The notes under the pieces were generated by a model that saw nothing but the letters and a program-made list of their open reading frames with translations, was not told the origin of the DNA and searched no databases. The position numbers and the translations under genes were made by a program. Shown piece after piece: positions 1 to 64,000 of a stretch of 64,000 nt of DNA. Numbering within the stretch: position 1 is the first letter of the stretch; every line of letters starts with the position of its first letter. This DNA is from a candidate division WOR-3 bacterium (GTDB lineage: Bacteria > Hydrothermota > 32-111), in contig JBDRZU010000001.1 of NCBI GenBank assembly GCA_039804105.1, positions 224,001-288,000 of the forward strand, given 5' to 3'.

Positions 1-59
1 GGATAAATAAAAACAAAGAGAAAAACAAGAATAATTATAACGATTTTTCTTTTCATCAT
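1..59 (-). CDS. 5' end of an exported/membrane protein running off the window (MMKRKIVIIILVFLFVFIY...)
   Basis: ATG at 59 preceded by AAGGAG RBS; basic then hydrophobic N-terminus; consensus promoter upstream. Confidence 0.7.
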   Translation of the reverse strand, partial: MMKRKIVIIILVFLFVFIY

Positions 60-70
60 AAACTCCTTTG

Positions 71-98
71 TTGAAAATTATATTAATATGGTTATAAT
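71..98 (+). promoter_or_regulatory. sigma70-like promoter TTGAAA-N16-TATAAT for the SGNH gene (probably leaderless)
   Basis: -35 at 71-76, -10 at 93-98, ATG at 106. Confidence 0.6.
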
Positions 99-104
99 TG
101 TCAA
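77..104 (-). promoter_or_regulatory. sigma70-like promoter TTGACA-N16-TATAAT for the leftward gene
   Basis: perfect consensus hexamers on the minus strand (104-99 and 82-77). Confidence 0.7.
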
Positions 105-105
105 C

Positions 106-1278
106 ATGAAAAAATTTGTAAGAGTTTTATTGTATATATTTCTGATTTTGCTCATAGTTGAACTTGGATTAAAAATTTTTTTGATATTTTTTGAAAAGTA
201 TTCAAGTTGGGAACAAAGATCTAATCTTTTTATGGAGGATAGTTTACTTGGATGGAGAGGGGTACCTAATAGGAAAGTGATGGTAAAGACATTTGAGAGT
301 AAATTTTTAGTTGAAACAGATTCTTTAGGTTTCAGAAACACAATCTTCCCAAAGAAGAACAAAAAGGGCAAAAAGATATTGATGTATGGAGATTCATTCT
401 TGTGGGGCTACCATTTAAACAACGATGATTTGATATCGAGTATGTTATCAAAGGAGTTGAATGTTGAGGTAAAGAATTATGGTATGGTTGGATATGGAAC
501 AGATCAGGAGTACCTTTTATTCAAAGAGACAGTTGAGGATAATTCTGTTGTTGTGTTTTTGTTTTTCAACAACGATCTTGATGAACTTTTAAGAGATAAC
601 ATAGGAACGAAAGCATCAAAGCCAAAATTTATTTTAAAAAATGATTCAATCATTCTTTTAAACTATCCTGTTGATAGAAAAATTGTTGAACAAAAAGTTG
701 TTAATGAGAACAAATTTGAAAATTTTGGATTTTTGTTTAAGATCACAAGAACTTTAAAATTATCTCTGTACAAAACAAAAATTTATAGAGTGCTTTCATC
801 TTATTTACAGTACACAAGTTTTGGGAAGTTTTTATACGAAAAGAATCTCCTAGAGCCAGATCTTTTAAATCCCGATGAGGATGTTTTCAATTATATCAAC
901 TGGCAGGAATCAATAAAAATCTATGACCACCTGATGAAAAAAATAAAAAAAGAATGTGAATTGAGAGGATGTAAACTTCTTGTTTTTGTAATACCTTCAG
1001 AATGGACATATCAGCAAGATCTTATGAAAAAACTTGAAAAATTGGAACAACTTTATGGATATAATGATAGATATGAAGAGGTGATGGATAGTGTTCTGAA
1101 TGTTTTGAGAAGAGATAAGATAGATTATATTTATCCATTGGATGAGTTTCGTAAAATTGATACGAAAGTGAAATTGACAAAAAAGTTTGATAAACATTTT
1201 TCAAAAGAAGGCGCAAAATTCGTAAAAGATCTTTTGAAAACAAAAATTGAAGAGAGTTTAAAGGTTGACATATATTAA
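106..1278 (+). CDS. Membrane-anchored SGNH/GDSL hydrolase family protein (AlgX/AlgJ-like)
   Basis: N-terminal TM helix, GFRN, MYGDSF, GYGTDQ, NDL and D-x-H (DKH) motifs; start moved to MKKF at 106. Confidence 0.75.
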   Translation: MKKFVRVLLYIFLILLIVELGLKIFLIFFEKYSSWEQRSNLFMEDSLLGWRGVPNRKVMVKTFESKFLVETDSLGFRNTIFPKKNKKGKKILMYGDSFLWGYHLNNDDLISSMLSKELNVEVKNYGMVGYGTDQEYLLFKETVEDNSVVVFLFFNNDLDELLRDNIGTKASKPKFILKNDSIILLNYPVDRKIVEQKVVNENKFENFGFLFKITRTLKLSLYKTKIYRVLSSYLQYTSFGKFLYEKNLLEPDLLNPDEDVFNYINWQESIKIYDHLMKKIKKECELRGCKLLVFVIPSEWTYQQDLMKKLEKLEQLYGYNDRYEEVMDSVLNVLRRDKIDYIYPLDEFRKIDTKVKLTKKFDKHFSKEGAKFVKDLLKTKIEESLKVDIY

Positions 1279-1293
1279 GGTTAATGATATTAT
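1265..1293 (+). promoter_or_regulatory. sigma70-like promoter TTGACA-N17-TATTAT with extended -10 TG, buk-por operon
   Basis: -35 at 1265-1270, TG at 1285, -10 at 1288-1293. Confidence 0.6.
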
Positions 1294-1321
1294 AAAAATT
1301 TAAAAATAAAAAAGGAGTTAT

Positions 1322-2389
1322 ATGTATAAAATTTTAACGATCAATCCCGGTTCAACTTCTACAAAGATAGCGGTCTATGAGGATGACAAAGAAATTTTCA
1401 AAAAAACTATATCTCACCCTGAAAGTGAGATTTCAAAATACAAACACATAGTTGATCAGTATGAATTCAGAAGAGCAGCAATCGAGGATACATTAAAAGA
1501 GAACGGTTTTAACATAAAAGATTTTGATTGTTTTGTTGGAAGGGGAGGACTTGTAAAACCGATTCCTTCTGGAACCTACAAGGTAAATGAAAAAATGATA
1601 GAGGATTTGAAACATTCTCCCCTTGGAGAACATGCTTCAAATCTTGGTGGTATGATTGCATATGAGTTTGAAAAAGAGACTGGAAAACCCTCATACATAG
1701 TTGATCCTGTTGTTGTTGATGAGATGGATGATATTGCAAGGATAACTGGGTTCCCTGAGATCGAAAGGGTTTCAATCTTTCATGCTTTAAATCAAAAAGC
1801 GACAGCAAGAAGAGCAGCAAAAGATCTTGGAAAAAAGTATGAAGAAATAAATCTTATAGTCGTTCATCTTGGTGGTGGAATATCTATTGGTGCTCATAGA
1901 AATGGAAAGGTAATTGATGTGAACAATGCGCTCAACGGTGATGGTCCTTTTGCCCCAGAAAGGGCAGGTTCTGTTCCAGCATGGGGTCTGTATAAATTTA
2001 TTACTGAAACAAAAATAGAGGAAAAGGATTTCAAAAAACGTTTAGCTGGAAAAGCGGGTATAGTGGCACACCTTGGAACAAATGATATGAGAAAGGTTGA
2101 AGATGAAGTAAAAGCTGGAAACAAAGAGTATGAAAGAATCTATAAAGCGATGGCATACAATATAGGGAAATGGGTTGGAATGATGGCTGCAGTTTTACAT
2201 GGAAAGGTTGATGCGATAGCGATAACAGGTGGACTTGCCTATGACAAAATGTTTGTTGGGTGGATTGAAGATATGATATCATTTATCGCTACAATAAAGG
2301 TGTATCCGGGTGAAAACGAAATGCAGGCACTTGCTCTTGGTGGACTTAGAGTTTTAACGAAAGAGGAAAGTGCTAAAGAGTATAAATAA
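1322..2389 (+). CDS. buk: Butyrate (branched-chain carboxylate) kinase
   Basis: INPGSTSTK, GRGG, HASNLG, IFHALNQK, HLGGGIS, GPFAPER motifs; RBS AAGGAG. Confidence 0.95.
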   Translation: MYKILTINPGSTSTKIAVYEDDKEIFKKTISHPESEISKYKHIVDQYEFRRAAIEDTLKENGFNIKDFDCFVGRGGLVKPIPSGTYKVNEKMIEDLKHSPLGEHASNLGGMIAYEFEKETGKPSYIVDPVVVDEMDDIARITGFPEIERVSIFHALNQKATARRAAKDLGKKYEEINLIVVHLGGGISIGAHRNGKVIDVNNALNGDGPFAPERAGSVPAWGLYKFITETKIEEKDFKKRLAGKAGIVAHLGTNDMRKVEDEVKAGNKEYERIYKAMAYNIGKWVGMMAAVLHGKVDAIAITGGLAYDKMFVGWIEDMISFIATIKVYPGENEMQALALGGLRVLTKEESAKEYK

Positions 2390-2408
2390 AAGTTTAATAG
2401 GAGGAATA

Positions 2409-2960
2409 ATGCTTGAGATAAGAATTCATGGAAGGGGTGGACAGGGTGGTGTGATAGCATCTAAAATCCTTGCATATGCTTTTGCTATGGAAGGAAAATT
2501 TGTGCAGGCATTTCCTGAATTTGGAGTTGAAAGAAGAGGAGCCCCTGTAACTGCCTTTATAAGAGTTGCTGATCAAAGGATAAATATCCGTTCAAAAATT
2601 TATGAACCACAGCATCTTATAGTTCTTGAACCAACTCTGTTAAACGCTATAGATATCACGGAAGGTTTGAAAGAGGGTGGTTTTATCGTTATAAATACCA
2701 AGAAAAAACCCACCGAATTGAATATCAAAGCGAAAAATAGTAAAATTGCAACTGTTGACGCAACAGGTATTGCTTTAAAACATAGATTGGGTTCATCTGC
2801 AGCACCCATAGTAAATACAGCGATTTTGGGTGGTTTTGCAAAAGCAACAGGTTTTGTGAAAATAGAATCGATAGTTGATGCTATAAAAAAAGAGGTTCCA
2901 ATTAAACCGGATGAGAATGCTCAGGCAGCTATAGATGCATACAATTCTACAATAATGTAA
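2409..2960 (+). CDS. porG: 2-oxoacid:ferredoxin oxidoreductase gamma subunit
   Basis: EIRIHGRGGQG, FGVERRGAPV; AGGAGG RBS places start at 2409. Confidence 0.9.
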   Translation: MLEIRIHGRGGQGGVIASKILAYAFAMEGKFVQAFPEFGVERRGAPVTAFIRVADQRINIRSKIYEPQHLIVLEPTLLNAIDITEGLKEGGFIVINTKKKPTELNIKAKNSKIATVDATGIALKHRLGSSAAPIVNTAILGGFAKATGFVKIESIVDAIKKEVPIKPDENAQAAIDAYNSTIM

Positions 2961-2972
2961 TAAGGAGAATTT

Positions 2973-3269
2973 ATGAAAAGAGTTGGAAAAAAAATAATAT
3001 TTGAAAAAGAGAGTGATCTCCCTCCAAATGCTATGTCTCTCGGAACAACAGAGTTCAATGAAACTGGATCATGGAGAAACGAAAGACCGGTTGTTGACAA
3101 AGCAAAATGTATTGCTTGCGGTATCTGCTGGAAATATTGCCCTGATATGTCGATAAAAGAGGATTCTGAAGGGAAGGCAGATATTGATTATGTTTTTTGT
3201 AAAGGTTGCGGGATATGTGCAGCAGAATGCCCGGTAAAAGCAATAACAATGATTGAGGAGGAAAAATGA
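2973..3269 (+). CDS. porD: 2-oxoacid:ferredoxin oxidoreductase delta subunit (2x[4Fe-4S])
   Basis: TGSWR, two CxxCxxCxxxCP motifs including CKGCGICAAECP. Confidence 0.9.
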   Translation: MKRVGKKIIFEKESDLPPNAMSLGTTEFNETGSWRNERPVVDKAKCIACGICWKYCPDMSIKEDSEGKADIDYVFCKGCGICAAECPVKAITMIEEEK

Positions 3270-4426
3270 GTGAACAAAAAGTTATAATGGGTAATCATGC
3301 CCTTTCTTATGGGGCCGTAACATCGAGAGTTCAGGTTATTGCAGCATATCCAATAACTCCTCAAACTCAGGTTGTTGAACTGCTTTCTGAAATGTGTGCT
3401 GATGGGACTCTTGATGCTGAATTTATAAAAGTTGAATCTGAACATTCAGCAATGGCTGCCTGTATAGGGGCATCTGCAGCGGGAGCAAGAGCATTCACAG
3501 CAACGAGTGCACAGGGGCTTGCTTTGATGCATGAGATGCTTCATTGGGCTGTTGGTGCACGACTTCCAATAGTCATGGGAAACATCAACAGATCTATGGC
3601 ACCACCATGGACGATCTGGTCAGAACAGACAGATTCTTTATCACAAAGAGATACTGGCTGGCTCCAGATCTATGCTTCAAGTAACCAGGAAGTTTACGAT
3701 TCAGTTTTAATTGCATATAAAGTTGCTGAAAATGAAAAAGTTTCTTTGCCTGTGATGATAGTTCTTGATGCATTCTTTTTATCACATACTTCTGAAAATG
3801 TAACTCTTATTGATCAAAAAGATGCTGATAGATATCTGAAACCATACAATCCCAAATATAAACTCAACATAAAGGATCCACACACTTTTGGTGGATTAAC
3901 AACTCCTGACTGGTATATGGAACTTAGATATAAAATCCAAAAGGCGATGGAAGATTCTATTGAAGTTATCAAAGATGCACAGAAAGAATTTAAAGAGATG
4001 TTTGGAAGAGAGTATGGACTTGTTGAAACATACAAATGTGAAGATGCTGATACAATACTTGTTGCAGTGGCAACAGCAGCATCAACAGCAAAACAGGTTA
4101 TAGATGAACTCAGAGAAAAGGGAGAAAAGGTAGGACTTTTGAGAATAAGATTTTTCAGACCTTTCCCTTATGAAGATGTTAAAAAGTATCTTAAGAATGC
4201 CAAAAAAACGATTGTTCTTGATAGAAACCTTTCACCTGGTGCTGGTGGAATAGTTTTTCAAGAAGTTAAATCGGCACTTTATAATGAACCTGTTAAACCA
4301 AAAATTTATGGATATATAGCTGGTCTTGGCGGAAGAGATATTACTGTTGATACAATACATAAACTTTTTGAAGATGCCAAGAAAAGTGAACCTGCTGATA
4401 TCAAGTGGATGGAGGTGAAATTATGA
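3266..4426 (+). CDS. porA: 2-oxoacid:ferredoxin oxidoreductase alpha subunit
   Basis: AYPITPQT, VESEHSA, TATSAQGL, GLGGRD. Confidence 0.92.
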   Translation: MSEQKVIMGNHALSYGAVTSRVQVIAAYPITPQTQVVELLSEMCADGTLDAEFIKVESEHSAMAACIGASAAGARAFTATSAQGLALMHEMLHWAVGARLPIVMGNINRSMAPPWTIWSEQTDSLSQRDTGWLQIYASSNQEVYDSVLIAYKVAENEKVSLPVMIVLDAFFLSHTSENVTLIDQKDADRYLKPYNPKYKLNIKDPHTFGGLTTPDWYMELRYKIQKAMEDSIEVIKDAQKEFKEMFGREYGLVETYKCEDADTILVAVATAASTAKQVIDELREKGEKVGLLRIRFFRPFPYEDVKKYLKNAKKTIVLDRNLSPGAGGIVFQEVKSALYNEPVKPKIYGYIAGLGGRDITVDTIHKLFEDAKKSEPADIKWMEVKL

Positions 4427-5307
4427 AATATTCAATACCACAAAAAGAACTTTTAAATCCAGGGCATCTTGCATGTCAGGGATGTGGTGGTGCTTTGGCT
4501 TTAAGATTGGTTTTGAAAACACTTGGTGAAAACACGATTCTGACATTCCCTGCTTGTTGCTGGTCTGTGATAGATGGGCCATTTCCATATTCTTCAGTAA
4601 AGGTGCCTCTTTTCCACACAGCGTTTGAGACAGCAGCAATTACAGCTGCTGGAATAAAGGCAGGTGTAAAGAAAGTTGAAAAAGAGTATGTAAACGCAGT
4701 AGCATGGGCTGGTGATGGAGGAACATACGATATAGGAATCCAGGCATTATCAGGTGCTGCAGAAAGAAATGATGATATATTCTACTTTGTTTATGACAAT
4801 GAGGCGTATATGAACACCGGTGTTCAAAGATCCTCTGCAACCCCAAAAGGTGCATGGACAACAACAACTCCAACAACCTTTCCAAAAGCTGAAAACAAAA
4901 AAGATCTTGATGCAATTGTTGCTGCACACAATGTTCCATACCAAGCAACAGCATGTGTTTCATATCCTGAGGACTTAACTAAAAAACTTGAAAAAGCGGT
5001 TAAAATTAGAGGTTTTAAATTTTTCCATATACTTGCACCTTGTCCTCCTGGATGGAAAACAAATCCTGAAGATACTATAAAATTGGGCAGAATGGCTGTT
5101 GAAAGTGGAATTTTTCCACTCTATGAAATTGAAAACGGAGAAAAATATACTATAAATATGCCTTCTCCTAAAAAAGAACTAAAACCTGTGAACGAATATT
5201 TACTTAAACAGGGAAGGTTCAGACATCTAAAAGAAGATGATATCAAAGAGATACAGGAAAATGTAAATAGAAGATGGGAAAAACTGAAAAGATTAGCAGG
5301 AGTATAA
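4423..5307 (+). CDS. porB: 2-oxoacid:ferredoxin oxidoreductase beta (TPP-binding) subunit
   Basis: GHLACQGCG, GDGG..DIG, DNEAYMNTG; GGAGG RBS before ATG 4423. Confidence 0.92.
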   Translation: MKYSIPQKELLNPGHLACQGCGGALALRLVLKTLGENTILTFPACCWSVIDGPFPYSSVKVPLFHTAFETAAITAAGIKAGVKKVEKEYVNAVAWAGDGGTYDIGIQALSGAAERNDDIFYFVYDNEAYMNTGVQRSSATPKGAWTTTTPTTFPKAENKKDLDAIVAAHNVPYQATACVSYPEDLTKKLEKAVKIRGFKFFHILAPCPPGWKTNPEDTIKLGRMAVESGIFPLYEIENGEKYTINMPSPKKELKPVNEYLLKQGRFRHLKEDDIKEIQENVNRRWEKLKRLAGV

Positions 5308-5319
5308 TAATTTAAAATT

Positions 5320-5343
5320 AAGGGGGGTTTATAACCCCCTTTT
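5320..5343 (+). terminator. Intrinsic terminator after buk-por operon
   Basis: AAGGGGGGTT-TAT-AACCCCCTTTT hairpin. Confidence 0.75.
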
Positions 5344-5352
5344 ATCAAAATT

Positions 5353-6411
5353 ATGAAAGTTGGAATTTTAGGTTTATCAAAGTCAGGTAAAACAACAGTT
5401 TTTGAGGCTTTAACTGGTTTAAATTTAAGTTCTAATTTAAAAGATAAATTTCATATTTCTTCAGTAAAAGTTCCTGATAGAAGAATAGATTTCCTATCAA
5501 AAGTTTTTAATCCGAAAAAGACCACATATCCAACTATAGATTTTTTAGATTACAACAGGTTAGGAGAGAAGGAAGAAAAGTTCATCGATCAGGAATATTT
5601 TGGAAAACTAAAAGAATGTGATGGAATTTTAAAAGTAATTAGAAATTTTGAAAATGATATTTTCCCTCCCCATTTTGGAACTCTTGATCCCAAGAAGGAA
5701 CTTGTTGAACTTGATGATCATATAATATTGACAGATCTTGAAATCGTTGAAAAAAGGTTTGAAAAATTGAAAAACGCAAAATACAAACTTTCTACAAACG
5801 AAGTTTCAGAATTGAACTCTCTTGAAAAATTTAAAAACATTCTTTCTGAAGGGAAACCATTAAACAGATATGATTTTTCCCCTGACGAAGAAAAGTTGAT
5901 AAAAAACTATTCCTTGATATCTGCAAAAAAGGAGATTATTTTAATAAATGTTTCTTCAATGGATGAAAAAATAAATGGAGAACTTATAGAATATCTCGAA
6001 AAAGAAAAAAGAGATTATTTTATAGTTTCTGCCTTAAATGAAAAAGAATTAAACGAGTTTGATGAGAACACAAAAAAAGAGTTTGCATCGGAAATGAAGA
6101 TAAAAGAGTTTGCTATCGAAAAAGTCATATCTAAATTCTATAAAATTTTGAATCTCATTACTTTTCTTACTGTCGGAGAGGATGAGGTAAGGGGTTGGAC
6201 TATAAAGGATAAAACAAATGCTGTGAAAGCAGCGGGAAAGATTCATACAGATTTTGAAAAAGGTTTTATAAAAGCACAGGTTGTATCTTTTGATGATTTT
6301 CAAAAATATGGAAGTTTAAAAGAATGTGCAAAAAATGGTGTCCTGCGACTTGAAGGCAAAGATTACATCGTTAAAGATGGGGATATAATCGAATTCAAGT
6401 TCAATCTTTAA
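5353..6411 (+). CDS. ychF: YchF/Obg-family ATPase
   Basis: GLSKSGKTT P-loop, VKVPDRR, AAGKIHTDFEKGFIKA, GKDYIVKDGDII TGS domain. Confidence 0.88.
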   Translation: MKVGILGLSKSGKTTVFEALTGLNLSSNLKDKFHISSVKVPDRRIDFLSKVFNPKKTTYPTIDFLDYNRLGEKEEKFIDQEYFGKLKECDGILKVIRNFENDIFPPHFGTLDPKKELVELDDHIILTDLEIVEKRFEKLKNAKYKLSTNEVSELNSLEKFKNILSEGKPLNRYDFSPDEEKLIKNYSLISAKKEIILINVSSMDEKINGELIEYLEKEKRDYFIVSALNEKELNEFDENTKKEFASEMKIKEFAIEKVISKFYKILNLITFLTVGEDEVRGWTIKDKTNAVKAAGKIHTDFEKGFIKAQVVSFDDFQKYGSLKECAKNGVLRLEGKDYIVKDGDIIEFKFNL

Positions 6412-6416
6412 ATAAA

Positions 6417-7181
6417 ATGTCCTGTTTAGGTTTTATAATTCTTTTTATAATAATTTCTTTTATTTTTGGTCCCGCTGGATCGATCATTTTTGTAATAATT
6501 TTTACAATTTTATCTCTTTTAAACGGTCTTGATAACCTTAGTATTAGAAACAAAAACACAAATCAGAACTCCTTCTATGATCCCTTCATAGATATTTTGA
6601 GTATATTTTCTTACATATCTTTACTTGATGGGGTTGTTTCAAAAGATGAAGTTGATTATGTTAAAAGTTTTCTTTTGTCACTCTATCCGGACGATTTACA
6701 AAGGGTTCAAAATCTGATGAATGTTTACAAAAATTTTAATGAAAATCCAAAAACATTAAACATCGAGATATCGATTGAAAATATAAATGGGTCTGCAAGA
6801 TATGAAGAAAAATTATCAATTTTTTCATTGATCGTCGAACTCTCTTTGAAAAGTAAAAGAAGTGATACCATAAGGAGTACCCTTTTTCAAATCGGCAGCA
6901 AACTGAAACTAAACACCTATGACATCAACTCGATTCTCAATTATTACGATAGTCATTTTAAAAAAGGTATCGATCAAAGAAAAAGGTGGTATTCGATCCT
7001 TGGTGTTTCAGAGGACTCTTCCGATGAAGAGGTGAAGAGAGCATACAGGGAACTAGTCAAAAAAACACATCCCGATAAATTAAGAAATATGCCTGAGAAT
7101 GTGATAAAAAATGCTGAAAATAGATTTAAAGAAATAAACGAAGCTTACAACAATATTAAAATTGAGAGGGGACTCTCCTGA
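6417..7181 (+). CDS. DjlA-like co-chaperone (TM + TerB-like + C-terminal J domain)
   Basis: N-terminal TM; DGVVSKDE TerB-like motif; C-terminal J domain with HPD. Confidence 0.8.
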   Translation: MSCLGFIILFIIISFIFGPAGSIIFVIIFTILSLLNGLDNLSIRNKNTNQNSFYDPFIDILSIFSYISLLDGVVSKDEVDYVKSFLLSLYPDDLQRVQNLMNVYKNFNENPKTLNIEISIENINGSARYEEKLSIFSLIVELSLKSKRSDTIRSTLFQIGSKLKLNTYDINSILNYYDSHFKKGIDQRKRWYSILGVSEDSSDEEVKRAYRELVKKTHPDKLRNMPENVIKNAENRFKEINEAYNNIKIERGLS

Positions 7182-7196
7182 TGGGTCAAGATTATA

Positions 7197-7224
7197 TTGA
7201 CTTTTGTCTTATTTAAAATAAAAT
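7197..7224 (+). promoter_or_regulatory. sigma70-like promoter TTGACT-N16-TAAAAT (probably leaderless)
   Basis: -10 ends 6 nt before ATG 7231; no SD. Confidence 0.6.
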
Positions 7225-7230
7225 AATATT

Positions 7231-7725
7231 ATGGAAAAAATTGAAATTTTTAGTAGATTGAAAAAAGCACTTTTAAATGAAAACAGAAAAGAGATTTTTG
7301 AAATTTATCTGTATACGATAAAGAGTGGATTCTCTGATAAAGAGATAGTCATAAAATTGATGGAATATATGTATAAAAGTAATGATAGCGAAAAGTATAT
7401 AAATCTTTTGAGATTATATGGTTCAAATACAAATTCCGATGCAGATATTGCATATTTTGTTGGATTCTATTTTTTGATGAAAAAATCATATTTCCATGCA
7501 CTCTGTTCATTTAAACTTGTAGATAAATACAGTATTTACTACACATTTGCACAAAAAAATATCCAGATGATCGAAAGTAACGAACTCAAACTTCTCACAA
7601 TAATCAAAAATGAATCGGATGGAAGAAATGAAAGATTAAAAAATATTGAAGAAAATGTTTATAAAACTGTTAACAGAATGATAAACTATGCGAAATCAAA
7701 CAAAGATGGATTTAAGGATTTTTGA
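7231..7725 (+). CDS. Hypothetical helical (TPR-like) protein
   Basis: 164-aa ORF heading a tightly overlapping operon; no diagnostic motif. Confidence 0.6.
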   Translation: MEKIEIFSRLKKALLNENRKEIFEIYLYTIKSGFSDKEIVIKLMEYMYKSNDSEKYINLLRLYGSNTNSDADIAYFVGFYFLMKKSYFHALCSFKLVDKYSIYYTFAQKNIQMIESNELKLLTIIKNESDGRNERLKNIEENVYKTVNRMINYAKSNKDGFKDF

Positions 7726-8456
7726 TGATAAAAGTTGTTTCTTTTGATCTTTGGAATACGATACTTTCAGGGAAGGATTCAAAAAATTTCAAAGAATACA
7801 GATTCACAAAACTCGAAAAAATATTTTCAAAATATGGATATGAACTAAAAAAGGATGACTATTATTTTGCTATAGATAAAACATGGGACGTTTTTTTCAA
7901 CGGTGAATGGCTTGAAAAAAAATATACTCCAACGACGAGTTCATCTGTTAGAACTTTTCTTTCATACCTTTCGATTGACAACTATCCTGAGGAATTTTTT
8001 GTTGAACTCGTTAACTTTATGGAAAGGTCATTTCTCGATTCAGAGGTATTATTTATAGAGAATATGGATTTACTCATAAAAAGGTTATCCCCTGAGTTTA
8101 AATTAACACTTATTTCTGATACAGGTTTTACGCCTGGTAAATATTTGAGAGAAGTTTTAAAAAAAGTTGGTATATATCAGGATTTTTCACTTTTCATATT
8201 TTCTGATGAAATTGGAGTTTCTAAACCTGACAGAAGGATTTTTGAATTTGTGATAAAATATTTTGACTGTAAACCTGAAGAGGTTGTCCATATAGGTGAT
8301 ATACCAGCAACGGATATAAAAGGGGCACTTGATGCTGGAATGAAGGTTGTACATTTTAACAGAGAGACATACCTTTTTAAAGATATAGAAAAGTTTAAGC
8401 CAGATCTTGTTACAGATGATCCTCTTGAGATTGAAAAATTCATCAGAAATTCATAG
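7725..8456 (+). CDS. HAD-superfamily hydrolase
   Basis: FDLWNT motif I, SKPDRRIF, HIGD...DIKGA. Confidence 0.88.
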   Translation: MIKVVSFDLWNTILSGKDSKNFKEYRFTKLEKIFSKYGYELKKDDYYFAIDKTWDVFFNGEWLEKKYTPTTSSSVRTFLSYLSIDNYPEEFFVELVNFMERSFLDSEVLFIENMDLLIKRLSPEFKLTLISDTGFTPGKYLREVLKKVGIYQDFSLFIFSDEIGVSKPDRRIFEFVIKYFDCKPEEVVHIGDIPATDIKGALDAGMKVVHFNRETYLFKDIEKFKPDLVTDDPLEIEKFIRNS

Positions 8457-8464
8457 GAGGAAAT

Positions 8465-9463
8465 ATGAACGGAAATTTACAGTTGCAACATTTTATTCTT
8501 AATGAACAAAAAAAATTCCCTTACGCTAAAGGTGATTTTACACTTCTTTTACTCGATATAGCTCTTGCTGGGAAAATCATTTCAAGAGAGGTTAACAAGG
8601 CGGGTCTTGTTGAAATTTTAGGATTGACAGGGAAAGATAATATTCAAGGTGAACAGGTTCAAAAACTTGATGAATTCTCTAATTCAACGCTTGTTAATAT
8701 TCTTTCAAGAAATGATACGGTTGGTGGATGTGCTTCAGAAGAGATGGCAGATCCTGTATTTTTCCATAACCATTCGAATGCTAAATACTGTGTAATATTC
8801 GATCCTCTTGATGGCTCCTCAAACATCGATGTAAATGTTAGCATTGGAACAATATTTTCAATCTATAAACTTTTAAATGAGGGAGAATGTACTGAAAACG
8901 ATTTTTTAAGAAAGGGGAGTGAGCAACTGGCAGCAGGATATATAATCTATGGTTCCTCAACAATGCTTGTTTTCACAACTGGTGAAGGTGTTCATGGTTT
9001 CACTCTTGATCCATCACTTGGGGAATTTTTGTTGTCCCATCCAAACATGAAATTCCCAGAACCATCAAAAAGATATTATTCCGTTAATGAGGGTAATTAC
9101 AAATACTGGGATGATAGAGTAAAAAAATATGTTGATTATTTGAAAAACAACGAAAAACCATTTACCTTAAGATATATCGGTTCACTCGTTTCCGATTTTC
9201 ATAGGAATCTGATATATGGTGGAATTTTCCTTTATCCTCTCGATTATAAAAACAAAGAAAAACCTAAAGGAAAATTAAGATTGATGTATGAAGCAAATCC
9301 GCTCGCTTTGATAACGAAAAATGCTGGTGGTCTTGCAACAGACGGTAAAAACGAGATACTTGAAATAAAACCTGAAGAACTCCATCAAAGAGTTCCACTT
9401 TACATCGGAACGAAATTCTTTGTAGAAGAAGCGATGAGTTTTATCAACTCGGAGGAAAAATGA
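8465..9463 (+). CDS. fbp: Class I fructose-1,6-bisphosphatase
   Basis: ASEE, FDPLDGSSNID, RYIGSLVSDFHR, GKLRLMYEANP. Confidence 0.95.
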   Translation: MNGNLQLQHFILNEQKKFPYAKGDFTLLLLDIALAGKIISREVNKAGLVEILGLTGKDNIQGEQVQKLDEFSNSTLVNILSRNDTVGGCASEEMADPVFFHNHSNAKYCVIFDPLDGSSNIDVNVSIGTIFSIYKLLNEGECTENDFLRKGSEQLAAGYIIYGSSTMLVFTTGEGVHGFTLDPSLGEFLLSHPNMKFPEPSKRYYSVNEGNYKYWDDRVKKYVDYLKNNEKPFTLRYIGSLVSDFHRNLIYGGIFLYPLDYKNKEKPKGKLRLMYEANPLALITKNAGGLATDGKNEILEIKPEELHQRVPLYIGTKFFVEEAMSFINSEEK

Positions 9464-10686
9464 AAAAATTTTTTTATGTTCCACTTATACTATTTTTATC
9501 CACTCTCATATTCCCAGGTTATTTTAGTGGTGATATTGGATACTATTTTTTGAATATCCCTGTTGACCCTTTAAGTCAGGCATACTCAACAACTTCAGCT
9601 GCTATTATAGGAAGAAATGGAGATCTAATAAATCCAGCATCACTTTATATGGAGAAAGATGAAAAAACTTTTTCTTTCACATATATGCCTTTTCTTATTT
9701 CTTCACATTTTGGTTTATTCACATACAATTTCAACTCTTCACAGATACTTTTGAAATATTTTAATTCAGGTATGATGGAAAGAAGGGATTCTCTCAACAA
9801 CGATCTTGGTGAATTTTTTTCATCAGATCTTTTGATAGAATTTTCAAAAAGTTTTAGGTTAAACCAAAATCTTTATGTTGGCGGTGGATTGAATGCTGGT
9901 TTGGAAAAGGTTCTTGATTACAATAATATCTTTTCGACTTTGAATTTAGGACTGATATATGAAAGATTATACTTTGACTTTTTAAATGTTGGTTTTCAAA
10001 TTTTGAATCTTGGTGGAGGATATGATTTTGAAAAAACATCTATAACCCCTCTAAAGGTTGTCTTAGGCTTCTCTCTTGGGAAGGATGAGATGCCATTCTC
10101 AGCTAATATGGATCTTGGCAAAATAGTTGATAGAAAATATTTTTACTCTTTTGCTTTAAAATTTTCATTGATAAGGCCCCCACTAGAAAAAAAACTAACC
10201 CAGCAATCTAACACACAACACTATTTTGAGCAAACAACTGTTAAGGATGATGTTGTTTTAAACGATGATACTTCAAATATCTTTCAGGATAGTTTACCAT
10301 CGGATATTTTCAACACATCGAACAATGATTCTTTGCTTGATACCCTGACAACAGATCAGAATAAAGGTTTTGAATCTTATGCTGATTTTTTAGACGAAGA
10401 AAAGAAGGATACTCTGGATAATTTAAGTGAAAAAAAATCTATTGAAACAAAGGAAAACATAAAAATTTCGGAAAAGAAAAATATATTTTCTCCACTTGCT
10501 CTTGATTTGATTTTTGGTGTTTCATCAGATAGGAATGAACTACAACTTGGATATGCAACCGATATTTCAGCTGCTTTAACAGCAGGGTTCAAACTGAGTT
10601 ACAAAAATGTATCCGTTTTATGGTCAAGTAAATTCTGGGGTGAACTTGGTGTTTCTCAGTCAATAGGAATAAAGATGAGTTTTTAA
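9460..10686 (+). CDS. PorV/PorQ-like outer-membrane beta-barrel with acidic insertion
   Basis: signal peptide, LNIPVDP..NPASL N-terminal pattern, alternating beta-strands, terminal Phe. Confidence 0.55.
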   Translation: MKKFFYVPLILFLSTLIFPGYFSGDIGYYFLNIPVDPLSQAYSTTSAAIIGRNGDLINPASLYMEKDEKTFSFTYMPFLISSHFGLFTYNFNSSQILLKYFNSGMMERRDSLNNDLGEFFSSDLLIEFSKSFRLNQNLYVGGGLNAGLEKVLDYNNIFSTLNLGLIYERLYFDFLNVGFQILNLGGGYDFEKTSITPLKVVLGFSLGKDEMPFSANMDLGKIVDRKYFYSFALKFSLIRPPLEKKLTQQSNTQHYFEQTTVKDDVVLNDDTSNIFQDSLPSDIFNTSNNDSLLDTLTTDQNKGFESYADFLDEEKKDTLDNLSEKKSIETKENIKISEKKNIFSPLALDLIFGVSSDRNELQLGYATDISAALTAGFKLSYKNVSVLWSSKFWGELGVSQSIGIKMSF

Positions 10687-11391
10687 ATGTTAAACGATAT
10701 TTTAAATGTTCGTCTTGATCAGTTTGAAGGGCCTCTTGATCTTTTATTATATCTTATCAAGAAGAATGAGATAAATATTTATGATATTCCAATTCAAAAG
10801 ATAACACTTCAGTATCTTGAGATTCTTGATAGGATGAAGGAACTCAATATAGATATTGCAAGTGATTATATTGTGATGGCCGCGACATTGATAAAGATAA
10901 AATCGGATATGTTGATACCCTCGAATCCGGTTGATGGAGAAGAAATCGAAGATCCAAGAAAACCTCTTGTCGAAAGATTGATCGAATATCAGAAGTTTAA
11001 AAAAATAACAGAAATATTAAGAAATATTGAACACGAATCCTCAAAACTTTTTTCGAGAAATGTTATATATGAGAGTAAATCGGTTGAGGAAGAGAGTCCA
11101 TATACACTTGTTGATCTGATGGATGTTTTCATACCTCTTTTAAAAAAAGGGGAATCTCTTAAACTTTACAGAGATCCAAAAGTCAAAAAAACTATTGTAG
11201 AAAAAACTAAAGAGATTTTACAGTACTTGAACGAAAATAAAGAGTTTAAATTTTTTGAATATGTCAGCGATTTTGATAATCTTTTTGAAGTTATATTAAC
11301 TTTCATAGCAATACTTGATCTTGCTTTAAAAGGTTTTTTGCATGTTGAACAAAAAACTCAATTTGATGATATAAAAATATGTTTAAAATAG
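10687..11391 (+). CDS. scpA: Segregation and condensation protein A
   Basis: FEGPLDLLLYLI, YIVMAATLIKIKS, EDPR..LVERLIEY. Confidence 0.92.
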   Translation: MLNDILNVRLDQFEGPLDLLLYLIKKNEINIYDIPIQKITLQYLEILDRMKELNIDIASDYIVMAATLIKIKSDMLIPSNPVDGEEIEDPRKPLVERLIEYQKFKKITEILRNIEHESSKLFSRNVIYESKSVEEESPYTLVDLMDVFIPLLKKGESLKLYRDPKVKKTIVEKTKEILQYLNENKEFKFFEYVSDFDNLFEVILTFIAILDLALKGFLHVEQKTQFDDIKICLK

Positions 11392-12515
11392 AAGAAAAAG
11401 ATTTTTCCTATATTGATTTTAAAAAATCTCTCCCGATAATAAAAAATTCAAGAAAGATTCTTGTGTGGGGTGATGAGGATGCAGATGGAATTACAGCAAC
11501 TATAATTCTCGCAAAAACCTTAAAATCGTTTGGAAAGAGTGTTGAGTATTTTATCCCTTCAAGGTTAAAAGATGGAATTGGACTTGTAGAAAAAAAGGTA
11601 AACTATTTTTTGAAAAAAGATTTTGATACATTCATAACTGTCGATTGTGGATCCGTTAATTATGAAATCATAAAAAAGATCAAATTTTCAGGGAAAAATG
11701 TAATAATAACTGATCATCACATTCCGTATAAAGAGCGAATAGATGAAGTACCATACATCAATCCATATTTCATGAAATCAAAAAAATTCAAAAACCTTTC
11801 TGGTAGTGGGGTTTCTTTTCTTTTCTCCATCTATTTACTTAAAAAGTTTAAAAAGGTTAAAACCTATTATGACGCATTTTTATTTGACCCCTTAAACATC
11901 TCCCTGGCAGCTGTGGGAACAAAATGTGATAAAGTAAAAGTTGACAAAACAAATGAACAGATTTTAAAATACCACGATGGAATTTTTTATTTTATACCTT
12001 TGATAAAAGAATTCGATTTTGATGTAACAAATATATGTGGAATCTTTGCAAACTCAAAAACCATAAGATTGAAAAATCCAATGGTGGAATTCTTTTTAAA
12101 TGAAAATACAAAACAAAATTTTTACATTTTTTTGAAAAACACTAAAAAAAGAATTGAAAATTTCAAAAAGAAAATAGAAAAATATACTCAAGAACTTGAT
12201 AAAAAATCTTATGAAGATAAAAAATTTATAATAATCATCTCCGATATTGACTATAAATATGTTGGAGTTTTATCTTCAATTTTATCAAAAAAGTATAACA
12301 GACCTGTTTGTGTAATCGGTAAAAAAAGAAAAGTTTATAGTGCTGAATGCAGATATGATGGAGAAAATTTCAACTGGCTTGAAATTTTAAAACTTTTTGA
12401 AAAATTTTTTGAAGGATATGGTGGACATAAAAAAGCTGCAGGATTTGAGATAAAAAAGGAGAAGATTGATGAATTTGTTTCTGAGTTTAATAATCGCCTC
12501 AACTCTCTTAACTGA
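11379..12515 (+). CDS. DHH/DHHA1 phosphoesterase, short RecJ-like exonuclease
   Basis: GDEDADG, TVDCG, TDHH, GGHKKAAG. Confidence 0.8.
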   Translation: MFKIEEKDFSYIDFKKSLPIIKNSRKILVWGDEDADGITATIILAKTLKSFGKSVEYFIPSRLKDGIGLVEKKVNYFLKKDFDTFITVDCGSVNYEIIKKIKFSGKNVIITDHHIPYKERIDEVPYINPYFMKSKKFKNLSGSGVSFLFSIYLLKKFKKVKTYYDAFLFDPLNISLAAVGTKCDKVKVDKTNEQILKYHDGIFYFIPLIKEFDFDVTNICGIFANSKTIRLKNPMVEFFLNENTKQNFYIFLKNTKKRIENFKKKIEKYTQELDKKSYEDKKFIIIISDIDYKYVGVLSSILSKKYNRPVCVIGKKRKVYSAECRYDGENFNWLEILKLFEKFFEGYGGHKKAAGFEIKKEKIDEFVSEFNNRLNSLN

Positions 12516-12864
12516 TTTTTCATATGAGGTTCCATTTGAAAAAGGTGATACACAAAAAATATATTATGATGAAACTTATGACAAAAGGTTAACCGATAAT
12601 TCTATAAATATAATACCGCTTCTTGGTTTAAGATTTTATCAGATATTCATTTCACCAGCACAGGGTGAAGTGTGTAATTTTACACCCTCATGTTCGAATT
12701 ATATGTTCCAATCGTTAAGAAAATATGGTTTATTTCTTGGATTTTTAAAAGGAGTTGATCGGTTGCAAAGATGTAATTTTTCCGTAAGAGAATATGTAAA
12801 CCTTTTCTATGATTCGATAGTTCTTATTCAAAGTAGAGGTTATAAAATTATAGATAAACCGTAA
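12469..12864 (+). CDS. YidD-like (membrane protein insertion efficiency factor family) protein with N-terminal signal-like extension
   Basis: FYQIFISP..CNFTPSCSNY...KYG...RLQRC. Confidence 0.75.
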   Translation: MNLFLSLIIASTLLTDFSYEVPFEKGDTQKIYYDETYDKRLTDNSINIIPLLGLRFYQIFISPAQGEVCNFTPSCSNYMFQSLRKYGLFLGFLKGVDRLQRCNFSVREYVNLFYDSIVLIQSRGYKIIDKP

Positions 12865-12875
12865 AGGAAATATTT

Positions 12876-13655
12876 ATGAAAAAATTTTTCTTATTAATTC
12901 TTATTCTTTCACTTTCAGTATTTATCTTTTCCCAGAATCTTGATTTTGCAAAATTTCTTTTTGAAGATGGTGATTACTTCAGATCCATAACTGAGTTGAA
13001 AAGAGAACTCTATCTGTGTCAGGACTCTCAGATGAGAGATAAGATCATCAATCTAATAGGTGTGAACTATCTTTTTATGGATGATTTAAAGATGGCTGAA
13101 GAAAGTTTTTATGCAATTAAAAACTCTTCTGAGGAGTATGAAAAAAACTATCTTATAACATTATTCTTTTTAAAAAAATTTAAAGATATAAAACAGACAC
13201 AAGTTATTTTTGAAAAAAATTACGATTATGTTTTGCTCTCAAAACTCTTTTTAGGTGAAGCAAATATTGAATCTTTTATTAATTCAAAAGATGAGATAAA
13301 AACTATCGCAGAAAACTTTTTCAAGATAAAGAAAAAGAACCCATTCATCGCATTAACTCTATCAATCTTTTTACCAGGAAGTGGCAGATTCTATTCAGAA
13401 AGAGGAGGAGATGGGCTTTTCTCAATAATGACGATAATCACTCCACTTCTTGGATCGATCTACTATAAGTTTATCAATGAAAATAAAACTTTTTTTATAA
13501 TCTCAACATCTATTGCTGCTATCTTTTATTTAGGTGAACTTTACGGTTCTTTTAATTCTGCCAATATATATTATGAAAAAAAGGTTAACAGGTATTTTTA
13601 TGAAATCAAAAATAGTTATTCTAATTCTGTTTTTCTCCCTCACTATTCTTTCTAA
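12876..13655 (+). CDS. Exported TPR protein with S-x-x-x-PG-x-G (TM2/DUF5683-like) hydrophobic region
   Basis: signal peptide, GDYFRSITELKR, KKNPFIALTLSIFLPGSGRFY. Confidence 0.6.
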   Translation: MKKFFLLILILSLSVFIFSQNLDFAKFLFEDGDYFRSITELKRELYLCQDSQMRDKIINLIGVNYLFMDDLKMAEESFYAIKNSSEEYEKNYLITLFFLKKFKDIKQTQVIFEKNYDYVLLSKLFLGEANIESFINSKDEIKTIAENFFKIKKKNPFIALTLSIFLPGSGRFYSERGGDGLFSIMTIITPLLGSIYYKFINENKTFFIISTSIAAIFYLGELYGSFNSANIYYEKKVNRYFYEIKNSYSNSVFLPHYSF

Positions 13656-14472
13656 TCAGACCTATTTAGAAAAACTTGTTTTAGAGGGAGATTATTACAG
13701 AGCGGTAGAAGAGTTTAAAAGGGTTTATTTTATAAGTGGTGATGAAAAAGATTGCAGATATTATCTAAAAATTGGTTCCCTTTATGCTTTATCAGGATAT
13801 GATACTTTCTCATTTAAATATCTGGACCTTCTTTCTGAAGTTGATCTTTCAGAGGAATGTTTTCTTTACGATGGACTTGTCAGGTCATTTTTAAGTTTTA
13901 AAAGAGGGGATTTTTATTCTGCAATTTTTGAAATCGAGGACTTTCAAGATCAGGGTTTTGATACTTTAAAAATTCTACTTGAACTCATAAACAAAAGTGT
14001 TAAAAAGGAAAAATTAGAGATTCCAGATTTTTTGGATGATTCGATAAAAAATGATCTAAAATCTTATGAAAAGATGAGGTTGAAATCACCCGAACTTTCA
14101 ATGATTTTATCTTCACTTGTTCCAGGCCTTGGAGAATTGTATTCCGGTAATGTTTCAATGGCTTTTAGGGATTTTACCATAACGACTTTTTCCAACATTT
14201 TACTTGTTTATTCTTTTTTAAAAAACCCGCAAAGTTTTTATATTGATAGATTTGAGTTTTCAAAAGAATTTTTTAAAAGTAGGGATTATTTTTTAACACT
14301 TTTTATATATTCATCTCTTGTGACAAGGTTTCAAAATGGTTCAAAAAACAATGCTTATAAACTTGCTGAAAAAAAGAATGAGGAAATACAAAAGAAATAT
14401 CTTACTCGTCTTTACTATTCGATTGAAAATCTTTATAGAAAGAAAATAGTTAATTTTGTCTTAAATCAGTGA
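13600..14472 (+). CDS. Paralogue of preceding TPR/TM2-like protein
   Basis: signal peptide from MKSKI, GDYYRAVEEFKR, KSPELSMILSSLVPGLGELY. Confidence 0.6.
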   Translation: MKSKIVILILFFSLTILSNQTYLEKLVLEGDYYRAVEEFKRVYFISGDEKDCRYYLKIGSLYALSGYDTFSFKYLDLLSEVDLSEECFLYDGLVRSFLSFKRGDFYSAIFEIEDFQDQGFDTLKILLELINKSVKKEKLEIPDFLDDSIKNDLKSYEKMRLKSPELSMILSSLVPGLGELYSGNVSMAFRDFTITTFSNILLVYSFLKNPQSFYIDRFEFSKEFFKSRDYFLTLFIYSSLVTRFQNGSKNNAYKLAEKKNEEIQKKYLTRLYYSIENLYRKKIVNFVLNQ

Positions 14473-14828
14473 CCGTTTCTTTTTTTGAAAATTTCATCTC
14501 TGTTTAAGGTTCTTGCTTTTTGATAATCATCAAGTATAACCTTATCTGAGTTGAAATATCCTGCAATCAAATTTACCATATCTTTTGCATACTTATCAAA
14601 AATAGAACCTGAATTTTTTACAAAGTATACCTCATATTTGCCGTCGTTTATTTTTGAAACAATTCCAACTTCCATGAGTTTATCGATTTTTTCCTTTAAA
14701 ATTTTTTCATCTGTGGAAAATATTTCAGAAAGTTCAAAAATGGTGCACATTTTTTTGATTAAAAGCTTAACAGTTCTTATACTTATCTCATCAGATAAAG
14801 CAATAAAAATTTTTATAAGTTTTTCCAT
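14466..14828 (-). CDS. ArsR/SmtB-like winged-helix regulator
   Basis: KIFIALSDE..IR...L, CTIFELSEIF, LMEVGIV; AGGAG RBS. Confidence 0.7.
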   Translation of the reverse strand: MEKLIKIFIALSDEISIRTVKLLIKKMCTIFELSEIFSTDEKILKEKIDKLMEVGIVSKINDGKYEVYFVKNSGSIFDKYAKDMVNLIAGYFNSDKVILDDYQKARTLNRDEIFKKRNGH

Positions 14829-14849
14829 CAAACTCCTCTTTTTCCATTG

Positions 14850-14877
14850 ATTTTACCTTTTTAAATCGATTAGTCAA
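14850..14877 (-). promoter_or_regulatory. sigma70-like promoter TTGACT-N16-TAAAAT
   Basis: upstream of ArsR-like gene. Confidence 0.6.
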
Positions 14878-14887
14878 CATCTTTCTA

Positions 14888-14915
14888 TTGACAATCACTA
14901 TTATAAATATATATT
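14888..14915 (+). promoter_or_regulatory. sigma70-like promoter TTGACA-N16-TATATT
   Basis: upstream of M6 protease operon. Confidence 0.6.
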
Positions 14916-14933
14916 TATATAAATGGAGGTTTT

Positions 14934-17900
14934 TTGAAAAAGATTTTTTGTTTTTATCTATCGATTTTCTTGTTTTTTACATTACTCAATTCTCTTGAAC
15001 TAAAAGATATTGAGTTTTTTAAAAAATATTCAAAAAAGAATGTAGATTTTTTCATAAAGGCAAATCAGAAAATATATGATTTAAAAAAAAGTAACCCTAT
15101 CTTTTTCCAGCCATCAAAAAGAAGTATTATAGATTTTCAAAAAAAGGGCCAGGATACAATAAGAGTTCTTGTTTTGAAAGTTGAATTTATTGAGGATACC
15201 ACATCTTTAACAACTGGTAACGGGAAAATGGATTTAAGAAGATCAATCGAAAGCATTTATGTAATAGATACGATCATTCAGGGAAGTGATACTCTCATCG
15301 ATACGAGTATGAATATCTACTATAAACCACCACACGATTCATTATATTTTTACCGACAGATGGAAGCTTTGAGAAACTATTATCTTGATGATTCAAGGGG
15401 TAAACTCTATATTGATTTTGAAATATACCCCAAAGGGCTTTATGATTGTTATACTGTAAAACATCAGATGCAGTTTTATGGTGATACTCTTAATATCGTA
15501 TATGGAATGTTTTATCTTTTAAGGGATGCTTTAAAAGAAGCCGAAATTTCTGGTGGAATAGATTTTAACAAATTTGATGCTGTTATCGTTTTCCATGCAG
15601 GAAGTATGTGGCAAACAGATTACTATGGAGATTCTCCTTTTGATCTACCTGCTGTTTATATTCAGGGAGCTTCCTACATTTTTGGTGAACCTATAACTGT
15701 TGGTGGTAAAAGTTTTGAGGATGGTATAATTTATTCTGAAACTGCTATACAAGACGGCGGTTATGCATTTATTCAAGGTGGACTTGTTCATGAATTCGCC
15801 CATCAACTTGGGATATTTGATATGTATGATACCTCAAACAGAAGGATGGGTATGGGTGGATGGAATTTACAGGGGACAGGTAACTGGAATCTTGCAGGCC
15901 TCGTGCCGCCACATCAGGGTGGTTATAATAGTGTGAGTAGATTCAATACAAAACCTAACAATGATTATTTTAATTGGATCTATTTTAACCAGACGAAAAC
16001 TGTATTTAAAGATACAACAGGTCTAAGAATCAAATATCTTGGTTCTGATGAGGACACTTCAATCAAATTTTATAAAATTCCATTAAATTCACACGAATAT
16101 TTCTTGATCGAAAATAGATACGCTTACTCTTCAAAGGATACTTTATCAAATGTTCCAGATTCGAATGGATTTAGAGTTTGGAAAGATGGAGTTCTTGTAA
16201 AGATTAACGATTACGATATATCATTACCATGTCCAATAGATTCAGGTGGTCTTGCGATTTATCATGTCGACGAAACTATCATCGTAAACGATTCTGGATA
16301 TAATATGATCAATGCTGGTCCTATACTCGGTGTTGATATGGAAGAAGCAGATAGAGTTCAGGATTTTGAACTCTCATTTTATGATGTTGTTGATTGGGAT
16401 AAAACATTTTATGGAACATATGAAGATCTTTTCAGATCTGGTGGTGTATCAAATCAGTTTACACCCAAAACATATCCAAACACAGATGCAAATAATTTCG
16501 GAAAAACACATATTTATATATACAACATATCGAGTTCAGATACTGTTATGTCTTTTTCTGTTTTGTTTGATTTAAGAAGAGAAGGGTTTCCGTTTAAGTT
16601 AAAATCAGCTCCTGATGTGAATAGTCCAAAAGTTCTAAAAAAAGATGGGAAATATTATATCCTAATTCAAACCGAAAATGGAGAGTTATACGCACTTGAT
16701 AAAGATGGGAAACCACTCTCTGGTTCAACAGGTATTGTAGGGAATTTTAATGTGAATTCTTTTTCATATTCAACGATTGCAATCGGAAATATTGCAAACA
16801 CTAATGGTGATGAAATATCATTTACCGACTATGATGGAAATGTTTACCTTCTTAGAACAGACACTTTAAATCCAGCAGGATATTTCTTACCATTAAAAAA
16901 CTCTCCGGTTAATCTTGATGGTAAAATTGTTTCTTCACCTGTACTTTATGATATAGATAAAGATGGTTTTGAAGAAGTTTTGATAACCTCTGAAAACATG
17001 TATCTTTATCTACTCGATTATGACTCATCATTAGGATTTTATAAAAAAGATTCAACATTTTTAAATTCCTCATCTTGGTCTTTACCTGTTGTTCTTGAAG
17101 ACAAAATAGTAACTCTTGGCTTTGATGGTGTTGTAAGATTTTTTGATTTTGATCTGAAAGAACTCTATTATTCAAAAACTGAATATCCATATCCGACAAC
17201 ATCATCGCCTATTGCTATTGATATTGATGGAGATTCTACAATTGAAATTGTTTTCATAAGAGGGGATGGGACTTTCTTTGTGGTTTCTTCACTTTCAGGA
17301 GAGATAAAAAGTTCGAAGAAACTTCCTTTTGATAACTTTTATTCTTCTCCTGTTCCAATAGATTATAACAACGATGGACTTTTTGAAATCGCATTGATAG
17401 TACAAAAAAATCTATATCTTCTTGATTGTAATGGAAACATTGTGAACGGTTTTCCCAAACGATTTTCTGATGAAATCCAATCTTCACCTTTATCTGTTGA
17501 CCTTGATGATGATGGTATAAACGAGATTCTTGTACATACAAAAAATGGACTCCTTGTTTCATTTTCAAATAAAACTCAAACACCAGGATTTCCTTTAGCA
17601 ACTGGCCAATATTCTAATTCAACACCACTTGTTTGTGATCTCGACAATGATTCACTTGTTGACATAATTGCCTGTGTTGATTCAACAATTATTGCTTATG
17701 AGTTAAAATCTAAAATTAATGGTAAAAATTGGAACAGTTTACATTATTCTGATTCAAACAATAGATATTTTAAATATTCGTCTAACAAAATTTCAGGAGA
17801 TCTGCTTTTAGTTGAAGATGGAAACAATTATATGTATCCTAATCCAACAAAAGGTAAAATAAAATTAAGATTTTCAACTCAAACAGCAAAAGAATATTCT

Positions 17901-18086
17901 TTTATGGTATTTGATCAAAGTAAAACATTGAAATATTCCTCTCCTACTTATAAAGCAAAAGTAGGAGTTAATGAAGTGGATCTTTCTTTAGATTTTCTTG
18001 CCCCGGGTTTTTACAAACTCAGATTAATGCTCACCGATGGAGAGAAAAATCTTTATAGAAATTTTAATTTTGGAGTTATAAGATGA
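14934..18086 (+). CDS. Secreted M6 (immune inhibitor A)-like metalloprotease with FG-GAP repeats and T9SS-type C-terminal domain
   Basis: TTG start with GGAGG; signal peptide; IVFHAG, HEFAHQLGIFD, EYFLIENR; repeated D-x-D-x-DG-x-x-E; YPNP...PGFY tail. Confidence 0.8.
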   Translation: MKKIFCFYLSIFLFFTLLNSLELKDIEFFKKYSKKNVDFFIKANQKIYDLKKSNPIFFQPSKRSIIDFQKKGQDTIRVLVLKVEFIEDTTSLTTGNGKMDLRRSIESIYVIDTIIQGSDTLIDTSMNIYYKPPHDSLYFYRQMEALRNYYLDDSRGKLYIDFEIYPKGLYDCYTVKHQMQFYGDTLNIVYGMFYLLRDALKEAEISGGIDFNKFDAVIVFHAGSMWQTDYYGDSPFDLPAVYIQGASYIFGEPITVGGKSFEDGIIYSETAIQDGGYAFIQGGLVHEFAHQLGIFDMYDTSNRRMGMGGWNLQGTGNWNLAGLVPPHQGGYNSVSRFNTKPNNDYFNWIYFNQTKTVFKDTTGLRIKYLGSDEDTSIKFYKIPLNSHEYFLIENRYAYSSKDTLSNVPDSNGFRVWKDGVLVKINDYDISLPCPIDSGGLAIYHVDETIIVNDSGYNMINAGPILGVDMEEADRVQDFELSFYDVVDWDKTFYGTYEDLFRSGGVSNQFTPKTYPNTDANNFGKTHIYIYNISSSDTVMSFSVLFDLRREGFPFKLKSAPDVNSPKVLKKDGKYYILIQTENGELYALDKDGKPLSGSTGIVGNFNVNSFSYSTIAIGNIANTNGDEISFTDYDGNVYLLRTDTLNPAGYFLPLKNSPVNLDGKIVSSPVLYDIDKDGFEEVLITSENMYLYLLDYDSSLGFYKKDSTFLNSSSWSLPVVLEDKIVTLGFDGVVRFFDFDLKELYYSKTEYPYPTTSSPIAIDIDGDSTIEIVFIRGDGTFFVVSSLSGEIKSSKKLPFDNFYSSPVPIDYNNDGLFEIALIVQKNLYLLDCNGNIVNGFPKRFSDEIQSSPLSVDLDDDGINEILVHTKNGLLVSFSNKTQTPGFPLATGQYSNSTPLVCDLDNDSLVDIIACVDSTIIAYELKSKINGKNWNSLHYSDSNNRYFKYSSNKISGDLLLVEDGNNYMYPNPTKGKIKLRFSTQTAKEYSFMVFDQSKTLKYSSPTYKAKVGVNEVDLSLDFLAPGFYKLRLMLTDGEKNLYRNFNFGVIR

Positions 18087-18721
18087 AAAAATTATTACTG
18101 ATAATCATTTTTCCATTTTTGATATTTTCACAGGTTCAAAAGGAAGTTATATTCGATGCAGGGAAATCGCTGATAATCCCTGGTTATGGGTTGTGGAGTA
18201 TAGATAAGAAAATAAATTCCATTCCCTTTATTGCTTCTGAAGTAATACTTTTACCCTTATTTTCCTATTTGACAATAAATTCAAAACAAACAAATGAGGA
18301 TGCTTTAAACTTTGCATCCTATATCCTTTCAAAGAATGTTTCAAATTATCCTCAAAATCTTTTAACAAAGATGGAATTTTACACTTCGTATAAAGAATAC
18401 AACACAAAAATCATTACAAAAGCAAGAACACTCTATCCTGATGATTATGAAAAACAACTCGATTATATAAACAAAAATATTGTTCCTGATTCTCTTGGAT
18501 GGGAATTTTCTTCAGATTCCACGAGATTGTTCTATTCTGATCTCAGAAAAAATTCAAGAGAGTTGAAACAATTATCTTACTACACTCTTGTAGCAATTTC
18601 ACTTAACCATATAATCAGTGGAATATACACTTACTTTGTATCAAGTGAAAAAAGAAGAATTAATTTTGAAAGTGAAGTTGATTTTAATGGTTTAAAATTT
18701 AGTATTGGAGTGAAATTTTGA
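18083..18721 (+). CDS. Hypothetical exported protein (DUF5683-like motif)
   Basis: signal peptide, SLIIPGYG, terminal beta-strand ending in Phe. Confidence 0.55.
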   Translation: MKKLLLIIIFPFLIFSQVQKEVIFDAGKSLIIPGYGLWSIDKKINSIPFIASEVILLPLFSYLTINSKQTNEDALNFASYILSKNVSNYPQNLLTKMEFYTSYKEYNTKIITKARTLYPDDYEKQLDYINKNIVPDSLGWEFSSDSTRLFYSDLRKNSRELKQLSYYTLVAISLNHIISGIYTYFVSSEKRRINFESEVDFNGLKFSIGVKF

Positions 18722-19215
18722 TAGGAATAATAAAAAATTTTTTTAAAGGTTTTTTCCAGAATGTTTATGACACACTTTCAATAATGGGAGTTTTTAAATA
18801 TTTTGATATTCTTTTTGTAAAATCAAAAGGGGAAAAAATTGAATTTTTTAAAGATTACTATAAAAGGAATAAACTCCTTATTCTTATTTTTTTATCACTC
18901 CTTTTACTTGTTTTTATAGTTTTTGAATTCAATTTGAATAAACCGATCGCAGCACTTTTAATACTCCTTGTTGGAATGATAACCCATATGTTTACTGAAC
19001 TCTTAGCGCTTCTTGCTCTTGTTCCTATTATTGGTCCTGTTCTTGTTAAAATTATATCTTTACCTTTTATAATCCTTTTAAATGGAATAACATACCTTGT
19101 GAGTTTCTTTGCTTTGAGAAAAGGTTATAAAATGGAAATGTTAAAATCAAGATCTTTTACAACAACTCTTCTTCTAGGTATCCTTATAGGGTACATTTTG
19201 GGGAAAATAATATGA
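18718..19215 (+). CDS. Hypothetical multi-pass membrane protein
   Basis: several hydrophobic helices; overlaps both neighbours by 4 nt. Confidence 0.65.
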   Translation: MIGIIKNFFKGFFQNVYDTLSIMGVFKYFDILFVKSKGEKIEFFKDYYKRNKLLILIFLSLLLLVFIVFEFNLNKPIAALLILLVGMITHMFTELLALLALVPIIGPVLVKIISLPFIILLNGITYLVSFFALRKGYKMEMLKSRSFTTTLLLGILIGYILGKII

Positions 19216-22037
19216 AAAAAATGATCTTTCTTTTTCTTTTTGTAATTTCTCTTTCAACATTTTCTCAAACAACCAATTTTGGAAAAAATAAAATCCAATA
19301 TAAAGATTATAATTGGAAAGTGGGATATACTGAGCATTTCAACATTTACTACTACCAGGGTGCAGAATCTTTGTTCAATTTTGTTTCAATAGTTGCTGAA
19401 TCATCGATAGCAAGATTGCAAGAAGAGTTCAACTACAAAATAAAAAATAAAATACCTATCGTTCTTTACAATTCACATAAAGATTTTGAAGAAACAAACA
19501 TAACAGTTGAAATTCTTGATGAATTTGTTGGTGGTTTTACAGAATCTGTTAAAAACAGAGTAGTTTTACCTTTTACAGGGTCTTATGAAGATTTAAGACA
19601 TGTTGTAAACCATGAGTTGGTTCACGCTCTACAATTTCAACTTCTGTATGAGGGGAGTGGGACATCAGCGATAATTGGATCAGTTGTTTACGATATTCCT
19701 TTGTGGTTTATTGAAGGTTCCGCTGAGTTCTATTCTGTTGAATTTGATGAAGAGAGTGATATGTATATGAGAGACGCGATATTGAATGATGGTTATATTG
19801 ATCTTGTTACACTTTCTTCTTATTATGGGGGGTATTATATATATAAAGCTGGACAGATGGTTTTAAAATACATTTCAGAAAAATATGGTAGAGAAAAAAT
19901 ACCTGAAATCTATAAGGATATAAAGAATACAAAATCATTTTATAGATCACTCGAAAAAAAGTGTGGAATAAATATTGAAAAACTTGATTCTGATTTTAAA
20001 GTTTATTTAAAAGAAAGATATTTCCCACTCGTCAAAGAAAGAGAACTTGTTGTATCTGGTGGAAAATCGGTTCTTGGTGATTTTATTAAAACTTCCAACT
20101 ACAATGTTTCACCTTCGATATCTCCAGATGGTAACTATGTTGCTTTCATAAGTGAGAAATATGGTTATTTTGATATATATATCCTTCCAGTTTTTAATCC
20201 CGATAAAAAAAAGAAAATTTTACCAAGAAATTTTGTGAGAAACTATGAGTCGTTTCATCTCGATTATGGGAATCTCAACTGGTCAAAAGATAGTAAATAT
20301 CTTGTTTTTTCTGTAAGAGCAGGGAAGGATGAAATAATATTTTTGTATGATGTTGAAAAAGAAAAGATTTCCCAAAAAATCAAAATCAACGCTGACGGAG
20401 TTTATTCTCCATCCCTTGATCCTGATAACAAGAGAATAGTTTATACAAAACAGATTGATGGAAGAAACGATATATGTATATATGACCTGAAAAAAGCGAA
20501 AGAAGAGGTGTTAACCGAAGATATTTTTGATGATATTTCTCCTTTCTTTTATAACGATTCGACGATCATTTTTTTAAGTGATAGAGAATTTCTTGAAGGT
20601 GTCTGGAACTATGGTGATTATAAACTTTACAAATTATATTTGCATTCGAAAAGGGTCGAAAAAGTTGAAATTGGTTATAAACTCGGAAAAAGGTTTTACC
20701 CTGTGAATGATTCATTGATTATTTTTTCCTCTTACATCGATTTTGTATCGGATGTTTATCTTTACAATCTAAAAACAAAGGAAATAAGAAGGTTAACAAA
20801 TAGTGTAACCGGATTATTCAACCCTACAATCACATCAGATCTCTCAAAGATGACAGTATCCTATTTTAGAAGATTTTCAATGGATGTTATTTTAATACAG
20901 GATCCAGTTGAAAAAAAATATGAAATAAAAAATGAAAAAAGTTTTAACGATTATGTTTTAAAAAGTGTTAATTTTGAAAACAAAAAAACTGTTTATCAAT
21001 CGAAAAACATACCCTTGACATTTTCAGTTGATTGGGCAGCAGGTGCCTTTTCATACTCACCAATCTCTGGATTTTTAGGACTCTTGGATATTGGTATCAG
21101 CGATATCATGGGTGACAACAGAATATATATTCAGATGCAAAAACTTTCGATTACAGGAACAGGTTATTTTTCATTACAGTACTGGTATTTGAAAAATAGG
21201 TTGGATTTTGCTTTTCTCTATTTCAACCTCAAAGAGGAATATCTTTACAACTTTTATTCAACCGTCTCACAATCTTATAATGGTGGTGGAATACTTTTAA
21301 GATATCCTATAGATAGATACAAAAGGATCGACTTTGAGAATGACATTTTCAAGTATTCTTTAGATTTTAACGAATATTATATTGATACGACCGTTGTTAC
21401 AAACATTTATTCATCTCTTTTTACCAATCACATTCTTTCATTTATTTATGATAATGCGATATGGGGAGAGTATGGACCAGTTAACGGAGAACTCGCAAGG
21501 TTTGATCTTGGTTTTTCTCTTGATCTTTTAACAGATAGTTCAAATTTATCTTATAACGGTGGGTTCTATTCATTCGATTTGAGAAAATATTTTGTAACAA
21601 CTCCCAGAACTCAGTTCGCAACTAAATTCTACTACTCTCAAAATTTTGGTCCATATCCCATGTACTCTTATCTTGGAGGTGCAGGCAGTTTAAGAGGTTA
21701 CTCTGATAATCAGTTCTTTGGTAAAATTGTTGGTTATTCTAATAATGAATGGAGATTCCCTTTAATAGATGCGATCAAATTTTCATTTTTTAACATTGGA
21801 CTTTACAACATAAGAGGAGTTGTCTTTACTGATTTAGGATTTGCAAAGGATGATTTAAAAAAGTTAAGGTTGATAACATCAGATTTTCTTCTTGATGATC
21901 TAAAATTAGGATTTGGAATAGGAGTAAGGATGAACCTCTACCTTGCAATTTTAAAATTTGATATAGCAAAAAATACAGATTTATGGAGAATTTCAAAAGA
22001 AACCTATTATCATCTTTCATTTGGATCAGATTTTTAA
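19212..22037 (+). CDS. Peptidase MA-like domain + PD40/TolB propeller + Omp85 (BamA/TamA-type) barrel protein
   Basis: FGKNKIQY, HELVH..WFIEGSAE, PSISPDG, LGGAGSLRGY, GFGIGVR, terminal DF. Confidence 0.82.
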   Translation: MKKMIFLFLFVISLSTFSQTTNFGKNKIQYKDYNWKVGYTEHFNIYYYQGAESLFNFVSIVAESSIARLQEEFNYKIKNKIPIVLYNSHKDFEETNITVEILDEFVGGFTESVKNRVVLPFTGSYEDLRHVVNHELVHALQFQLLYEGSGTSAIIGSVVYDIPLWFIEGSAEFYSVEFDEESDMYMRDAILNDGYIDLVTLSSYYGGYYIYKAGQMVLKYISEKYGREKIPEIYKDIKNTKSFYRSLEKKCGINIEKLDSDFKVYLKERYFPLVKERELVVSGGKSVLGDFIKTSNYNVSPSISPDGNYVAFISEKYGYFDIYILPVFNPDKKKKILPRNFVRNYESFHLDYGNLNWSKDSKYLVFSVRAGKDEIIFLYDVEKEKISQKIKINADGVYSPSLDPDNKRIVYTKQIDGRNDICIYDLKKAKEEVLTEDIFDDISPFFYNDSTIIFLSDREFLEGVWNYGDYKLYKLYLHSKRVEKVEIGYKLGKRFYPVNDSLIIFSSYIDFVSDVYLYNLKTKEIRRLTNSVTGLFNPTITSDLSKMTVSYFRRFSMDVILIQDPVEKKYEIKNEKSFNDYVLKSVNFENKKTVYQSKNIPLTFSVDWAAGAFSYSPISGFLGLLDIGISDIMGDNRIYIQMQKLSITGTGYFSLQYWYLKNRLDFAFLYFNLKEEYLYNFYSTVSQSYNGGGILLRYPIDRYKRIDFENDIFKYSLDFNEYYIDTTVVTNIYSSLFTNHILSFIYDNAIWGEYGPVNGELARFDLGFSLDLLTDSSNLSYNGGFYSFDLRKYFVTTPRTQFATKFYYSQNFGPYPMYSYLGGAGSLRGYSDNQFFGKIVGYSNNEWRFPLIDAIKFSFFNIGLYNIRGVVFTDLGFAKDDLKKLRLITSDFLLDDLKLGFGIGVRMNLYLAILKFDIAKNTDLWRISKETYYHLSFGSDF

Positions 22038-25000
22038 CATTATTTATCTTTCTATTTTCTTTTATAGAGAGTAGAGAGATGAAACCGATATACTCTTTAA
22101 AGGATGAGTATGGTTATATAAAAATTGTTTCAAACTATCAATTGGTTTCTGAAAAACCAGGTTTCCCCCAGATCCCTGTTATCAGGGAACTTGATGTTGA
22201 TGGAATATATGAAATCAAAGTTATAAAAGAGGAAAGTTTACAATTAAATAAAAGATTACTTCCAATATTTGAACCAGTTAGCAAAAACAAAATTTTTGAA
22301 ACTAATATTAAACCTGACGAAAATATTTATAATTATAACAAAAAACTTATTGAAAAAGATTTTTCATATAAAAATAATGTTCTGGAAATATATCCTTTTG
22401 ATTATATACCTTCAAGAAACATTTTGATTGTAAAAACTATAAAGATCGATTATTCAAAAAAAAAGTTGGATAAAACAATAAACAGAAAAGTTTTGATAAT
22501 ATATGATTCAATTTTTAAAAATGATACCTTAAATTTAAAAAGTTTTTATCTGATACGTGGTTATCAACCAATACTTGAAAATAAAATAAATATTGGTTCA
22601 ACTGCATTTGATATAAAAAACTTTATAAAATCAAAATATAACCTTGAACCATTTTCATTTTTACTTCTTCTTGGCAATTCAATGATGATTCCTTTTGAAT
22701 ATGGAACAGGGGATAACGCTTCTCCTACGGATCTTTACTATTCTCTTCTTGATACTATCGATTATTTCCCGGATATAGTGGTTTCTCGGTTACCATTTTC
22801 TGATACAACATCTTTAAAAAATTATTTGAACAACTACAAAAACTTTCTTTTAAACGATGATCTTTATAGAACCCCTTCTTCATATTTTATTGCAACTGAT
22901 GATGGAGGTTATCATCAACTCGTTGAATCAACACACATCTATTCGATGAATATTTTAAGAAATGTTAATTTTCTCACTGACTCATTTTTCGCTTATTATC
23001 AAACCGGTACCAGAATAGACACTGCTATAAATAGAGGGAAAGATATAGTTGTTTATTCAGGACATGGAGCCACATATTACTGGGCTGGACCGAGTTTTTA
23101 TGATTCAGATATTGAGAATTTACAGAATTCGATTTTCCCAGATATATTTTCATTTGCATGTCTGACTGGTAATTTTTCTTATGTAAACTTTTTTGGTAAC
23201 AGTTGGCTTTCAAAAAATTCCAAAGGTTCAATTTCCTTTGTTGGTTCATCAGTTGAAACTTATTGGATTGAAGATGATGTTTTACAGAGATATTTTGTCG
23301 ATTCTTTAAAAAATTTTGGGTACATTTTTGATATTTACAACAAAGCAAAAAAATCTTATTTCAACTATTTTGGGGATAACTCATTAACGAGGGGTTATTT
23401 TGAAAGATACAACTTTTTCTCAACACCTGAAAGATTTTTGGGAAATAGATCGATTTACAATTTTTCAAAAGTTTTTGATAGGTACACTACATTTAACAAG
23501 ACTTTTGAGGTGAATATCGATTTTAATGGAAGTTTGAATTCACCTATTTTTATTGGGCTTTTTAAAAATAGTGCACTTTTAATCGATTCAAACTTTTTAA
23601 GTTCACCTTCCACCCTTTATCTCAATACAACCTCAATTGCAGGGGATACACTTACATTGTATACATTCATTGAAGGAAGAAAACTTTTCTGCGATACGAT
23701 TATTTTAATCGATACTGGTCCTTTTGTAACCTTGAAGGAGTATTTTTTAACAGATTACTATCTTGATTCTTTCTTTTTTGATTTAACATTTAAAAACTTT
23801 GGAGATACACCATCAGATTCCTCAAAGGTATTTTTTAGAAGCGGATCATCAAATATAGAGATATTAACCGATACATTGAAGATACCACCACTTGAAAGTG
23901 AATCACTGTATAAATTTGAGAAAGGATTGATTTTAAAAATAAAAGATTTTACAGATTCTTTGATAAGCGATATCTGTTCAGTTTTTACAATTTCAGCAAA
24001 CGATACAATTATAAGTAGTATACCTTTGAGTATTATGACTCCAGATTTCTCGATCAGTTTTCTTTATTCAGTGTATGAAAATGATACTTTAAAAGGTATT
24101 CCTAAAAATCTGTATTCAAAAGTATTATTCAAAATTGATAACAATTCACTTCTTCAGGTGAAAGATTTAAAAATTTTAATTTCCTCGTCTGATCTTTATA
24201 TAGAAAATCAAGAATACATCATCGAATCATTTATGCCAAAAACTTCAACTGTTATTAGTTTTGATGTTTTTTCTCCATCAAACCTTTCAAAAGTTTGTAA
24301 GATATCCTTTAAAATAAAAATGGGTGATTGGGAAAAGGTTGTTGAACAAACATTACCTTTAATTTACATAAAAAAGCCACAATACTATGGTCCTTATAAA
24401 GGTTACTATATTTACACTAACAATATGGATTACCTTGAAAACTCACCAGATTTTATAGATTACAATCTCGATTCCTTGAAGTTCAAACAAATTGATACCA
24501 AAGATGATACAACATTGTTGATAAAACTTCCTTTTAAATTTAAGTTTTTTGGACTCGAAAGAGATTCTATATACTTTAACACAAACGGAATAATTTCGTT
24601 TACAAAACTTGATAATCTTTTGTTCACTCCAACAGTTTTACCATCAAATTACCTTTCCTCATTGAATTCAATTGTTTTCTGTTGGGCTGATTTCAGACCT
24701 TCGTATTATTATGATACTTACTCTAAAAATAGTGAGACATACAATAACATCTTTACATATTTTGATACAACAAACTTCTCTTATTTAATATATTTCAATA
24801 AGGTTAAAACAACCGATTATCTTGAAAATACTTTTGTGGTAGCGATAGATACTTCATCTGTTACGGTTTATTTCAAAAATGTTTCAGATGCAAACAGATT
24901 CATATCAGGTATCCAGTTTTCAGATTTCACATCACTTTCTTTTTCAGGAGATTCTTTTACAGATATAAATGGACAGAGTTTGATTAAAAATGGTGTTACT

Positions 25001-25321
25001 TTGAAATTCACTAAAGAAAAACCAAAATTGAAAAGTAAATTTTTATATGAGGTAAAAGAAGAAAAGGAAAAGGTTTCAATAGATGTTGAACCTTTATCTT
25101 CAAATAAATATTTTTATATAAATATAAAAGAGAATGGGATCTACTCTGTTGAAGTATATGATATACTTGGAAGAAAGAAAGATATTGTTCATCAGAAACT
25201 TTTATCAAAAAATATCCATAAACTTTTCATGGATATAGAGAGTGAAGGTATTAAATTTGTCGTAGTAAAAGATATTTCAGGTAAAGTAATTGCCAGGGAA
25301 AAAATAGTATTTTTAAAATAA
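21983..25321 (+). CDS. C25 (gingipain-family) cysteine peptidase with T9SS-type C-terminal domain
   Basis: PGFPQIP propeptide-like, TDLYYS..PDIVVSR, YSGHG and FSFAC catalytic His/Cys, VYDILGR...KIVFLK tail. Confidence 0.78.
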   Translation: MENFKRNLLSSFIWIRFLTLFIFLFSFIESREMKPIYSLKDEYGYIKIVSNYQLVSEKPGFPQIPVIRELDVDGIYEIKVIKEESLQLNKRLLPIFEPVSKNKIFETNIKPDENIYNYNKKLIEKDFSYKNNVLEIYPFDYIPSRNILIVKTIKIDYSKKKLDKTINRKVLIIYDSIFKNDTLNLKSFYLIRGYQPILENKINIGSTAFDIKNFIKSKYNLEPFSFLLLLGNSMMIPFEYGTGDNASPTDLYYSLLDTIDYFPDIVVSRLPFSDTTSLKNYLNNYKNFLLNDDLYRTPSSYFIATDDGGYHQLVESTHIYSMNILRNVNFLTDSFFAYYQTGTRIDTAINRGKDIVVYSGHGATYYWAGPSFYDSDIENLQNSIFPDIFSFACLTGNFSYVNFFGNSWLSKNSKGSISFVGSSVETYWIEDDVLQRYFVDSLKNFGYIFDIYNKAKKSYFNYFGDNSLTRGYFERYNFFSTPERFLGNRSIYNFSKVFDRYTTFNKTFEVNIDFNGSLNSPIFIGLFKNSALLIDSNFLSSPSTLYLNTTSIAGDTLTLYTFIEGRKLFCDTIILIDTGPFVTLKEYFLTDYYLDSFFFDLTFKNFGDTPSDSSKVFFRSGSSNIEILTDTLKIPPLESESLYKFEKGLILKIKDFTDSLISDICSVFTISANDTIISSIPLSIMTPDFSISFLYSVYENDTLKGIPKNLYSKVLFKIDNNSLLQVKDLKILISSSDLYIENQEYIIESFMPKTSTVISFDVFSPSNLSKVCKISFKIKMGDWEKVVEQTLPLIYIKKPQYYGPYKGYYIYTNNMDYLENSPDFIDYNLDSLKFKQIDTKDDTTLLIKLPFKFKFFGLERDSIYFNTNGIISFTKLDNLLFTPTVLPSNYLSSLNSIVFCWADFRPSYYYDTYSKNSETYNNIFTYFDTTNFSYLIYFNKVKTTDYLENTFVVAIDTSSVTVYFKNVSDANRFISGIQFSDFTSLSFSGDSFTDINGQSLIKNGVTLKFTKEKPKLKSKFLYEVKEEKEKVSIDVEPLSSNKYFYINIKENGIYSVEVYDILGRKKDIVHQKLLSKNIHKLFMDIESEGIKFVVVKDISGKVIAREKIVFLK

Positions 25322-26290
25322 AAACGCAAGGATAAGGAAAAAAAGTACAAACAAAAAAATCAAAATAAAATATCCTTTTAAGAAAAATAAAAATTTTGTA
25401 AAAATGTTATTTTTGTAATTTTTTTTATCGTTGAATGGATTTTTTACACTTTTATTTTTTTCTTTGATTCTTGATATAATCTCTTCAAGATTTTGAAAAA
25501 AATTCACATTTATCCCATCATATTTTATTTTTTGAATGTTTATGATATTCGAGGGAGTTTTTCCAATGTAAATTATAGCGTCATAATCTTTTTTTAAACT
25601 TAGAATTTTGTTTTCTTTTAAAATTCCTGTATTGAATGTTACAGAATCATAAAGGGAAGAGATTTTCAAAGATAGGTTTTGAAGTGTTTTTGTATAATTA
25701 TCGTCGAGTAGTAAAATTTGAAACTTTGTTTTATGAAGATAGTAATTGTTGTATTCATTATCATCATTGTTGATAATTTTTACTGAATCTATATTGTTTT
25801 TCACTTCTATCTCAAAGATTGTATCCCTTTTAAACTCGATATTATAAATCTTATCTTTTACAAAGATTTTTGCTGAACATGTTGTATCAAATAGTGTGAA
25901 ATTTTTAAATATAACTTTTTTTAAAATATCATCTTGAATAACAGAATCGATTCCGAAATCAACTTTTCCTTTTAGATTAAAACTTTTTGTTTTTGAACTG
26001 ATCAAAATATCATTTTTTGAACCTGTTTCTGCAATGTAATAGGGATTTAAAGAACTAAAAAAATCTTTTATCACATCGTATTTTCTTTGCCCATTAATAA
26101 TCAGAAAATTTTCATCTTCTCTATTGATGATAATGAACTTTTGTTTATCTGGTAGAAAATATGATAGAAACATTACAAGAAAGGAAAGCAGAAAAATAAT
26201 AATCGAAAGAATAAATTTATTTTTTGAAACCCTTCTTGCTAAAAGAAATATTGCAAGAAGGGTTAAAGTTAAGGAAACAATAAAAAACAT
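25313..26290 (-). CDS. Hypothetical membrane protein
   Basis: two N-terminal and one C-terminal TM helices; follows pckA by 3 nt. Confidence 0.55.
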   Translation of the reverse strand: MFFIVSLTLTLLAIFLLARRVSKNKFILSIIIFLLSFLVMFLSYFLPDKQKFIIINREDENFLIINGQRKYDVIKDFFSSLNPYYIAETGSKNDILISSKTKSFNLKGKVDFGIDSVIQDDILKKVIFKNFTLFDTTCSAKIFVKDKIYNIEFKRDTIFEIEVKNNIDSVKIINNDDNEYNNYYLHKTKFQILLLDDNYTKTLQNLSLKISSLYDSVTFNTGILKENKILSLKKDYDAIIYIGKTPSNIINIQKIKYDGINVNFFQNLEEIISRIKEKNKSVKNPFNDKKNYKNNIFTKFLFFLKGYFILIFLFVLFFLILAFLF

Positions 26291-26293
26291 TTA

Positions 26294-27838
26294 TCAGTTT
26301 AAAGAAATGTTCATCTTTTTGAAGTTCTCTTCGAATCTTGCTTTGAGGTTGAGTGCTGCTTTTTTGTATTCCTCTTTGTTTATCCAGGTGTTGATAGGGT
26401 TCAAAACTTCCCTTGGAACATCAGGACATTCTGTCGGTATCATAAGTCCAAAAAATTCTTCCTTTTCAAATTTTATTTTACCAAACTCATCCGTTAATAT
26501 TGCTTTCACCATTCTTCTTGTGTAGGGGAGATTGAATCTTTTTCCAACACCATAAGGTCCACCTGTCCATCCTGTGTTTAAAAGATAAACTTTTGTTTTG
26601 TGTTTCAAAATTTTTTCTTTTAACATCTTTGCATATTTATCAGGACTCAATGGCATAAATGGTGCTCCAAAACATGTTGAGAATGTTGCCTGTGGTTCTA
26701 CTATTCCTCTTTCTGTTCCAGCGAGTTTACTTGTGTATCCGGAAACGAAATGGAACATTGCTTCCTCAACAGAAAGCAAGGAAACTGGTGGAAGAACACC
26801 AAAAGCATCTGCGGTTAAAAAAATAATATATTTCGGATGTGAGCATTTCCCTGACAGGTCAGCATTTGGAATGAAATGTATTGGATACGCTGCTCTTGTG
26901 TTTTCAGTTAGGGAACCATCAGCATAATCAGGTTCTCCGTTATCTTTGACTATAACATTTTCCATGACTGCACCAAATTTTAAAGAATCATATATTTGTG
27001 GTTCTGTCTCTCTTTTTAAATTTATCGTTTTTGCATAACATCCACCTTCAAAATTAAAAACACCATCATCAGACCAGCCATGTTCATCATCTCCGATCAA
27101 TCTTCTTTCGATATCAGCGGAAAGAGTTGTTTTCCCGGTTCCAGAGAGTCCAAAAAATATTGCTGAATTTCCTTTATCATCTGTATTCGCTGAGCAATGC
27201 ATTGGAAAAACATTCTTTTTTGGTAGAAGATAGTTCATCATTGTGAATATCGATTTTTTTATCTCACCAAAATATTGTGTCCCTCCGATTAGAACTGTCA
27301 TTTTGTCATAATTGATAATTATAAAACATTCAGAATTTGTTTTATCGAGTTCAGGGATCGCCTTGAAATTTGGAAGGCAGATTACATTTATGTCAGGTTT
27401 AAAATTTTTTAATTCATTTTCAGTTGGTCTTATAAAAAGTGAAGAAGATGCAAGCGCCTGATTTGCGAGTTCACAGGTGATTCGGAGTGAATATCCATAT
27501 CTTCTATCAGCACCAACATATCCATCAAAAACAAAAAGATCTTTACCCTGAATATATGCTCTCATCTTTTGATAAAGGTTTTCATAAACTTCTTCTGATA
27601 TTGGTTTATTCACTTTTCCCCATGCAATATCATCGTGTACAGATGGAGTATCAACGATGAATCTATCATCAGGGCTTCTTCCATTATATTTACCTGTGTT
27701 AACAACAAAAGCCCCGGTATTTGTAAATATCCCTTCCTTTCTTTCGATCGCTATTTCTAAAAGTTTTGCAGGAGGAAGGTTCCTGTAAATATTTCTGTAA
27801 TTTACTATTTTTAAATCGGAAAGATTAATTTTATCCAT
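26294..27838 (-). CDS. pckA: Phosphoenolpyruvate carboxykinase (ATP)
   Basis: GRSPDD, MHCSAN, FGLSGTGKTTLS, IGDDEHGW, NFEGGCYAK, TENTR. Confidence 0.96.
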   Translation of the reverse strand: MDKINLSDLKIVNYRNIYRNLPPAKLLEIAIERKEGIFTNTGAFVVNTGKYNGRSPDDRFIVDTPSVHDDIAWGKVNKPISEEVYENLYQKMRAYIQGKDLFVFDGYVGADRRYGYSLRITCELANQALASSSLFIRPTENELKNFKPDINVICLPNFKAIPELDKTNSECFIIINYDKMTVLIGGTQYFGEIKKSIFTMMNYLLPKKNVFPMHCSANTDDKGNSAIFFGLSGTGKTTLSADIERRLIGDDEHGWSDDGVFNFEGGCYAKTINLKRETEPQIYDSLKFGAVMENVIVKDNGEPDYADGSLTENTRAAYPIHFIPNADLSGKCSHPKYIIFLTADAFGVLPPVSLLSVEEAMFHFVSGYTSKLAGTERGIVEPQATFSTCFGAPFMPLSPDKYAKMLKEKILKHKTKVYLLNTGWTGGPYGVGKRFNLPYTRRMVKAILTDEFGKIKFEKEEFFGLMIPTECPDVPREVLNPINTWINKEEYKKAALNLKARFEENFKKMNISLN

Positions 27839-27866
27839 CAAACCTCCTTAATAATTTTGTAATTTT

Positions 27867-27894
27867 ATTATATATTTTTAAAATTTTTTTTCAA
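27867..27894 (-). promoter_or_regulatory. sigma70-like promoter TTGAAA-N16-TATAAT (pckA)
   Basis: minus-strand hexamers at 27894-27889 and 27872-27867. Confidence 0.6.
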
Positions 27895-27927
27895 CAAAAT
27901 TGATTGTTTTACAAATTTTTTAACCAC

Positions 27928-27955
27928 TTGAAAAAAAGTGAATTTAATCTAAAAT
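27928..27955 (+). promoter_or_regulatory. sigma70-like promoter TTGAAA-N16-TAAAAT (fhs)
   Basis: hexamers at 27928 and 27950. Confidence 0.55.
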
Positions 27956-27976
27956 TAAAATCTTAAAGGAGAATAC

Positions 27977-29605
27977 ATGATACAACTAAAAAGAATTGAG
28001 GAGATCTGTGAAAAACTTGGAATCGACAAAGAAAACATTATCCCTTATGGTAAATTCATTGCAAAAATCAATTTAGTAGAGAGAAAGAATAGAGAAAAGA
28101 AAGGGAAACTTATACTTGTTACAGCGATAAACCCGACTCCATATGGTGAAGGGAAAACAACAGTTTCAATAGGTCTTTCTGATGCTTTGAATGCCAGTGG
28201 TAAAAAAAGTATTGTTTGTTTAAGAGAGCCATCTCTTGGACCTGTTTTTGGAGTAAAAGGTGGAGCGACTGGTGGTGGTTTATCAAAAATAGAACCCTCA
28301 AATGAGATTAACTTACATTTTACCGGTGATATTCATGCAGTAACAGCAGCACACAATCTTCTTGCAGCACTTCTTGATAATGTTTATTCGAGAAAAAATA
28401 TTTCACATTTTCAGCCCAAAGATATTTTTTTCCATAGAGTTCTTGATATGAATGATCGAGCACTACGAAAAATAATTATAGGTGTTGGTGATGATAGTGG
28501 ACAGATAAGGGAATCAAAGTTTGAGATAACAGCAGCATCAGAAGTTATGGCTATACTTGGTCTTTCATACGATTTAAAAGAATTGAAAGAAAAACTATCT
28601 AAGATAATGATCGGAATATCATATGATAACAAACCAGTTTTTGCAAAAGATATTGGTGCTGAAAATGGAATGGCGATACTTTTGAAGGATGCTATAAATC
28701 CAAATATTGTTCAAACCTTGAATAATAATCCGGCTTTTGTTCACACAGGCCCTTTCGCAAATATTGCACATGGAACATGTTCAATTACTTCTATTGATTT
28801 GTCTATGCGGTTTGCTGAATACACTGTTGTTGAAGCAGGATTCGGTAGTGATCTTGGTGCTGAAAAATTTATCGATATAGTTAGTAGAAACAAAAATATG
28901 GTTCCACCTGACTATGTGGTTATCGTAGCAACATTAAGAGCAATAAAACATCATGGTGGAGTTAAACTGAAAGATATAAATGCGAAAAATTTTGATGCAG
29001 TAAAAATCGGATTTTCCAACCTTGAAAAACATATTGAAAACATGAAATCGTTTAATATAAATACAGTTGTTGCATTAAATAGATTTTCTGAAGATGATGA
29101 AGAAGAATTAAAACTTCTTGAGGATCTTGTTAAAGCAAAAGGTTGCGAAGTATTTCAAATCGATGTTTACAATAAAGGATACCAAACAGCATTACCTCTT
29201 GCTGAATATATTATAAAATCAAAACCAATAAAAGAAAAAATTAACTATGTGTATGATTTCAAAGAATCTATTGAAGAAAAAATTAAAAAGATAGCATATA
29301 GAATTTACGGCGCTTATGGTATAGTTGTTAACAAAAAGGTTAAAGATAAAATAAAGATGATCGAGGACTGGGGTTTTTCAGATTTACCAATATGTATAGC
29401 AAAAACCCAGTATTCTTTTTCTGATAATGAAAAATTACTTGGAAGGCCAAAGAATTTTAACATAGAGATAAAAGATTTAAAAGTTTCAAGTGGAGCTGGT
29501 TTCATAGTAGTTTATCTTGGAAACATTATGACGATGCCTGGATTACCCGAAGAACCAGCGGCTTTAAGTATGCATATTGACGATGAAGGTAATGTTAAGA
29601 TATAA
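27977..29605 (+). CDS. fhs: Formate-tetrahydrofolate ligase
   Basis: TPYGEGKTT, REPSLGP, NLHFTGD, GPFANIAHG, EAGFGSDLGAEKF, MPGLP. Confidence 0.96.
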   Translation: MIQLKRIEEICEKLGIDKENIIPYGKFIAKINLVERKNREKKGKLILVTAINPTPYGEGKTTVSIGLSDALNASGKKSIVCLREPSLGPVFGVKGGATGGGLSKIEPSNEINLHFTGDIHAVTAAHNLLAALLDNVYSRKNISHFQPKDIFFHRVLDMNDRALRKIIIGVGDDSGQIRESKFEITAASEVMAILGLSYDLKELKEKLSKIMIGISYDNKPVFAKDIGAENGMAILLKDAINPNIVQTLNNNPAFVHTGPFANIAHGTCSITSIDLSMRFAEYTVVEAGFGSDLGAEKFIDIVSRNKNMVPPDYVVIVATLRAIKHHGGVKLKDINAKNFDAVKIGFSNLEKHIENMKSFNINTVVALNRFSEDDEEELKLLEDLVKAKGCEVFQIDVYNKGYQTALPLAEYIIKSKPIKEKINYVYDFKESIEEKIKKIAYRIYGAYGIVVNKKVKDKIKMIEDWGFSDLPICIAKTQYSFSDNEKLLGRPKNFNIEIKDLKVSSGAGFIVVYLGNIMTMPGLPEEPAALSMHIDDEGNVKI

Positions 29606-29610
29606 TTTTG

Positions 29611-29638
29611 TTGACTTAGAAAAAATATTAAATAAAAT
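29611..29638 (+). promoter_or_regulatory. sigma70-like promoter TTGACT-N16-TAAAAT (mutase operon)
   Basis: hexamers at 29611 and 29633. Confidence 0.6.
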
Positions 29639-29668
29639 AAAAATTTAAGTTTAAAAATGTGAGGATAT

Positions 29669-31237
29669 ATGGAAGATAAAAAATTCAATTCATCTGGAAT
29701 CGAGTTGAAAGTTTTCTATGATAAAAATGATTTGAAGGATGATCCAAAACTTGGTAAACCTGGAGAGTATCCTTTTACAAGAGGTGTATACTCAACGATG
29801 TATCGTGGAAAACCATGGACGATGAGACAGTATGCTGGTTTTGGAACAGCAGAGGAAACTAACGAAAGATTCAAATATCTTTTGAAAAATGGTCAAACAG
29901 GACTTTCTGTTGCTTTTGATCTCCCAACACAACTTGGGCTCGACTCTGATGATCCACTTTCATCAGGAGAAGTTGGAAAAGTTGGTGTTGCGATTTCAAC
30001 AGTTGATGATATGATGGTTCTTTTTGATGGAATTCCTCTTGATCAGGTCTCCACTTCGATGACTATCAATGCTTCATCAATGATTATCCTTGCGATGTAT
30101 ATCATAGTCGCAAAAAAACAGGGAGTTAGTATGGACAAACTCTCTGGAACTATACAGAACGATATTTTAAAAGAGTATACCGCAAGGGGAAACTATATTT
30201 TTCCACCAGAACCTTCAATGAGATTAACAGCAGATATTTTTGAATTCTGTTCAAAAAATCTTCCAAAATGGAACACAATTTCTATCTCTGGTTATCATAT
30301 CAGAGAAGCTGGATCAACAGCGGTTCAGGAACTTGCTTTCACTTTTGCTGATGCTATCGCCTATGTTGAATACGCTTTGAAAAAAGGACTTGATGTTGAT
30401 TCTTTCGCTCCAAGGTTATCCTTCTTTTTCAACGCACACAACAATTTCTTTGAAGAGATCGCAAAATTCAGAGCAGCAAGAAGGATATGGGCAAAAATAA
30501 TGAAAGAAAAGTTTAAAGCAAAAGATCCAAAAAGTATGATGCTCAGATTCCATACTCAAACAGCAGGTTCAATGTTAACAGCCCAGCAACCTATGAACAA
30601 TATTGTAAGAGTTGCTCTTCAGGCATTATCAGCAGTATTAGGCGGCACACAATCTTTACACACAAACTCCTATGATGAAGCGCTTGCTCTTCCAACCGAA
30701 GAATCAGTTAGAATAGCACTCAGAACCCAACAGATCATTGCTTATGAAACAGGGGTTTGTGATGTTGTTGATCCACTTGGAGGAAGTTATTACATTGAAA
30801 CATTAACCGATGAGATAGAAAAACTTGTCTGGGAATATCTTGATAAGATTGAAAAGATGGGTGGTGCTGTAAGATGTGTTGAAACTGGATACTTCAAAAA
30901 TGAAATTCATAATTCTTCATACAAATTCCAGAAAGAGGTTGAATCAGGTGAAAAGATTATAGTTGGATTAAATAAGTTTAAAATTGAAGAAAATATCAAA
31001 TCAAATCTTATGAAGATTGATGAAAGTGTTGAGTTGAAAAGGAAAGAGATTTTAAAAGAATTCAGAAAGAACAGAGATAACGAAAAAGTGAAAAAAATTC
31101 TTGAGAAGATTTCACAGGTGTGTGATACGAATGAAAATCTTTTCCCTTATGTGATTGAAGCAGTTGAGAACAAAGCGACTATGGGGGAAATTATAAATGT
31201 AATGAAAAATAAGTGGGGGTTATTCGATAATGATTAA
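29669..31237 (+). CDS. Methylmalonyl-CoA mutase, substrate-binding large subunit (no B12 domain)
   Basis: [40 protein letters not shown]. Confidence 0.92.
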
Positions 31238-31649
31238 AAAATTTAACCACATTTCGATTGCTGTTTCAAATCTTGAAAAGAGCAAAAAAATTTTTGAAGA
31301 GATTTTCAATAAAAAATGTGATATGGAAGTTGATGTTCCAGATCAAAAAGTAAAAGTTGCCATGTTTGATATCGGTGGAGTCCTTTTTGAAATAATTCAG
31401 CCATTAGATATGGAATCTTCAATAGCACAGTTTGTTGATAACAGAGGAAACGCCTTACACCATATCGCTTTTTCAGTTGATGATATACAGAAAACAATCG
31501 AAGATTTTATAGCAAAAGGTTATAGAATGATCGATCAGAAACCAAGAATAGGAGCTGAAGGACATCCGATTGCATTTATGCATCCAAAATCTTCAGATGG
31601 GATTTTAATAGAATTTGTTGAAGAAAAAGAGGAGAAGAAAAATGAGTAA
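31230..31649 (+). CDS. mce: Methylmalonyl-CoA epimerase
   Basis: VOC fold, NHISIAV, LHHIAF, AFMHPK..GILIE; follows the mutase. Confidence 0.9.
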
Positions 31650-32544
31650 ATTTAAAATTTTTGAGGAAAAGTTAAAAGAAAGAAAAATAAAAGCAAGAGT
31701 TGCTGTTGTGAACGCAACGATCGAGTCAGCGATAGATGCTGCTGTTGAAGCGGCGAACAAAGGTTTTGCTTATCCAATTCTTATTGGGCAAAAACAAAAA
31801 ATAGAGGAATTGCTTAAAAAGGTCAACTTCAACGGGGAGTATGAAATTGTTGATTCACCAAATGAAGTTGAATCAGCAAAAATAGCGGTCAACCTTGTGA
31901 AAGAAGGAAAAGCGGATGTTATATTAAAAGGTTCAATAACAACATCAAATTTTATGAGACCAATTTTAAGTAAAGAAAATGGAATAGTAAAACCAGGGTC
32001 TCTCGTTTCTCATGTTTCAGTTTTTTCTATTGAAACATATCATAAGTTTTTGATAGTGACTGATGTTGCAATAAACATTGCTCCAACACTTGAAGAAAAG
32101 GTTAAGATAATAAAAAATGCGATAGAACTTGCAAGAAATCTTGATATAAAACAACCAAAAGTTGCAATTCTTGCTGCTGCTGAAACTGTTAATTTAAAGA
32201 TGCAATCATCTGTTGATGCAGCAATAATCTCCAAAATGGGAGATAGAGGTGATTTTGGGGATGCAATTGTTGAAGGCCCGATGGCACTCGATCTTGCGGT
32301 CTCAAAAGAAGCATGTGAAGAAAAGAATTTCCACAGCCCTGTCGGTGCAGATGCTGATATAGTGGTTGCACCTGAAATCGATGCAGGAAATGTTCTGTAT
32401 AAATCTTTAACAAAACTTGCAAAAGCTGATCTTGCAGCAATTTTGGTCGGAACTATGGCTCCTGTTGTTTTAACATCGAGGGGAGACACAGCTGAAATCA
32501 AATACTGGTCTTTGGTGCTTGCGCTTATGATGCTTAAAAAATAG
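31642..32544 (+). CDS. ptb: Phosphate butyryl/acyl transferase
   Basis: ILKG, TDVAINIAP, EGPMALDLA, AGNVLYK, PVVLTSR. Confidence 0.88.
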   Translation: MSKFKIFEEKLKERKIKARVAVVNATIESAIDAAVEAANKGFAYPILIGQKQKIEELLKKVNFNGEYEIVDSPNEVESAKIAVNLVKEGKADVILKGSITTSNFMRPILSKENGIVKPGSLVSHVSVFSIETYHKFLIVTDVAINIAPTLEEKVKIIKNAIELARNLDIKQPKVAILAAAETVNLKMQSSVDAAIISKMGDRGDFGDAIVEGPMALDLAVSKEACEEKNFHSPVGADADIVVAPEIDAGNVLYKSLTKLAKADLAAILVGTMAPVVLTSRGDTAEIKYWSLVLALMMLKK

Positions 32545-32552
32545 GAGAGAAA

Positions 32553-32984
32553 TTGAAAATCTCTATAGGAAGTGATCATAGAGGATTCAAAGTAAAAGAA
32601 GAGATAAAAAAGTGCACTGAGTTTGAGTTTATTGATAGAGGGACATTTTCTGAAGAGAGTGTCGATTATCCTGACTATGTGAAAGCGGTTGCACAGGATG
32701 TTCTTGAAAAGAGAGTTGATTTTGGAATTTTAATCTGTTATTCGGGAATCGGAATGTCAATTGCAGCAAACAAAATAAAGGGAATAAGGGCTGCCTATGT
32801 TATAGATCAAGAATTTGCATCACTTGCAAGAAAACATAATGATGCAAACATACTTGTACTTGGTGCAAAGGTTATTGAAGGCAAAGATCTTTGTAAAATA
32901 GTAAAAGTTTTTGCTGAAGAAAAGTTTGAAGGTGGAAGACACCAAAAAAGGTTGGATAAAATTTGCTCTTTTGAAAATAATTGA
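32553..32984 (+). CDS. rpiB: Ribose-5-phosphate isomerase B
   Basis: GSDHRG, SVDYPD, ANKIKGIRAA, HNDAN, FEGGRH. Confidence 0.93.
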   Translation: MKISIGSDHRGFKVKEEIKKCTEFEFIDRGTFSEESVDYPDYVKAVAQDVLEKRVDFGILICYSGIGMSIAANKIKGIRAAYVIDQEFASLARKHNDANILVLGAKVIEGKDLCKIVKVFAEEKFEGGRHQKRLDKICSFENN

Positions 32985-33008
32985 CATTAAAAAAAAAAGA
33001 ATTAAAAT
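32981..33008 (+). promoter_or_regulatory. sigma70-like promoter TTGACA-N16-TAAAAT (tRNA-Ala operon)
   Basis: 13 nt upstream of tRNA 5' end. Confidence 0.7.
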
Positions 33009-33021
33009 AAAAAATTAGTAT

Positions 33022-33094
33022 GGGGCTATAGCGCAGTTGGGAGCGCGTTTGACTGGCAGTCAAAAGGTCACGGGTTCGACTCCCGTTAGCTCCA
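33022..33094 (+). tRNA. tRNA-Ala(GGC), CCA not encoded
   Basis: cloverleaf; acceptor GGGGCTA/TAGCTCC with G3:U70; anticodon arm TTTGA-CTGGCAG-TCAAA; GGTTCGACTC T-loop. Confidence 0.97.
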
Positions 33095-33118
33095 TTTTAA
33101 CATCAGGAGGTTAGTTAA

Positions 33119-33568
33119 ATGAAAAAGTTAGTTTTTCTAACATTGATTTTTTTGTTAACGATTATGGTTATAACTTCATGTTCAAAAACTAAGGGCTCAT
33201 TTATGGATTTTGCTGCGATCAAAGATGCACAGAGAACTATGACAAAATTGACAAACCTTATGGAACAATATTATGTTGAACATGAATCATATCCATCAAC
33301 ACAACAGGAGTTTGAAGAAAAACTGAGACCATATTTTATTGTTAAAAATGCAGAAGGACAGGATGTCGATAAATGGCCAGAGATGGTTGAACATGTTTTT
33401 GCTGATAAAACGATCTTCTATCAGACCACCGATCCAAAGAAAACATATTTTGCTTACGGTAGGGCAAAAGACTCAAACAAAACTGTCGTTTTCTGTAGAC
33501 CACCAATTCAACATATAGATACAACGAAAGTTGTTGATAAAACAAAAACAAAAACAAAAAACAAATGA
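33119..33568 (+). CDS. Lipoprotein with pilin/pseudopilin-like globular segment
   Basis: lipobox ITSC; DAQRTMTKLTNLMEQYYVEHESYP resembles pilin alpha1-C. Confidence 0.5.
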   Translation: MKKLVFLTLIFLLTIMVITSCSKTKGSFMDFAAIKDAQRTMTKLTNLMEQYYVEHESYPSTQQEFEEKLRPYFIVKNAEGQDVDKWPEMVEHVFADKTIFYQTTDPKKTYFAYGRAKDSNKTVVFCRPPIQHIDTTKVVDKTKTKTKNK

Positions 33569-33577
33569 GGTGCTCAA

Positions 33578-34738
33578 ATGAAAAAAGTTTTGTTCATATT
33601 TCTTGCAATTTTTATCCTGATATTTGGTTGTCAGGCAACAACACAGACATCTAATAAAACAACGCAACAAAATCAACAGGTTTCAAATGCGATAAAATAT
33701 TTTGATTTTGGAAAAGAATATTTAAAAAATAAGATATACGATTCAGCGATCAAAAATTTTCAAAAATCTATAGAAGAGAGTTTAGATTTTATAGAAGCAT
33801 ACAATGGACTTGGAAAAAGTTTTGAAGGAAAGATGGATTATACAAGAGCAGAATCGCTATACAATTTTATGATGACAAAATTCCCATCCAATCCTGAAGG
33901 TTTTGTAAATATGGGAAATCTGTATATAAAACTAAAAAAATATAACGATGCAGAAAAATTTTTCTTTGATGCTTTGAAAATCGATTCAACGAGTTCAAAG
34001 GCCTATTATGGACTTGCTCAACTTTATGAAAATATTTCTCCATCCAAAAAAGAGTTTAATAAACTCTCATGCTATGAAAAAGCGTGTAATTTCGATCCAG
34101 AAAATTTAGCAGCCGCTTATGCTTATGCAAAAGCTTTGATAAAAGTTGAGCAGTATCAAAAGGCAGTGGATCTTCTGAAAAAGATTTCTGATAACCATCC
34201 GACATTTGTAGAACCTCTTTCAAACCTTGCTGAAGCATATCTTGAGACAAAGCAGTATCAAAAGGCAATAGAAACATACAACAAAGTCAATCAACTCGAT
34301 TCAACTATAGTTAACACTTATCTTGGTCTTGCAAGAGCTTATCAGGGGCTTAAGGATTATTCATCAGCAGAGAAAAATTATAACAAGATGATAACCTTGA
34401 TGCCTTATTCAACAGTGCCATATCTTTATTTAGGTCAGATGTATATGGAGATAAAGGACTATGATAAAGCGATCAATTATCTTGATAAAGCACTTGCAAA
34501 AAGTCCAAATGATGCTAACGCGTTGTTATTGATAGCGCAGGCATACTTTTTGAAAGTTGATCCAGTAAAAGCAAAGAAGAGTGATGAAAATTATCAGGAA
34601 GCACTTAAAATACTTGAAAAGTCAGCATCATATTTCAACAAGATAATTGAGATGAAAGGTAAATATGTAAAAGAAGCACAAACAGGTCTTGAAAATATAG
34701 AAAAAAGGAAAAAGGAGATAGACCCAACAAGGTGGTAA
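33578..34738 (+). CDS. TPR-repeat lipoprotein
   Basis: lipobox IFGC; many 34-aa TPR units. Confidence 0.85.
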   Translation: MKKVLFIFLAIFILIFGCQATTQTSNKTTQQNQQVSNAIKYFDFGKEYLKNKIYDSAIKNFQKSIEESLDFIEAYNGLGKSFEGKMDYTRAESLYNFMMTKFPSNPEGFVNMGNLYIKLKKYNDAEKFFFDALKIDSTSSKAYYGLAQLYENISPSKKEFNKLSCYEKACNFDPENLAAAYAYAKALIKVEQYQKAVDLLKKISDNHPTFVEPLSNLAEAYLETKQYQKAIETYNKVNQLDSTIVNTYLGLARAYQGLKDYSSAEKNYNKMITLMPYSTVPYLYLGQMYMEIKDYDKAINYLDKALAKSPNDANALLLIAQAYFLKVDPVKAKKSDENYQEALKILEKSASYFNKIIEMKGKYVKEAQTGLENIEKRKKEIDPTRW

Positions 34739-34739
34739 A

Positions 34740-35099
34740 ATGGTTGATAAAATCATTGGGTTTATAAAACTTGGAATTTTTTTACTCATCCTTGTTCTTC
34801 TTGGTTATATGGGTTGGCAATACCTTTCGATGGAAATCAAAAATTACCAGTTGGTTGAACAGATAAACAAAATCTTGTATGGTGAAATCAGAAGTGATGA
34901 GTATATCGTAAAAGATAAGGTTATGGAAAAACTTTCAGAAAAAGGTATAAATCTTACCTATGATGATATAATTGTAACTAAACAAGGTAATGTATCATGC
35001 AATGTTCAATTCTCTTATGTTGATTCCATAACCATTCCAGTTATCAACAAATCTTTCTATTTTAATAAGGAGATAAATACAACTGTTACACCTCAATAA
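34740..35099 (+). CDS. Small single-pass membrane protein (DUF4845/pilin-like)
   Basis: N-terminal TM helix, then helix plus beta-strands. Confidence 0.5.
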   Translation: MVDKIIGFIKLGIFLLILVLLGYMGWQYLSMEIKNYQLVEQINKILYGEIRSDEYIVKDKVMEKLSEKGINLTYDDIIVTKQGNVSCNVQFSYVDSITIPVINKSFYFNKEINTTVTPQ

Positions 35100-36447
35100 G
35101 AAAATTTTATTTTTCTTATTCTGTTTAAATTTTATAACCCTGCTTTATTCAAATGAAAGCAGGGTTTTTTTTAGTGGTAACAATTTTGTATCAAATGAAA
35201 TAATAGATTCGATTTTTAAAGATCAAGGCCTAAAACAGGGAATTGAAGAAATATTGAATCTCTATTTGAACAGTGGATATCCTTTCATAACAATAGAAAT
35301 AGATTCTGTTTTGAATTATGGTAATTTTGATATCTTTTATTTAACAATAAAGGAGAATGGGAAATTTTTTATTGAAAGAGTGGAAAATGTTTACAATGTA
35401 AAAAGTTCATATCTGAATGGAATTTTAAGACTGAAAAATAAAGTTTTCAAAGAGAGTTATATAGTTGAAAAATTAAAAAATCTTTCAAATAATCAAGATT
35501 TACTAATAGACACAACCTTTTATGTAGAAAAAATTACTGATAGTTCTGTAATTATCAAAACAAAAATAGAGCAGGGGAAACTATCTTCAATTTCAGGAAT
35601 TTTGACATCATCGATCGATTCATTCAACTTGAACGGATTTTTAAACATATTTTTAAAGAGTCCTTTTGGCTATTTTGATATTTACTCAATCGACTATCAA
35701 AGAATAAACAAAAATAACACTTATCTTTCTGCAAATTTTGAATTTCCTTATATTTTTTCAACTCCTTTGGGTTTTTTTGGTAATATTAATTTTGAATCAA
35801 TAGAAACCTTTTATACTAAACAAGAGTATAATGCTGGTATAAAAGTTTTTATTACAGAAAGGTTTTCTGCTTTAACAGGTTATGGAAAAAGGAGTATTAA
35901 TTATATTGCAACCGATTCTTTTGATATTGTTGAAAATTCTTTGATTGGAGGATTAGATTATTTTTCAAAGAACTTTTTCTTTTCGAATAAATCAACCATC
36001 AATTATACTGATTTGAAAAACAGTTGGGCTTATATGATTCCAAAAATTGGATATAAAAACAATATAAAAATTTTTGGATATTGGTTCTATTTTGATTCTT
36101 ATTTGAATTTTGCTTCAAATTTAAAAGATTACATGAAAGTCCAGATTGGTGGAAATAAAAATATAAAAGGTTATCCTGAGAATTTTTTAAAGGTATTTAA
36201 TTTCTTTTATCAGGAAGTAAAAATTGGGTATTCTGGAAAAAATTTTGAGACGGGGATATTTTTTGATAATATTTTTTACAACATTGAACAGTTAAAAAAT
36301 TATAGGTCCTTTAAAAATCTATTCTCTTATGGATTATTTTTGACTGCGAATATTTCAAATTACAAAACATCCCTCTATTATGCATTGAATAAGGATTTAA
36401 CACCATTGGAGGGGAGAGTGCATCTTTTGTTTTCTATCTATTTCTGA
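35083..36447 (+). CDS. Omp85/TamA-like outer-membrane protein (POTRA + barrel); probable CTG start
   Basis: frame open from 35077; AAGGAG at 35067; signal peptide; FSGN and LYLNSGYPF POTRA-like; IGGNKNIKGY loop; terminal YF. Start position uncertain. Confidence 0.65.
   Translation: MLHLNKKILFFLFCLNFITLLYSNESRVFFSGNNFVSNEIIDSIFKDQGLKQGIEEILNLYLNSGYPFITIEIDSVLNYGNFDIFYLTIKENGKFFIERVENVYNVKSSYLNGILRLKNKVFKESYIVEKLKNLSNNQDLLIDTTFYVEKITDSSVIIKTKIEQGKLSSISGILTSSIDSFNLNGFLNIFLKSPFGYFDIYSIDYQRINKNNTYLSANFEFPYIFSTPLGFFGNINFESIETFYTKQEYNAGIKVFITERFSALTGYGKRSINYIATDSFDIVENSLIGGLDYFSKNFFFSNKSTINYTDLKNSWAYMIPKIGYKNNIKIFGYWFYFDSYLNFASNLKDYMKVQIGGNKNIKGYPENFLKVFNFFYQEVKIGYSGKNFETGIFFDNIFYNIEQLKNYRSFKNLFSYGLFLTANISNYKTSLYYALNKDLTPLEGRVHLLFSIYF
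35136..35172 (+). terminator. Intrinsic terminator inside the 5' coding region of the TamA-like gene
   Basis: 11-bp perfect stem AACCCTGCTTT/AAAGCAGGGTT, T8 run at 35165-35172. Confidence 0.75.
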
Positions 36448-36952
36448 TGTATATATTTTTTATCTCTCCAACATACAATCTATGAAAATCTTTTTTTGGA
36501 TAGTTATCAAGGAGACTTTTATTTAAAAAGTTCTTTTCTTTAAGATCATTAAAATAAAGTTTTTCACAGACAATTCCTATTTTCATCTGCTCATAAAAAA
36601 TAATATTTTCTTTTAGAAAAATTGGTTTTAATCCTGTTTCTTTAATTTTGTCGTGTTCTCTTCCTGAATATTTCCCACAAAAACTCAATACTTTTTTATC
36701 TTTTTTGTAGAAAGAAGAAAGTGTAAAATAATTATTTTTTTCAACAAATTGATAGGTATACCGTGTTGGTCTGATAAAAATAAATGCTACTGGCTTATTC
36801 CATAATATTCCAAAACAACCCCATGATGCCGTCATACAGTTGAATTTTTCCTTGTTTCCAGCAGTGATTAAGACCCACTCATCATCCCAAAGTTTAAAAA
36901 TGTTGTTCTTAAACTCTTTTGGATCTATTTTTTTAAATTTTTCATTGAACAT
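36434..36952 (-). CDS. Flavin reductase-like protein
   Basis: LITAG...NCMTASWG, FIRPTRYT, CGKYSGR..DK, HRLYVGEI. Confidence 0.88.
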   Translation of the reverse strand: MFNEKFKKIDPKEFKNNIFKLWDDEWVLITAGNKEKFNCMTASWGCFGILWNKPVAFIFIRPTRYTYQFVEKNNYFTLSSFYKKDKKVLSFCGKYSGREHDKIKETGLKPIFLKENIIFYEQMKIGIVCEKLYFNDLKEKNFLNKSLLDNYPKKDFHRLYVGEIKNIYIRNR

Positions 36953-36969
36953 GCAAACTCCTTTTTTTC

Positions 36970-36997
36970 ATTATATTCTCTAAATTTCAAAGGTCAA
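36970..36997 (-). promoter_or_regulatory. sigma70-like promoter TTGACC-N16-TATAAT
   Basis: upstream of flavin reductase RBS. Confidence 0.6.
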
Positions 36998-37170
36998 CAA
37001 GGAGATTTATTAGTTAAATATGAAATTTTAAAGTTTTTCAGAGTTTAAAGAAGCGGAGAAAGTGTAGTAAAAGGAATGCTAATTTTAATATGGTAAATTT
37101 TAAAAATAGTTTAAAAATTCACTAAAAGTAAAAAGTTTAATAAGCGTATAAGTATTTTTGTTTAAACAAT

Positions 37171-37208
37171 TTACAAAAAAATGTCAAAAAGTCAAGCACC
37201 GTCCCCAA
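37171..37208 (+). repeat. Dispersed repeat copy 1 (TTACAAAAAAATGTCAAAAAGTCAAGCACCGTCCCCAA)
   Basis: identical 38 bp to 39680-39717. Confidence 0.95.
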
Positions 37209-37220
37209 AAAAATTTCATA

Positions 37221-37248
37221 TTGAAAATTTTCATTGAAATTATAAAAT
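37221..37248 (+). promoter_or_regulatory. sigma70-like promoter TTGAAA-N16-TAAAAT
   Basis: between repeat copy 1 and the GGAGG RBS of the LVIVD gene. Confidence 0.55.
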
Positions 37249-37267
37249 AAAAAAAATGGGAGGTTAA

Positions 37268-39436
37268 ATGAAAATCAAACTTTTATTATCATTTTTTATT
37301 TTAATAATGCTTTCTATGTTTTTAAATGCAGACACACAAATATATGAAAATCAATTTATAAAAAAACAACAAGGAAAAGATATTTTTCCATATAAGTGGG
37401 CAACTGATAGTTTAAATGTTAATGGTATTGGATATTTACCTTCATTTCGTGAAACGAATAAGATAAAATTGATTGGTTCTCTTGCTTATGTTTGTTCTTA
37501 TACTCACTTAATAATTGTTGATGTATCTAATACTCATAAACCACAACTTTTAGGTTATTTTGAGTTTGACAATGTAGCAATAAGTTTAGATGTTTCTGGA
37601 GGATATGCATATATAGCAGATCTTATGGGTGGACTTAAAATTGTTGATGTAAGTACTCCTGAAAACCCAACTTTGGTTGCCACTTATGATTCTTTAAATC
37701 AGGTCAATAGTGTTTGTGTTGCTAATGATTATGCTTATGTCTTAGATTATTACAATGGACTTACAATTTTAACAGTTTCTGATCCTGCAATGCCGAAAAA
37801 AGTTGGAAGTTGTTCTTTAGTTAATAGTTGTTATGATATAACAGTAAATGATGGTATCGCATATATCGCAGCCGGTCAAAATGGATTAAGAGTAGTAGAT
37901 GTTTCTGATCCTTCAAAACCTGTTGAAATAGGTTTTTTGGATACACCAAATTATGCTTTCTCAGTAAAATACTATAACAAGAATGTTTACATAGCAGATG
38001 GTAATTCTGGTTTAAGAATAATTGATGTTTCAAATCCAAAAAATCCTTCAGAGATAGGATATTACGATACTTCAGATTACGCCAGAGATGTTTTCTTTTA
38101 TGATAATTTAGTTTTTATAGCAGACTACGCTGGACTTTCAATTATTGATGCAACAGATCCATCTTTTCCTATAGAAATGAGTTATCTACTTACTGATGGT
38201 TTTATGGTTGGGGTTTTTGTTCAAAACAATTATGCTTATGTATGTGATGGATTACTCGGTGTGAAATTTGTTAATGTTTCCGATCCCAAAAAACCTTTTG
38301 TGGAAGGGTATTTTGACACTCCGGATTACTCTTACATTATTTCTATAAATGGTAATTTTGCATTCACCAATGAATTTAATTTTTTGAAAGTTTTATCAAT
38401 ATCAAATCCCACCAACATAAGAGAAATAAATTATTTTGAAACTAATGATGAAATATATGGTATTTATGTTTCCAATGGATATGCTTTTTTAGCAAATTCA
38501 AGAGAAGGTTTACGAATTCTGGATATTTCAGATGTCACAAATATAACCGAAATTGGACACTATGATACTCCAGGATATGCTGGAGATGTTTTTGTTTCTG
38601 GAAATTACGCTTATGTTGCTGATGACACTTCGGGATTAAGGATAATCGATATAACAAGTTTAACAGACCCAATAGAGGTTGGGAGTTTTGATACTCCTGG
38701 CTATGCTTATAGAGTTTATGTTTCTGGTAACTATGCCTATGTTGCAGATATGACTCAGGGATTAAGAATTATTGATGTTTCAGATCCCAATTATCCAGTT
38801 GAAGTAGGATATTATAAACCTTCAGGTGATGTTCTTGGTGTATGGGTAAAAGATGACTATGCTTATGTTACTGCTTATGAATATGGTTTAAAAATAGTTG
38901 ATATAAGTGATCCTTCAAATCCTGTTGAAATTGGTTCTATTGACACACCGGGAGAAGCACAATATGTTAAAGTTTATGGAAACTTTGCTTTTGTTGCAGA
39001 TGGAGATTATGGATTGAGGGTGATTGATATATCAGATCCTACAAAACCTGTAGAAGTTGGTTATTATGTAACATCTGGACAAGTAATAAATTTTGATTTT
39101 TCAAATTATAATTTTTATCTTTTAGATTATTTTACAGGGATATACTCGGTCAATTTTATAAGTGCGGGGCTTGGTTTTGATAGAGACAAATCAAATAAAA
39201 ATATTGATGATACATCAAAATTAAAAGTAAATAAGAGTTTTATTTCATATATGTGTTCTACAGGTGAAAACAAATTTTCTGTTTATGATATAACAGGTAA
39301 ACTGATATACGATTCATCGAATCAGAGAATAGGGGAGCATATTTATTCAACAAAGGGTTTAAAATCAGGGGTATATTTTATAAAATTTAAAGATGGTCAT
39401 AGCGAGATAGATAGGAAGATGGTTGTTATCAGATGA
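37268..39436 (+). CDS. Secreted LVIVD-repeat protein with T9SS-type C-terminal domain
   Basis: signal peptide; about 13 ~42-aa repeats (VSGNYAYVAD...GLRIIDVSDP..P.EVG); VYDITGK...SGVYFIK...KMVVIR tail. Confidence 0.9.
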   Translation: MKIKLLLSFFILIMLSMFLNADTQIYENQFIKKQQGKDIFPYKWATDSLNVNGIGYLPSFRETNKIKLIGSLAYVCSYTHLIIVDVSNTHKPQLLGYFEFDNVAISLDVSGGYAYIADLMGGLKIVDVSTPENPTLVATYDSLNQVNSVCVANDYAYVLDYYNGLTILTVSDPAMPKKVGSCSLVNSCYDITVNDGIAYIAAGQNGLRVVDVSDPSKPVEIGFLDTPNYAFSVKYYNKNVYIADGNSGLRIIDVSNPKNPSEIGYYDTSDYARDVFFYDNLVFIADYAGLSIIDATDPSFPIEMSYLLTDGFMVGVFVQNNYAYVCDGLLGVKFVNVSDPKKPFVEGYFDTPDYSYIISINGNFAFTNEFNFLKVLSISNPTNIREINYFETNDEIYGIYVSNGYAFLANSREGLRILDISDVTNITEIGHYDTPGYAGDVFVSGNYAYVADDTSGLRIIDITSLTDPIEVGSFDTPGYAYRVYVSGNYAYVADMTQGLRIIDVSDPNYPVEVGYYKPSGDVLGVWVKDDYAYVTAYEYGLKIVDISDPSNPVEIGSIDTPGEAQYVKVYGNFAFVADGDYGLRVIDISDPTKPVEVGYYVTSGQVINFDFSNYNFYLLDYFTGIYSVNFISAGLGFDRDKSNKNIDDTSKLKVNKSFISYMCSTGENKFSVYDITGKLIYDSSNQRIGEHIYSTKGLKSGVYFIKFKDGHSEIDRKMVVIR

Positions 39437-39456
39437 TAAATGTACTTCAGGAATAG

Positions 39457-39494
39457 AAAACAAAAAGGGGTGTTTTTCACCCTTTTTTTGTTTT
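39457..39494 (+). terminator. Intrinsic (bidirectional-looking) terminator after the LVIVD gene
   Basis: AAAACAAAAAGGGGTG-TTTTT-CACCCTTTTTTTGTTTT. Confidence 0.8.
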
Positions 39495-39679
39495 ATAAAA
39501 AATATTGTTAAAAATAAAAGTTTTAGAAAATAAATGTTGGAGAATCAAATCAAAATATGACAATCAAAAATAAATGAAAAAAACATTATTTTTGAGTTAA
39601 ATTTTACCAAAAAATAAAAATAAAAAAATATAAAAATAGAAAGGACTAATATCTTAATAACTATTATTTTTAAAATAAC

Positions 39680-39717
39680 TTACAAAAAAATGTCAAAAAG
39701 TCAAGCACCGTCCCCAA
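39680..39717 (+). repeat. Dispersed repeat copy 2
   Basis: identical to copy 1. Confidence 0.95.
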
Positions 39718-39738
39718 TTTTGTTTTTTAATAAAAATC

Positions 39739-39766
39739 TTGAAAAGAAGGGATTTGTGGTTATAAT
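39739..39766 (+). promoter_or_regulatory. sigma70-like promoter TTGAAA-N16-TATAAT (polysaccharide operon)
   Basis: hexamers at 39739 and 39761. Confidence 0.65.
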
Positions 39767-39839
39767 AAATTTTTGAATGTTTTTTTATGATCTACATTAA
39801 ACATTGGAATGGTTTTAAATATAAATACAGGTTGAAGGA

Positions 39840-40433
39840 ATGGGGTATAGAAGTATAAAAAGGGGATTAGATATTTTCTTTTCAATAATACTTTTGATTG
39901 TTCTATTTCCTTTGTTCGTGATAATTTCTGTTTTGATATTGATAGATTCGAAAAAACCAATTTTTTTCTTACAAGATAGAATTGGGGAAAGTGGAAAAAT
40001 TTTTAAAATGATAAAATTTAGAACTATGATAGTTGGTGCAGAAAAGGGTGGAGTTTATGAGTTTAAAAATGATAACAGAATTACAAAGGTTGGAAAATTT
40101 TTAAGAAAAACATCACTTGATGAATTACCACAACTTGTAAATATTTTAAAAGGGGAAATGTCTTTTATTGGACCAAGACCTGTTTTGACATACCATCCTT
40201 TTAGGTACGAAGAGTATAATGAAATTCAAAAGAAAAGGTTTGAAGTAAAACCTGGAATAACAGGATTAGCTCAAATTAAAGGTAGAAAAGAAATCGGTTG
40301 GGACAAAAGGTTTAAATATGATATTTACTATGTTGAAAATCTTTCTTTTATTTTAGATTTTAAAATATTGATGCTAACTATTTTAAATGTTTTATTGATG
40401 AAAAATAATCTTAATGTAAACAAAACAGTATAA
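39840..40433 (+). CDS. Initiating (priming) phosphoglycosyl transferase
   Basis: KRGLD, KFRTM, LRKTSLDELPQL, MSFIGPRP, KPGITGLAQ. Confidence 0.92.
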   Translation: MGYRSIKRGLDIFFSIILLIVLFPLFVIISVLILIDSKKPIFFLQDRIGESGKIFKMIKFRTMIVGAEKGGVYEFKNDNRITKVGKFLRKTSLDELPQLVNILKGEMSFIGPRPVLTYHPFRYEEYNEIQKKRFEVKPGITGLAQIKGRKEIGWDKRFKYDIYYVENLSFILDFKILMLTILNVLLMKNNLNVNKTV

Positions 40434-40444
40434 AAAGGATTTTT

Positions 40445-41257
40445 ATGTTAAGATTTTTATATATCACAAATAACGAAGAAGTTGCAAAAATAGTAGAAAA
40501 AAATGGTGTTGAGTGGATATTTGTTGATCTTGAGATTTTAGGTAAGAAGGAGAGACAGAAAGGAAAAGATACAGTCATTTCCAACCATACTGTTGATGAT
40601 ATAAAAAAACTAAAAAATATTTTAACAAAGTCAAAAATTCTTGTCAGAACAAATCCTATAAATAGCAACAGTAAAGATGAAATTTACAGAATAATTGAAA
40701 ATGGAGCAGACATTATAATGCTTCCTTTTTTTAAGACAATAAAAGAGGTTGAAGAATTTTTAAAGATTGTTAATTCAAAAACTAAAACAATTTTGCTTTT
40801 GGAAACTCCAGAATCTGTTAAAATCCTTGAAGACCTTATCAAAATAAAAGAAATTAATTACTTTTATATAGGACTAAATGATCTATCACTTGGATATGGT
40901 TTTAAATTTATGTTTGAACCACTTGCTTATGGGATTGTTGATGAAATAGTTTTAAAAATAAAAAAAACACAAAAAGAATTTGGTTTTGGTGGTATAGCAT
41001 GTTTGGGAAAAGGAGTGTTACCTGCTGAATATGTTATTGCAGAACATTATCGATTGGGTTCAACGATGGTAATACTTTCAAGAAGTTTTTGTGATGTAAG
41101 TAAAATTAATGAAACAAAATTAATAGAAAAAATTTTTGAAGAAGAGATAAATAAAATTAGAGAATATGAGAAGTCATTAAGTGAAAAAAATAATGAATTT
41201 TTTTATGAAAATAAAAATAAAATAAAAAATATTATTATAGGAGGAAAAAATGAATGA
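40445..41257 (+). CDS. HpcH/HpaI aldolase / citrate lyase-like protein
   Basis: IFVDLE, IMLPF, LLLET, IGLNDL. Confidence 0.72.
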   Translation: MLRFLYITNNEEVAKIVEKNGVEWIFVDLEILGKKERQKGKDTVISNHTVDDIKKLKNILTKSKILVRTNPINSNSKDEIYRIIENGADIIMLPFFKTIKEVEEFLKIVNSKTKTILLLETPESVKILEDLIKIKEINYFYIGLNDLSLGYGFKFMFEPLAYGIVDEIVLKIKKTQKEFGFGGIACLGKGVLPAEYVIAEHYRLGSTMVILSRSFCDVSKINETKLIEKIFEEEINKIREYEKSLSEKNNEFFYENKNKIKNIIIGGKNE

Positions 41258-42839
41258 AAAATTAAAAAATATTCTTGATCAAAGAAAAGATCTGCAAAAA
41301 TTTTTATTCATTAAAGGTTTCCTGATCACTACTAAAGATTTATCAGAAAAAAAAGACTCTTTCCCATTTTATTCTAATTTTGAAGTAAAAAAAATAAAAA
41401 ATATTTTTTTCTGGATTTATAAAAATGTTCCATTTTATACTTTTGAGTCGAAAAACAAAACTTATTTTTTAATTGGACATGCTTATAATCCAATAACAAT
41501 GGAACATGATGAAAATAAGATCCTTCTTGATCTTTCGTTCCAAGATGAAAAGGGGACATATAATTTTATAAATAAAATTAATGAACTCACAGGTATATTT
41601 TTATTAGGTAAAATTGAAAATGAACAAATAGATTTTTTACTTGATGCATCTGGGATGCAATATGGATGTTATGGAAAATACGATAAAGATATATTCATTT
41701 CTTCCCATATTCAATTAGTAAACGATGTCTTAAATCTTGATTATATTGATTATGTAAATAGATTGATCAATTATAGATGGTATAAATACATGATGGGGAA
41801 TTATCTTCCCGGAGATTTGACACCTTTTAAAGAATTTAAAAGAATAATCCCTAACACAATTATAACATATAAAAATGATTCTTTTGTGATTAAAAGATTT
41901 TATCCTGAAAAACCTCTTGATTATGTTAAAAATGAAAAAGAGTATAATGATATAATAATTCAAGCATCAGAGATAATGAAAAATAACATGAAACTTATAT
42001 TAAAAAAGTGGAAGAGACCTGCAATTTCATTAACAGGAGGATTGGATAGTCAAACAACTTTTGCGGCTGCAAATGGATTATATGATAAATATGCTGTTTT
42101 CAGTTACATTTCAATGTATCGAGAAAAAGTTGATGCTGAGATTGCTCAAATTAAATCTAAAAAATTTAATGTTAAACATTCTTTATATCAAATCCCTGAA
42201 AGAAATGAAGAAATTGAAGATTTTGAAATCTATAAAATGATTTTAATACATAATGATGGAGAAATCGGAGGGAATAAAGATAATGACATTAGAAAAAAAA
42301 TATATCTTATGAAAAATTTTGCATATGATGTAGAAGTAAAAAACTGGATTGCTGAAACTTTTAGAGGTTATGCCTACAAATATTTCGGGAGAACAAAATT
42401 CCCCAAAGATTTAACACCGAGACACTATTCATCTTTGTATAAATTATTTTTTCTAAACAGAAAACTTTTAAAAGAGACAGATAATTATTTTAAAGAATAC
42501 ATTGAAAAAACAGAATTAAAAGAACATCTTTTCAACTATGATGAAAGCGATTTCTTTGTATGGGAAATGATGCATGGTGGTAAATGTGGACTTAATATTG
42601 GTGTTATGAAATTTTGTTTTGATATAACGATTCCTTATAATAACAGAAAATTTTTAGATATTTTATTAAGAGCAGATATAAAAGATAGAATCTCAGATAA
42701 AGTTCACCTCGATATGACAAAATATATGAATAAAGAATTGTATGATTTGAATTTAAGAGTAATAAATTTGAATGAAACAAGATTTAGAAAATTTCTTGCA
42801 AATATATATTTTACAATTAATAGTTCCTTACCTTTTTGA
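41250..42839 (+). CDS. Asparagine-synthetase-like PP-loop protein lacking the N-terminal catalytic Cys
   Basis: AISLTGGLDS PP-loop motif; N-terminus MNEKL. Confidence 0.55.
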   Translation: MNEKLKNILDQRKDLQKFLFIKGFLITTKDLSEKKDSFPFYSNFEVKKIKNIFFWIYKNVPFYTFESKNKTYFLIGHAYNPITMEHDENKILLDLSFQDEKGTYNFINKINELTGIFLLGKIENEQIDFLLDASGMQYGCYGKYDKDIFISSHIQLVNDVLNLDYIDYVNRLINYRWYKYMMGNYLPGDLTPFKEFKRIIPNTIITYKNDSFVIKRFYPEKPLDYVKNEKEYNDIIIQASEIMKNNMKLILKKWKRPAISLTGGLDSQTTFAAANGLYDKYAVFSYISMYREKVDAEIAQIKSKKFNVKHSLYQIPERNEEIEDFEIYKMILIHNDGEIGGNKDNDIRKKIYLMKNFAYDVEVKNWIAETFRGYAYKYFGRTKFPKDLTPRHYSSLYKLFFLNRKLLKETDNYFKEYIEKTELKEHLFNYDESDFFVWEMMHGGKCGLNIGVMKFCFDITIPYNNRKFLDILLRADIKDRISDKVHLDMTKYMNKELYDLNLRVINLNETRFRKFLANIYFTINSSLPF

Positions 42840-42841
42840 TA

Positions 42842-43753
42842 ATGAAACTTCTCATAACAGGTTCATTTAATATAGAAGATAAACAAAAAGTCAGTATAAA
42901 AAAAATAGGGTATGATTTATTTTTTTTTCAGGATGAGAAAAAAACTATTCCGAAATTTTTATTTGATGTTGATGGTATTATTTGTAATAACCTTTTTCTT
43001 TATAACAATATAAGAAACTTTAGAAATTTAAAATTCATTCAACTTACAAGTGCTGGATTGGACAGAATCCCAATGGATTATATCAAAAAGAAAAAAATAA
43101 AAATTTTTAATGCAAAAGGAGTTTATTCGATTCCGATTGCTGAAATGGTAGTTTTAAAAATTCTTGAAATTTATAAAAAATCAAGAAAGTTTGAAAAAGC
43201 ACAAACAAAACATAACTGGGAGAAGATAAGGGATCTCGAAGAATTAAGTGATAAAAAAATTGGTATTCTTGGTTTTGGAGATATTGGAAAAGAGATTGCA
43301 AAAAGATTAAAACCTTTTGGTGTTAGGATTTTTGTTTGTGATATAAAAAAGAAAAAAAATAATCTTATTGAAAAATTCTACTATTTTGATGAATTAAATA
43401 ATTTTTTAAAAAATATTGATGTTTTAATTTTGTCTCTACCTTTAACTGAAACAACAAAAGATCTAATCGATTATGAAAGGATGAATCTTTTAAAAGACGG
43501 TTGTGTTTTAATCAACATATCAAGAGGGGAAATAATTATAGAAAAAGATTTGATAAAATGTTTGAAAAAAAATAAATTTAAAGGTGTTTATCTTGATGTT
43601 TTTGAAAAAGAACCACTTGATAAGAATAATCCATTATGGGATTTTGAAAATGTTTTGATAACACCGCATAACAGTTTTGTTTCAGAAAAAATAAATGAAA
43701 GGTTATTTAACTTAATCTACCAAAATTTGAAATCATTAAAAGGGAAAAGATGA
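42842..43753 (+). CDS. D-isomer-specific 2-hydroxyacid dehydrogenase
   Basis: SAGLD, GILGFGDIG, LPLTETT, INISRG, LDVFEKEP, ITPH. Confidence 0.88.
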   Translation: MKLLITGSFNIEDKQKVSIKKIGYDLFFFQDEKKTIPKFLFDVDGIICNNLFLYNNIRNFRNLKFIQLTSAGLDRIPMDYIKKKKIKIFNAKGVYSIPIAEMVVLKILEIYKKSRKFEKAQTKHNWEKIRDLEELSDKKIGILGFGDIGKEIAKRLKPFGVRIFVCDIKKKKNNLIEKFYYFDELNNFLKNIDVLILSLPLTETTKDLIDYERMNLLKDGCVLINISRGEIIIEKDLIKCLKKNKFKGVYLDVFEKEPLDKNNPLWDFENVLITPHNSFVSEKINERLFNLIYQNLKSLKGKR

Positions 43754-44853
43754 AAAAATTTTTATTGATATCACCGAAAAATCGAACCGTATATAATTTT
43801 AGAGGGGATTTGATTAAAGATCTGCAAAAAAAAGGTTTTGAGGTGTTCGTCACTATCCCAAACGAAGATAATCTTGAAAAAATAAAAGAGTTAGGGGTTG
43901 AATACAGATTCATTCCAATGACAAAACATGGTCTAAATATTATTGAAGATATAAAATATACCTTCGGTCTTATTAGCTATATAAAAGAAATAAAACCTGA
44001 CAAAATTCTTGCTTATACTATAAAACCAATAGTTTATGGTTCAATTGCTTCAAAATTTTCAAGGTCCAATGAATTCTATTCAATGTTCACGGGCTCAGGA
44101 TATGTATTCATATCAAAAAGTTTGAAAGCGAAAATTTTAAATTTGATCGTTAAAAACCTTTATAAAATAGCATTTAAAATCTCAAGGAAAGTTATTTTTT
44201 TTAATGAAGATGATTTAAATGAATTTTTAAAAATGAAAACAGTTTCAAAAGAAAAATGTGTCTTAGTTGAAGGTTCAGGAGTCAATTTAGAAAAATTTAA
44301 ACCTTTGCCTTATCCAGATAAAATAACTTTTTTTATGCTTTCAAGATTGTTAAAAAGTAAAGGAGTAATGCATTATCTTGAAGGATGTAAAAGGATAAAG
44401 GAAAAATATCCTGACGTTAGATGTATGCTTCTTGGAAAAATTGAAAAAATGCCTGATGCTATAGCCGAGAAAAATATAATGTTTTATGTTGATAATGGAT
44501 TTGTCGAGCTTTATGGTGAAACAGAGAATGTGATAGATTATTATAAAAAAACATCTGTATATGTTTTGACTTCTTTCAGAGAAGGAATACCGAGAACAGT
44601 TCTTGAAGCTATGGCATGTGCAAGACCAATAATTACAACAGATGTCCCGGGATGTAGACAGACGGTAGTTGATGGTTACAATGGTTTTTTAGTTCCTTTA
44701 AATAATATAGAAAAACTTGTTGAAAGGATGGAATATTTTATAAATAATAAAAATGAAATTGAAAAAATGGGAAAAAATTCTTATAATCTCTGTAGTGAAA
44801 AATTTGATGTGAAAAAGATAAACAGTTCAATGTTAAAAATAATGGGAATATAG
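43750..44853 (+). CDS. GT4 glycosyltransferase
   Basis: YTIKP, GSGV, SRLLKSKG, REGIPRTVLEAMA, TDVPGC. Confidence 0.9.
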   Translation: MKKFLLISPKNRTVYNFRGDLIKDLQKKGFEVFVTIPNEDNLEKIKELGVEYRFIPMTKHGLNIIEDIKYTFGLISYIKEIKPDKILAYTIKPIVYGSIASKFSRSNEFYSMFTGSGYVFISKSLKAKILNLIVKNLYKIAFKISRKVIFFNEDDLNEFLKMKTVSKEKCVLVEGSGVNLEKFKPLPYPDKITFFMLSRLLKSKGVMHYLEGCKRIKEKYPDVRCMLLGKIEKMPDAIAEKNIMFYVDNGFVELYGETENVIDYYKKTSVYVLTSFREGIPRTVLEAMACARPIITTDVPGCRQTVVDGYNGFLVPLNNIEKLVERMEYFINNKNEIEKMGKNSYNLCSEKFDVKKINSSMLKIMGI

Positions 44854-44854
44854 A

Positions 44855-46729
44855 ATGTGTGGAATTAATGGAATTTTAGATTTTTCTGAAAAATTAGATA
44901 GTAATAGTTTAGAGCAATTGATCAATGTAATGAACAATTCGATAATTAAAAGAGGTCCTGATGAAGATGGAATTTTTGTTGATAAGAATGTTGCATTTGG
45001 AATGAGAAGATTGTCGATAATTGATTTACAGAAAGGGAAACAGCCGATATTTAATGAGAATAGGACTCTTTTGATTATAATGAATGGAGAAATCTATAAT
45101 TATAAAAATTTAAAAGAACATCTTTTATCAAAAGGGCATAAATTTACAACAAATTCAGACACTGAAGTTGTTTTACATCTTTTTGAAGAATATGGAGTAA
45201 ATGCTTTCAATAAATTAAATGGAATGTTTGCAATCGCAATCTATGACTTAAAAAATAGACAACTTGTCCTCACAAGGGATAGGGCAGGAGAAAAGCCATT
45301 ATACTATTTTAAAAATGAAAAATATTTTATTTTTTCATCCGAAATGAAAGGATTATTAGCATCAAACCTGATAAAAAAAGAGATAGATAAAAAAGCATTA
45401 AATCAATATTTACAATTAACCTATATCCCTTCACCTGAATCAATATTTGTGAATGTTAAAAAATTATTACCTGGTTCATATTTAGTTGTAAATGAGTCAG
45501 GAGATATTAAAAATAATATATATTGGAATATAGATTTTAGTGAACCTGAAATTAAAGATTATGAAAAATGTAAAAAAGAATTAAAAGAAATATTTTATAG
45601 AGTAATTGAAGAAACGATGGTTTCTGATGTTCCTGTTGGAACCTTTTTAAGTGGAGGGATTGATTCAAGTATCATTACTGGAATCGCTTCTAAAATTAGC
45701 AAGAAAAAAATTGATTCTTTTACAATTGGGTATAAAGAAAAGGAGTTTGACGAAAGTGAAAGGGCAAAATTATCTGCTGAAAAATATGGAGTAAATCATC
45801 ATCTTGTATATCTGAAAGTAAATGACTTTTTAGATGAAATAAATAAGATTTTTGATTACATTGATGAACCATTTGCTGATTCATCTTTGATCCCTACTCA
45901 TATGATATCCAAATATGCTTCTAAATATGTAAAAGTTGTTTTAACTGGAGATGGCGGAGATGAGATTTTCGGTGGATATAACAAATATTTGATTGGTTAT
46001 TATACTGAAAAATATAAAAAAATACCTTTACCTTTAAGAACTCTTTTGAAAAAAGCAATTTATTCTTTACCAGACAACACCTATTTATCACATAAGATAA
46101 GAAAAGTTATTGATAATGCAGATTATGATTTATTTACACAGAGAAAAAATTTAATGTGTTTAGGGTTTAAAAATAATGAACTATTGAAGTTATTAAACAA
46201 AAATTATTACATACCAGAATCATTAAATATTATTGACGGTTATTATAACAAATTCAAAAGCAAAACAGAAGAACAGAATCAAACTTTTTATACAGATTTC
46301 AAAATTGTTTTAGAAGGTGATATGTTAACAAAAGTTGATAGAGCAAGTATGATGAATTCTCTTGAAACAAGAGTTCCAATGTTGCATAAAGATATTGTAG
46401 AGTTTTCTATAAGGATTCCCATAAATTACAAAATATCCGGAAAAGAAAGAAAGATAATACTAAAAGATACTTTTTCTGATTTGATTCCAAAAAAACTGTT
46501 AAAAGCGAGTAAAAAAGGATTCGCTGTCCCAATAGGGAAATGGTTCAGAAATGAACTGAAAAATGACCTCTTAAAAGAATTGAATAAAAAAAATATTGAT
46601 GAAAGTGGTATATTTAATTATGATTATGTCGATGTTATAATTAAAGAACATATGACAATGAAAAGAGACCGAAGCAGTGAACTCTGGCTGCTGTATATTT
46701 TTCAGAAGTGGATAATTAGATATTTATGA
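44855..46729 (+). CDS. asnB: Glutamine-hydrolysing asparagine synthetase-family amidotransferase (polysaccharide amidation)
   Basis: MCGI, RGPD, RRLSIID, NGEIYN, LSGGIDSS, LTGDGGDE, KVDRASM. Confidence 0.9.
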   Translation: MCGINGILDFSEKLDSNSLEQLINVMNNSIIKRGPDEDGIFVDKNVAFGMRRLSIIDLQKGKQPIFNENRTLLIIMNGEIYNYKNLKEHLLSKGHKFTTNSDTEVVLHLFEEYGVNAFNKLNGMFAIAIYDLKNRQLVLTRDRAGEKPLYYFKNEKYFIFSSEMKGLLASNLIKKEIDKKALNQYLQLTYIPSPESIFVNVKKLLPGSYLVVNESGDIKNNIYWNIDFSEPEIKDYEKCKKELKEIFYRVIEETMVSDVPVGTFLSGGIDSSIITGIASKISKKKIDSFTIGYKEKEFDESERAKLSAEKYGVNHHLVYLKVNDFLDEINKIFDYIDEPFADSSLIPTHMISKYASKYVKVVLTGDGGDEIFGGYNKYLIGYYTEKYKKIPLPLRTLLKKAIYSLPDNTYLSHKIRKVIDNADYDLFTQRKNLMCLGFKNNELLKLLNKNYYIPESLNIIDGYYNKFKSKTEEQNQTFYTDFKIVLEGDMLTKVDRASMMNSLETRVPMLHKDIVEFSIRIPINYKISGKERKIILKDTFSDLIPKKLLKASKKGFAVPIGKWFRNELKNDLLKELNKKNIDESGIFNYDYVDVIIKEHMTMKRDRSSELWLLYIFQKWIIRYL

Positions 46730-47823
46730 ACAAGGGAATAAGAGTTCTACAGGTTTTTGGCAGAATGGATAGAGGTGGGGCTGAAACCTTGATTATGAAT
46801 GTTTATAGACACATTGATAGAAATAAAGTTCAGTTTGATTTTTTAGTTCATACACAGGATAAATGTGCATATGATGATGAGATTTTATCGATGGGAGGTA
46901 GAATTTTCAGAGTTCCAAGATATAAAGTTTATAATCATTTACAATACATTAACCAAATTAAAAATATTTTAAGTAAAAACCAATGGGAAATTATGCATTT
47001 TCATTTTTTTACAATATTTCCAGTCTATTTATCTATAGTGAATAAATATAAATATAAAATTGTAATTCATTCCCATAGTAACAATTTAGAAAAAAGTTTT
47101 AAAGGATTTTATCAAAAATTACTTTTAAATAAAATAAAAAAAATTGATGTTGAAAGATTTGCCTGTTCAGAGAAAGCAGGAGAATTTATTTTTAAAAAAA
47201 ATGATTTTATAACTTTTAACAATGGAATTGATACGAAAAAATTTAGTTTTAAGTCGGAAATTAGAGCACAATTTAGGGAAATATTAAGAATTCAAAATAA
47301 AATTGTATTGGGTCATGTGGGAAGTATTTATGAGCCTAAAAATCACTCATTTTTAATTGATGTTTTTTATGAATTTCAAAAAATAGAAAGTAATTCTGTT
47401 TTGATATTAGTTGGTGATGGACATTTAAAAGAAAAAATTAAAATCAAAATTAAAAAATTAAATATAGATGAAAAAGTAATATTCATGGGTGTGAGAGAAG
47501 ATGTTTATAATATTTTAAATTCTTTTGATATATTTGTATTCCCTTCATTATTTGAAGGTTTACCTGTTTCATTAATTGAAGCACAAAATAATGGATTAAA
47601 ATGTATAATTTCTGATAGAATAACAAACGAAGTAAAAATAACAGATCTTGTTGATTTTTTATCTCTTGAAAAAGGGGCAAAATATTGGGCTGAACATATT
47701 GCAAAATCCTTATATTATGAAAGAAAAGATAGAAGTGAAGAAATAATAAAAGCAGGGTATGATATAAAAGAGAATGCAAAATGGCTTGAAAAATTTTATT
47801 TAGAACTGATAAATAAAAAATGA
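46726..47823 (+). CDS. GT4 glycosyltransferase (EpsF-like)
   Basis: MDRGGAET, HSH, KNHSFL, FPSLFEGLP..LIEAQ. Confidence 0.88.
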   Translation: MNKGIRVLQVFGRMDRGGAETLIMNVYRHIDRNKVQFDFLVHTQDKCAYDDEILSMGGRIFRVPRYKVYNHLQYINQIKNILSKNQWEIMHFHFFTIFPVYLSIVNKYKYKIVIHSHSNNLEKSFKGFYQKLLLNKIKKIDVERFACSEKAGEFIFKKNDFITFNNGIDTKKFSFKSEIRAQFREILRIQNKIVLGHVGSIYEPKNHSFLIDVFYEFQKIESNSVLILVGDGHLKEKIKIKIKKLNIDEKVIFMGVREDVYNILNSFDIFVFPSLFEGLPVSLIEAQNNGLKCIISDRITNEVKITDLVDFLSLEKGAKYWAEHIAKSLYYERKDRSEEIIKAGYDIKENAKWLEKFYLELINKK

Positions 47824-49094
47824 AAAAAATTTGGATTTTATTTTTACTACAATTAGTAATATTAGCAATTCTTAAACCATTTATAACTGATTTAGAATTT
47901 TCGTCTTTGTATTTTGTATTTATTCATTCTATCTTAACTATTTTAATTTTATTACAATATAAAACAAAATTAAAATATTTGTTTATCTTAGGTTTTCTCT
48001 TAAGAGTTTTTACAATGTTCTGGGATATTTATTTCCATAATATTTTTAATCTACCAAATTCAGGTGTTGATAGTGAAATGTATTATTATTATGCTGTTCA
48101 AATATCTAATTATGAATCTTTTTCAAATTTGTTCACAAGGGGTGGTTTATATTCATTTATAAATGGAGTAATGTTTATTTTTATTGGAACACAAAGAATA
48201 ATTGGACAATACTTGAATGTAATTTTTGGCTTAAATGTAATCATATTGGTTTTCAAAATTCTTAATCTCTTAAATATTGATGATAGCAAGAAACTAATTT
48301 CAATAGCAATACTTGCTGTTTTCCCAAACTCATTAATAATGTCAGGGATTTTTTTAAGAGAAAGTATCATCACTTTTTTAGCAACAATTTCTTTATATTA
48401 TTTTACATTATGGTTTTTAACAAATAAAAATAAATACATGTTTCATTCAATTCTTTTTGTTGGCTTAGCAAGTGCGTTCCATTCAGGAATGATTGCTTTA
48501 TTTTTAGGTTATGCTTTTTCTTTTCTTTTTTATTCTTCAAAATACAATAACTTTATTTTTTCAAAAAGAACAATTTTTACTTTTTTATTATTACTTTTTG
48601 TATTTATATTTTCATATTTTAGATACCAAGAAGTTTTTTTTGCTAAATTCACAAAACTTGATCAAATTGAGGATTATTTTACAACTGTAAACAGTAGATT
48701 AGGCGGTTCTGCTTATTTAAAATTTTTAAAAATTGATTCTCCTTTGTTACTTGTTTTATTTGGCCCAATTAAATTTATTTATTTTTATATCGCTCCACTT
48801 CCTATTGATTGGAGAAATATTTTTGATGTTATAACTTTTTTATTTGATTCGTTGTTGTATTTGTATATAATGATAAAAATTTCTGATTTTGTTTTAAATG
48901 AGAAAAACAAATTCAGTACTGTTTATAAAAATTACGTTTTTTCTTTAATTATGATTATTGTCTTTGTTTCAATTATTTTTGGTTCAGGGGTTGGTAATAC
49001 AGGAACTGCATTAAGGCATAGACAAAAGTTTATATCAAACTTTATTGTTTTGTTAGCTTTAATAAATCTTTCAAAAAAGGAGTTAAAAAAATGA
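47820..49094 (+). CDS. Putative Wzy polysaccharide polymerase
   Basis: about 11 TM helices within the GT cluster, GGSAY loop, GTALRHR. Confidence 0.6.
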   Translation: MKKIWILFLLQLVILAILKPFITDLEFSSLYFVFIHSILTILILLQYKTKLKYLFILGFLLRVFTMFWDIYFHNIFNLPNSGVDSEMYYYYAVQISNYESFSNLFTRGGLYSFINGVMFIFIGTQRIIGQYLNVIFGLNVIILVFKILNLLNIDDSKKLISIAILAVFPNSLIMSGIFLRESIITFLATISLYYFTLWFLTNKNKYMFHSILFVGLASAFHSGMIALFLGYAFSFLFYSSKYNNFIFSKRTIFTFLLLLFVFIFSYFRYQEVFFAKFTKLDQIEDYFTTVNSRLGGSAYLKFLKIDSPLLLVLFGPIKFIYFYIAPLPIDWRNIFDVITFLFDSLLYLYIMIKISDFVLNEKNKFSTVYKNYVFSLIMIIVFVSIIFGSGVGNTGTALRHRQKFISNFIVLLALINLSKKELKK

Positions 49095-50335
49095 ATATTT
49101 TGTATGTTACTGGATTGTCTATTCCTTTAAAAAATATTATTGAAGGCAAAATGGAAAAAGAAATTACTGGGCTTCCTGGATTTTATTATCCATGGAAAAA
49201 ACTTGTTGATAGAGGTCACAATGTTGATTTTGTTTTTATTTCCAATTTTAAAGGAAAATATAATATTAAGGTTCAATGGTTTAGTGAAAAAAATATTCTT
49301 GCTAATATTTATGCTCCTTACACAGAAGTAAATTTTTTCAGATTTATAAGACAGTTTATTAGATTTATTCAACTTTTATACTATACTTATAAAGCAACAA
49401 AAACAAAAAAATATGATTTTATATATTGTAAAGCTTATGAAGGTTTTGCAGGTCAAATTATTGGTAAAATATATAAAATACCAACAGGTATTAGATTATT
49501 TGGAGATTTTACCTTTTGTTATACTGACATAAAAAAATATGGGATATTTTGGGGTTCTATTAAACACATTTTTGAATTTTTTTCTTTTAAATTGGGAGCA
49601 AATTTTTTACTTGCCACTGATGATGGTTCAAATTGTGATAAACTTTTTTATTTGTGGAATAATTATAAAACAAAATTTTATTTTTGGAAAACAGGAATTG
49701 ATATCTCATTACCTGAAATAAATAAACCATCAACAATAAGAATTCCTAATAAAAATTACATTTATTTTGCGGCAAGATATCAAAATTGGAAAAGACATGA
49801 TAGAGTCATAAATGTATTAAAAAAACTAATAGATAAAAATTATAAATTAGATTTAGTTTTCACAGGTAATATAACATCTCAAGAATATTATGAAAGCTTA
49901 AAAAAATTATCCAAATACTTGAATGTTGACCAGTATGTTTTTTTTGAAAAAGAAATAGCCCAAAATGATGTAAAGTTATTAGCAAAAAATGCTGTTGCAA
50001 ATATATTGATGGCAGATAATTCAAATTTAGGAAATGTGTTTTTTGAAATTTTTTCTATAGGTTCTATAATAATCTCTTTAAAAAATCGAGCATTAGAAGA
50101 ATATATTGTTAACGGGTATAATGGATTTCTTGTTGAAAATGAAGATGAAGTAGTAGAAATAATTATTAAAATTTTAAAAGAAGAAATTGATTCAAATAAG
50201 ATTAAAGAAAATGCTAAAAAAACTGCTCTTGAGAGATTTTTATCTATAGATGAAAGATTTGATAAAGAGGTAGAACTTATAGAAAGAACAGCAAGAAGAG
50301 AAAAAAATATAAAGATTAAGTTAAGTAAAAAATGA
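49091..50335 (+). CDS. GT4-like glycosyltransferase
   Basis: ARYQNWKRHD, LGNVFFE, YIVNGYNGFLV. Confidence 0.75.
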   Translation: MNILYVTGLSIPLKNIIEGKMEKEITGLPGFYYPWKKLVDRGHNVDFVFISNFKGKYNIKVQWFSEKNILANIYAPYTEVNFFRFIRQFIRFIQLLYYTYKATKTKKYDFIYCKAYEGFAGQIIGKIYKIPTGIRLFGDFTFCYTDIKKYGIFWGSIKHIFEFFSFKLGANFLLATDDGSNCDKLFYLWNNYKTKFYFWKTGIDISLPEINKPSTIRIPNKNYIYFAARYQNWKRHDRVINVLKKLIDKNYKLDLVFTGNITSQEYYESLKKLSKYLNVDQYVFFEKEIAQNDVKLLAKNAVANILMADNSNLGNVFFEIFSIGSIIISLKNRALEEYIVNGYNGFLVENEDEVVEIIIKILKEEIDSNKIKENAKKTALERFLSIDERFDKEVELIERTARREKNIKIKLSKK

Positions 50336-51822
50336 ATATAAAAATTGCTACTAATTCATTAATATTAACAATTACAAGATTCATAAATCTTGTTGTGATG
50401 ATTATTTATTTAATGATATTAGCAAGATTCCTAACTCTAAAAGAGTATGGAACTTTTTCTCAAATTTTACTTATATCCAATTTTGCAACGATTGTTCTTG
50501 GTTTTGGACTTGCTTCAAGTGTTAATTATTTTATGGCAAAAGAGGATACTGATGATGGAAAAAATAAGTTTTTATCAATTTTTTATACTTTCACTATTTT
50601 TATTTCAGTAATAATTGGAATTACTCTCATTTTAACTGATTCATTTTTCTCAAAATATTTTAATAATGATGATTTAATTTCATATTCGATCGCTTTTTTT
50701 GTTTTGCCTTTTGCAATTATTAGTAAATCAAGTTTTGACAACGTTATGATAGTTTCAAACAAAACAAGATATTTGTTATTTTTCAAAATATTCCATTCTG
50801 CTCTTCTTCTTATTACTGTTACTTTGAATTTTATTTTAAAAAGTAATTTTAAAATATTTTTAATATTTTATCTTGCAATTGAACTAATTGTATCACTTAT
50901 TTTTCTTTTATACATTTATTTATTTGTTAACAAATTCAAATTTAAAATTGAATATAGAATTCTGAAAAGTATATTAAAGTTTTCAATTCCATTAGGACTT
51001 GCAACAACAATTTCAACAATAAATATAGAACTTGATAAATTTATTATAGGTAGATTTTTTGATACTGAAAAACTCGCGATTTATACTAATGGGTCAAAGG
51101 AAATGCCTGTCACAATAATATCAGGATCGTTGGTTTCTATCCTTATGCCGATTATCGTTAAGGAGATTAAAAGAAAAAATTATAATAAAGTAATGGAACT
51201 ATGGAATAAAACAAATGAATTATCTTTAATTGTTATTTCTTACTTTATAATTATTTTTTTAGTATTTGCTCCAGAAATTGTAACAATACTTTATTCAAAA
51301 AAATACATTGAAGCAGTTCCTATCTTTAGAATATATTCTCTTGTTTTATTTTTAAAATTTACTTATTTTGGTATGGTGTTAAATGCTTCAGGTAAAACAA
51401 AATTTATTTTTTATTCATCCTTAATATCTCTATTTTTAAATATGTTTCTTAATGTTTTATTCATAAAATTATTTGGTTTTATTGGTCCAGCAATAGCAAC
51501 TCTATTATCTTTATCTGTTGTAGTTTTTTTTCAACTCTTTTATACTTCAAAATTGACTGGTTTTAGTTTTTTAAAAATTTTTAAATGGAATACAATCTTT
51601 AAAACTATAGTAGTAACTTTTCTTTTTTCGGTCATTTTAGAAGTTTTAAAAATTTTTATTTTAAAATTTAGAATAAATCCTTATTTATCTTTTATTGTTT
51701 TATTATTTCTATTTTCAATTTTCTACTTTATTTTTGCATTTAAAAAAAAAATTCTTAATTTATGGAAATATTTAAATAACTACAAACAGGAGGATGAAAT
51801 TAAAAATGAAAATTTTAGTTAA
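50332..51822 (+). CDS. wzx: Wzx-type oligosaccharide flippase
   Basis: LARFL...EYG, FSIPLG...[15 protein letters not shown]; 12-14 TM. Confidence 0.85.
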
Positions 51823-52414
51823 AAACATTTATTTGTTTTTAGTTTTTCTTTATGCAAAATTAATATCTTTATTTTTATATGACAAAAAATATCTTAAAAG
51901 TAAATGGTTTAAAGGACAAAAATATTTTTTTGATGCACCAGGATGGGTATGGATAATTAGAGATTTTAATGGGCGTCTGTTTTTAAATGTAAACACTACT
52001 GTACCATTTCCCATATCTCCTTTTTGTAAAGTAATTGATTTTAACAACATAACTTTTCATCCTGATTCTTTAAACATTTTTCAATCTGTAGGATCATATT
52101 TCCAGGCATTTAAAGACGGAAAAATTATAATCGGAAAGAATACTTGGATTGCTCCAAATGTTGGAATAATCACAACAAATCATAATCCCTTTAACCCGTC
52201 AAAACATCAAAAAGGGGAAACGGTTATTATAGAAGATAATTGTTGGATTGGAATGAATTCAGTTATATTGCCTGGAGTTAAATTGGGTAAGAATACAGTA
52301 GTTGGTGCTGGATCAGTGGTAACAAAAAGTTTTCCTGAAGGTTATTGTGTTATTGCTGGTAACCCAGCAAAAAAAATTAAGGATTTACCTAAAGAAGGTT
52401 ATCAAGAACCTTAA
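51806..52414 (+). CDS. Hexapeptide-repeat (LbH) acyltransferase
   Basis: [35 protein letters not shown]; alternative start 51794. Confidence 0.88.
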
Positions 52415-52448
52415 AAATTTTTCTTGCATTCATCTTCATTCATCCTAC

Positions 52449-52476
52449 TTGAATCTTGTTTCAAAATGATTACCAT
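52449..52476 (+). promoter_or_regulatory. Weak sigma70-like promoter TTGAAT-N16-TACCAT
   Basis: upstream of oligopeptidase RBS. Confidence 0.4.
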
Positions 52477-52500
52477 ATATTGAATATGAAAGGAGTGGTG

Positions 52501-54606
52501 ATGAAAAAATTAAAAAGTGTAATTGCTTCAGTTGTTCTTTTGATTTTCGTTTTCAGTTTTTCAAAGCAACTTAAACCTTTAACTCCACCTGATGCTATAA
52601 AGGAACCACATTATTTGAATATACATGATACAACTCTTGTTGATGATTATTTTTATTTCAGGAATAGTGATGATAAAAGGGTTCTTGATTATATTGATCA
52701 AGAAAACGAATATACCGAAAAAATAATGTCAAAAACAAAAAATCTCCAGAAACAACTTTATAATGAAATTTTGAAAAAGGTAGATAAGGATGATGTTTCT
52801 GTTCCAGAAAGAAGAGATTCTTTCCTTTACTATTACAAGGATTTAAAAGGTAAGGACTATACAATATTTTGTAGAAAAAAAGATAAGGAAGGTGCAAAAG
52901 AGGAAATTATTATCGATGTTAACGAATATGCAAAAAATTATCCTTTCTTTGATTTGAATTTTGGAGAGATTTCAACAGATCACAGGATGCTGTCCTATTC
53001 TTTTGATACTTTGGGAAATGAGAATTACACTTTACGAATACTCGATTTGAAAACAAAACAAGATATTGCTCTACCAGTTATCGATAATATTACATCTTTT
53101 GCATTCAACAGATACAACGATGGATTTTTCTATACGATTCAAAATGATATTTCAAGATCTTACGCTTTAAAATATTACGATATGAGAACAGGGAAAGATA
53201 CCTTGCTTTATGAAGAACAAGATGAAAGATTTTCTGTCTATATCAACAAAACAAGGAATAAAGATTATATATTGGTGTCTGTTTCAAGTTCAACAACTTC
53301 TGAATATTACTATATTGAAAGTGGTGATAGAGAGTTAGTTTTGAAACCTCTTGTAAAAAGAGAAAATGGAGTTGAGTATTCGTTTGACCAATCAGGAAAA
53401 TATTTTTACTTTTTAACAAATAAGGATTGTGTTAATTTCGACTTAAAAAGATTCAGAATCGATTCAACAATTGAAAATTCTTATACGATTATAAAAGGTT
53501 CAGATACTCTCATGATAGAGGGTTTTGATGCATTTGAAAAATTTTTGTCTGTGTACGAAAGAGTTAATGGAAGGAAAAAATTAAAATTTTATTATCTTGA
53601 TAGTGGTGAATCAAAATATTTTAATTTTGGTGAAGAAAATTGCACTTTTTATCCGTTTTCAAATTCATCTTTTAGAAGGGATTCTTTGAGAGTGTCTTAT
53701 ATGTCGTTAAAAACACCTGCAACTGTTATTGACATTGATGTGTGGAATTTAAAAAGTGTAGTTAAAAAGGTTGATGAGATAAAAGGTTATAAAAAAGAAA
53801 ATTATGTAACTGAATATATCTATGCTCAAGCACCAGATGGAGAGATGATTCCAATATCACTTGTTTACAATAAAAAATTTAAGCCGGAAAATCGTCCTTT
53901 ACTTTTAACAGGTTATGGTGCTTACGGTGCTCCATCAAATCCCTACTTTTCAACATCAAGGTTATCTTTACTTGATAGGGGAGTGATATACGGTATCGCA
54001 CACATTAGGGGAGGTGGAGATAAAGGAAGAAAATGGTATCTTGATGGAAAAATGTTTAAAAAGATGAACACTTTTACTGATTTTATTTCTTGTGCAGAAT
54101 ATCTTATTCAAAAAGGTTATACTTCACAGGATAAACTTGCAATTGAAGGTGGAAGTGCTGGAGGACTTTTGATAGGATCTGTTTTAAACATGAAACCTCA
54201 TCTTTTTAAAGGAGCAATCCTCGGTGTCCCATTCGTTGACCTTATCAATACAATGCTTGACACAACTTTACCACTTACAGTAGGGGAGTTTGAAGAATGG
54301 GGTAATCCCCAGATAAAGGAGCAGTTCGATTATATGATAAAATACAGCCCTTATGATAATATTCAACCTAAAAAATATCCAATAATACTTGTGAAATCAT
54401 CTTTCTATGATACAAGGGTGATGTATTGGGAACCACTGAAATGGGTCGCAAAAATGAGAGACAATAAACTTGATAACAACCTTTTACTCTTAAAAATGAG
54501 AATGAATGCTGGACATGGTGGAAATTCAGGTAAATATAACTGGTATGAAGAGATAGCATTTGATAATGCATTTTTACTTTATTATGTTTGGGGTATCACT
54601 AAATAA
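52501..54606 (+). CDS. ptrB: Oligopeptidase B-like S9A peptidase with signal peptide
   Basis: GYGAYG, HIRGGG, GGSAGG, EEWGNP, DTRV, AGHGG; GGAG RBS before ATG 52501. Confidence 0.88.
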   Translation: MKKLKSVIASVVLLIFVFSFSKQLKPLTPPDAIKEPHYLNIHDTTLVDDYFYFRNSDDKRVLDYIDQENEYTEKIMSKTKNLQKQLYNEILKKVDKDDVSVPERRDSFLYYYKDLKGKDYTIFCRKKDKEGAKEEIIIDVNEYAKNYPFFDLNFGEISTDHRMLSYSFDTLGNENYTLRILDLKTKQDIALPVIDNITSFAFNRYNDGFFYTIQNDISRSYALKYYDMRTGKDTLLYEEQDERFSVYINKTRNKDYILVSVSSSTTSEYYYIESGDRELVLKPLVKRENGVEYSFDQSGKYFYFLTNKDCVNFDLKRFRIDSTIENSYTIIKGSDTLMIEGFDAFEKFLSVYERVNGRKKLKFYYLDSGESKYFNFGEENCTFYPFSNSSFRRDSLRVSYMSLKTPATVIDIDVWNLKSVVKKVDEIKGYKKENYVTEYIYAQAPDGEMIPISLVYNKKFKPENRPLLLTGYGAYGAPSNPYFSTSRLSLLDRGVIYGIAHIRGGGDKGRKWYLDGKMFKKMNTFTDFISCAEYLIQKGYTSQDKLAIEGGSAGGLLIGSVLNMKPHLFKGAILGVPFVDLINTMLDTTLPLTVGEFEEWGNPQIKEQFDYMIKYSPYDNIQPKKYPIILVKSSFYDTRVMYWEPLKWVAKMRDNKLDNNLLLLKMRMNAGHGGNSGKYNWYEEIAFDNAFLLYYVWGITK

Positions 54607-54607
54607 A

Positions 54608-55366
54608 CTATAAAGTTATCGTTTCTGAAGGTGAGTTGTAAGGAGAGATAACAAATTTTGTTTTCTCAGATTGAAATTGTGCGATTATTTCGTTGTAGAC
54701 AACTTCAGGGGAGTTGGTTCTTTTACTTAAATGATGTAAAAATATGTATTTTATATTTTGATTATAAAGTTTTTTAATAACTTTTAGTGTATCGTCGTTT
54801 GACAAGTGTCCATTTTCAGAAAGTATTCTTTGTTTTAAAGAGTCAGAATATTTTGATTTATGAAGTCCTTCTTTAGAATGGTTTGACTCAATCACAAGAA
54901 TCTTGATATCTTTTAAGAGAGGAATCAGATTATCATCAAATTGTCCCATATCTGAAAGGAATCCAATTTTTGAGTCATGGTAATTTATTATAAATCCAGT
55001 ATTTAACATATCGTGTGAAATTTCGAATGGGAAAAATTCAAAGTCGAACACAGAAAAACTTTTTCCAAACTCAAAAGGGATTTTAAAAAGGTGATTTTGA
55101 TAATGATTTTTATAATTGTTATTAAAATATAGATTTATTGACGGATTTTTTTTAAGAATAGATTCAAGACCTATGAAATGATCTCTATGAAAATGGGTTA
55201 TAACGATTGCTTTTAAATTTTCTATTGAAAGTGATTTGGATTCCAAAAGTTTTCTGGTTTTTCTATATGAAAGTCCAGCATCAATAAGTATAAGTTCTTC
55301 AGGATTTGAATATAGTACAAAAGAATTCCCATCAGAACAACTCGATAAAGAGAAAAAATTAACCAT
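54608..55366 (-). CDS. YycJ/WalJ-like metallo-beta-lactamase-fold hydrolase
   Basis: IDAG, THFHRDH, SHD, ESNH, GHLSN, HLS..TN. Confidence 0.82.
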   Translation of the reverse strand: MVNFFSLSSCSDGNSFVLYSNPEELILIDAGLSYRKTRKLLESKSLSIENLKAIVITHFHRDHFIGLESILKKNPSINLYFNNNYKNHYQNHLFKIPFEFGKSFSVFDFEFFPFEISHDMLNTGFIINYHDSKIGFLSDMGQFDDNLIPLLKDIKILVIESNHSKEGLHKSKYSDSLKQRILSENGHLSNDDTLKVIKKLYNQNIKYIFLHHLSKRTNSPEVVYNEIIAQFQSEKTKFVISPYNSPSETITL

Positions 55367-55465
55367 TTTTCCACATTTTGTTTAAATAATTTTTTATTAT
55401 TTTTCCGATAGTTATACTACTTTTCCACATATTTTACCCATCATTATCCACATTATTTATCCACA
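55367..55465 (+). promoter_or_regulatory. Cluster of four co-oriented DnaA boxes
   Basis: TTTTCCACA 55367-55375 and 55421-55429; TTATCCACA 55444-55452 and 55457-55465. Confidence 0.75.
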
Positions 55466-55480
55466 ACATGAGAACAAAAA

Positions 55481-55519
55481 TTGGGGACGGTGCTTGACTT
55501 TTTGACATTTTTTTTGTAA
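55481..55519 (-). repeat. Dispersed repeat copy 3 (inverted; A8 instead of A7)
   Basis: TTGGGGACGGTGCTTGACTTTTTGACATTTTTTTTGTAA on + strand. Confidence 0.95.
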
Positions 55520-55557
55520 ATACATTAAATTAAATAAGTTATAGACCATTCAATTTT

Positions 55558-56631
55558 TTATTTTTGGTAAATTTTTATCGATTTTTTCCGATTTTTAATA
55601 TTTTGCTCGATAACTTTCTTTGAATTACTGAAAATACTTTTATAAAAGTCGTAAGGATAAAACATTGTAGAATCATCAACAGGATCAGAAATTTCAAATG
55701 CCCCAATACCTTCATAATAATTTTCATTTATAAAACCTTTTACTTTACATGGACCGGTGAAAATTACTCCAGGGATAAAACATTCATCGTAGAGTGGCTC
55801 ATAAAAAAGATAGATAGAATCATCTTTACTTCTTATAAGAAAACCGTATTCGTAGATTTTACGCGATAAGAGTGATTTTCTGTATGTTATAGTGTCAAGA
55901 AAAGTGTTTTTATATATCATCGATTTTTTGTCTTTAAGATTATGATATTGTAAAAAGTTGAATTCTTGATTTTTAAAATGACCTGAAACAAGAAATTTAT
56001 CATCACCAAGAAAAATACCACTCCAGATCCATCTATTCTTAATATCAAGTTTCATATTTCCCCATTGATGATCAAACCATCCATACTTGTTTGATATTTT
56101 TGTTAGATCAATATTGACTTTATCTGTTTTGATAAAACCAGTTAATTTTTTTGAAATCAAAGAATAATATCCTGCTGTGTCTTTTATATGTCCCATAATA
56201 ATATAGCCGCTATCTCCATTTATGAGCATTTTATTGTCATAATCAAAATTTATCGAACATTGTAAATCGTTAAGATAAAAATTTATATCAAAACTAAGAT
56301 TTTCAAAATCATTATTGTCTTTGAAATTTTTCATACCAGAATAGATTGGGACATTAGTTTCATAATAATAGAAAGTATCCTTTAAAATATCTTTGATATA
56401 TATGTTTGAGAAATATGAATTAGCATCAAAATATTGAAAAACGATTACAAAATAATCATATTTTTTTTGCTGATTTTCAGTTAAAATATAGGTGTAATAC
56501 CAATTGATTTGACCTTTATGAATCTGGACATCTTTTGTTAAATCAAGAGTATATTTTTGATAATGATGCGCACAATTTATTAAAAGAAACATAAAAAAAA
56601 TGGAAAAGATTTTTTCTAATCTCAGTTTCAT
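55558..56631 (-). CDS. Lipoprotein with AttH/CrtC-like (lipocalin-like) domain
   Basis: lipobox LINC; NWYY, YYSL, GWFDHQWG, WIWSG, YEGIGAFE. Confidence 0.65.
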   Translation of the reverse strand: MKLRLEKIFSIFFMFLLINCAHHYQKYTLDLTKDVQIHKGQINWYYTYILTENQQKKYDYFVIVFQYFDANSYFSNIYIKDILKDTFYYYETNVPIYSGMKNFKDNNDFENLSFDINFYLNDLQCSINFDYDNKMLINGDSGYIIMGHIKDTAGYYSLISKKLTGFIKTDKVNIDLTKISNKYGWFDHQWGNMKLDIKNRWIWSGIFLGDDKFLVSGHFKNQEFNFLQYHNLKDKKSMIYKNTFLDTITYRKSLLSRKIYEYGFLIRSKDDSIYLFYEPLYDECFIPGVIFTGPCKVKGFINENYYEGIGAFEISDPVDDSTMFYPYDFYKSIFSNSKKVIEQNIKNRKKSIKIYQK

Positions 56632-56638
56632 AGATTTT

Positions 56639-56666
56639 ATATTATCAAAACAATTATTTATGTCAA
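56639..56666 (-). promoter_or_regulatory. sigma70-like promoter TTGACA-N16-TAATAT (probably leaderless)
   Basis: -10 ends 7 nt before ATG 56631. Confidence 0.55.
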
Positions 56667-56697
56667 TAACTATCAATAATGTTATAGCTTATCTTGA

Positions 56698-56730
56698 TTG
56701 GGGACGGTGCTTGACTTTTTGACATTTTTT
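56698..56730 (-). repeat. Dispersed repeat copy 4 (inverted, lacks terminal TTAC)
   Basis: TTGGGGACGGTGCTTGACTTTTTGACATTTTTT on + strand. Confidence 0.95.
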
Positions 56731-56738
56731 GATCTCTG

Positions 56739-56766
56739 TTGAAATATTTTGGAGTAAATATATAAT
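56739..56766 (+). promoter_or_regulatory. sigma70-like promoter TTGAAA-N16-TATAAT
   Basis: -10 ends 7 nt before ATG 56774 of the pseudogene. Confidence 0.55.
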
Positions 56767-56773
56767 TTCAAAA

Positions 56774-57755
56774 ATGGAAAAAGAGAAAATTTTGTTGATA
56801 TAGTAATATCCTTAGGAATTTTCTTGGTAGTTTTAGGATATACAGAAATCGACCCAAATCTAAAAAAATTTATATATTCGTTCCATATGCCTTTGTTTTT
56901 AATCATAATCATATAAAGATTAATAATTCCTTATTTTTTTTATTTTAGTTTTTTGACTTATCTATTTTGGATCTTTGTAACGGGGAGAGATGGAATCGGA
57001 CTTGCTATGAAATTGTATATCTAAAAACTATAATTGGAACTTTAATAGGCTTATCACATAACGATTATTTTGTTCACAATATATCAATTATGGTTTTATA
57101 TGTTTATTTTTGATTGAATTGCTTTATTTTTATATTTCCAAGATAAAAAATCAGGTTTTACTTTTAATTGTTTCAATTATTTTGAGTTTTATAGGTTATG
57201 TTGTCACAAAAAGATTACATTTAGTGTAAATATACGGATTTGCAAAGTTTTAATAACACAAGTGTTTTATTTTTTATGATTTATCATTAAGAAAAACAAC
57301 TTTATAGTTAATTTAAGGCGATTAACTATATTTAAAAATATAGTTTAACTTTAATTTTTTTTATTTTAAATCAATTTTTGACTAAATTTAACTGATTTGT
57401 CGGTTTTGTTGGAAATCTTTTTGGAAATAAACTTTCTAATATATTATTTAAATGGTATAATTGGGAAGTTTATGATCATTTTTATTTCGTTAACGATTGA
57501 AAAATTAATTTGTTATCAAGAAGTACACTTTATATTTTAGATTTCTATGAACAGGTTTTGACTTTGATATTTGGTGTTATTTTATTTTTGTTTAAAATGG
57601 AACCTGAAGTGTACAAGAGTATTTTGATAGTGAATATAATTTTTTCAATGGGAGTATGTCTTGGAATAGGAATAATGAACAATTTAATTTTATTGTGCAA
57701 ATTAAAAATAAATTTCAAAAATAGAACAACTAGCATAAGAGTTAAATCCGATTAA
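56774..57755 (+). pseudogene. Degraded acyltransferase-3 (OafA-like) O-acyltransferase
   Basis: ATG 56774 is out of frame with RENFVD..LGIFLVVLG..IYSFHMPLF; stop at 56914 then RLIIPYFF..LTYLFW; further broken hydrophobic fragments; 3' limit approximate. Confidence 0.78.
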
Positions 57756-57811
57756 AAGAGTGTTTTAGGTTGAGATGATTAAAGGTATTTTTGTTGAAAT
57801 ATACATACTCA

Positions 57812-57839
57812 ACTTTACATAATATATATTATCGGGAAT
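57812..57839 (-). other. dif: dif site (XerC/XerD chromosome dimer resolution)
   Basis: minus strand ATTCCCGATAA-TATATA-TTATGTAAAGT; 11-6-11 architecture; 23/28 match to B. subtilis dif as recalled (ACTTCCTAGAA TATATA TTATGTAAACT); intergenic. Confidence 0.85.
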
Positions 57840-57877
57840 TTTGTATATTATTTATTTTGCGAAGAAAATATATATTT

Positions 57878-58639
57878 TTATTTAATTATTCCCTGTACTT
57901 TCTTCTCATTATACTGTTGAGTTAAAGGATCAACAGCACCTTCAAGCATATTTTTGTAAACATATGCCTGTTGAACAAAACTTGAATTTGGGAATCTGTA
58001 TATTATTTCTTCGTAACAGTTAATTGCGTCTTCGATTTCATATTTCATTTCGTAAACTCTTCCCATTCCTAAATATGCTTCAGGTGTGTAAGCGTTTTCA
58101 GGTACATTTGTTGTGGCTTGCTTGTAGTACACGAGTGCTGAATCTATTTGGAGAGATCCCTCAAATGCCTTTGCTATACCTATGTAAGCAGCACATTTTA
58201 ATTCATCGAGTCCATATTTGTATTTGATAAACTGTTTGAAATTTTTAATCGCATCATTGTAGTATTTTTGAGAATTCTGTTGATCTATTGCTCCAAGATT
58301 CAAATTACACATTCCGATATAATAAGTCGCTTTTTTAGCAGAATTTGTTCCATAGTATGATTGTTTGATGTTTGTAAACAGTTCGAGTGCCTGTTTGAAA
58401 TCACCAGAAACAAATATATCTATAGCACCTGTCAATTCAAGGGATGAATTCCTTTCTTTCGAAACAAAACTTGATCTGATTGAAATCGCTATAATTATAA
58501 TAAGAATAAATGCTGAAAAACCGATAAAAAGATATCTCCAATTTAATCTTGACCAATTAATAAATTCACCAACAGCTTCAATAAACTTATCTTTTTTGAG
58601 TTCGGATTTTTTTACTTTAACCTTTTTAACTATTGTCAT
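57878..58639 (-). CDS. Single-pass membrane TPR protein (YfgM-like)
   Basis: KKSELKKDKF, TM helix, TPR units; AGGAG RBS. Confidence 0.75.
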   Translation of the reverse strand: MTIVKKVKVKKSELKKDKFIEAVGEFINWSRLNWRYLFIGFSAFILIIIIAISIRSSFVSKERNSSLELTGAIDIFVSGDFKQALELFTNIKQSYYGTNSAKKATYYIGMCNLNLGAIDQQNSQKYYNDAIKNFKQFIKYKYGLDELKCAAYIGIAKAFEGSLQIDSALVYYKQATTNVPENAYTPEAYLGMGRVYEMKYEIEDAINCYEEIIYRFPNSSFVQQAYVYKNMLEGAVDPLTQQYNEKKVQGIIK

Positions 58640-58660
58640 TTGCTACTCCTTTTTTGTAAG

Positions 58661-58733
58661 TGCCCCTGACAAGAATCGAACTTGTGGCCCTCTGTTTAGG
58701 AAACAGATGCTCTATCCACTGAGCTACAGGGGC
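58661..58733 (-). tRNA. tRNA-Arg(CCT), CCA not encoded
   Basis: GCCCCTG/CAGGGGC acceptor; TAGCTCAGTGGATAGAGC D arm; TCTGT-TTCCTAA-ACAGA; GTTCGATTC. Confidence 0.96.
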
Positions 58734-58738
58734 ATTTT

Positions 58739-59251
58739 TTAAAAGTGAATTATACTTGATATTTGCCAATTTTCAAGATTTTTTCTACCGTTTAAAAAAT
58801 CGAGTTCGATCAAAAATGATATTCCTGATACATTTCCACCTGATTTTTCAATAAGTTTTGTTGCTGCTTTCATCGTGCCACCTGTTGCAAGTAGATCATC
58901 AACAAGAAGTATATTCTCCCCTTTTGATACAGCATCTGTATGCATCTCTATTGTCGCTGTTCCATATTCAAGAGTATAAGTTTCCTCAAAAGTTTTATAA
59001 GGTAATTTTCCTTTTTTTCTTATAGGTATAAATCCTTTGTTATATTTGTTTGCTATAGCGATTCCAAAGATAAAGCCTCTTGATTCAATTCCAGCTATTT
59101 TATCAATTTTTGAAAAATCAAAAGGTTCACTCATTTTGTCAACAGCATATTTAAAGGCATAAGGATCAAGTATTACAGGTGTAACATCTTTAAAGATTAT
59201 TCCTTTTACTGGAAAATCAGGTATGTCTCTTATAAAACTTTTAAGTTCCAT
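58739..59251 (-). CDS. apt: Adenine phosphoribosyltransferase
   Basis: IPDFPVKGIIFKD, IESRGF, RKKGKLP, LEYG, VDDLLATGGT; GGAGG RBS gives start 59251. Confidence 0.96.
   Translation of the reverse strand: MELKSFIRDIPDFPVKGIIFKDVTPVILDPYAFKYAVDKMSEPFDFSKIDKIAGIESRGFIFGIAIANKYNKGFIPIRKKGKLPYKTFEETYTLEYGTATIEMHTDAVSKGENILLVDDLLATGGTMKAATKLIEKSGGNVSGISFLIELDFLNGRKNLENWQISSIIHF
58749..58776 (-). promoter_or_regulatory. sigma70-like promoter TTGAAA-N16-TATAAT for tRNA-Arg, inside the apt 3' end
   Basis: -10 ends 15 nt upstream of tRNA 5' end. Confidence 0.6.
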
Positions 59252-59261
59252 TTCTCCTCCT

Positions 59262-59531
59262 TTAGTATTCGATTGAAAAATCATCATACTCTGATGATTC
59301 TATTTCTTTTATGATCATATCTTTCACTTCAGCATAAGGATGTTCAGTTCTTACTCTTTTAATAAAATCTTCGAGTTGATAACTCTCCCCTTGTGCTATT
59401 ATTAAAACATCCCCAGAATACAGGTTTTCAACATATCCTTTAACACCAATTTTTTTTGCAGTTCTTTGAACAAAATATCTGAATCCAACACCCTGCACAT
59501 AACCTTTTACAAGTATTTCGTAAGTTTTCAT
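59262..59531 (-). CDS. acyP: Acylphosphatase
   Basis: VKGYVQGVGFR, GYVEN. Confidence 0.92.
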   Translation of the reverse strand: MKTYEILVKGYVQGVGFRYFVQRTAKKIGVKGYVENLYSGDVLIIAQGESYQLEDFIKRVRTEHPYAEVKDMIIKEIESSEYDDFSIEY

Positions 59532-59977
59532 AGGTTTTTTTCTACAAACTTTTTTATATCGTTTATAGTTTTTGCTTCCTTAATCCCAACTTTTTTTGCA
59601 TAATCAGATTTATAACCTATGATCGGTTTTCCAAATTGGAGTGAATAACCGATTTCGGTTAAAGTTCCATATTTGCCATCGATCACTATTATAATATCGG
59701 AAGAGTTGATAATGATATAGTTCCTTGCGTATCCTATTCCTGTTGATATTGTGATATCTATATAAGGATTAGCATTTTCTTTTTCGAATGGAAGTATTCC
59801 AATTGTAGTACCACCTTTGTTTTTTACACCTTTTGAAATCGCTTCCATTACACCAGTTCCACCACCACAGATCACAGGCACTTTAAAATTTGCAAGCATC
59901 TCCCCTATTTTAACCACTTCTTGAAAAAGTGGTTCATCAATCACAGAACCACCGATAACACCGATTAACTTATACAT
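59528..59977 (-). CDS. LOG/DprA-Smf-fold nucleotide-binding protein (TIGR00725-like)
   Basis: CGGGTGVMEA, TIGILP, ARN, GTLTEI. Confidence 0.85.
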   Translation of the reverse strand: MYKLIGVIGGSVIDEPLFQEVVKIGEMLANFKVPVICGGGTGVMEAISKGVKNKGGTTIGILPFEKENANPYIDITISTGIGYARNYIIINSSDIIIVIDGKYGTLTEIGYSLQFGKPIIGYKSDYAKKVGIKEAKTINDIKKFVEKNL

Positions 59978-61337
59978 TTTTTATATCTACAGATTTATAT
60001 TTTGATAGTGTTTCTTTAATATTTTTTCTGATCTTCTCCATACTTTCTTTATCTTTTGCCTCAAATCTCACAACAAGAATCGGCTGTGTATTCGAAGCTC
60101 TAACAAGAGCCCAGCCGTTTTCGAAATAAACTCGCGCACCATCAATATCAACCACTCTGTAATTTTTTTCTTTATAATATTTTACAATCTCATCAACAAT
60201 TTTAAACTTATCTTCGTCCGTTGTATCAACTCTGATTTCAGGTGTTGAGATATAGTATGGCATTTCATTTTTCAGTTCAGATACTTTTTTATTTCTTTCT
60301 GACATGATTCTTAAGATGAGTAAAGAAGCATAAAGCCCATCATCAAAACCAAAATAATTTTCAGCAAAAAACATATGCCCTGACATTTCTCCAGCGAGTA
60401 ATGCCTTTTCCTCTTTCATTTTTCTTTTTAGAAGAGAATGACCAGTTTTATGCATAATGGGAACTCCACCTTCTCTAATAATTAATTCCTCAAGCCCTTG
60501 GGAACATTTTACATCAAATATTACCTTTTCACCTTTGTTTCTTGAAAGCATATCTTTTGCAAGAATTCCAAGGATTTGATCTCCAAAAACCACATCCCCT
60601 TTTTCATCGATTATTCCAACTCGATCACAATCTCCATCATATCCGATTCCAACATCATATCCACCTTTTACAGTTTTATTTCTTAACTCTTCTATAAATT
60701 CCATCACAGTTGGATCAGGAAGATGGTTCGGGAAATTCCCATCCCTTTCAAAGTTTATAAAATCAGCTTTCACATTCAACTTTTCAAAAATTTTTTTTGC
60801 GATTGGTCCTGCTGTTCCATTACCCGGATCTACAAGAACCTTTAACTCTTTCTTTATTTTAATTTTTTCAACACACATGTTTATATAAATTTCTTCAATA
60901 CTTTCCTTTATCAGTTTACCTTCTCCTTTTTCAAGATCATTTTCGATGATCATTTTGTAAAAATTTTGAATAACATCTCCATATATTGTAACATCAGGAT
61001 CAACCATCTTCAGTCCATTGTATTCTATGGGATTGTGAGATCCTGTGACCATTATTCCACCATCGCTTTTGAAGTAGTGCTGGGAATAATAAAGCATAGG
61101 AGTTGTAACAACTCCAACATCTATAACATCAAGACCAGTGTCAAGAACTCCATTAACAAACGCTTCTTTGATCCTTGGGCTTGACAATCTTACATCCATT
61201 CCAGCAACAACTTTCTTTCCACCTCTCCTTCTAATATATGTTGCAAACGCTTTTCCTATTTTATATACATCACCACTATTTAAATCTGTTTCTGCAATAC
61301 CTCGAACATCATACATTCTAAATATTGATTGCTTCAT
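59970..61337 (-). CDS. Phosphomannomutase/phosphoglucomutase
   Basis: FRMYDVRG, TGSHNP, DGDCDR, GEMSGH, RASNT. Confidence 0.93.
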   Translation of the reverse strand: MKQSIFRMYDVRGIAETDLNSGDVYKIGKAFATYIRRRGGKKVVAGMDVRLSSPRIKEAFVNGVLDTGLDVIDVGVVTTPMLYYSQHYFKSDGGIMVTGSHNPIEYNGLKMVDPDVTIYGDVIQNFYKMIIENDLEKGEGKLIKESIEEIYINMCVEKIKIKKELKVLVDPGNGTAGPIAKKIFEKLNVKADFINFERDGNFPNHLPDPTVMEFIEELRNKTVKGGYDVGIGYDGDCDRVGIIDEKGDVVFGDQILGILAKDMLSRNKGEKVIFDVKCSQGLEELIIREGGVPIMHKTGHSLLKRKMKEEKALLAGEMSGHMFFAENYFGFDDGLYASLLILRIMSERNKKVSELKNEMPYYISTPEIRVDTTDEDKFKIVDEIVKYYKEKNYRVVDIDGARVYFENGWALVRASNTQPILVVRFEAKDKESMEKIRKNIKETLSKYKSVDIKNV

Positions 61338-62095
61338 AATTCCTCCTTTATATATCTGTAAGCATTCTCAAATATTATTATACCATAAGGGTCTTTTTTC
61401 TCATCATAGTAAAATTGTTTTTCATCCCTGAACCTTTCAGGATGTGGCATCATTCCAAGGATTCTTCCTGTATTATCAACTATTCCAGCTATAGAATCAA
61501 AAGATCCATTCGGATTTTCAGGATATTTTAAAGTTTTTTTACCTTTATCATTAACATAAAAGAAAGCTCCAAGTTTTTCTATTAAATCTTTTTCAGAATT
61601 ATGAATAAATTTCCCTTCACCGTGAGCAACAGGAAGATAAATATAATCGGGAAGATTTTTAGTAAAAATTGTATTTTTGTTAACAAGAAGTTTTACCCAG
61701 CGATCTTCATAATGGAACGAATCATTAAATATTAAACTAACTTCCTGCTCCCATTTACCATAAGTATTTGGAAGTAGTCCGGATTTAACGAGAATCTGAA
61801 ACCCGTTACAGATACCAAGAATGAGTTTTCCATCATCAATATGTTTTTTAAAATTTTCAAATAGATGATGTTTTATAATGGAAGATACGATTCTACCACT
61901 TCCAGTATAATCTCCATAAGAAAAACCTCCAGGGAAAACTATGAATGAGAATTTTTTTATTACATCAGGATCCTGTATCAGTTCGCCTACTGTTAAAATT
62001 TCATTTTTAAATCCGACATTTTTAAGAATAAAAGATGTTTCCAACTCGCAGTTGGTTCCATCAGCTTTTATAACGAGAGATAAAAATTTGTTCAT
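61334..62095 (-). CDS. purQ: FGAM synthase glutaminase subunit
   Basis: GTNC, PGGFSYGD, LGICNGFQ, AHGEG, NPNGS, MPHPER. Confidence 0.95.
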   Translation of the reverse strand: MNKFLSLVIKADGTNCELETSFILKNVGFKNEILTVGELIQDPDVIKKFSFIVFPGGFSYGDYTGSGRIVSSIIKHHLFENFKKHIDDGKLILGICNGFQILVKSGLLPNTYGKWEQEVSLIFNDSFHYEDRWVKLLVNKNTIFTKNLPDYIYLPVAHGEGKFIHNSEKDLIEKLGAFFYVNDKGKKTLKYPENPNGSFDSIAGIVDNTGRILGMMPHPERFRDEKQFYYDEKKDPYGIIIFENAYRYIKEEL

Positions 62096-62099
62096 AATA

Positions 62100-64000
62100 T
62101 CACCTGTAAAGTTTCATAAGTTTTCTTGTTTCGAATTTATAAATTTTGTTATTGTATTTAATTTTTATTAAAGGTTTTTTTACAACTCTTCCTAAAATTG
62201 TTAAATATTTTTTGCCGATTATTTTTTCAATATATTCGATATCATCATCGTAAACCTGTACAACATATCTTGTTTGAGTTTCAGAAAATAGAAAATCGAT
62301 TGGATCAAGTTTACTTTTTATTTCTATCTCACAGCCGAGATCGTTCCCAATACAACTTTCAAAAAGTGTAACAAAAAGGCCTCCATCTGAAATATCATGT
62401 GCTGAAATTAACATCCTTTTTTTACTGATCTCGTTAAAATTTCTATGGATTTCTGTTGACTCAAAAATATCTATGTCAGGAACAAAACCATTTTTTATTT
62501 TAAACTCAGTATAAAGAATTGAACCCGCTAATTCTTCCTTTGTCTCTTTTCCCAGAATCACAATTGAAGAAGGTTTTTGGGTCATTTTAAAATATGAACT
62601 TTTTATATTATCAACATCAGATACTGATAATGCAGAGATCAAAAGAGTTGGAGGGATTTCTATCTTCTTATCTTTCATTATGAAATAATTGTTCAAAGAA
62701 TCTTTCCCTGATATGAAGGGGGTTTTCAATCTCACAGTATAATCATAACATGCAAATGTCGATTCTACTATTGCCCCAAGAGTATGAGGGTTTGTTACAT
62801 CACCGAAGCAAAAATTATCGAGTAAAAATGTGTGATCAAGATCTCCCCCCTGTGAAAGAACATTTCTTATACTCTCATCTATAACAGCGTATGTCATCTT
62901 TTTGACATTCAACTCTCCATATCTTGGATTGATTCCACAACCAACCACAATACATTTTTCTTTTGAAAATAATGGGAATAAAACAGATGAATCGTTTGGT
63001 GAATTATGAGTTTTACCACCAAGTGGCTTTATCAATGTTTGTGATTGAACCTCATGATCATACTGTCTGACAATCCATTCTTTAGATTTAACATCATTTG
63101 ATGAAATAACTTTTTCAACAGCATCATCTATAGAAAACTTGTATTTTTCTTTTCTTTTTGATTCTTTGAAATTTACATAAGGTAAAGCTTTTTTTTCAAA
63201 CAAAGGAACACCTTTATGTAAAAAGTCCATATCAAGAGAGAGAACAAGTTTATCATAAAAATAAAGTTCAAGTTTCTTACCTTTAAAATAACCTATATGC
63301 GAAACCTCAGTGTTATATTTTTCGGCAATCTCTTTTATCCTCTCAAAATTTTTCGGGGGCACTGAAAGAACCATTCTCTCCTGACTTTCAGAAATCCAGA
63401 TTTCACTGTATGATAACCCTTCATATTTTAATGGCACCTTTTCAAGAAATACAACCGCGCCTGTCTCTTCTCCCATCTCTCCAACAGCAGATGATAATCC
63501 ACCTGCTCCACAATCGGTTATAGCATTAAAAAGTCCATCCATTTCCATGATAGCATCAAGCATTTTCTTTTCTTCGATTGGATTACCGATTTGCACAGCA
63601 CCACTTGATAACTCTTGAGAATCCTCAGTGAGTGATGTTGAGGAAAAAGTTGCTCCATGGATTCCATCCCTCCCAGTTTTTCCGCCTATCAAAACGATGT
63701 AATCATTTTCAACAACTTTTTTAAAGCTGTTTCGTGATTTCATTACTCCTATGCTTCCAGCAAAAACAAGAGGATTTCCAAGAAAATTTTTGTGATAACA
63801 AACCGCACCATTTATTGTAGGAATACCCATTCTGTTCCCATAATCTCTCACTCCTGCAACAACACCTTTCAAAATTTCATCTGGTGGTATTATCGTTTCA
63901 TTCTCCTTTAATTCTCCTTCATCAATTCCTATGCAAAAAACGTCTGTATTTGCAATAGGTTTAGCTGATAAGCCGGTTCCAATTATATCTCTAATGACTC
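62100..64000 (-). CDS. purL: FGAM synthase PurL (5'-truncated by window)
   Basis: VIRDIIGTG, YGNRMGIP, TGRDGIHG, DCGAGG, SESQERM, SGKDS, HDISDGG; frame open to window end. Confidence 0.95.
   Translation of the reverse strand, partial: VIRDIIGTGLSAKPIANTDVFCIGIDEGELKENETIIPPDEILKGVVAGVRDYGNRMGIPTINGAVCYHKNFLGNPLVFAGSIGVMKSRNSFKKVVENDYIVLIGGKTGRDGIHGATFSSTSLTEDSQELSSGAVQIGNPIEEKKMLDAIMEMDGLFNAITDCGAGGLSSAVGEMGEETGAVVFLEKVPLKYEGLSYSEIWISESQERMVLSVPPKNFERIKEIAEKYNTEVSHIGYFKGKKLELYFYDKLVLSLDMDFLHKGVPLFEKKALPYVNFKESKRKEKYKFSIDDAVEKVISSNDVKSKEWIVRQYDHEVQSQTLIKPLGGKTHNSPNDSSVLFPLFSKEKCIVVGCGINPRYGELNVKKMTYAVIDESIRNVLSQGGDLDHTFLLDNFCFGDVTNPHTLGAIVESTFACYDYTVRLKTPFISGKDSLNNYFIMKDKKIEIPPTLLISALSVSDVDNIKSSYFKMTQKPSSIVILGKETKEELAGSILYTEFKIKNGFVPDIDIFESTEIHRNFNEISKKRMLISAHDISDGGLFVTLFESCIGNDLGCEIEIKSKLDPIDFLFSETQTRYVVQVYDDDIEYIEKIIGKKYLTILGRVVKKPLIKIKYNNKIYKFETRKLMKLYR

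Follow-up and report, generated by a model that had tools for sequence, protein, structure and literature searches.

A 16-bp promoter spacer before operons in a 64-kb stretch of a candidate division WOR-3 genome

Introduction

Bacterial transcription is taken to have a constant optimum of 17 bp between the -35 and -10 boxes. Two surveys of 2025-2026, in the text available, restate it domain-wide: 17 bp is given as predominant across 49 species (PMC12641261), and ProFinder is described as finding it enriched in 60 of 67 phyla, with no phylum below baseline (10.64898/2026.09.23.753901). A 64-kb stretch of DNA from an uncultured candidate division WOR-3 bacterium (the window) raises the question of how far this ruler holds. 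A first-pass annotation had described 16 sites of the form TTGA(A/C)N-N16-TAnnnT in it, with a single site at 17 bp. A genome with 16 bp at most operons and 17 bp at chance level would be a natural experiment on the long-standing question whether the geometry of the holoenzyme or the twist of the DNA sets the spacing.

Results

All 16 sites were found immediately ahead of a gene or tRNA at the positions given by that annotation (Table 1), including the promoters of tRNA-Ala (33021) and tRNA-Arg (58733) and the perfect consensus at 104 on the minus strand; buk alone has 17 bp, as described. The annotation had warned that its sites were picked by eye in AT-rich DNA, a concern that did not survive when 19 operon-first regions chosen by rule (gene starts set by hand, 120 nt per region) were scanned mechanically. 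Spacers of 15, 16, 17 and 18 bp occurred 0, 15, 1 and 4 times, whereas dinucleotide shuffles of the same regions yielded 0.3-0.4 sites per spacer and 0 of 500 attained 15. The same counting in 42 non-first regions returned one site at 16 bp and one at 17 bp. With automatic gene calls (20 regions of 150 nt), the ratio of 16 bp to 17 bp was 13 to 1, and matrices trained on the 17-bp sites of control genomes recovered 16 bp in 14 of the 20 regions and 17 bp in 1, no more than the chance level (about 1 expected). Extra peaks at 21 and 18 were mostly second hexamers sharing one -35 box, and a promoter scanner placed 16 bp at four of its five top-ranked sites within 25-41 kb.

Table 1. Candidate promoters of the window, with downstream features.
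Position	Strand	Boxes and spacer	Downstream feature	Remark
71..98	+	TTGAAA-N16-TATAAT	390-aa SGNH/GDSL-like ORF	ATG 7 nt past -10, leaderless geometry; overlaps 77..104
77..104	-	TTGACA-N16-TATAAT	gene running out of the window	perfect consensus
1265..1293	+	TTGACA-N17-TATTAT	buk	sole 17-bp site; TGn ahead of -10
7197..7224	+	TTGACT-N16-TAAAAT	164-aa ORF, first of HAD/fbp/scpA run	ATG 6 nt past -10
14850..14877	-	TTGACT-N16-TAAAAT	ArsR-like gene	
14888..14915	+	TTGACA-N16-TATATT	M6-like protease / C25 peptidase run	
27867..27894	-	TTGAAA-N16-TATAAT	pckA	
27928..27955	+	TTGAAA-N16-TAAAAT	formate-tetrahydrofolate ligase	
29611..29638	+	TTGACT-N16-TAAAAT	methylmalonyl-CoA mutase	
32981..33008	+	TTGACA-N16-TAAAAT	tRNA-Ala(GGC)	AT-rich past -10
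36970..36997	-	TTGACC-N16-TATAAT	flavin-reductase-like gene	
37221..37248	+	TTGAAA-N16-TAAAAT	LVIVD-repeat / Por-tail protein	
39739..39766	+	TTGAAA-N16-TATAAT	polysaccharide biosynthesis cluster	
52449..52476	+	TTGAAT-N16-TACCAT	oligopeptidase B	weakest site, 8/12
56639..56666	-	TTGACA-N16-TAATAT	357-aa lipocalin-like ORF	ATG 7 nt past -10
56739..56766	+	TTGAAA-N16-TATAAT	decayed, multiply broken gene	opening ATG 7 nt past -10
58749..58776	-	TTGAAA-N16-TATAAT	tRNA-Arg(CCT)	within 3' end of apt

The boxes themselves are canonical. The -35 box matches TTGACA at 4-6 of 6 positions at all 16 sites (TTGA being invariant by selection), and TTGACA-like -35 boxes were recovered also by the control-trained matrices; the -10 box is TATAAT at seven sites, TAAAAT at six and another sequence at three, with A at positions 4 and 5 in 14 and 15 of the 16, although the search pattern leaves both free. 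Hexamers, their order, their place before operons and tRNAs, and spacers inside the accepted range of 15-19 bp (16 bp at 16 sites, 17 bp at one) are those of the group 1 sigma70 (RpoD/SigA) promoter TTGACA-N17-TATAAT; only the usual spacer departs from that norm. By motif and position, the candidate sites belong to the ordinary sigma70 type, except that the usual spacer is one bp shorter, and we infer that they are used as promoters. The ECF sigma class, with AAC-type -35 and CGT/GTT-type -10 boxes in the available text (10.1101/172254), was rejected, all window sites being TTGA.. / TA...T.

The spacing might also reflect a change of register, with sigma region 4 reading a hexamer that starts one position further upstream (V-TTGA-M, then 17 bp), or it might be set by an accessory factor or by a second sigma of group 1/2. 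The base preceding TTGA is indeed never T (G 7, A 5, C 4 among the 16 sites), and T stands two positions ahead of TTGA in 13, so information extends upstream. However, the TTGA(C/A) core is identical in every letter to the standard -35 box, a one-base slide leaves just 1-2 of 6 matches for the -35 box (1-3 for either box), and ordinary promoters too show an enriched base, cytosine, at the 3' end of the UP region, according to the accessible part of a survey (PMC12641261). We consider such a change of register or factor improbable. For the pattern itself, the -10 register appears fixed independently of the -35 box, since by sequence position the ATG of an intact ORF lies 6-7 nt past the -10 box at three of the 16 sites; transcription would be expected to start 6-8 nt past the -10.

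Composition-matched genomes behaved differently. Six low-GC control replicons (26-36% GC), run through the same pipeline, gave 6 regions at 16 bp against 26 at 17 bp among 249, so that 17 bp, the commonest sigma70 spacer, is commonest in the controls and not in the window (13 vs 1 in 20 regions; Fisher p 3e-6). One control, Acetoanaerobium, stood at 3 vs 2; E. coli (15 kb) and Bacillus (50 kb), with 0 and 1 matches at 16/17, were too small to serve alone.

The bias recurred in other WOR-3-type genomes and was absent from the controls, which supports the lineage-level inference of the first-pass annotation. Four Stahlbacteria MAGs gave 14 vs 6 in 35 regions, which alone is not significant (binomial p 0.12), and the count was 11 vs 9 in a further six genomes, WOR-3-like or unplaced; among WOR-3-like genomes the bias is thus graded, from 13:1 in the window through 14:6 to 11:9. 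The annotation had not foreseen a second, apparently unrelated lineage with the same shift: the unplaced MAG STB_17 (48% GC), which carries a spirochaete-type flagellin and whose TypA has no named relative above 60%, gave 30 vs 2 in 125 regions. A 33-bp dispersed repeat of the window, with at least 57 loci among the matches listed, all in other genomes and none matching the window, was rejected as the cause of the peak elsewhere; masking it left STB_17 at 30 vs 2. Orthologous promoters held both boxes and the 16-bp distance while the spacer sequence diverged, in three of three genomes for a probable transporter gene and two of two for ddl; the addA promoter was found in just one of two orthologous regions.

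These comparisons bear on whether the pattern is an artefact of hand-picking in AT-rich DNA. The window has 29% GC, and the loose pattern across its whole length is nearly flat (36 at 16 bp vs 15-32 at other spacings), as an artefact would have it. Such a reading is contradicted by the rule-based regions, the shuffles, the non-first regions, the low-GC controls, the equal peak in a 48% GC genome and the orthologous conservation; it is refuted at the motif level, and we give it almost no weight. The 16-bp mode is confirmed as a pattern of motif matches before operons.

Stringent rrn P1 and tRNA promoters of E. coli have a 16-bp spacer and a GC-rich discriminator, and pairing 16 bp with near-consensus boxes there avoids over-stable complexes. 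The window sites share the near-consensus boxes, the 16-bp spacer and the inclusion of tRNA genes. Conceivably, then, the polymerase still prefers 17 bp, and near-consensus boxes were given 16 bp against over-stable complexes, a kinetic detuning that spread to all operons. The boxes are unusually near consensus (a strong pair in 14 of 20 window regions), and the lone 17-bp site, buk, looks functional. Unlike rrn P1, however, the layout covers nearly all operons, preceding metabolic, envelope and hypothetical genes and not only those for stable RNA or translation, and the sequence past the -10 box is AT-rich at most sites, both tRNA promoters included, with no GC-rich discriminator. Nor did a weaker 17-bp class appear once 16-bp regions were taken out, either in the remaining six window regions, scanned with control-trained matrices, or in STB_17; 18 bp, which would detune symmetrically, occurred in just 2 of 20 window regions, and low-GC controls with near-consensus boxes use 17 bp. 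Detuning is therefore an unlikely explanation.

Wider rules were also tried. A 19-bp optimum is reportedly known from earlier work in the context of the Bacteroidota -33 box. The Bacteroidota -7 box shares the -12/-11/-7 register with the window sites, N19 amounts to 16 bp in hexamer terms, and secretion genes of FCB-like type (PorV/PorQ family, Por tail, C25) occur in the window. The Bacteroidota promoter, given as TTTG-N19-21-TANNTTTG in the available parts of two papers (PMC4459075, PMC6847099), belongs to a class with a short primary sigma that lacks region 1.1; the window, unlike Bacteroidota, retains canonical boxes without TAHHTTTG, and TANNTTTG was represented by one TTG/TAHHTTTG pair, at spacing 20, in the 20 window regions. 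In Bacteroides and Prevotella (175 kb, 61 regions), the 16-equivalent carried TTG 3 times and the 17-equivalent 6 times, which lends no support to a common 16-bp rule across FCB tied to the -33 box. Rhodothermus phage RM378 gave 2 vs 3 and a Rhodothermus plasmid 0 vs 1, and Prosthecochloris and Gemmatirosa had zero matches at 16 or 17 bp. For a rule across all Spirochaetota, three replicons were sampled: a Brachyspira plasmid (3 vs 2), Leptospira p74 (0 vs 1) and Borrelia cp26 (0 vs 0, or 0 vs 1 with a 200-nt window). For Spirochaeta africana, the accessible text of one study (10.64898/2026.02.09.704077) describes TTGACN and TANNNT boxes, promoters with 16 bp (P-gre) and 17 bp (P-rrna) that both work, and a sigma region 4 that can disengage from the -35 box; it treats 17 bp as consensual and reports no 16-bp mode, unlike STB_17 with its 30 vs 2.

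Discussion

The two mechanisms offered by the annotation remain leading, shifted sigma2-sigma4 geometry and a different DNA twist, and in this uncultured bacterium and a few others the 16-bp spacing suggests that one of them is differently set. As the most likely cause, ahead of relaxed DNA, we favour an altered holoenzyme, with roughly even confidence. The primary sigma70-family holoenzyme would read ordinary housekeeping promoters through the usual contacts with the -35 (TTGAC/AA) and -10 (TA(T/A)AAT) boxes while preferring a distance of 16 rather than 17 bp, about 3.4 A shorter and with about 34 degrees less rotation. A heritable shift in the seat of sigma domain 4 on the beta flap or beta-prime zinc-binding region, relative to domains 2-3, could most simply account for this; selection across many promoters would then retain 16 bp, and two lineages at least, the WOR-3-type genomes and the unplaced spirochaete-like one, would have acquired or kept the shift. 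Counting against an altered holoenzyme, 16-bp spacers in an E. coli library matched 17-bp ones in mean strength (PMC8695583), so that a normal enzyme can work with 16 bp. Neither the 64-kb window nor the matches listed (at least 57 loci, in other genomes) contained a group 1 sigma factor.

Alternatively, an ordinary holoenzyme may act on DNA near zero superhelical density, through weak or missing gyrase or through reverse gyrase, so that the wanted angle falls at 16 bp. One model puts the optimum at 16 bp at a superhelical density of about 0 with the polymerase unchanged (PMC9303308); one spacer base is worth about 0.06 in superhelical density, and its 543-degree angle yields a 16-bp optimum at -0.001. 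A physiological cause would account for the recurrence in unrelated lineages and the graded bias, and three Aquificota plasmids were mixed (7 vs 6), unlike the controls. By contrast, the gyrase-less Aquifex plasmid was not dominated by 16 bp (3 vs 3, a tiny sample confounded by high temperature), and the window proteins bear no sign of hyperthermophily, which we rejected because amino-acid indices (IVYWREL 0.405, CvP 5.3) resemble those of mesophile controls and fail to separate the window from them. When helical periodicity was used as a proxy for supercoiling, none of the sets, the controls among them, had a peak near 10-11 bp. We regard a relaxed chromosome as a rather doubtful cause, behind the altered holoenzyme.

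On a broader reading, slightly less likely than the altered holoenzyme itself, the 17-bp ruler may not be universal: a WOR-3 clade and a separate basal spirochaete-like group may have reset it to 16 bp through a holoenzyme change, with the part-way relatives (14:6, 11:9) recording a genome-wide transition. The pattern makes specific predictions about sigma or flap differences, or about gyrase status, which public genomes and recombinant enzyme would allow one to check. If the holoenzyme reading holds, comparing sigma and core with those of 17-bp relatives would pinpoint which residues gauge the spacer. In practice, promoter prediction trained on E. coli marks down the correct sites in these lineages, whose genes may also differ in expression when placed in standard hosts.

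As a lead only, in an alignment of sigma factors from outside WOR-3, those of Bacteroides and Gemmatirosa lack 1-2 residues just ahead of region 4.2 compared with those of E. coli, Fusobacterium and Acetoanaerobium.

Spacer length at operon starts

All 16 candidate promoters to which the first-pass annotation had assigned a 16-bp spacer lie where it had placed them, and the buk promoter carries the 17 bp claimed for it. Hand-picking was removed in three ways, through regions chosen by rule, an automatic gene caller and matrices trained on control genomes. Across 19 rule-chosen operon-first regions, spacers of 15, 16, 17 and 18 bp were matched 0, 15, 1 and 4 times (0.3-0.4 expected), and 15 matches at 16 bp were reached by none of 500 shuffles; the 42 non-first regions gave one match each at 16 and 17 bp. 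With automatic gene calls, 20 window regions yielded 13 with a 16-bp spacer versus 1 with a 17-bp spacer (regions are compared in this order throughout). Matrices trained on 58 control-genome sites, all of 17-bp spacing, recovered 16 bp in 14 and 17 bp in 1 of 20 window regions, about 1 being expected. Using the -10 box alone as an anchor (n=36), we observed TTG 12 times at the 16-bp position and once at the 17-bp position. Since a loose pattern scanned over the whole window returned nearly flat spacer counts, the 16-bp signal is specific to operon starts.

The same pipeline was applied to six low-GC control replicons (Fusobacterium, Acetoanaerobium, Bacillus, Ilyobacter, Deferribacter and Clostridium acetobutylicum; 500 kb, 26-36% GC), and gave 6 versus 26 in 249 regions over a background of 6-13, three of these replicons being true plasmids that may differ from chromosomes. 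Single controls included Acetoanaerobium (3 versus 2) and Bacillus (0 versus 1).

Sliding either box by one base reduced matches to 1-3 of 6; a shifted -35 register is one of the weaker explanations of the spacing. The -10 register is fixed independently by 3 of the 16 sites, at which the ATG of an intact ORF follows the -10 box by 6-7 nt. This is the geometry of a leaderless transcript with a predicted start. At a fourth site, the ATG close behind the -10 box opens a decayed gene.

Conservation in other genomes

Comparison MAGs were found by a genome scan for the 33-bp dispersed repeat of the window, near-identical copies of which occur at no fewer than 57 loci, all from other MAGs and spanning several phyla. 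Two loci were excluded as overlapping others (L013 with L012, L049 with L048), duplicates were removed from L009, and the small size of L030 and L057 kept them out of the pools. After masking of the repeat, the MAG STB_17 (231 kb, 48% GC) gave 30 versus 2 in 125 regions. Four MAGs of Stahlbacteria, which together with TA06 we take to be part of WOR-3, gave 14 versus 6 in 35 regions (Fisher against controls, p 4e-4; binomial for 16 versus 17 bp alone, p 0.12). In 66 regions from six records, unplaced or TA06-labelled, the count was 11 versus 9; two Aminicenantes gave 1 versus 4 in 33 regions, and Omnitrophota 0 versus 2. The unplaced set includes L056, a contig titled Woesearchaeota, on account of a gene with 64-66% identity to theirs.

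A probable transporter gene retains both boxes and the 16-bp spacer in all three genomes compared, with its start 6-8 nt past the -10 box, and the ddl promoter does so in both Stahlbacteria compared; the addA site is present in one of two orthologous regions. Spacer letters differ between the orthologous promoters that keep boxes and spacing, and this conservation is the best sequence-level evidence for putative selection on the 16-bp spacing. The feature is real and reaches beyond the window, and the candidate sites are very probably working promoters under a lineage-level 16-bp norm.

The phosphomannomutase of the window has a 100% identical counterpart that NCBI labels 'candidate division WOR-3 bacterium', and the relatives of the window protein, like those of YchF, form a small clade (about 18 clusters each) beyond which identity falls sharply; the lineage is thus an isolated, uncultured WOR-3-labelled group. 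STB_17 is probably not WOR-3 but a basal spirochaete-like lineage, judging from its proteins: against the top solved flagellins, of which one is named FlaB1, its flagellin reaches about 400 bits, compared with about 220 against the next group, and it belongs to clusters dominated by Spirochaetota; for its TypA, no named relative exceeds 60%.

Published spacing surveys

An E. coli-trained model found 17 bp predominant in 49 species (PMC12641261). In the ProFinder preprint, 60 of 67 phyla show enrichment of 17 bp and no phylum falls below baseline, Caldisericota being the weakest; the main text does not contain 'WOR-3', which could be among the seven unenriched phyla. A spirochaete structure preprint used promoters of both 16 and 17 bp, calling 17 consensual. 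In titles and abstract openings, including few subscription papers, no lineage was reported with a 16-bp housekeeping mode, and the term WOR-3 was absent from the 20 papers that a search on it brought up. The 16-bp sites are a variant of the sigma70 promoter that is new to our knowledge, not a new system. When tested, a connection with the Bacteroidota -33/-7 promoter (PMC6847099, PMC4459075, PMC2483708, 10.1101/172254) found no support. Separately, the sigma70 proteins of Bacteroides and Gemmatirosa have in common a shortening by 1-2 residues immediately ahead of region 4.2; in Gemmatirosa the protein was called as an ORF of 735 aa.

Proposed mechanism

As the boxes are standard, the simplest reading is that sigma contacts are standard and the change is geometric; it would amount to one base pair, or about 34 degrees. 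We give even odds to a changed placement of sigma domain 4 within the holoenzyme. The 58 window proteins scanned include no sigma70, RNA polymerase or topoisomerase. Alternatively, a relaxed chromosome would leave the DNA more tightly wound, which we consider rather unlikely. The twist model of PMC9303308 equates one base with about 0.06 superhelical density and about two-fold output, and places a 16-bp optimum at fully relaxed DNA. In favour of relaxation, three pooled Aquificota plasmids were mixed (7 versus 6). Two observations argue against it as the sole cause: the plasmid of Aquifex, an organism said to have no functional gyrase (PMC8216471), gave 3 versus 3, and a hyperthermophile signature is missing from the window. 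In a synthetic library, E. coli tolerates 16 bp well (PMC8695583), so that a small shift in either holoenzyme or winding could move the optimum. Kinetic detuning is a weaker explanation.

Other features

Coordinates of features in the window and at comparison loci
Feature	Location	Strand
Overlapping 16-bp promoters	71-104	
Called start codons 5-8 nt past a -10 box	106, 7231, 56631	
YchF gene	5353-6411	
33-bp perfect dispersed repeat	37176-37208	+
33-bp perfect dispersed repeat	39685-39718	+
33-bp perfect dispersed repeat	55481-55514	-
33-bp perfect dispersed repeat	56697-56730	-
Cluster of 9-mers taken to be DnaA-box-like	55367-55465	
Decayed gene	56774-57755	+
Contig titled Woesearchaeota	L056:1-6858	
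Bacteroides sigma70	L059:19938-20798	
Gemmatirosa sigma70	L070:20812-23019	

Besides two tRNAs, the window (64 kb, 29% GC) encodes housekeeping, fermentation, envelope and T9SS-like functions. Its overlapping promoters are almost symmetrical, each -35 adjoining the other's -10; the two -10 boxes stand 10 bp apart. Start codons called 5-8 nt past a -10 box are frequent, also at L012, L021, L034, L046 and L056, which suggests that leaderless translation is common in the window genome and WOR-3-like MAGs. The decayed gene, downstream of an intact 16-bp promoter, consists of many short fragments, one of which presumably resembles membrane acyltransferases; its last piece has no Pfam match. Alongside the repeat, the Woesearchaeota-titled contig (30% GC) has a 16-bp promoter of bacterial type and a gene with 64-66% identity to two bacterial MAGs; it is probably misbinned.

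Every repeat copy in the window stands just 5' of a gene, and the repeat holds two TTGAC boxes pointing outward. At L012, L043 and L048, an inverted pair flanks a gene that matches NF047646 (REP-associated tyrosine transposase) below the cut-off, so that the repeat looks like a RAYT-type element end. YchF matches the C-terminal Pfam domain only and not the GTPase model, as do most small-clade members, possibly reflecting a divergent G-domain. The operon start at the 9-mer cluster lacks a match to the TTGA promoter. This cluster, which lies just 5' of a metallo-beta-lactamase-fold gene, holds four 9-mers in 99 bp, all in one orientation, among six in the whole window, and is possibly a DnaA-regulated site or an origin-related element.

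Follow-up and report, generated by a model that had tools for sequence, protein, structure and literature searches.

Sixteen sites of the form TTGA(A/C)N-N16-TAnnnT lie in the window, by which we mean the whole 64-kb stretch of DNA analysed here, exactly at the positions named by a sequence-only reading that had located minus-strand sites by where their -35 box begins. The bacterium is uncultured, and its phylum is the one we take to be TA06/WOR-3. Two of the predicted promoters overlap on opposite strands. TTGAAA-N16-TATAAT at 71..98 (+) is followed after 7 nt by an ATG at 106, and the gene ending at 1278 would be leaderless; the minus-strand site at 77..104 has the perfect consensus TTGACA-N16-TATAAT noticed by that reading and would serve a gene with its start near 56 that leaves the window. 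Leaderless geometry is also predicted at 7197..7224 (+, TTGACT-N16-TAAAAT, ATG at 7231, 6 nt downstream) and 56639..56666 (-, TTGACA-N16-TAATAT, ATG 7 nt downstream). A divergent pair is predicted at 14850..14877 (-, TTGACT-N16-TAAAAT) and 14888..14915 (+, TTGACA-N16-TATATT), the latter in front of an open reading frame (ORF, 14934-18086) whose M6-like metalloprotease domain scored below cut-off. Further predicted promoters precede the genes for PEP carboxykinase (27867..27894, -, TTGAAA-N16-TATAAT), formate-tetrahydrofolate ligase (27928..27955, +, TTGAAA-N16-TAAAAT) and the N-terminal subunit of methylmalonyl-CoA mutase (29611..29638, +, TTGACT-N16-TAAAAT), the ORFs 36434-36952 (36970..36997, -, TTGACC-N16-TATAAT) and 37268-39436 (37221..37248, +, TTGAAA-N16-TAAAAT), a polyprenyl glycosylphosphotransferase-like gene at 39840, first of a run of same-strand ORFs (39739..39766, +, TTGAAA-N16-TATAAT), and an oligopeptidase B-like gene with a probable start at 52501 (52449..52476, +, TTGAAT-N16-TACCAT). 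Both tRNA genes on the earlier list are indeed preceded by a predicted 16-bp promoter: tRNA-Ala(GGC) (33021-33095) starts 12 nt after TTGACA-N16-TAAAAT at 32981..33008 (+), and tRNA-Arg(CCT) (58660-58733) 15 nt after TTGAAA-N16-TATAAT at 58749..58776 (-). The claim that the sites stand directly upstream of genes failed at 56739..56766 (+, TTGAAA-N16-TATAAT), where an ATG follows at 7 nt, its frame closes after nine codons, and the stop-ridden stretch holds no intact gene. The one 17-bp exception, TTGACA-N17-TATTAT at 1265..1293 (+), precedes the butyrate kinase gene buk (1322-2389), as had been read.

A model independent of this list made 14 confident calls in 21 upstream regions of the window, 13 with 16 bp and one with 17 bp, which is compatible with the genome-wide 76 % (p = 0.11). 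A loose pattern over the entire 64 kb, coding DNA included, gave 36 matches at 16 and 23 at 17, with 15-32 for each remaining length; with counts of only 36 against 23, the window alone is insufficient as proof of a 16-bp preference.

Spacer lengths in the genome and the phylum

A free-spacer model with matrices seeded on the consensus boxes was applied to 535 upstream regions genome-wide and assigned a weight of 0.73 to 16 bp, 0.24 to 17 bp and less than 0.01 to every other length; the modal spacer is 16, not the 17 of canonical sigma70/sigmaA promoters, and 97 % of the weight lies at 16 and 17 together, within 17 +/- 1. The calls comprise 238 sites at 16 and 76 at 17 (16-share 76 %, 238/314, 95 % CI 71-80 %), and none of the 238 is readable alternatively as 17. 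Promoters with a 16-bp spacer thus make up about three in four of the predicted sites; the earlier "almost always" holds as a majority, not at the level of some 94 %. The pattern TTGA[AC]N..TA[AT]AAT in the same regions occurred 103 times at 16, 30 times at 17 and 0-10 times at other spacers, against 1-2 matches per spacer in dinucleotide shuffles, so that the two-block histogram proposed as a check on the claim peaks at 16 and is neither flat nor centred on 17. Without gene calls, TTGACN..TAWAAT in the whole genome gave 97 matches at 16, 31 at 17 and 5-14 elsewhere, and the 16-bp peak is present on both contigs and both strands.

The learned -35 matrix (T.99 T.99 G.94 A.96 C.58 A.50/T.46) resembles TTGACA, the learned -10 matrix (T.97 A.98 T.56 A.78 A.81 T.96) resembles TATAAT within TAnnnT. 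Spacers are 83 % AT, a TG extension occurs at 47 of the 238 16-bp sites, and the discriminator, the 6 nt 3' of the -10 box, has 15 % GC at these sites. The logos of the 16 and 17 classes match, with no difference at 8 of 9 positions tested, as expected if one sigma reads both. The weaker -35 TTGAA was less frequent at 17 (11/64) than at 16 (67/202; p = 0.018 in a test chosen post hoc), which fits 17 being the poorer fit. Both predicted promoters upstream of the 16S gene have 16 bp, and of 42 tRNA/tmRNA genes, 15 are preceded by a 16-bp candidate and four by a 17-bp one. ATGs of long ORFs 6, 7, 8 and 9 nt past the -10 box numbered 23, 21, 10 and 6 for spacer 16 (369 matches), 11, 3, 9 and 0 for spacer 17 (195 matches) and 0-3 for spacers 14, 15, 18, 19 and 20. 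A survey of 49 species (PMC12641261) has mapped transcription starts centred 7 bp beyond the -10 box, and the start codons of the putative leaderless genes, at 6-9 nt, support the promoter register.

The phylum was sampled with 150 genomes, 129 of which had at least 30 exact-pattern matches. Spacer 16 exceeded 17 in 86 of the 129 and was at least twice as frequent in 48, the reverse being found in 32. All 13 genomes of the bacterium's own family have 16-shares of 0.60-0.76. Family f24 reaches 12:1 for 16 (1739 at 16, 150 at 17), family f16 reaches 28:1 for 17 (82 at 16, 2298 at 17), and families f2 (16-share 0.46) and f13 (0.52) stand near 1:1. In family f3 (three genomes) 15 is the commonest spacer, and G008 is a 15-type genome with an intact RpoD; in the studied genome spacer 15 has nine matches, the background level. 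Sister clades with support of 0.999 and 1.0 differ in preference as blocks. The same exact-pattern count gave 17 above 16 in all 81 Bacillota genomes (781 at 16, 3224 at 17), thus it is not biased towards 16. Among 121 Desulfobacterota searched, 17 exceeded 16 in 16 of the 18 genomes with at least 30 matches (349 at 16, 734 at 17); E. coli was uninformative as control with 3 versus 1 exact matches. The unpublished genomes G182 and G207 were also drawn, had fewer than 30 matches and underlie none of these results. These distributions show that the spacer preference is inherited along the tree within the phylum, and the setting has moved several times. The lineage-level shift proposed from the window was in this sense borne out: it is genome-wide, present throughout the family, follows the tree and is absent from the Bacillota controls.

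RpoD and the core polymerase

The genome carries one group-1 RpoD, above the RpoD_Cterm cut-off, which aligned without gaps with four other group-1 sigmas, presumably those of B. subtilis, S. aureus, C. difficile and Caulobacter types, judging by the PDB codes. From region 2.4 to region 4.2 it matches E. coli in length; the span measures 154 residues in E. coli, as it does in 55 of the 66 phylum sequences measured, 16- and 17-types alike. The alignment of RpoD and flap, another of the checks proposed, revealed no indel tracking spacer length, and neither did the zipper, of which the block was compared in part. A shorter sigma linker, flap or zipper as cause was rejected for this reason. Beta carries an insertion behind the flap whose length, between 76 and 149 residues, is unrelated to the spacer.

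The residue comparison took in sigma regions 2-4, 548 residues at the end of beta and the initial 430 of beta-prime; G008, a 15-type by the later count, was scored as 16-type here and in the flap-insertion comparison. At sigma70 position 533, which lies in the 3.2-4.1 linker, 11 of 12 genomes with an acidic residue have a 16-share below 0.30 and 50 of 54 non-acidic ones a share of at least 0.30; the four highest 16-shares carry Arg. This loss of the acid fails correction for the tree and 4209 features (|t| 2.8, rank 49, null 95 % maximum 4.7). Agreement is limited to two of four independent pairs (p = 0.5), G012 runs against the pattern, and three Desulfobacterota with small counts leaning to 16 retain the acid; position 533 is a lead only. 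Above the null threshold were an aliphatic residue at sigma 613 (t 5.5) and a basic one at beta-prime 313 (t -4.8), each with only two changes on the tree, and sigma 613 sets family f16 apart from its relatives by Leu versus Phe alone. No single residue in the compared segments convincingly accounts for the spacer preference.

Explanations of the 16-bp spacing

We consider it the best explanation, with a probability of roughly 57 %, that a single RpoD holoenzyme reads ordinary housekeeping promoters (TTGAcw, TAwaaT) with its preferred spacing shifted towards 16. This holoenzyme would still accept 17, and would refuse 15 and 18. The cause would lie in the polymerase: sigma4 on the beta flap may sit about 1 bp (some 4 A) nearer to sigma2, not by a change in length, rather by several substitutions spread over the sigma 3.2-4.1 linker, the C-terminal helix of sigma and the supporting flap or beta-prime surfaces. 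Promoters would then adapt as single bases are gained or lost in their AT-rich spacers. A sigma4 shift of about 4 A is required for a 16-bp spacer in E. coli (10.1101/188680), and the module of sigma4 and flap tip rotates with spacer length (PMC10216364). Of the altered sigma2-sigma4 geometry suggested by the sequence-only reading, the geometry would remain the best reading, and a shorter sigma or flap as its cause is dropped.

That reading had also suggested tuning to a different DNA twist: a standard polymerase would act on relaxed or overwound chromosomal DNA, in which 16 bp give the angle of 17 in E. coli. According to PMC9303308, E. coli model and data have relaxation favour short spacers, about twofold per base per change of 0.03 in superhelical density, however 16-nt spacers deviate from this supercoiling model; PMC8695583 gives spacer length only a minor role in supercoiling sensitivity. 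Of 77 genomes, 15 carry reverse gyrase, which marks hot habitats, and 11 of these positives cluster in the 17-type clade; this would suit thermal unwinding favouring a longer spacer. However, the enzyme is also present in the 15-type G008 and the 16-leaning G010, G055 and G051, and family f16 uses 17 nearly alone without it (0/5). GyrA occurs in 143 of the 150 phylum genomes, 16- and 17-type families alike; the studied genome encodes both GyrA and GyrB, whereas a full reverse gyrase was not found in it. Reverse gyrase as cause of 16 was rejected, since its presence does not track the spacer, and a loss of gyrase in 17-types, hinted at by two of five genomes, was ruled out on the 150. Topoisomerase gene content, a record of gene presence and not of supercoiling level, lends the twist no support, and we regard this explanation as unlikely.

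It is rather improbable that two readers are at work, a short second sigma or RpoD with an accessory protein on the 16-bp class and plain RpoD on the 17-bp class. A second, short factor of the sigma70 family does exist (G000:C1:679304-680107, 267-283 aa, regions 2 and 4 intact). G008, G147 and all three genomes of f3 have a similar protein, and no RpoD-sized sigma was found in f3. Yet in f3, with the short sigma alone, the commonest spacer is 15, a length at background in the studied genome. The shared logos argue against two readers, as do the candidate promoters of rRNA and tRNA genes, which for the most part have 16 bp; transcription of these genes is normally the task of the group-1 sigma. 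A weak search by regular expression matched no CarD- or DksA-like protein.

Drift is quite improbable as well: a tolerant polymerase would take 16 and 17 equally, and the ratio would follow from biased deletion within A/T runs. The AT-rich spacers speak for it, as do the families near 1:1, a 16-share of about one third in Desulfobacterota and one promoter with 16 bp in G039 and 17 bp in G007 that differs by one extra T. Against it stand the extreme ratios of f24 and f16 within one phylum and the background counts of 15 and 18 in the studied genome; tolerance of 16 would itself require a polymerase change relative to strict 17-types. An artefact of eye-picked motifs in AT-rich DNA, for which the loose pattern in the window could speak, is rejected in view of a genome-wide peak far above the shuffles on both contigs and strands, calls at 16 that never read as 17, and the same count yielding 17 in Bacillota.

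Known promoter systems and the meaning of the spacing

The textbook sigma70 promoter is TTGACA-N17-TATAAT with an optimum of 17 bp. The studied genome shares with the canonical sigma70/sigmaA promoter both hexamers, the optional TG extension and a group-1 RpoD; its transcripts may likewise begin some 6-8 nt beyond the -10 box, but its modal spacer is 16 instead of 17. Housekeeping promoters of Bacteroidota have a -33/-7 layout with a longer spacer, those of Campylobacterota no -35 box. These are also lineage-wide departures from the E. coli layout, however in the recognised sequences, whereas here the boxes are canonical and the distance alone has moved. The stringent rRNA P1 promoters of E. 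coli likewise combine a 16-bp spacer with the group-1 sigma holoenzyme; the literature describes their spacer as suboptimal, their discriminator as GC-rich and their start as 9 nt past the -10 box. In the studied genome, by contrast, 16 is the majority, the discriminator is GC-poor and leaderless ATGs peak at 6-7 nt. Motifs of DksA and RelA/SpoT had no match in a weak search of this 85 % complete genome.

We found no literature report of a lineage-wide 16-bp spacer preference. Promoter models have the 17-bp optimum built in, and it is regarded as nearly universal; the 49-species survey, which relied on a model with E. coli as its training set, has mostly 17-bp spacers (PMC12641261). Predictors that reward 17 will misjudge the promoters of these genomes. 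A phylum with 15, 16 or 17 bp between the same boxes offers matched natural variants for the question of whether sigma, core or DNA twist sets the distance, and a case of a genome-wide cis code shifting together with its reader, via a mixed 16/17 state in several families. We give an even chance to the broader view that the housekeeping RNA polymerase measures the distance between the boxes with an evolvable ruler, not one fixed at 17 bp, in which few substitutions at the mount of sigma4, flap and linker would reset hundreds of promoters to 15, 16 or 17 within one phylum, the boxes staying canonical and sigma length nearly unchanged. If true, such pairs of sigma and core would amount to transcription systems made partly orthogonal by nature.

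Spacing of promoter boxes in the genome

The genome under study (G000; 1.81 Mb, 30% GC, two contigs, 85% complete), in which the window occupies C1:224001-288000, belongs to a lineage presumably placed by GTDB in the phylum WOR-3. TTGACN..TAWAAT, counted on both strands for spacers of 8 to 30 bp without use of gene calls, occurred 97 times with a 16-bp spacer, 31 times with 17 bp and 5-14 times with each other spacer. For the perfect consensus the counts were 27, 4 and 0-3. In 535 upstream regions, defined by a purpose-made simple gene caller, a genome-wide two-block search peaked at 16 bp, with 103 matches versus 1-2 in shuffles. A two-block model in which all spacers from 13 to 21 bp started out equally likely ended with 0.73 on 16 and 0.24 on 17; 238 of its 316 confident sites had 16 bp and 76 had 17. 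The split held for each contig and each strand, and none of the 238 sites allowed an alternative 17-bp reading.

The sequence-only reading had listed 16 candidate promoters in the window with a 16-bp spacer and one, of butyrate kinase, with 17 bp. All 16 measure exactly 16 bp; that of butyrate kinase, at 1265, measures 17. The observation is confirmed, and was followed into the whole genome and the phylum; in G000, 16 bp is indeed the majority, but "almost always" was too strong, since the free-spacer model and the 238 versus 76 sites give about three in four. The blindly scanned window by itself is weak evidence for 16 bp (36 matches at 16, 23 at 17, 15-32 elsewhere). The 16S gene is preceded by two predicted promoters, each with a 16-bp spacer; among 42 tRNA and tmRNA genes, a 16-bp candidate promoter precedes 15 and a 17-bp candidate four.

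Two predicted near-consensus promoters, 71-98 (+) and 77-104 (-), overlap almost completely on opposite strands, which should set the two divergent genes in competition for polymerase. The listed site at 56739 has no intact gene downstream. The following 1.1 kb or so (56774-57870) contains many stops, although the predicted promoter is good and an ATG lies 7 nt beyond it; the stretch may be the remnant of a gene or an unannotated RNA.

The distance from the -10 box to the ATG of a long frame serves as an indirect check on the register. It was 6-9 nt for 60 of the 369 pattern matches with spacer 16 and for 23 of the 195 with spacer 17; such ATGs were next to absent at 0-5 nt and with any other spacer. 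These clusters look like leaderless messages with the usual start distance; in a survey of 49 species, mapped transcription starts are reported to centre 7 bp downstream of the -10 box (PMC12641261). About 30% of confident sites have the leaderless geometry (72/238 at 16 bp, 19/76 at 17 bp). Among the confident promoters, ATG distances of 10-17 nt are missing, and a second group lies at 18-35 nt.

Spacer length within and outside the phylum

Of 150 phylum genomes counted for 16 and 17 bp, 21 with fewer than 30 matches were set aside. Among the remaining 129, 16 prevails in 86, in 48 of these at least twofold, and 17 prevails twofold in 32. The 16-bp part of both classes is steady within each family: 0.90-0.94 in f24, 0.89-0.91 in f14, 0.78-0.81 in f26, 0.60-0.76 in f1 (the family of G000), 0.41-0.57 in f2, 0.26-0.39 in f4, 0.04-0.20 in f8 and 0.02-0.06 in f16. 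In a tree built for 67 genomes of the phylum, with E. coli as the root, all members of a large clade lean to 16 and all members of its sister clade to 17; f16 forms a separate 17-only branch amid mixed families. The majority state changes at least six times; because related genomes are not independent, the genome counts describe a few events.

One member of family f9, G008, had 291 matches at 15 bp, against 54 with 16 bp and 22 with 17; no other genome had more than 19 at 15 bp. The first 100 of the 15-bp matches in G008 were diverse rather than copies of a repeat. Its RpoD is intact (582 aa, locus L085/L201); region 3 lacks one residue and two single residues are inserted beyond it, in this one sequence only. 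Judged by eye, many listed G008 sites place TG two bases ahead of the -10 box instead of one. In family f3, 15 bp was commonest on small counts (9/27, 13/26 and 7/18 in G001, G074 and G107); a search of these genomes for an RpoD-sized sigma found none, and two sigma70 region-2 matches each.

With the same exact pattern, 17 exceeded 16 in all 81 genomes drawn from Bacillota, a phylum sampled by way of a Peptoniphilaceae record (781 versus 3224 matches at 16 and 17). In Desulfobacterota, sampled by way of a Desulfaltia record, 18 of 121 searched genomes reached at least 30 matches; 16 of these favoured 17, none preferred 16 twofold, and totals were 349 versus 734. A few small-count genomes lean to 16 (19/6, 16/8, 11/1), thus some tolerance exists outside the phylum. 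E. coli had too few exact matches to serve as control. Open full-text literature, a search largely without subscription journals, did not yield any lineage described as having 16 bp as its modal housekeeping spacer; in the broadest survey found, 17 bp is reported to predominate in 49 species under a model trained on E. coli (PMC12641261), although individual species could be exceptions.

Polymerase geometry and DNA twist as possible causes

Judged by sequence, G000 promoters are of sigma70 type in every tested feature, the modal spacer excepted. The 16- and 17-bp classes share their logos; of nine positions tested only the first spacer base differs, and the weaker -35 box TTGAA is less frequent at 17 than at 16 (p = 0.018, post hoc). 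We favour, at a probability slightly below 0.6, a single RpoD holoenzyme whose resting box-to-box distance would lie nearer 16 than 17 bp. In E. coli, 16 bp is reported to be the suboptimal spacer of rRNA P1 promoters and to require a sigma4 shift of about 4 Å (10.1101/188680, PMC5101437), and the module of sigma4 and flap tip is reported to rotate with spacer length (PMC10216364). In G000, 16 bp is the usual spacing, discriminators are rich in A and T, and the starts, taken from leaderless ATGs, are not displaced to 9 nt; the promoters therefore do not resemble that strained stringent geometry.

The main rival is that DNA twist sets the preferred spacer. An E. coli study links short spacers to relaxation, but its 16-nt spacers deviate from that model (PMC9303308), and another study reports little effect of spacer length on supercoiling sensitivity (PMC8695583). 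Topoisomerase content also misfits: GyrA occurs in 143 of 150 genomes, 16- and 17-types alike, and reverse gyrase in 15 of 77, among 15-, 16- and 17-types, while missing from the strongest 16-types and from f16. The second, short sigma factor of G000 may also read promoters.

Three GyrA matches in family f16 (G099:C148:5272-7449, G084:C350:1906-4080, G064:C116) begin at model position 63-64; the open frames around them measure 1264, 1264 and 1120 aa and may encode GyrB-GyrA fusions. G020 (f8, 99% complete, 4 contigs) gave no GyrA candidate but has reverse gyrase; its relatives have GyrA. An RpoB match, G005:C37:7126-8766, is listed with an open frame of 2612 aa that has one internal TAG; beta and beta-prime may be fused there, or the listing itself may be at fault.

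Sequence comparison of the polymerase

G000 RpoD (577 aa, C2:110513-112246, P0001) is 88% identical over its full length to that of candidate division TA06 bacterium 32_111. In region 4.2 it carries KALEKLAH in place of the KALRKLRH of E. coli; R596 and R599, two basic residues which we take to be activator contacts, are absent from all f1 RpoD sequences examined.

The sequence-only reading proposed altered sigma2-sigma4 geometry or a different DNA twist. This is supported in part. RpoD regions 2-4, beta from the flap to the end and the first 430 residues of beta-prime, compared in 71 genomes each, held no indel tracking the spacer. At sigma70 position 533, 29 of 30 outgroup sequences have an acidic residue, which most 16-users have lost and most strict 17-users have; it ranked 49 of 4209 features, below the null threshold after tree correction. 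Two other features exceed the threshold, each changing only twice on the tree.

A near-constant of bacterial transcription varies by clade inside one phylum, and the clade variants with 15, 16 and 17 bp make the cause of spacer length directly testable.

Follow-up and report, generated by a model that had tools for sequence, protein, structure and literature searches.

Short repeats that bracket single genes in the genome of a candidate division WOR-3 bacterium are very probably terminal inverted repeats (TIRs) of a TIRtron repeat family, and they probably act as the seams of module exchange. Among relatives, accessory modules vary in whether they are present, what they contain and how they are ordered, and copies of the repeat coincide with the seams of this variation. 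The cargo of these modules includes T9SS proteins, defence genes and toxin-antitoxin genes. To the whole account, in which TIRtron TIR repeats serve as module seams and the Y1/HUH protein TIRYT drives resolution and re-entry of the modules, we give a probability of roughly 45%.

The repeat was found in a 64-kb stretch of this genome, the window, which holds four exact copies of TGTCAAAAAGTCAAGCACCGTCCCCAA (100 shuffles averaged 0.00), at 37182-37208(+), 39691-39717(+), 55481-55507(-) and 56698-56724(-). As a sequence-only reading of the window had reported, these copies form two direct pairs with one gene inside each, and in both pairs the GTCCCC end of the repeat faces the gene start. The first pair consists of copy 1, a solo TIR-type copy (37171..37208, +; exact match, conserved 32-nt unit at 37177-37208), and copy 2 (39680..39717, +; exact match), which lies 122 nt upstream of a polysaccharide locus (Bac_transf gene, 39840). 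The sole ORF between them (37268..39436, +) is the cargo of the module and encodes an LVIVD-repeat beta-propeller protein with a T9SS C-terminal sorting domain (Pfam LVIVD, E 2.6e-115, 11 stretches; Por_Secre_tail, E 1.3e-6). The same reading had placed a promoter and a terminator with this gene inside the pair. A terminator-like hairpin is indeed present 3' of the gene (39462..39488, +; 11 pairs, then a T run); the promoter-like site, TTGAAA-16-TAAAAT (37221..37248, +; 10/12 positions in a consensus scan), is weaker evidence, since 20 such sites occur in the region and 19.5 in shuffles. In the second pair, copy 4 (56698..56730, -; exact match) and copy 3 (55481..55519, -; exact match) enclose a single ORF (55558..56676, -), a CrtC/AttH-type lipocalin-domain gene (Pfam CrtC, E 5.2e-8). 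Judged from the translation, its product appears to be a lipoprotein, and its true start is likely the ATG of MKLRLEK..., ~45 nt inside the listed ORF. Copies 1-3 are preceded by TTAC-A7/8-T, and copy 4, correctly described as lacking TTAC, has GATC-A6-T at that place. A profile search returned no Y1 or tyrosine-recombinase match inside the 64-kb window, in agreement with the earlier impression that no recombinase is encoded there.

The repeat is not confined to the window, and 40 copies were identified in the source genome (G000). The 38-bp unit first proposed needs revision: the strongly conserved unit is 32 nt long, AAAAAT-GTCAAAAAGTCAAGCACCGTCCC-C(A/G)A, with TTAC present at only ~18/40 copies by reading of the 40 flanks. 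Where two neighbouring copies are separated by less than 5 kb, they are usually direct repeats, as in 13 of 17 such pairs of G000 and 9 of 10 of the sister genome G001, and seven direct pairs of G000 hold exactly one ORF, the ORF contexts here and below being those of a crude ORF caller. The only Y1/HUH (PF01797) match of G000, an assembly that is 85% complete, lies outside the window (C1:1070308-1071225), between inverted copies of the repeat at 1070315(-) and 1071277(+) with their GTCCCC ends outward. This inverted repeat is perfect over 32 nt. The gene and its inverted copies are arranged likewise in G002 and G003, and in G001 the upstream copy adjoins a 5' fragment of the gene. The link to HUH/Y1 (RAYT-like) transposases that had been suggested is thus supported, and the linked transposase that was to be looked for exists, 810 kb from the window. 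The other 38 copies, the four of the window included, are solitary TIR copies dispersed in intergenic DNA.

The gene encodes TIRYT (TIR-associated tyrosine transposase), a 305-aa RAYT-like protein with intact HUH (H59/H61) and Y118 (Pfam Y1_Tnp, E 3.5e-12). H59, Y118 and W137-S138-S139 are invariant among 38 homologues, and H61 is at least 90% conserved. Its best NCBIfam match is REP_Tyr_transpos (NF047646), at 59.7 bits, below the cut-off of 80, and it scores 23.2 bits against the IS200 family (cut-off 55). The AF2 model (pLDDT 87.7) has E. coli TnpA-REP (4ER8; E 3e-7, TMt 0.70) as its top fold match and also matches the fold of IS608 TnpA. When the model of the C-terminal part (residues 190-305, pLDDT 82) was compared with 48,161 chains, DnaA DNA-binding domains took the first four places (Z 7.7-8.1, next best 6.1; alignments of 77-83 residues, rmsd 2.5-3.3), suggesting a DnaA-domain-IV fold, for which a Z near 8 in a small helical domain is moderate evidence. 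Pfam does not detect a C-terminal HTH in this protein, and PF08299 matches 1/38 homologues. Inverted repeats of 20-32 bp bound the gene in 22 of the 27 homologue loci with usable flanks; they follow a common plan (A-run, tandem ~8-nt half-site, GC-rich end), and their sequence varies with the paralogue. The outer end of the G000 TIR, GGGGACGG, agrees with the published GGGGWSAS at 7/8 positions, and the paralogue TIRs of relatives that end in CTGACCCC (L027, L028 and the downstream arm of L033) read GGGGTCAG, an exact GGGGWSAS.

The TIRtron/TIRYT class is already published, yet barely studied. It was described by Di Nocera, De Gregorio & Rocco (2013, PMC3733652) and corresponds to TnpA-Y1 subclass 2.1 of Quentin et al. 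(2018, PMC6006769). As characterized in the accessible parts of these papers, it shares with the present family a ~300-aa RAYT-like Y1/HUH gene, long inverted repeats instead of REP hairpins, an outer end beginning GGGG (GGGGWSAS in many, not all, published TIRs), a C-terminal tail that is DnaA_C/HTH-like (Bac_DnaA_C / HTH_23 / HTH_28-like), and a TIR that is also a moderately abundant dispersed family of singles, dimers and groups. Quentin et al. doubted that the TIR is recognised by the HTH tail. Four features go beyond what these parts of the two accounts contain: half-sites of 8 nt in tandem, a TIR sequence that varies with the paralogue, arrays in one orientation around accessory genes, and presence/absence seams.

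Two other systems invite comparison. As in REP/RAYT systems of proteobacteria (REPtron, REPIN), a single-copy domesticated Y1 transposase lies between inverted copies of a dispersed intergenic repeat. By contrast, the repeat has no palindrome, hairpin or GTAG tag, its copies number tens, not hundreds, and are mostly singletons, and the protein is twice as long, with a predicted extra DNA-binding domain and an NCBIfam RAYT score under the cut-off. Classical REP is ruled out because no hairpin forms: the minimum free energy of six 56-nt ssDNA folds lies between -0.1 and -1.3 kcal/mol, with z = -0.02 to +1.28 relative to shuffles, and the description of the repeat as non-palindromic is upheld. 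With IS200/IS605 elements (IS608, ISDra2), the protein shares the catalytic fold and residues, and a one-strand transposase of this kind would leave no target duplication; none is seen here. Multi-copy occurrence, hairpins in a sub-terminal position, a lack of TIRs and a lagging-strand bias characterise IS200/IS605 elements, whereas the present family has TIRs and a single gene copy, and the orientation of its repeats shows no bias by replichore (9 '-' vs 11 '+' copies between 280 and 1200 kb).

G000 was compared with four genomes of the same genus, G001-G004. The LVIVD module is missing at its site in all four. G001 is without segment 37209-39717, which comprises the LVIVD gene and one repeat, and keeps one repeat orthologous to copy 1; homology switches inside the repeat, at a position that can be placed only somewhere within it. 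The corresponding site comprises 162 nt between matched flanks, with no repeat, in G004, about 1.9 kb with one repeat in G003, and, in G002, 4.9 kb that holds different cargo and two repeats. The AttH-like gene is present in G000-G003 and missing in G004, where its flanks are 189 nt apart. Copy 3 has orthologous copies in G001, G002 and G003; copy 4 is conserved in G001 and has no equivalent among the listed copies of G002 or G003. Neither bracketed gene is therefore syntenic core, and empty sites, which the sequence-only reading had proposed to look for, occur with one copy (G001) and with none (G004). Further seams were observed elsewhere. The defence-gene array of G000 (1281710-1290787) and an array of G001 (C3:273478-279114) contain related modules in differing order, with homology switching at the repeat. 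In the G001 contigs C15 and C18, the flanks of the G000 1067688 site are joined at the repeat to LVIVD-cassette-like DNA, and repeats border two segments that were replaced between the two genomes; the G001 assembly is fragmented around repeats, and some junctions could be artefacts.

The repeat is also associated with the transposase family. All eight genomes with 9-40 copies (40 in G000, 9-35 in seven relatives) have TIRYT homologues. Among 40 relatives, 13 are without one, and 12 of these have zero copies and one has a single copy. These data show that the repeat is abundant only in genomes carrying the TIRYT family. Across 11 sites that are orthologous between G000 and G001, 15/352 positions of the 32-nt unit differ (4.3%), compared with 20.7% in the upstream and 30.4% in the downstream flanks. 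The flanks thus diverge about 5-7 times as much as the repeat, showing that the copies are under strong sequence constraint.

The repeats had initially been taken for sites or joints of a trans-acting enzyme. A Y1-enzyme site and a joint of variable modules are both supported; as for movement by the enzyme, TIRYT may be what moves the cassettes. Its C-terminal DnaA-domain-IV-like domain would bind the tandem 8-bp half-sites (TGTCAAAA/AGTCAAGC) on duplex DNA, and its HUH domain would nick one strand near the GC-rich GTCCCC end. Two direct copies would then be resolved, in the manner of HUH relaxases or rolling-circle Reps acting between two nick sites, into a circle carrying the module and one repeat and a donor keeping one repeat, and re-entry of the circle at any other copy would yield same-orientation arrays. 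HUH Rep recombination between two nick sites occurs in double-origin rolling-circle plasmids. As a model, such relaxases and Reps offer an enzyme with a separate duplex-binding module that resolves two direct sites into circle and donor and also integrates DNA at a copy of its site. Site-specific integration of DNA at a copy of its own target is reported for the HUH relaxase TrwC (TrwC-oriT integration, PMC3264647), and a Mob/oriT deletion system (PMC4902927) is a further example of the kind. Unlike TIRYT, these proteins serve plasmid transfer or replication, and their origins bear hairpins.

That TIRYT rather than RecA catalyses the exchange falls slightly short of an even chance in our estimation. 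The repeat is hairpin-less, while studied Y1 enzymes recognise ssDNA hairpins, and the lack of the replichore bias of IS200/IS605 elements also counts against the enzyme. Moreover, eleven copies have stayed in place as orthologues in both G000 and G001, several copies adjoin housekeeping genes (rsmG, thiI-like, OAD beta, cstA and rubrerythrin), and three G000/G001 indels of 1.7-8.8 kb have no repeat nearby. Unlikely, in its strong form, is the proposal that TIRYT is the recombinase of an HUH-based integron-like gene exchange, excising a module and one repeat as a circle from between two direct copies and re-inserting it at any solitary copy. If it held, defence and secreted-protein genes would be collected into arrays by scattered copies serving as docking sites, and modules could be exchanged across lineages, because an identical 23-nt site is also found in genomes labelled as several phyla. 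The cassette-exchange hypothesis is testable, and the comparative seams are less ordinary than the TIRtron identity.

The best-surviving rival, a real contender that we nevertheless consider doubtful, keeps the TIRtron TIR identity and assigns module gain, loss and reshuffling to RecA-dependent homologous recombination between the 32-60-bp repeats, including Campbell-type entry of circles and recombination with incoming repeat-bearing foreign DNA, TIRYT only spreading or maintaining the repeats. Near-identity over 32-60 bp is enough for RecA-dependent recombination over evolutionary time, and copies resemble one another from roughly position -35 to +28 relative to the core, over as much as about 60 nt. 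Single crossovers would likewise yield direct-repeat products and one-orientation arrays, so that RecA explains the same patterns without TIRYT; the placement of homology switches merely somewhere within the repeat suits it as well, and the occurrence of the repeat in genomes labelled as several phyla means that incoming DNA could bring it. On the other hand, an exact core of 23-32 nt is short for efficient RecA recombination, and the 4.3% vs 21-30% divergence calls for selection or for some process that actively homogenises the copies. Three partial tandem duplications of the repeat 3' half, a very small sample, begin at nearly one position, after GT or GTC, and look site-specific rather than homology-driven.

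It is improbable that solo TIRs simply pile up as litter in the AT-rich spacers of fast-changing islands, with no role in moving their neighbours. Such accumulation would account for the clustering of 24/40 G000 copies in 15% of the genome (C1:1.016-1.291 Mb), a defence-gene-rich region. Against it, the breaks in homology seen at the LVIVD site, within the array and on the two junction contigs fall on the repeat itself, and G004, with no TIRYT and one variant repeat copy, is also without both window modules, the repeat missing with them. In addition, apart from the 11-12 residues that the repeat itself encodes, tblastn revealed no transposase remnants next to solo copies (weak 22-49-aa matches at six sites have E > 1), so solo copies are not broken full elements.

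A chiefly cis-regulatory repeat, acting as the site of a domesticated TIRYT transcription factor or as a portable promoter, with the bracketing reflecting a regulon, is very improbable. The reverse strand of the repeat bears TTGACT-16-TAAATT (9/12 promoter consensus positions), matched by TTGACT-16-TAACCT upstream of the TIRYT gene as read by eye, 27/40 copies have a co-oriented downstream gene and 19/38 a divergent upstream gene, and TIRYT has a predicted DnaA-type DNA-binding domain. However, five copies lie between convergent genes and 13/40 point at the 3' end of a gene, downstream -35-like boxes lie, by reading, at variable distances from the repeat (about 7 to 23 nt), and the functions of neighbouring genes are heterogeneous. 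Rfam has no family at the repeat, and the presence/absence seams would be left unexplained.

Exchange of cassettes at the repeat by an integron-type tyrosine recombinase is close to refuted, as G000 has just two PF00589 genes (656 kb and 1,328 kb), putatively Xer-like and with conserved counterparts in G001-G003, neither of which adjoins the window or the arrays (1,266-1,291 kb), and the repeat cannot fold like attC. The resemblance to integron arrays (IntI, attI, attC) lies in short, often single-gene modules with one repeat each, mostly in one orientation, in cargo rich in defence, toxin-antitoxin and unknown genes, and in an order that varies among relatives. In contrast to integrons, the arrays have no integrase or attI beside them, the modules bring their own promoters, and copies also lie singly around the chromosome. 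The label of an integron-like system without attC hairpins is better replaced by that of the TIRtron/TIRYT class. In genomes of other phyla, the repeat is arranged as REPIN-like inverted doublets.

The 27-mer TGTCAAAAAGTCAAGCACCGTCCCCAA has four mismatch-free matches in the window and none in 100 shuffles: copies 1 and 2 on the plus strand (37182-37208 and 39691-39717), and copies 3 and 4 on the minus strand (55481-55507 and 56698-56724). As described in the sequence-only reading, copies 1 to 3 carry TTAC-A7/8-T on their 5' side, and copy 4, which lacks TTAC, carries GATC-A6-T. The claim that each pair brackets one gene was also borne out. A single ORF (37268-39436), encoding 11 LVIVD repeats and a type IX secretion sorting domain, lies between copies 1 and 2, with a promoter-like site directly after copy 1 and a terminator-like hairpin 3' of the ORF, and the only ORF between copies 4 and 3 is a CrtC/AttH-type lipocalin gene. 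Six single-strand DNA folds of the repeat showed no hairpin and were no more stable than shuffles (z -0.02 to +1.28); the repeat is therefore not a palindrome, in agreement with the initial description, and an Rfam scan of the window returned two tRNAs only, with no match at the repeat. Next to copy 4, the interval 56725-57878 contains short broken plus-strand frames with membrane-protein-like translations, which fits the acyltransferase pseudogene proposed there; it lies within a segment (55376-57810, query 1876-4311) that is missing in the relative G004.

The source genome (G000; 1.81 Mb, 30% G+C, two contigs, 85% complete), in which the window occupies C1:224001-288000, contains 40 copies of the 23-nt core GTCAAAAAGTCAAGCACCGTCCC, 38 of them exact, one with one mismatch and one with three, and no match to the reversed pattern used as a control. 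Across these copies, positions of high information content are confined to -6 to +26, and the repeat unit is therefore 32 nt, AAAAAT-core-C(A/G)A; TTAC, read by eye in the printed flanks, accompanies about 18 of the 40. At 11 orthologous sites shared with the relative G001, 15 of 352 positions of the unit differ (4.3%), compared with 334 of 1614 in the upstream flanks (20.7%) and 519 of 1708 in the downstream flanks (30.4%, including three sites with unrelated downstream DNA). More than half of the copies (24/40) lie in C1:1.016-1.291 Mb, 15% of the genome. Among neighbouring copies less than 5 kb apart, 13 of 17 pairs are direct, and seven of the direct pairs hold one, and only one, ORF of 80 aa or more.

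The repeat is the terminal inverted repeat (TIR) of a Y1 transposase gene. The single Pfam Y1_Tnp match in G000, an ORF at C1:1070308-1071225(-), is bounded by perfect inverted copies of the 32-nt unit with their GTCCCC ends outward, and the relatives G002 and G003 have the same arrangement; adjacency to a Y1/RAYT gene was one of the checks proposed in the sequence-only reading. In G001 two small contigs each carry part of the gene, with one repeat copy upstream of the 5' fragment and a second overlapping the 3' end of the other. The cargo beside the gene in G002 and G003 sits elsewhere in G000. At the G000 locus (L006 6300-7320, C1:1070300-1071320), the downstream TIR encodes the last 11 residues of the transposase, and the adjacent glycosyltransferase gene may start at an ATG within it; on the other side, a MarR-family gene ends inside the upstream TIR.

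The 305-aa protein carries the HUH motif H59-F-H61, Y118 in IIYTLLNP and W137-S-S139, and H59, Y118 and WSS are invariant among 38 homologues. Its best NCBIfam family is the REP-associated tyrosine transposase (59.7 bits, below the cut-off of 80), the IS200 family scoring 23.2. A protein cluster labelled candidate division WOR-3 comes closest to it, at 98% identity. In fold, the AlphaFold model of the protein (pLDDT 87.7) best matches E. coli TnpA-REP (4ER8, E 3.1e-7, TMt 0.70), with the IS608 and ISDra2 transposases next. Pfam found no match in the last 160 residues, and Foldseek alone returned nothing at E <= 0.001 for the C-terminal model. With VIA-align, however, the four best of 48,161 chains for a model of residues 190-305 (pLDDT 82) were DnaA DNA-binding domains (8BTG, 1L8Q, 3PVP and 1J1V; Z 7.7-8.1, 77-83 residues aligned), the next match scoring 6.1.

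The role of RAYT-type domesticated transposases and of their repeats has been an open question since about 2010. RAYT-like genes with long inverted repeats were named TIRtrons, and their products TIRYTs, by Di Nocera et al. (2013, PMC3733652), who found that many TIRs contain the motif GGGGWSAS and described dispersed TIR families of moderate abundance. In the classification of Quentin et al. (2018, PMC6006769), most TIRYTs fall into TnpA-Y1 subclass 2.1, which has a Bac_DnaA_C/HTH-like tail and no REP hairpins; these authors are sceptical that the tail reads the TIR. A literature search on the two names returned nothing beyond these two papers, and TIRYT-bounded cassettes were not found in titles or abstracts on HUH, Y1 transposases, cassettes, direct repeats or IS605.

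TIRYT homologues are present in 27 of 40 relatives, with up to 14 per genome, and at 22 of the 27 loci with usable flanks the gene lies between inverted repeats of 20-32 nt. These share a common plan: an A-run, a tandem half-site of about 8 nt (for example TGTCAAAATGTCAAG, ATCCAAAAATCCAAAC, GTTTACAAGTTTACAG or TGCCAAAATGCCAAG) and a GC-rich end (CxCCGTCCCC, GGCCCGGCC or CTGACCCC). Their sequence varies with the TIRYT paralogue. Because the repeat co-varies with the paralogue and the modelled tail is of DnaA type, we infer that the tail would bind the half-sites on duplex DNA. All eight genomes with 9-40 repeat copies have homologues; the repeat is absent from 12 of the 13 relatives without one and present as a single copy in the thirteenth. 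Exact matching of GTCA-N4-GTCAAGCACCGTCCC against 185,579 species genomes returned at least 83 loci, and the matches listed include records labelled Aminicenantes, TA06, Stahlbacteria, Cloacimonadota, Bipolaricaulota, Elusimicrobia, Wallbacteria and others. Several of the records among these matches carry the repeat as inverted doublets 25-110 nt apart, an arrangement that resembles REPINs; doublets with short spacers occur in L165 1-191 and L226 1-280 (records labelled Aminicenantes and 'bacterium'). One example, a unit of some 75 nt, could form a long REPIN- or MITE-like hairpin.

Repeat copies coincide with seams, the boundaries at which gene modules differ between related genomes. Where matched, the same-genus genome G001 is 82-96% identical in nucleotides to the window and collinear with it except for the missing 37209-39656; it keeps one repeat at the LVIVD site, with the upstream flank of copy 1 and the downstream flank of copy 2. 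Across five separate assemblies, the DNA between the matched flanks of this site consists of 162 nt and no repeat in G004 (where a promoter-like box reads into a sugar-transferase gene), of the repeat only in G001, of about 1.9 kb with one repeat in G003, of 4.9 kb with two repeats and no LVIVD match in G002, and of the LVIVD module with two repeats in G000. Empty sites, which the sequence-only reading had proposed to look for, therefore exist both with one repeat (G001) and with none (G004). The AttH-like gene is present in G000-G003, G002 and G003 having only the equivalent of copy 3 at this site; in G004 the gene is absent and the flanks are 189 nt apart. For such comparisons the genus is a small and convenient natural system, with a single enzyme, a single 32-nt site, 40 copies, a sister genome (G004) with no TIRYT homologue and one variant repeat copy genome-wide, and a chromosomal site known in at least four states.

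In G000, an array of six minus-strand copies (C1:1281710-1290787) divides from one another the modules for an AAA_14/DUF4143 ATPase, an LVIVD protein, another ATPase, DUF2130, an AbiJ operon and an unknown protein; copies nearby on the plus strand do so for an AbiEii-type pair, a 1258-aa LVIVD protein and a PLD-SNF2 plus Eco57I-methylase operon. In G001, the nine full copies of the array all lie on the plus strand; related modules stand there in a different order, alongside truncated remnants, and homology between the two arrays switches at the repeat. In two G001 junction contigs, the repeat connects the flanks of the G000 1067688 site with DNA similar to the ends of the 1258-aa LVIVD module; G001 would therefore have cargo at this site where G000 has none, with chimeric joins at repeats being possible in short-read assemblies. 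Repeats also lie at the edges of two replaced segments (G000 470.6-481.3 kb and 523.6-531.3 kb); three other G000/G001 indels, of 1.7-8.8 kb, have no repeat nearby. The comparison with G001 covers only about half of the copies, since the G001 assembly breaks up precisely in repeat-dense regions and consists of contigs of only 0.5-1 kb across G000 C1:1,018,001-1,230,000. This 212-kb region, with the TIRYT gene and many repeats, has no counterpart in the three large G001 contigs; most of the small contigs match it, and 12 of 17 carry a repeat copy, mostly near the middle.

Taken together, these data show that the repeat belongs to the Y1 gene, co-occurs with its family, is constrained and coincides with seams. 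As to how modules move, TIRYT would bind the half-sites and nick near the GC-rich end; two direct copies would be resolved into a circle, carrying the module and one repeat, and a one-repeat donor, and the circles would re-enter at other copies. Rolling-circle Rep proteins resolve similarly between duplicated origins. HUH relaxases carry out an equivalent reaction at oriT, as described in PMC3264647. Three partial tandem duplications, with units of 18-24 nt that comprise the 3' half of the repeat and 5-11 nt of flank, have almost identical starting points, following GT or GTC of the second GTCAA: G000:C1:1067677-1067710 (the 1067688 site), G000:C1:1267569-1267640 (degenerate) and G001:C2:430015-430050 (430015/430033). 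They may be the footprint of a fixed nick site, a small hint of site-specific cutting.

The main rival, RecA-dependent recombination between repeats of 32-60 nt, would yield the same products and is a plausible alternative. Several observations count against an active role of the enzyme: the repeat has no hairpin, the copies show no replichore orientation bias, 11 of them are stable between G000 and G001, and housekeeping genes adjoin several. If TIRYT does move modules, cassette arrays would have, in addition to integrons, a second route of formation by a single-strand nuclease, with defence and surface-protein genes as its cargo. If it does not, a short selfish repeat still provides portable homology that shapes variable islands.

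By a crude ORF call, a co-oriented gene lies downstream of 27 of the 40 copies and a divergent gene upstream of 19 of 38, five copies have convergent genes on both sides and 13 of 40 face a gene 3' end. The repeat is therefore not simply a promoter element, and a sigma-factor promoter or regulator site (ECF or sigma-54, by eye) was rejected as the main reading on the five convergent and 13 end-facing copies. A larger shared element was ruled out, homology between 600-nt flanks being mostly confined to about -35 to +28 in an all-against-all BLAST; adjoining solo copies, no convincing transposase remnants were found. A tyrosine recombinase was dismissed as the agent, the only two conserved genes in G000 being both far off.

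A promoter-like TTGACT-16-TAAATT is present on the reverse strand of the repeat (window 37168-37195(-), and at the corresponding position of all copies), with TAACCT in place of TAAATT upstream of the TIRYT gene; because of this box, solo copies could drive transcription towards their own 5' side. Eight of the 19 divergent upstream genes start 42-113 nt from the repeat core. The 20-kb bins that adjoin at C1:280,000 have opposite GC skew (+0.18, then -0.18), and their gene strand ratios change from 12:2 to 0:12, so that the replication terminus appears to lie at about 54,600-56,700 in the window (C1 ~278.6-280.7 kb), the position of copies 3 and 4 and the AttH-like module. Cumulative skew reaches its minimum, the likely origin, near C1:1.19-1.20 Mb, within the repeat-rich zone. 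Three copies have directly on their 5' side a common module of about 130 nt that contains the hairpin GCACCCTTTAGGGTGC (G000:C1:470660-470785, G000:C1:1289197-1289331 and G001:C1:97097-97260). At G000:C1:470784-471620, a 278-aa ORF begins at the ATG within a repeat copy and continues directly into the adjoining DNA; a 329-aa ORF with a T9SS sorting domain comes next. The 278-aa ORF has no Pfam match at E <= 1e-6; to the eye, it looks like a 5'-truncated beta-propeller gene, and the locus may be a module truncated at the repeat.
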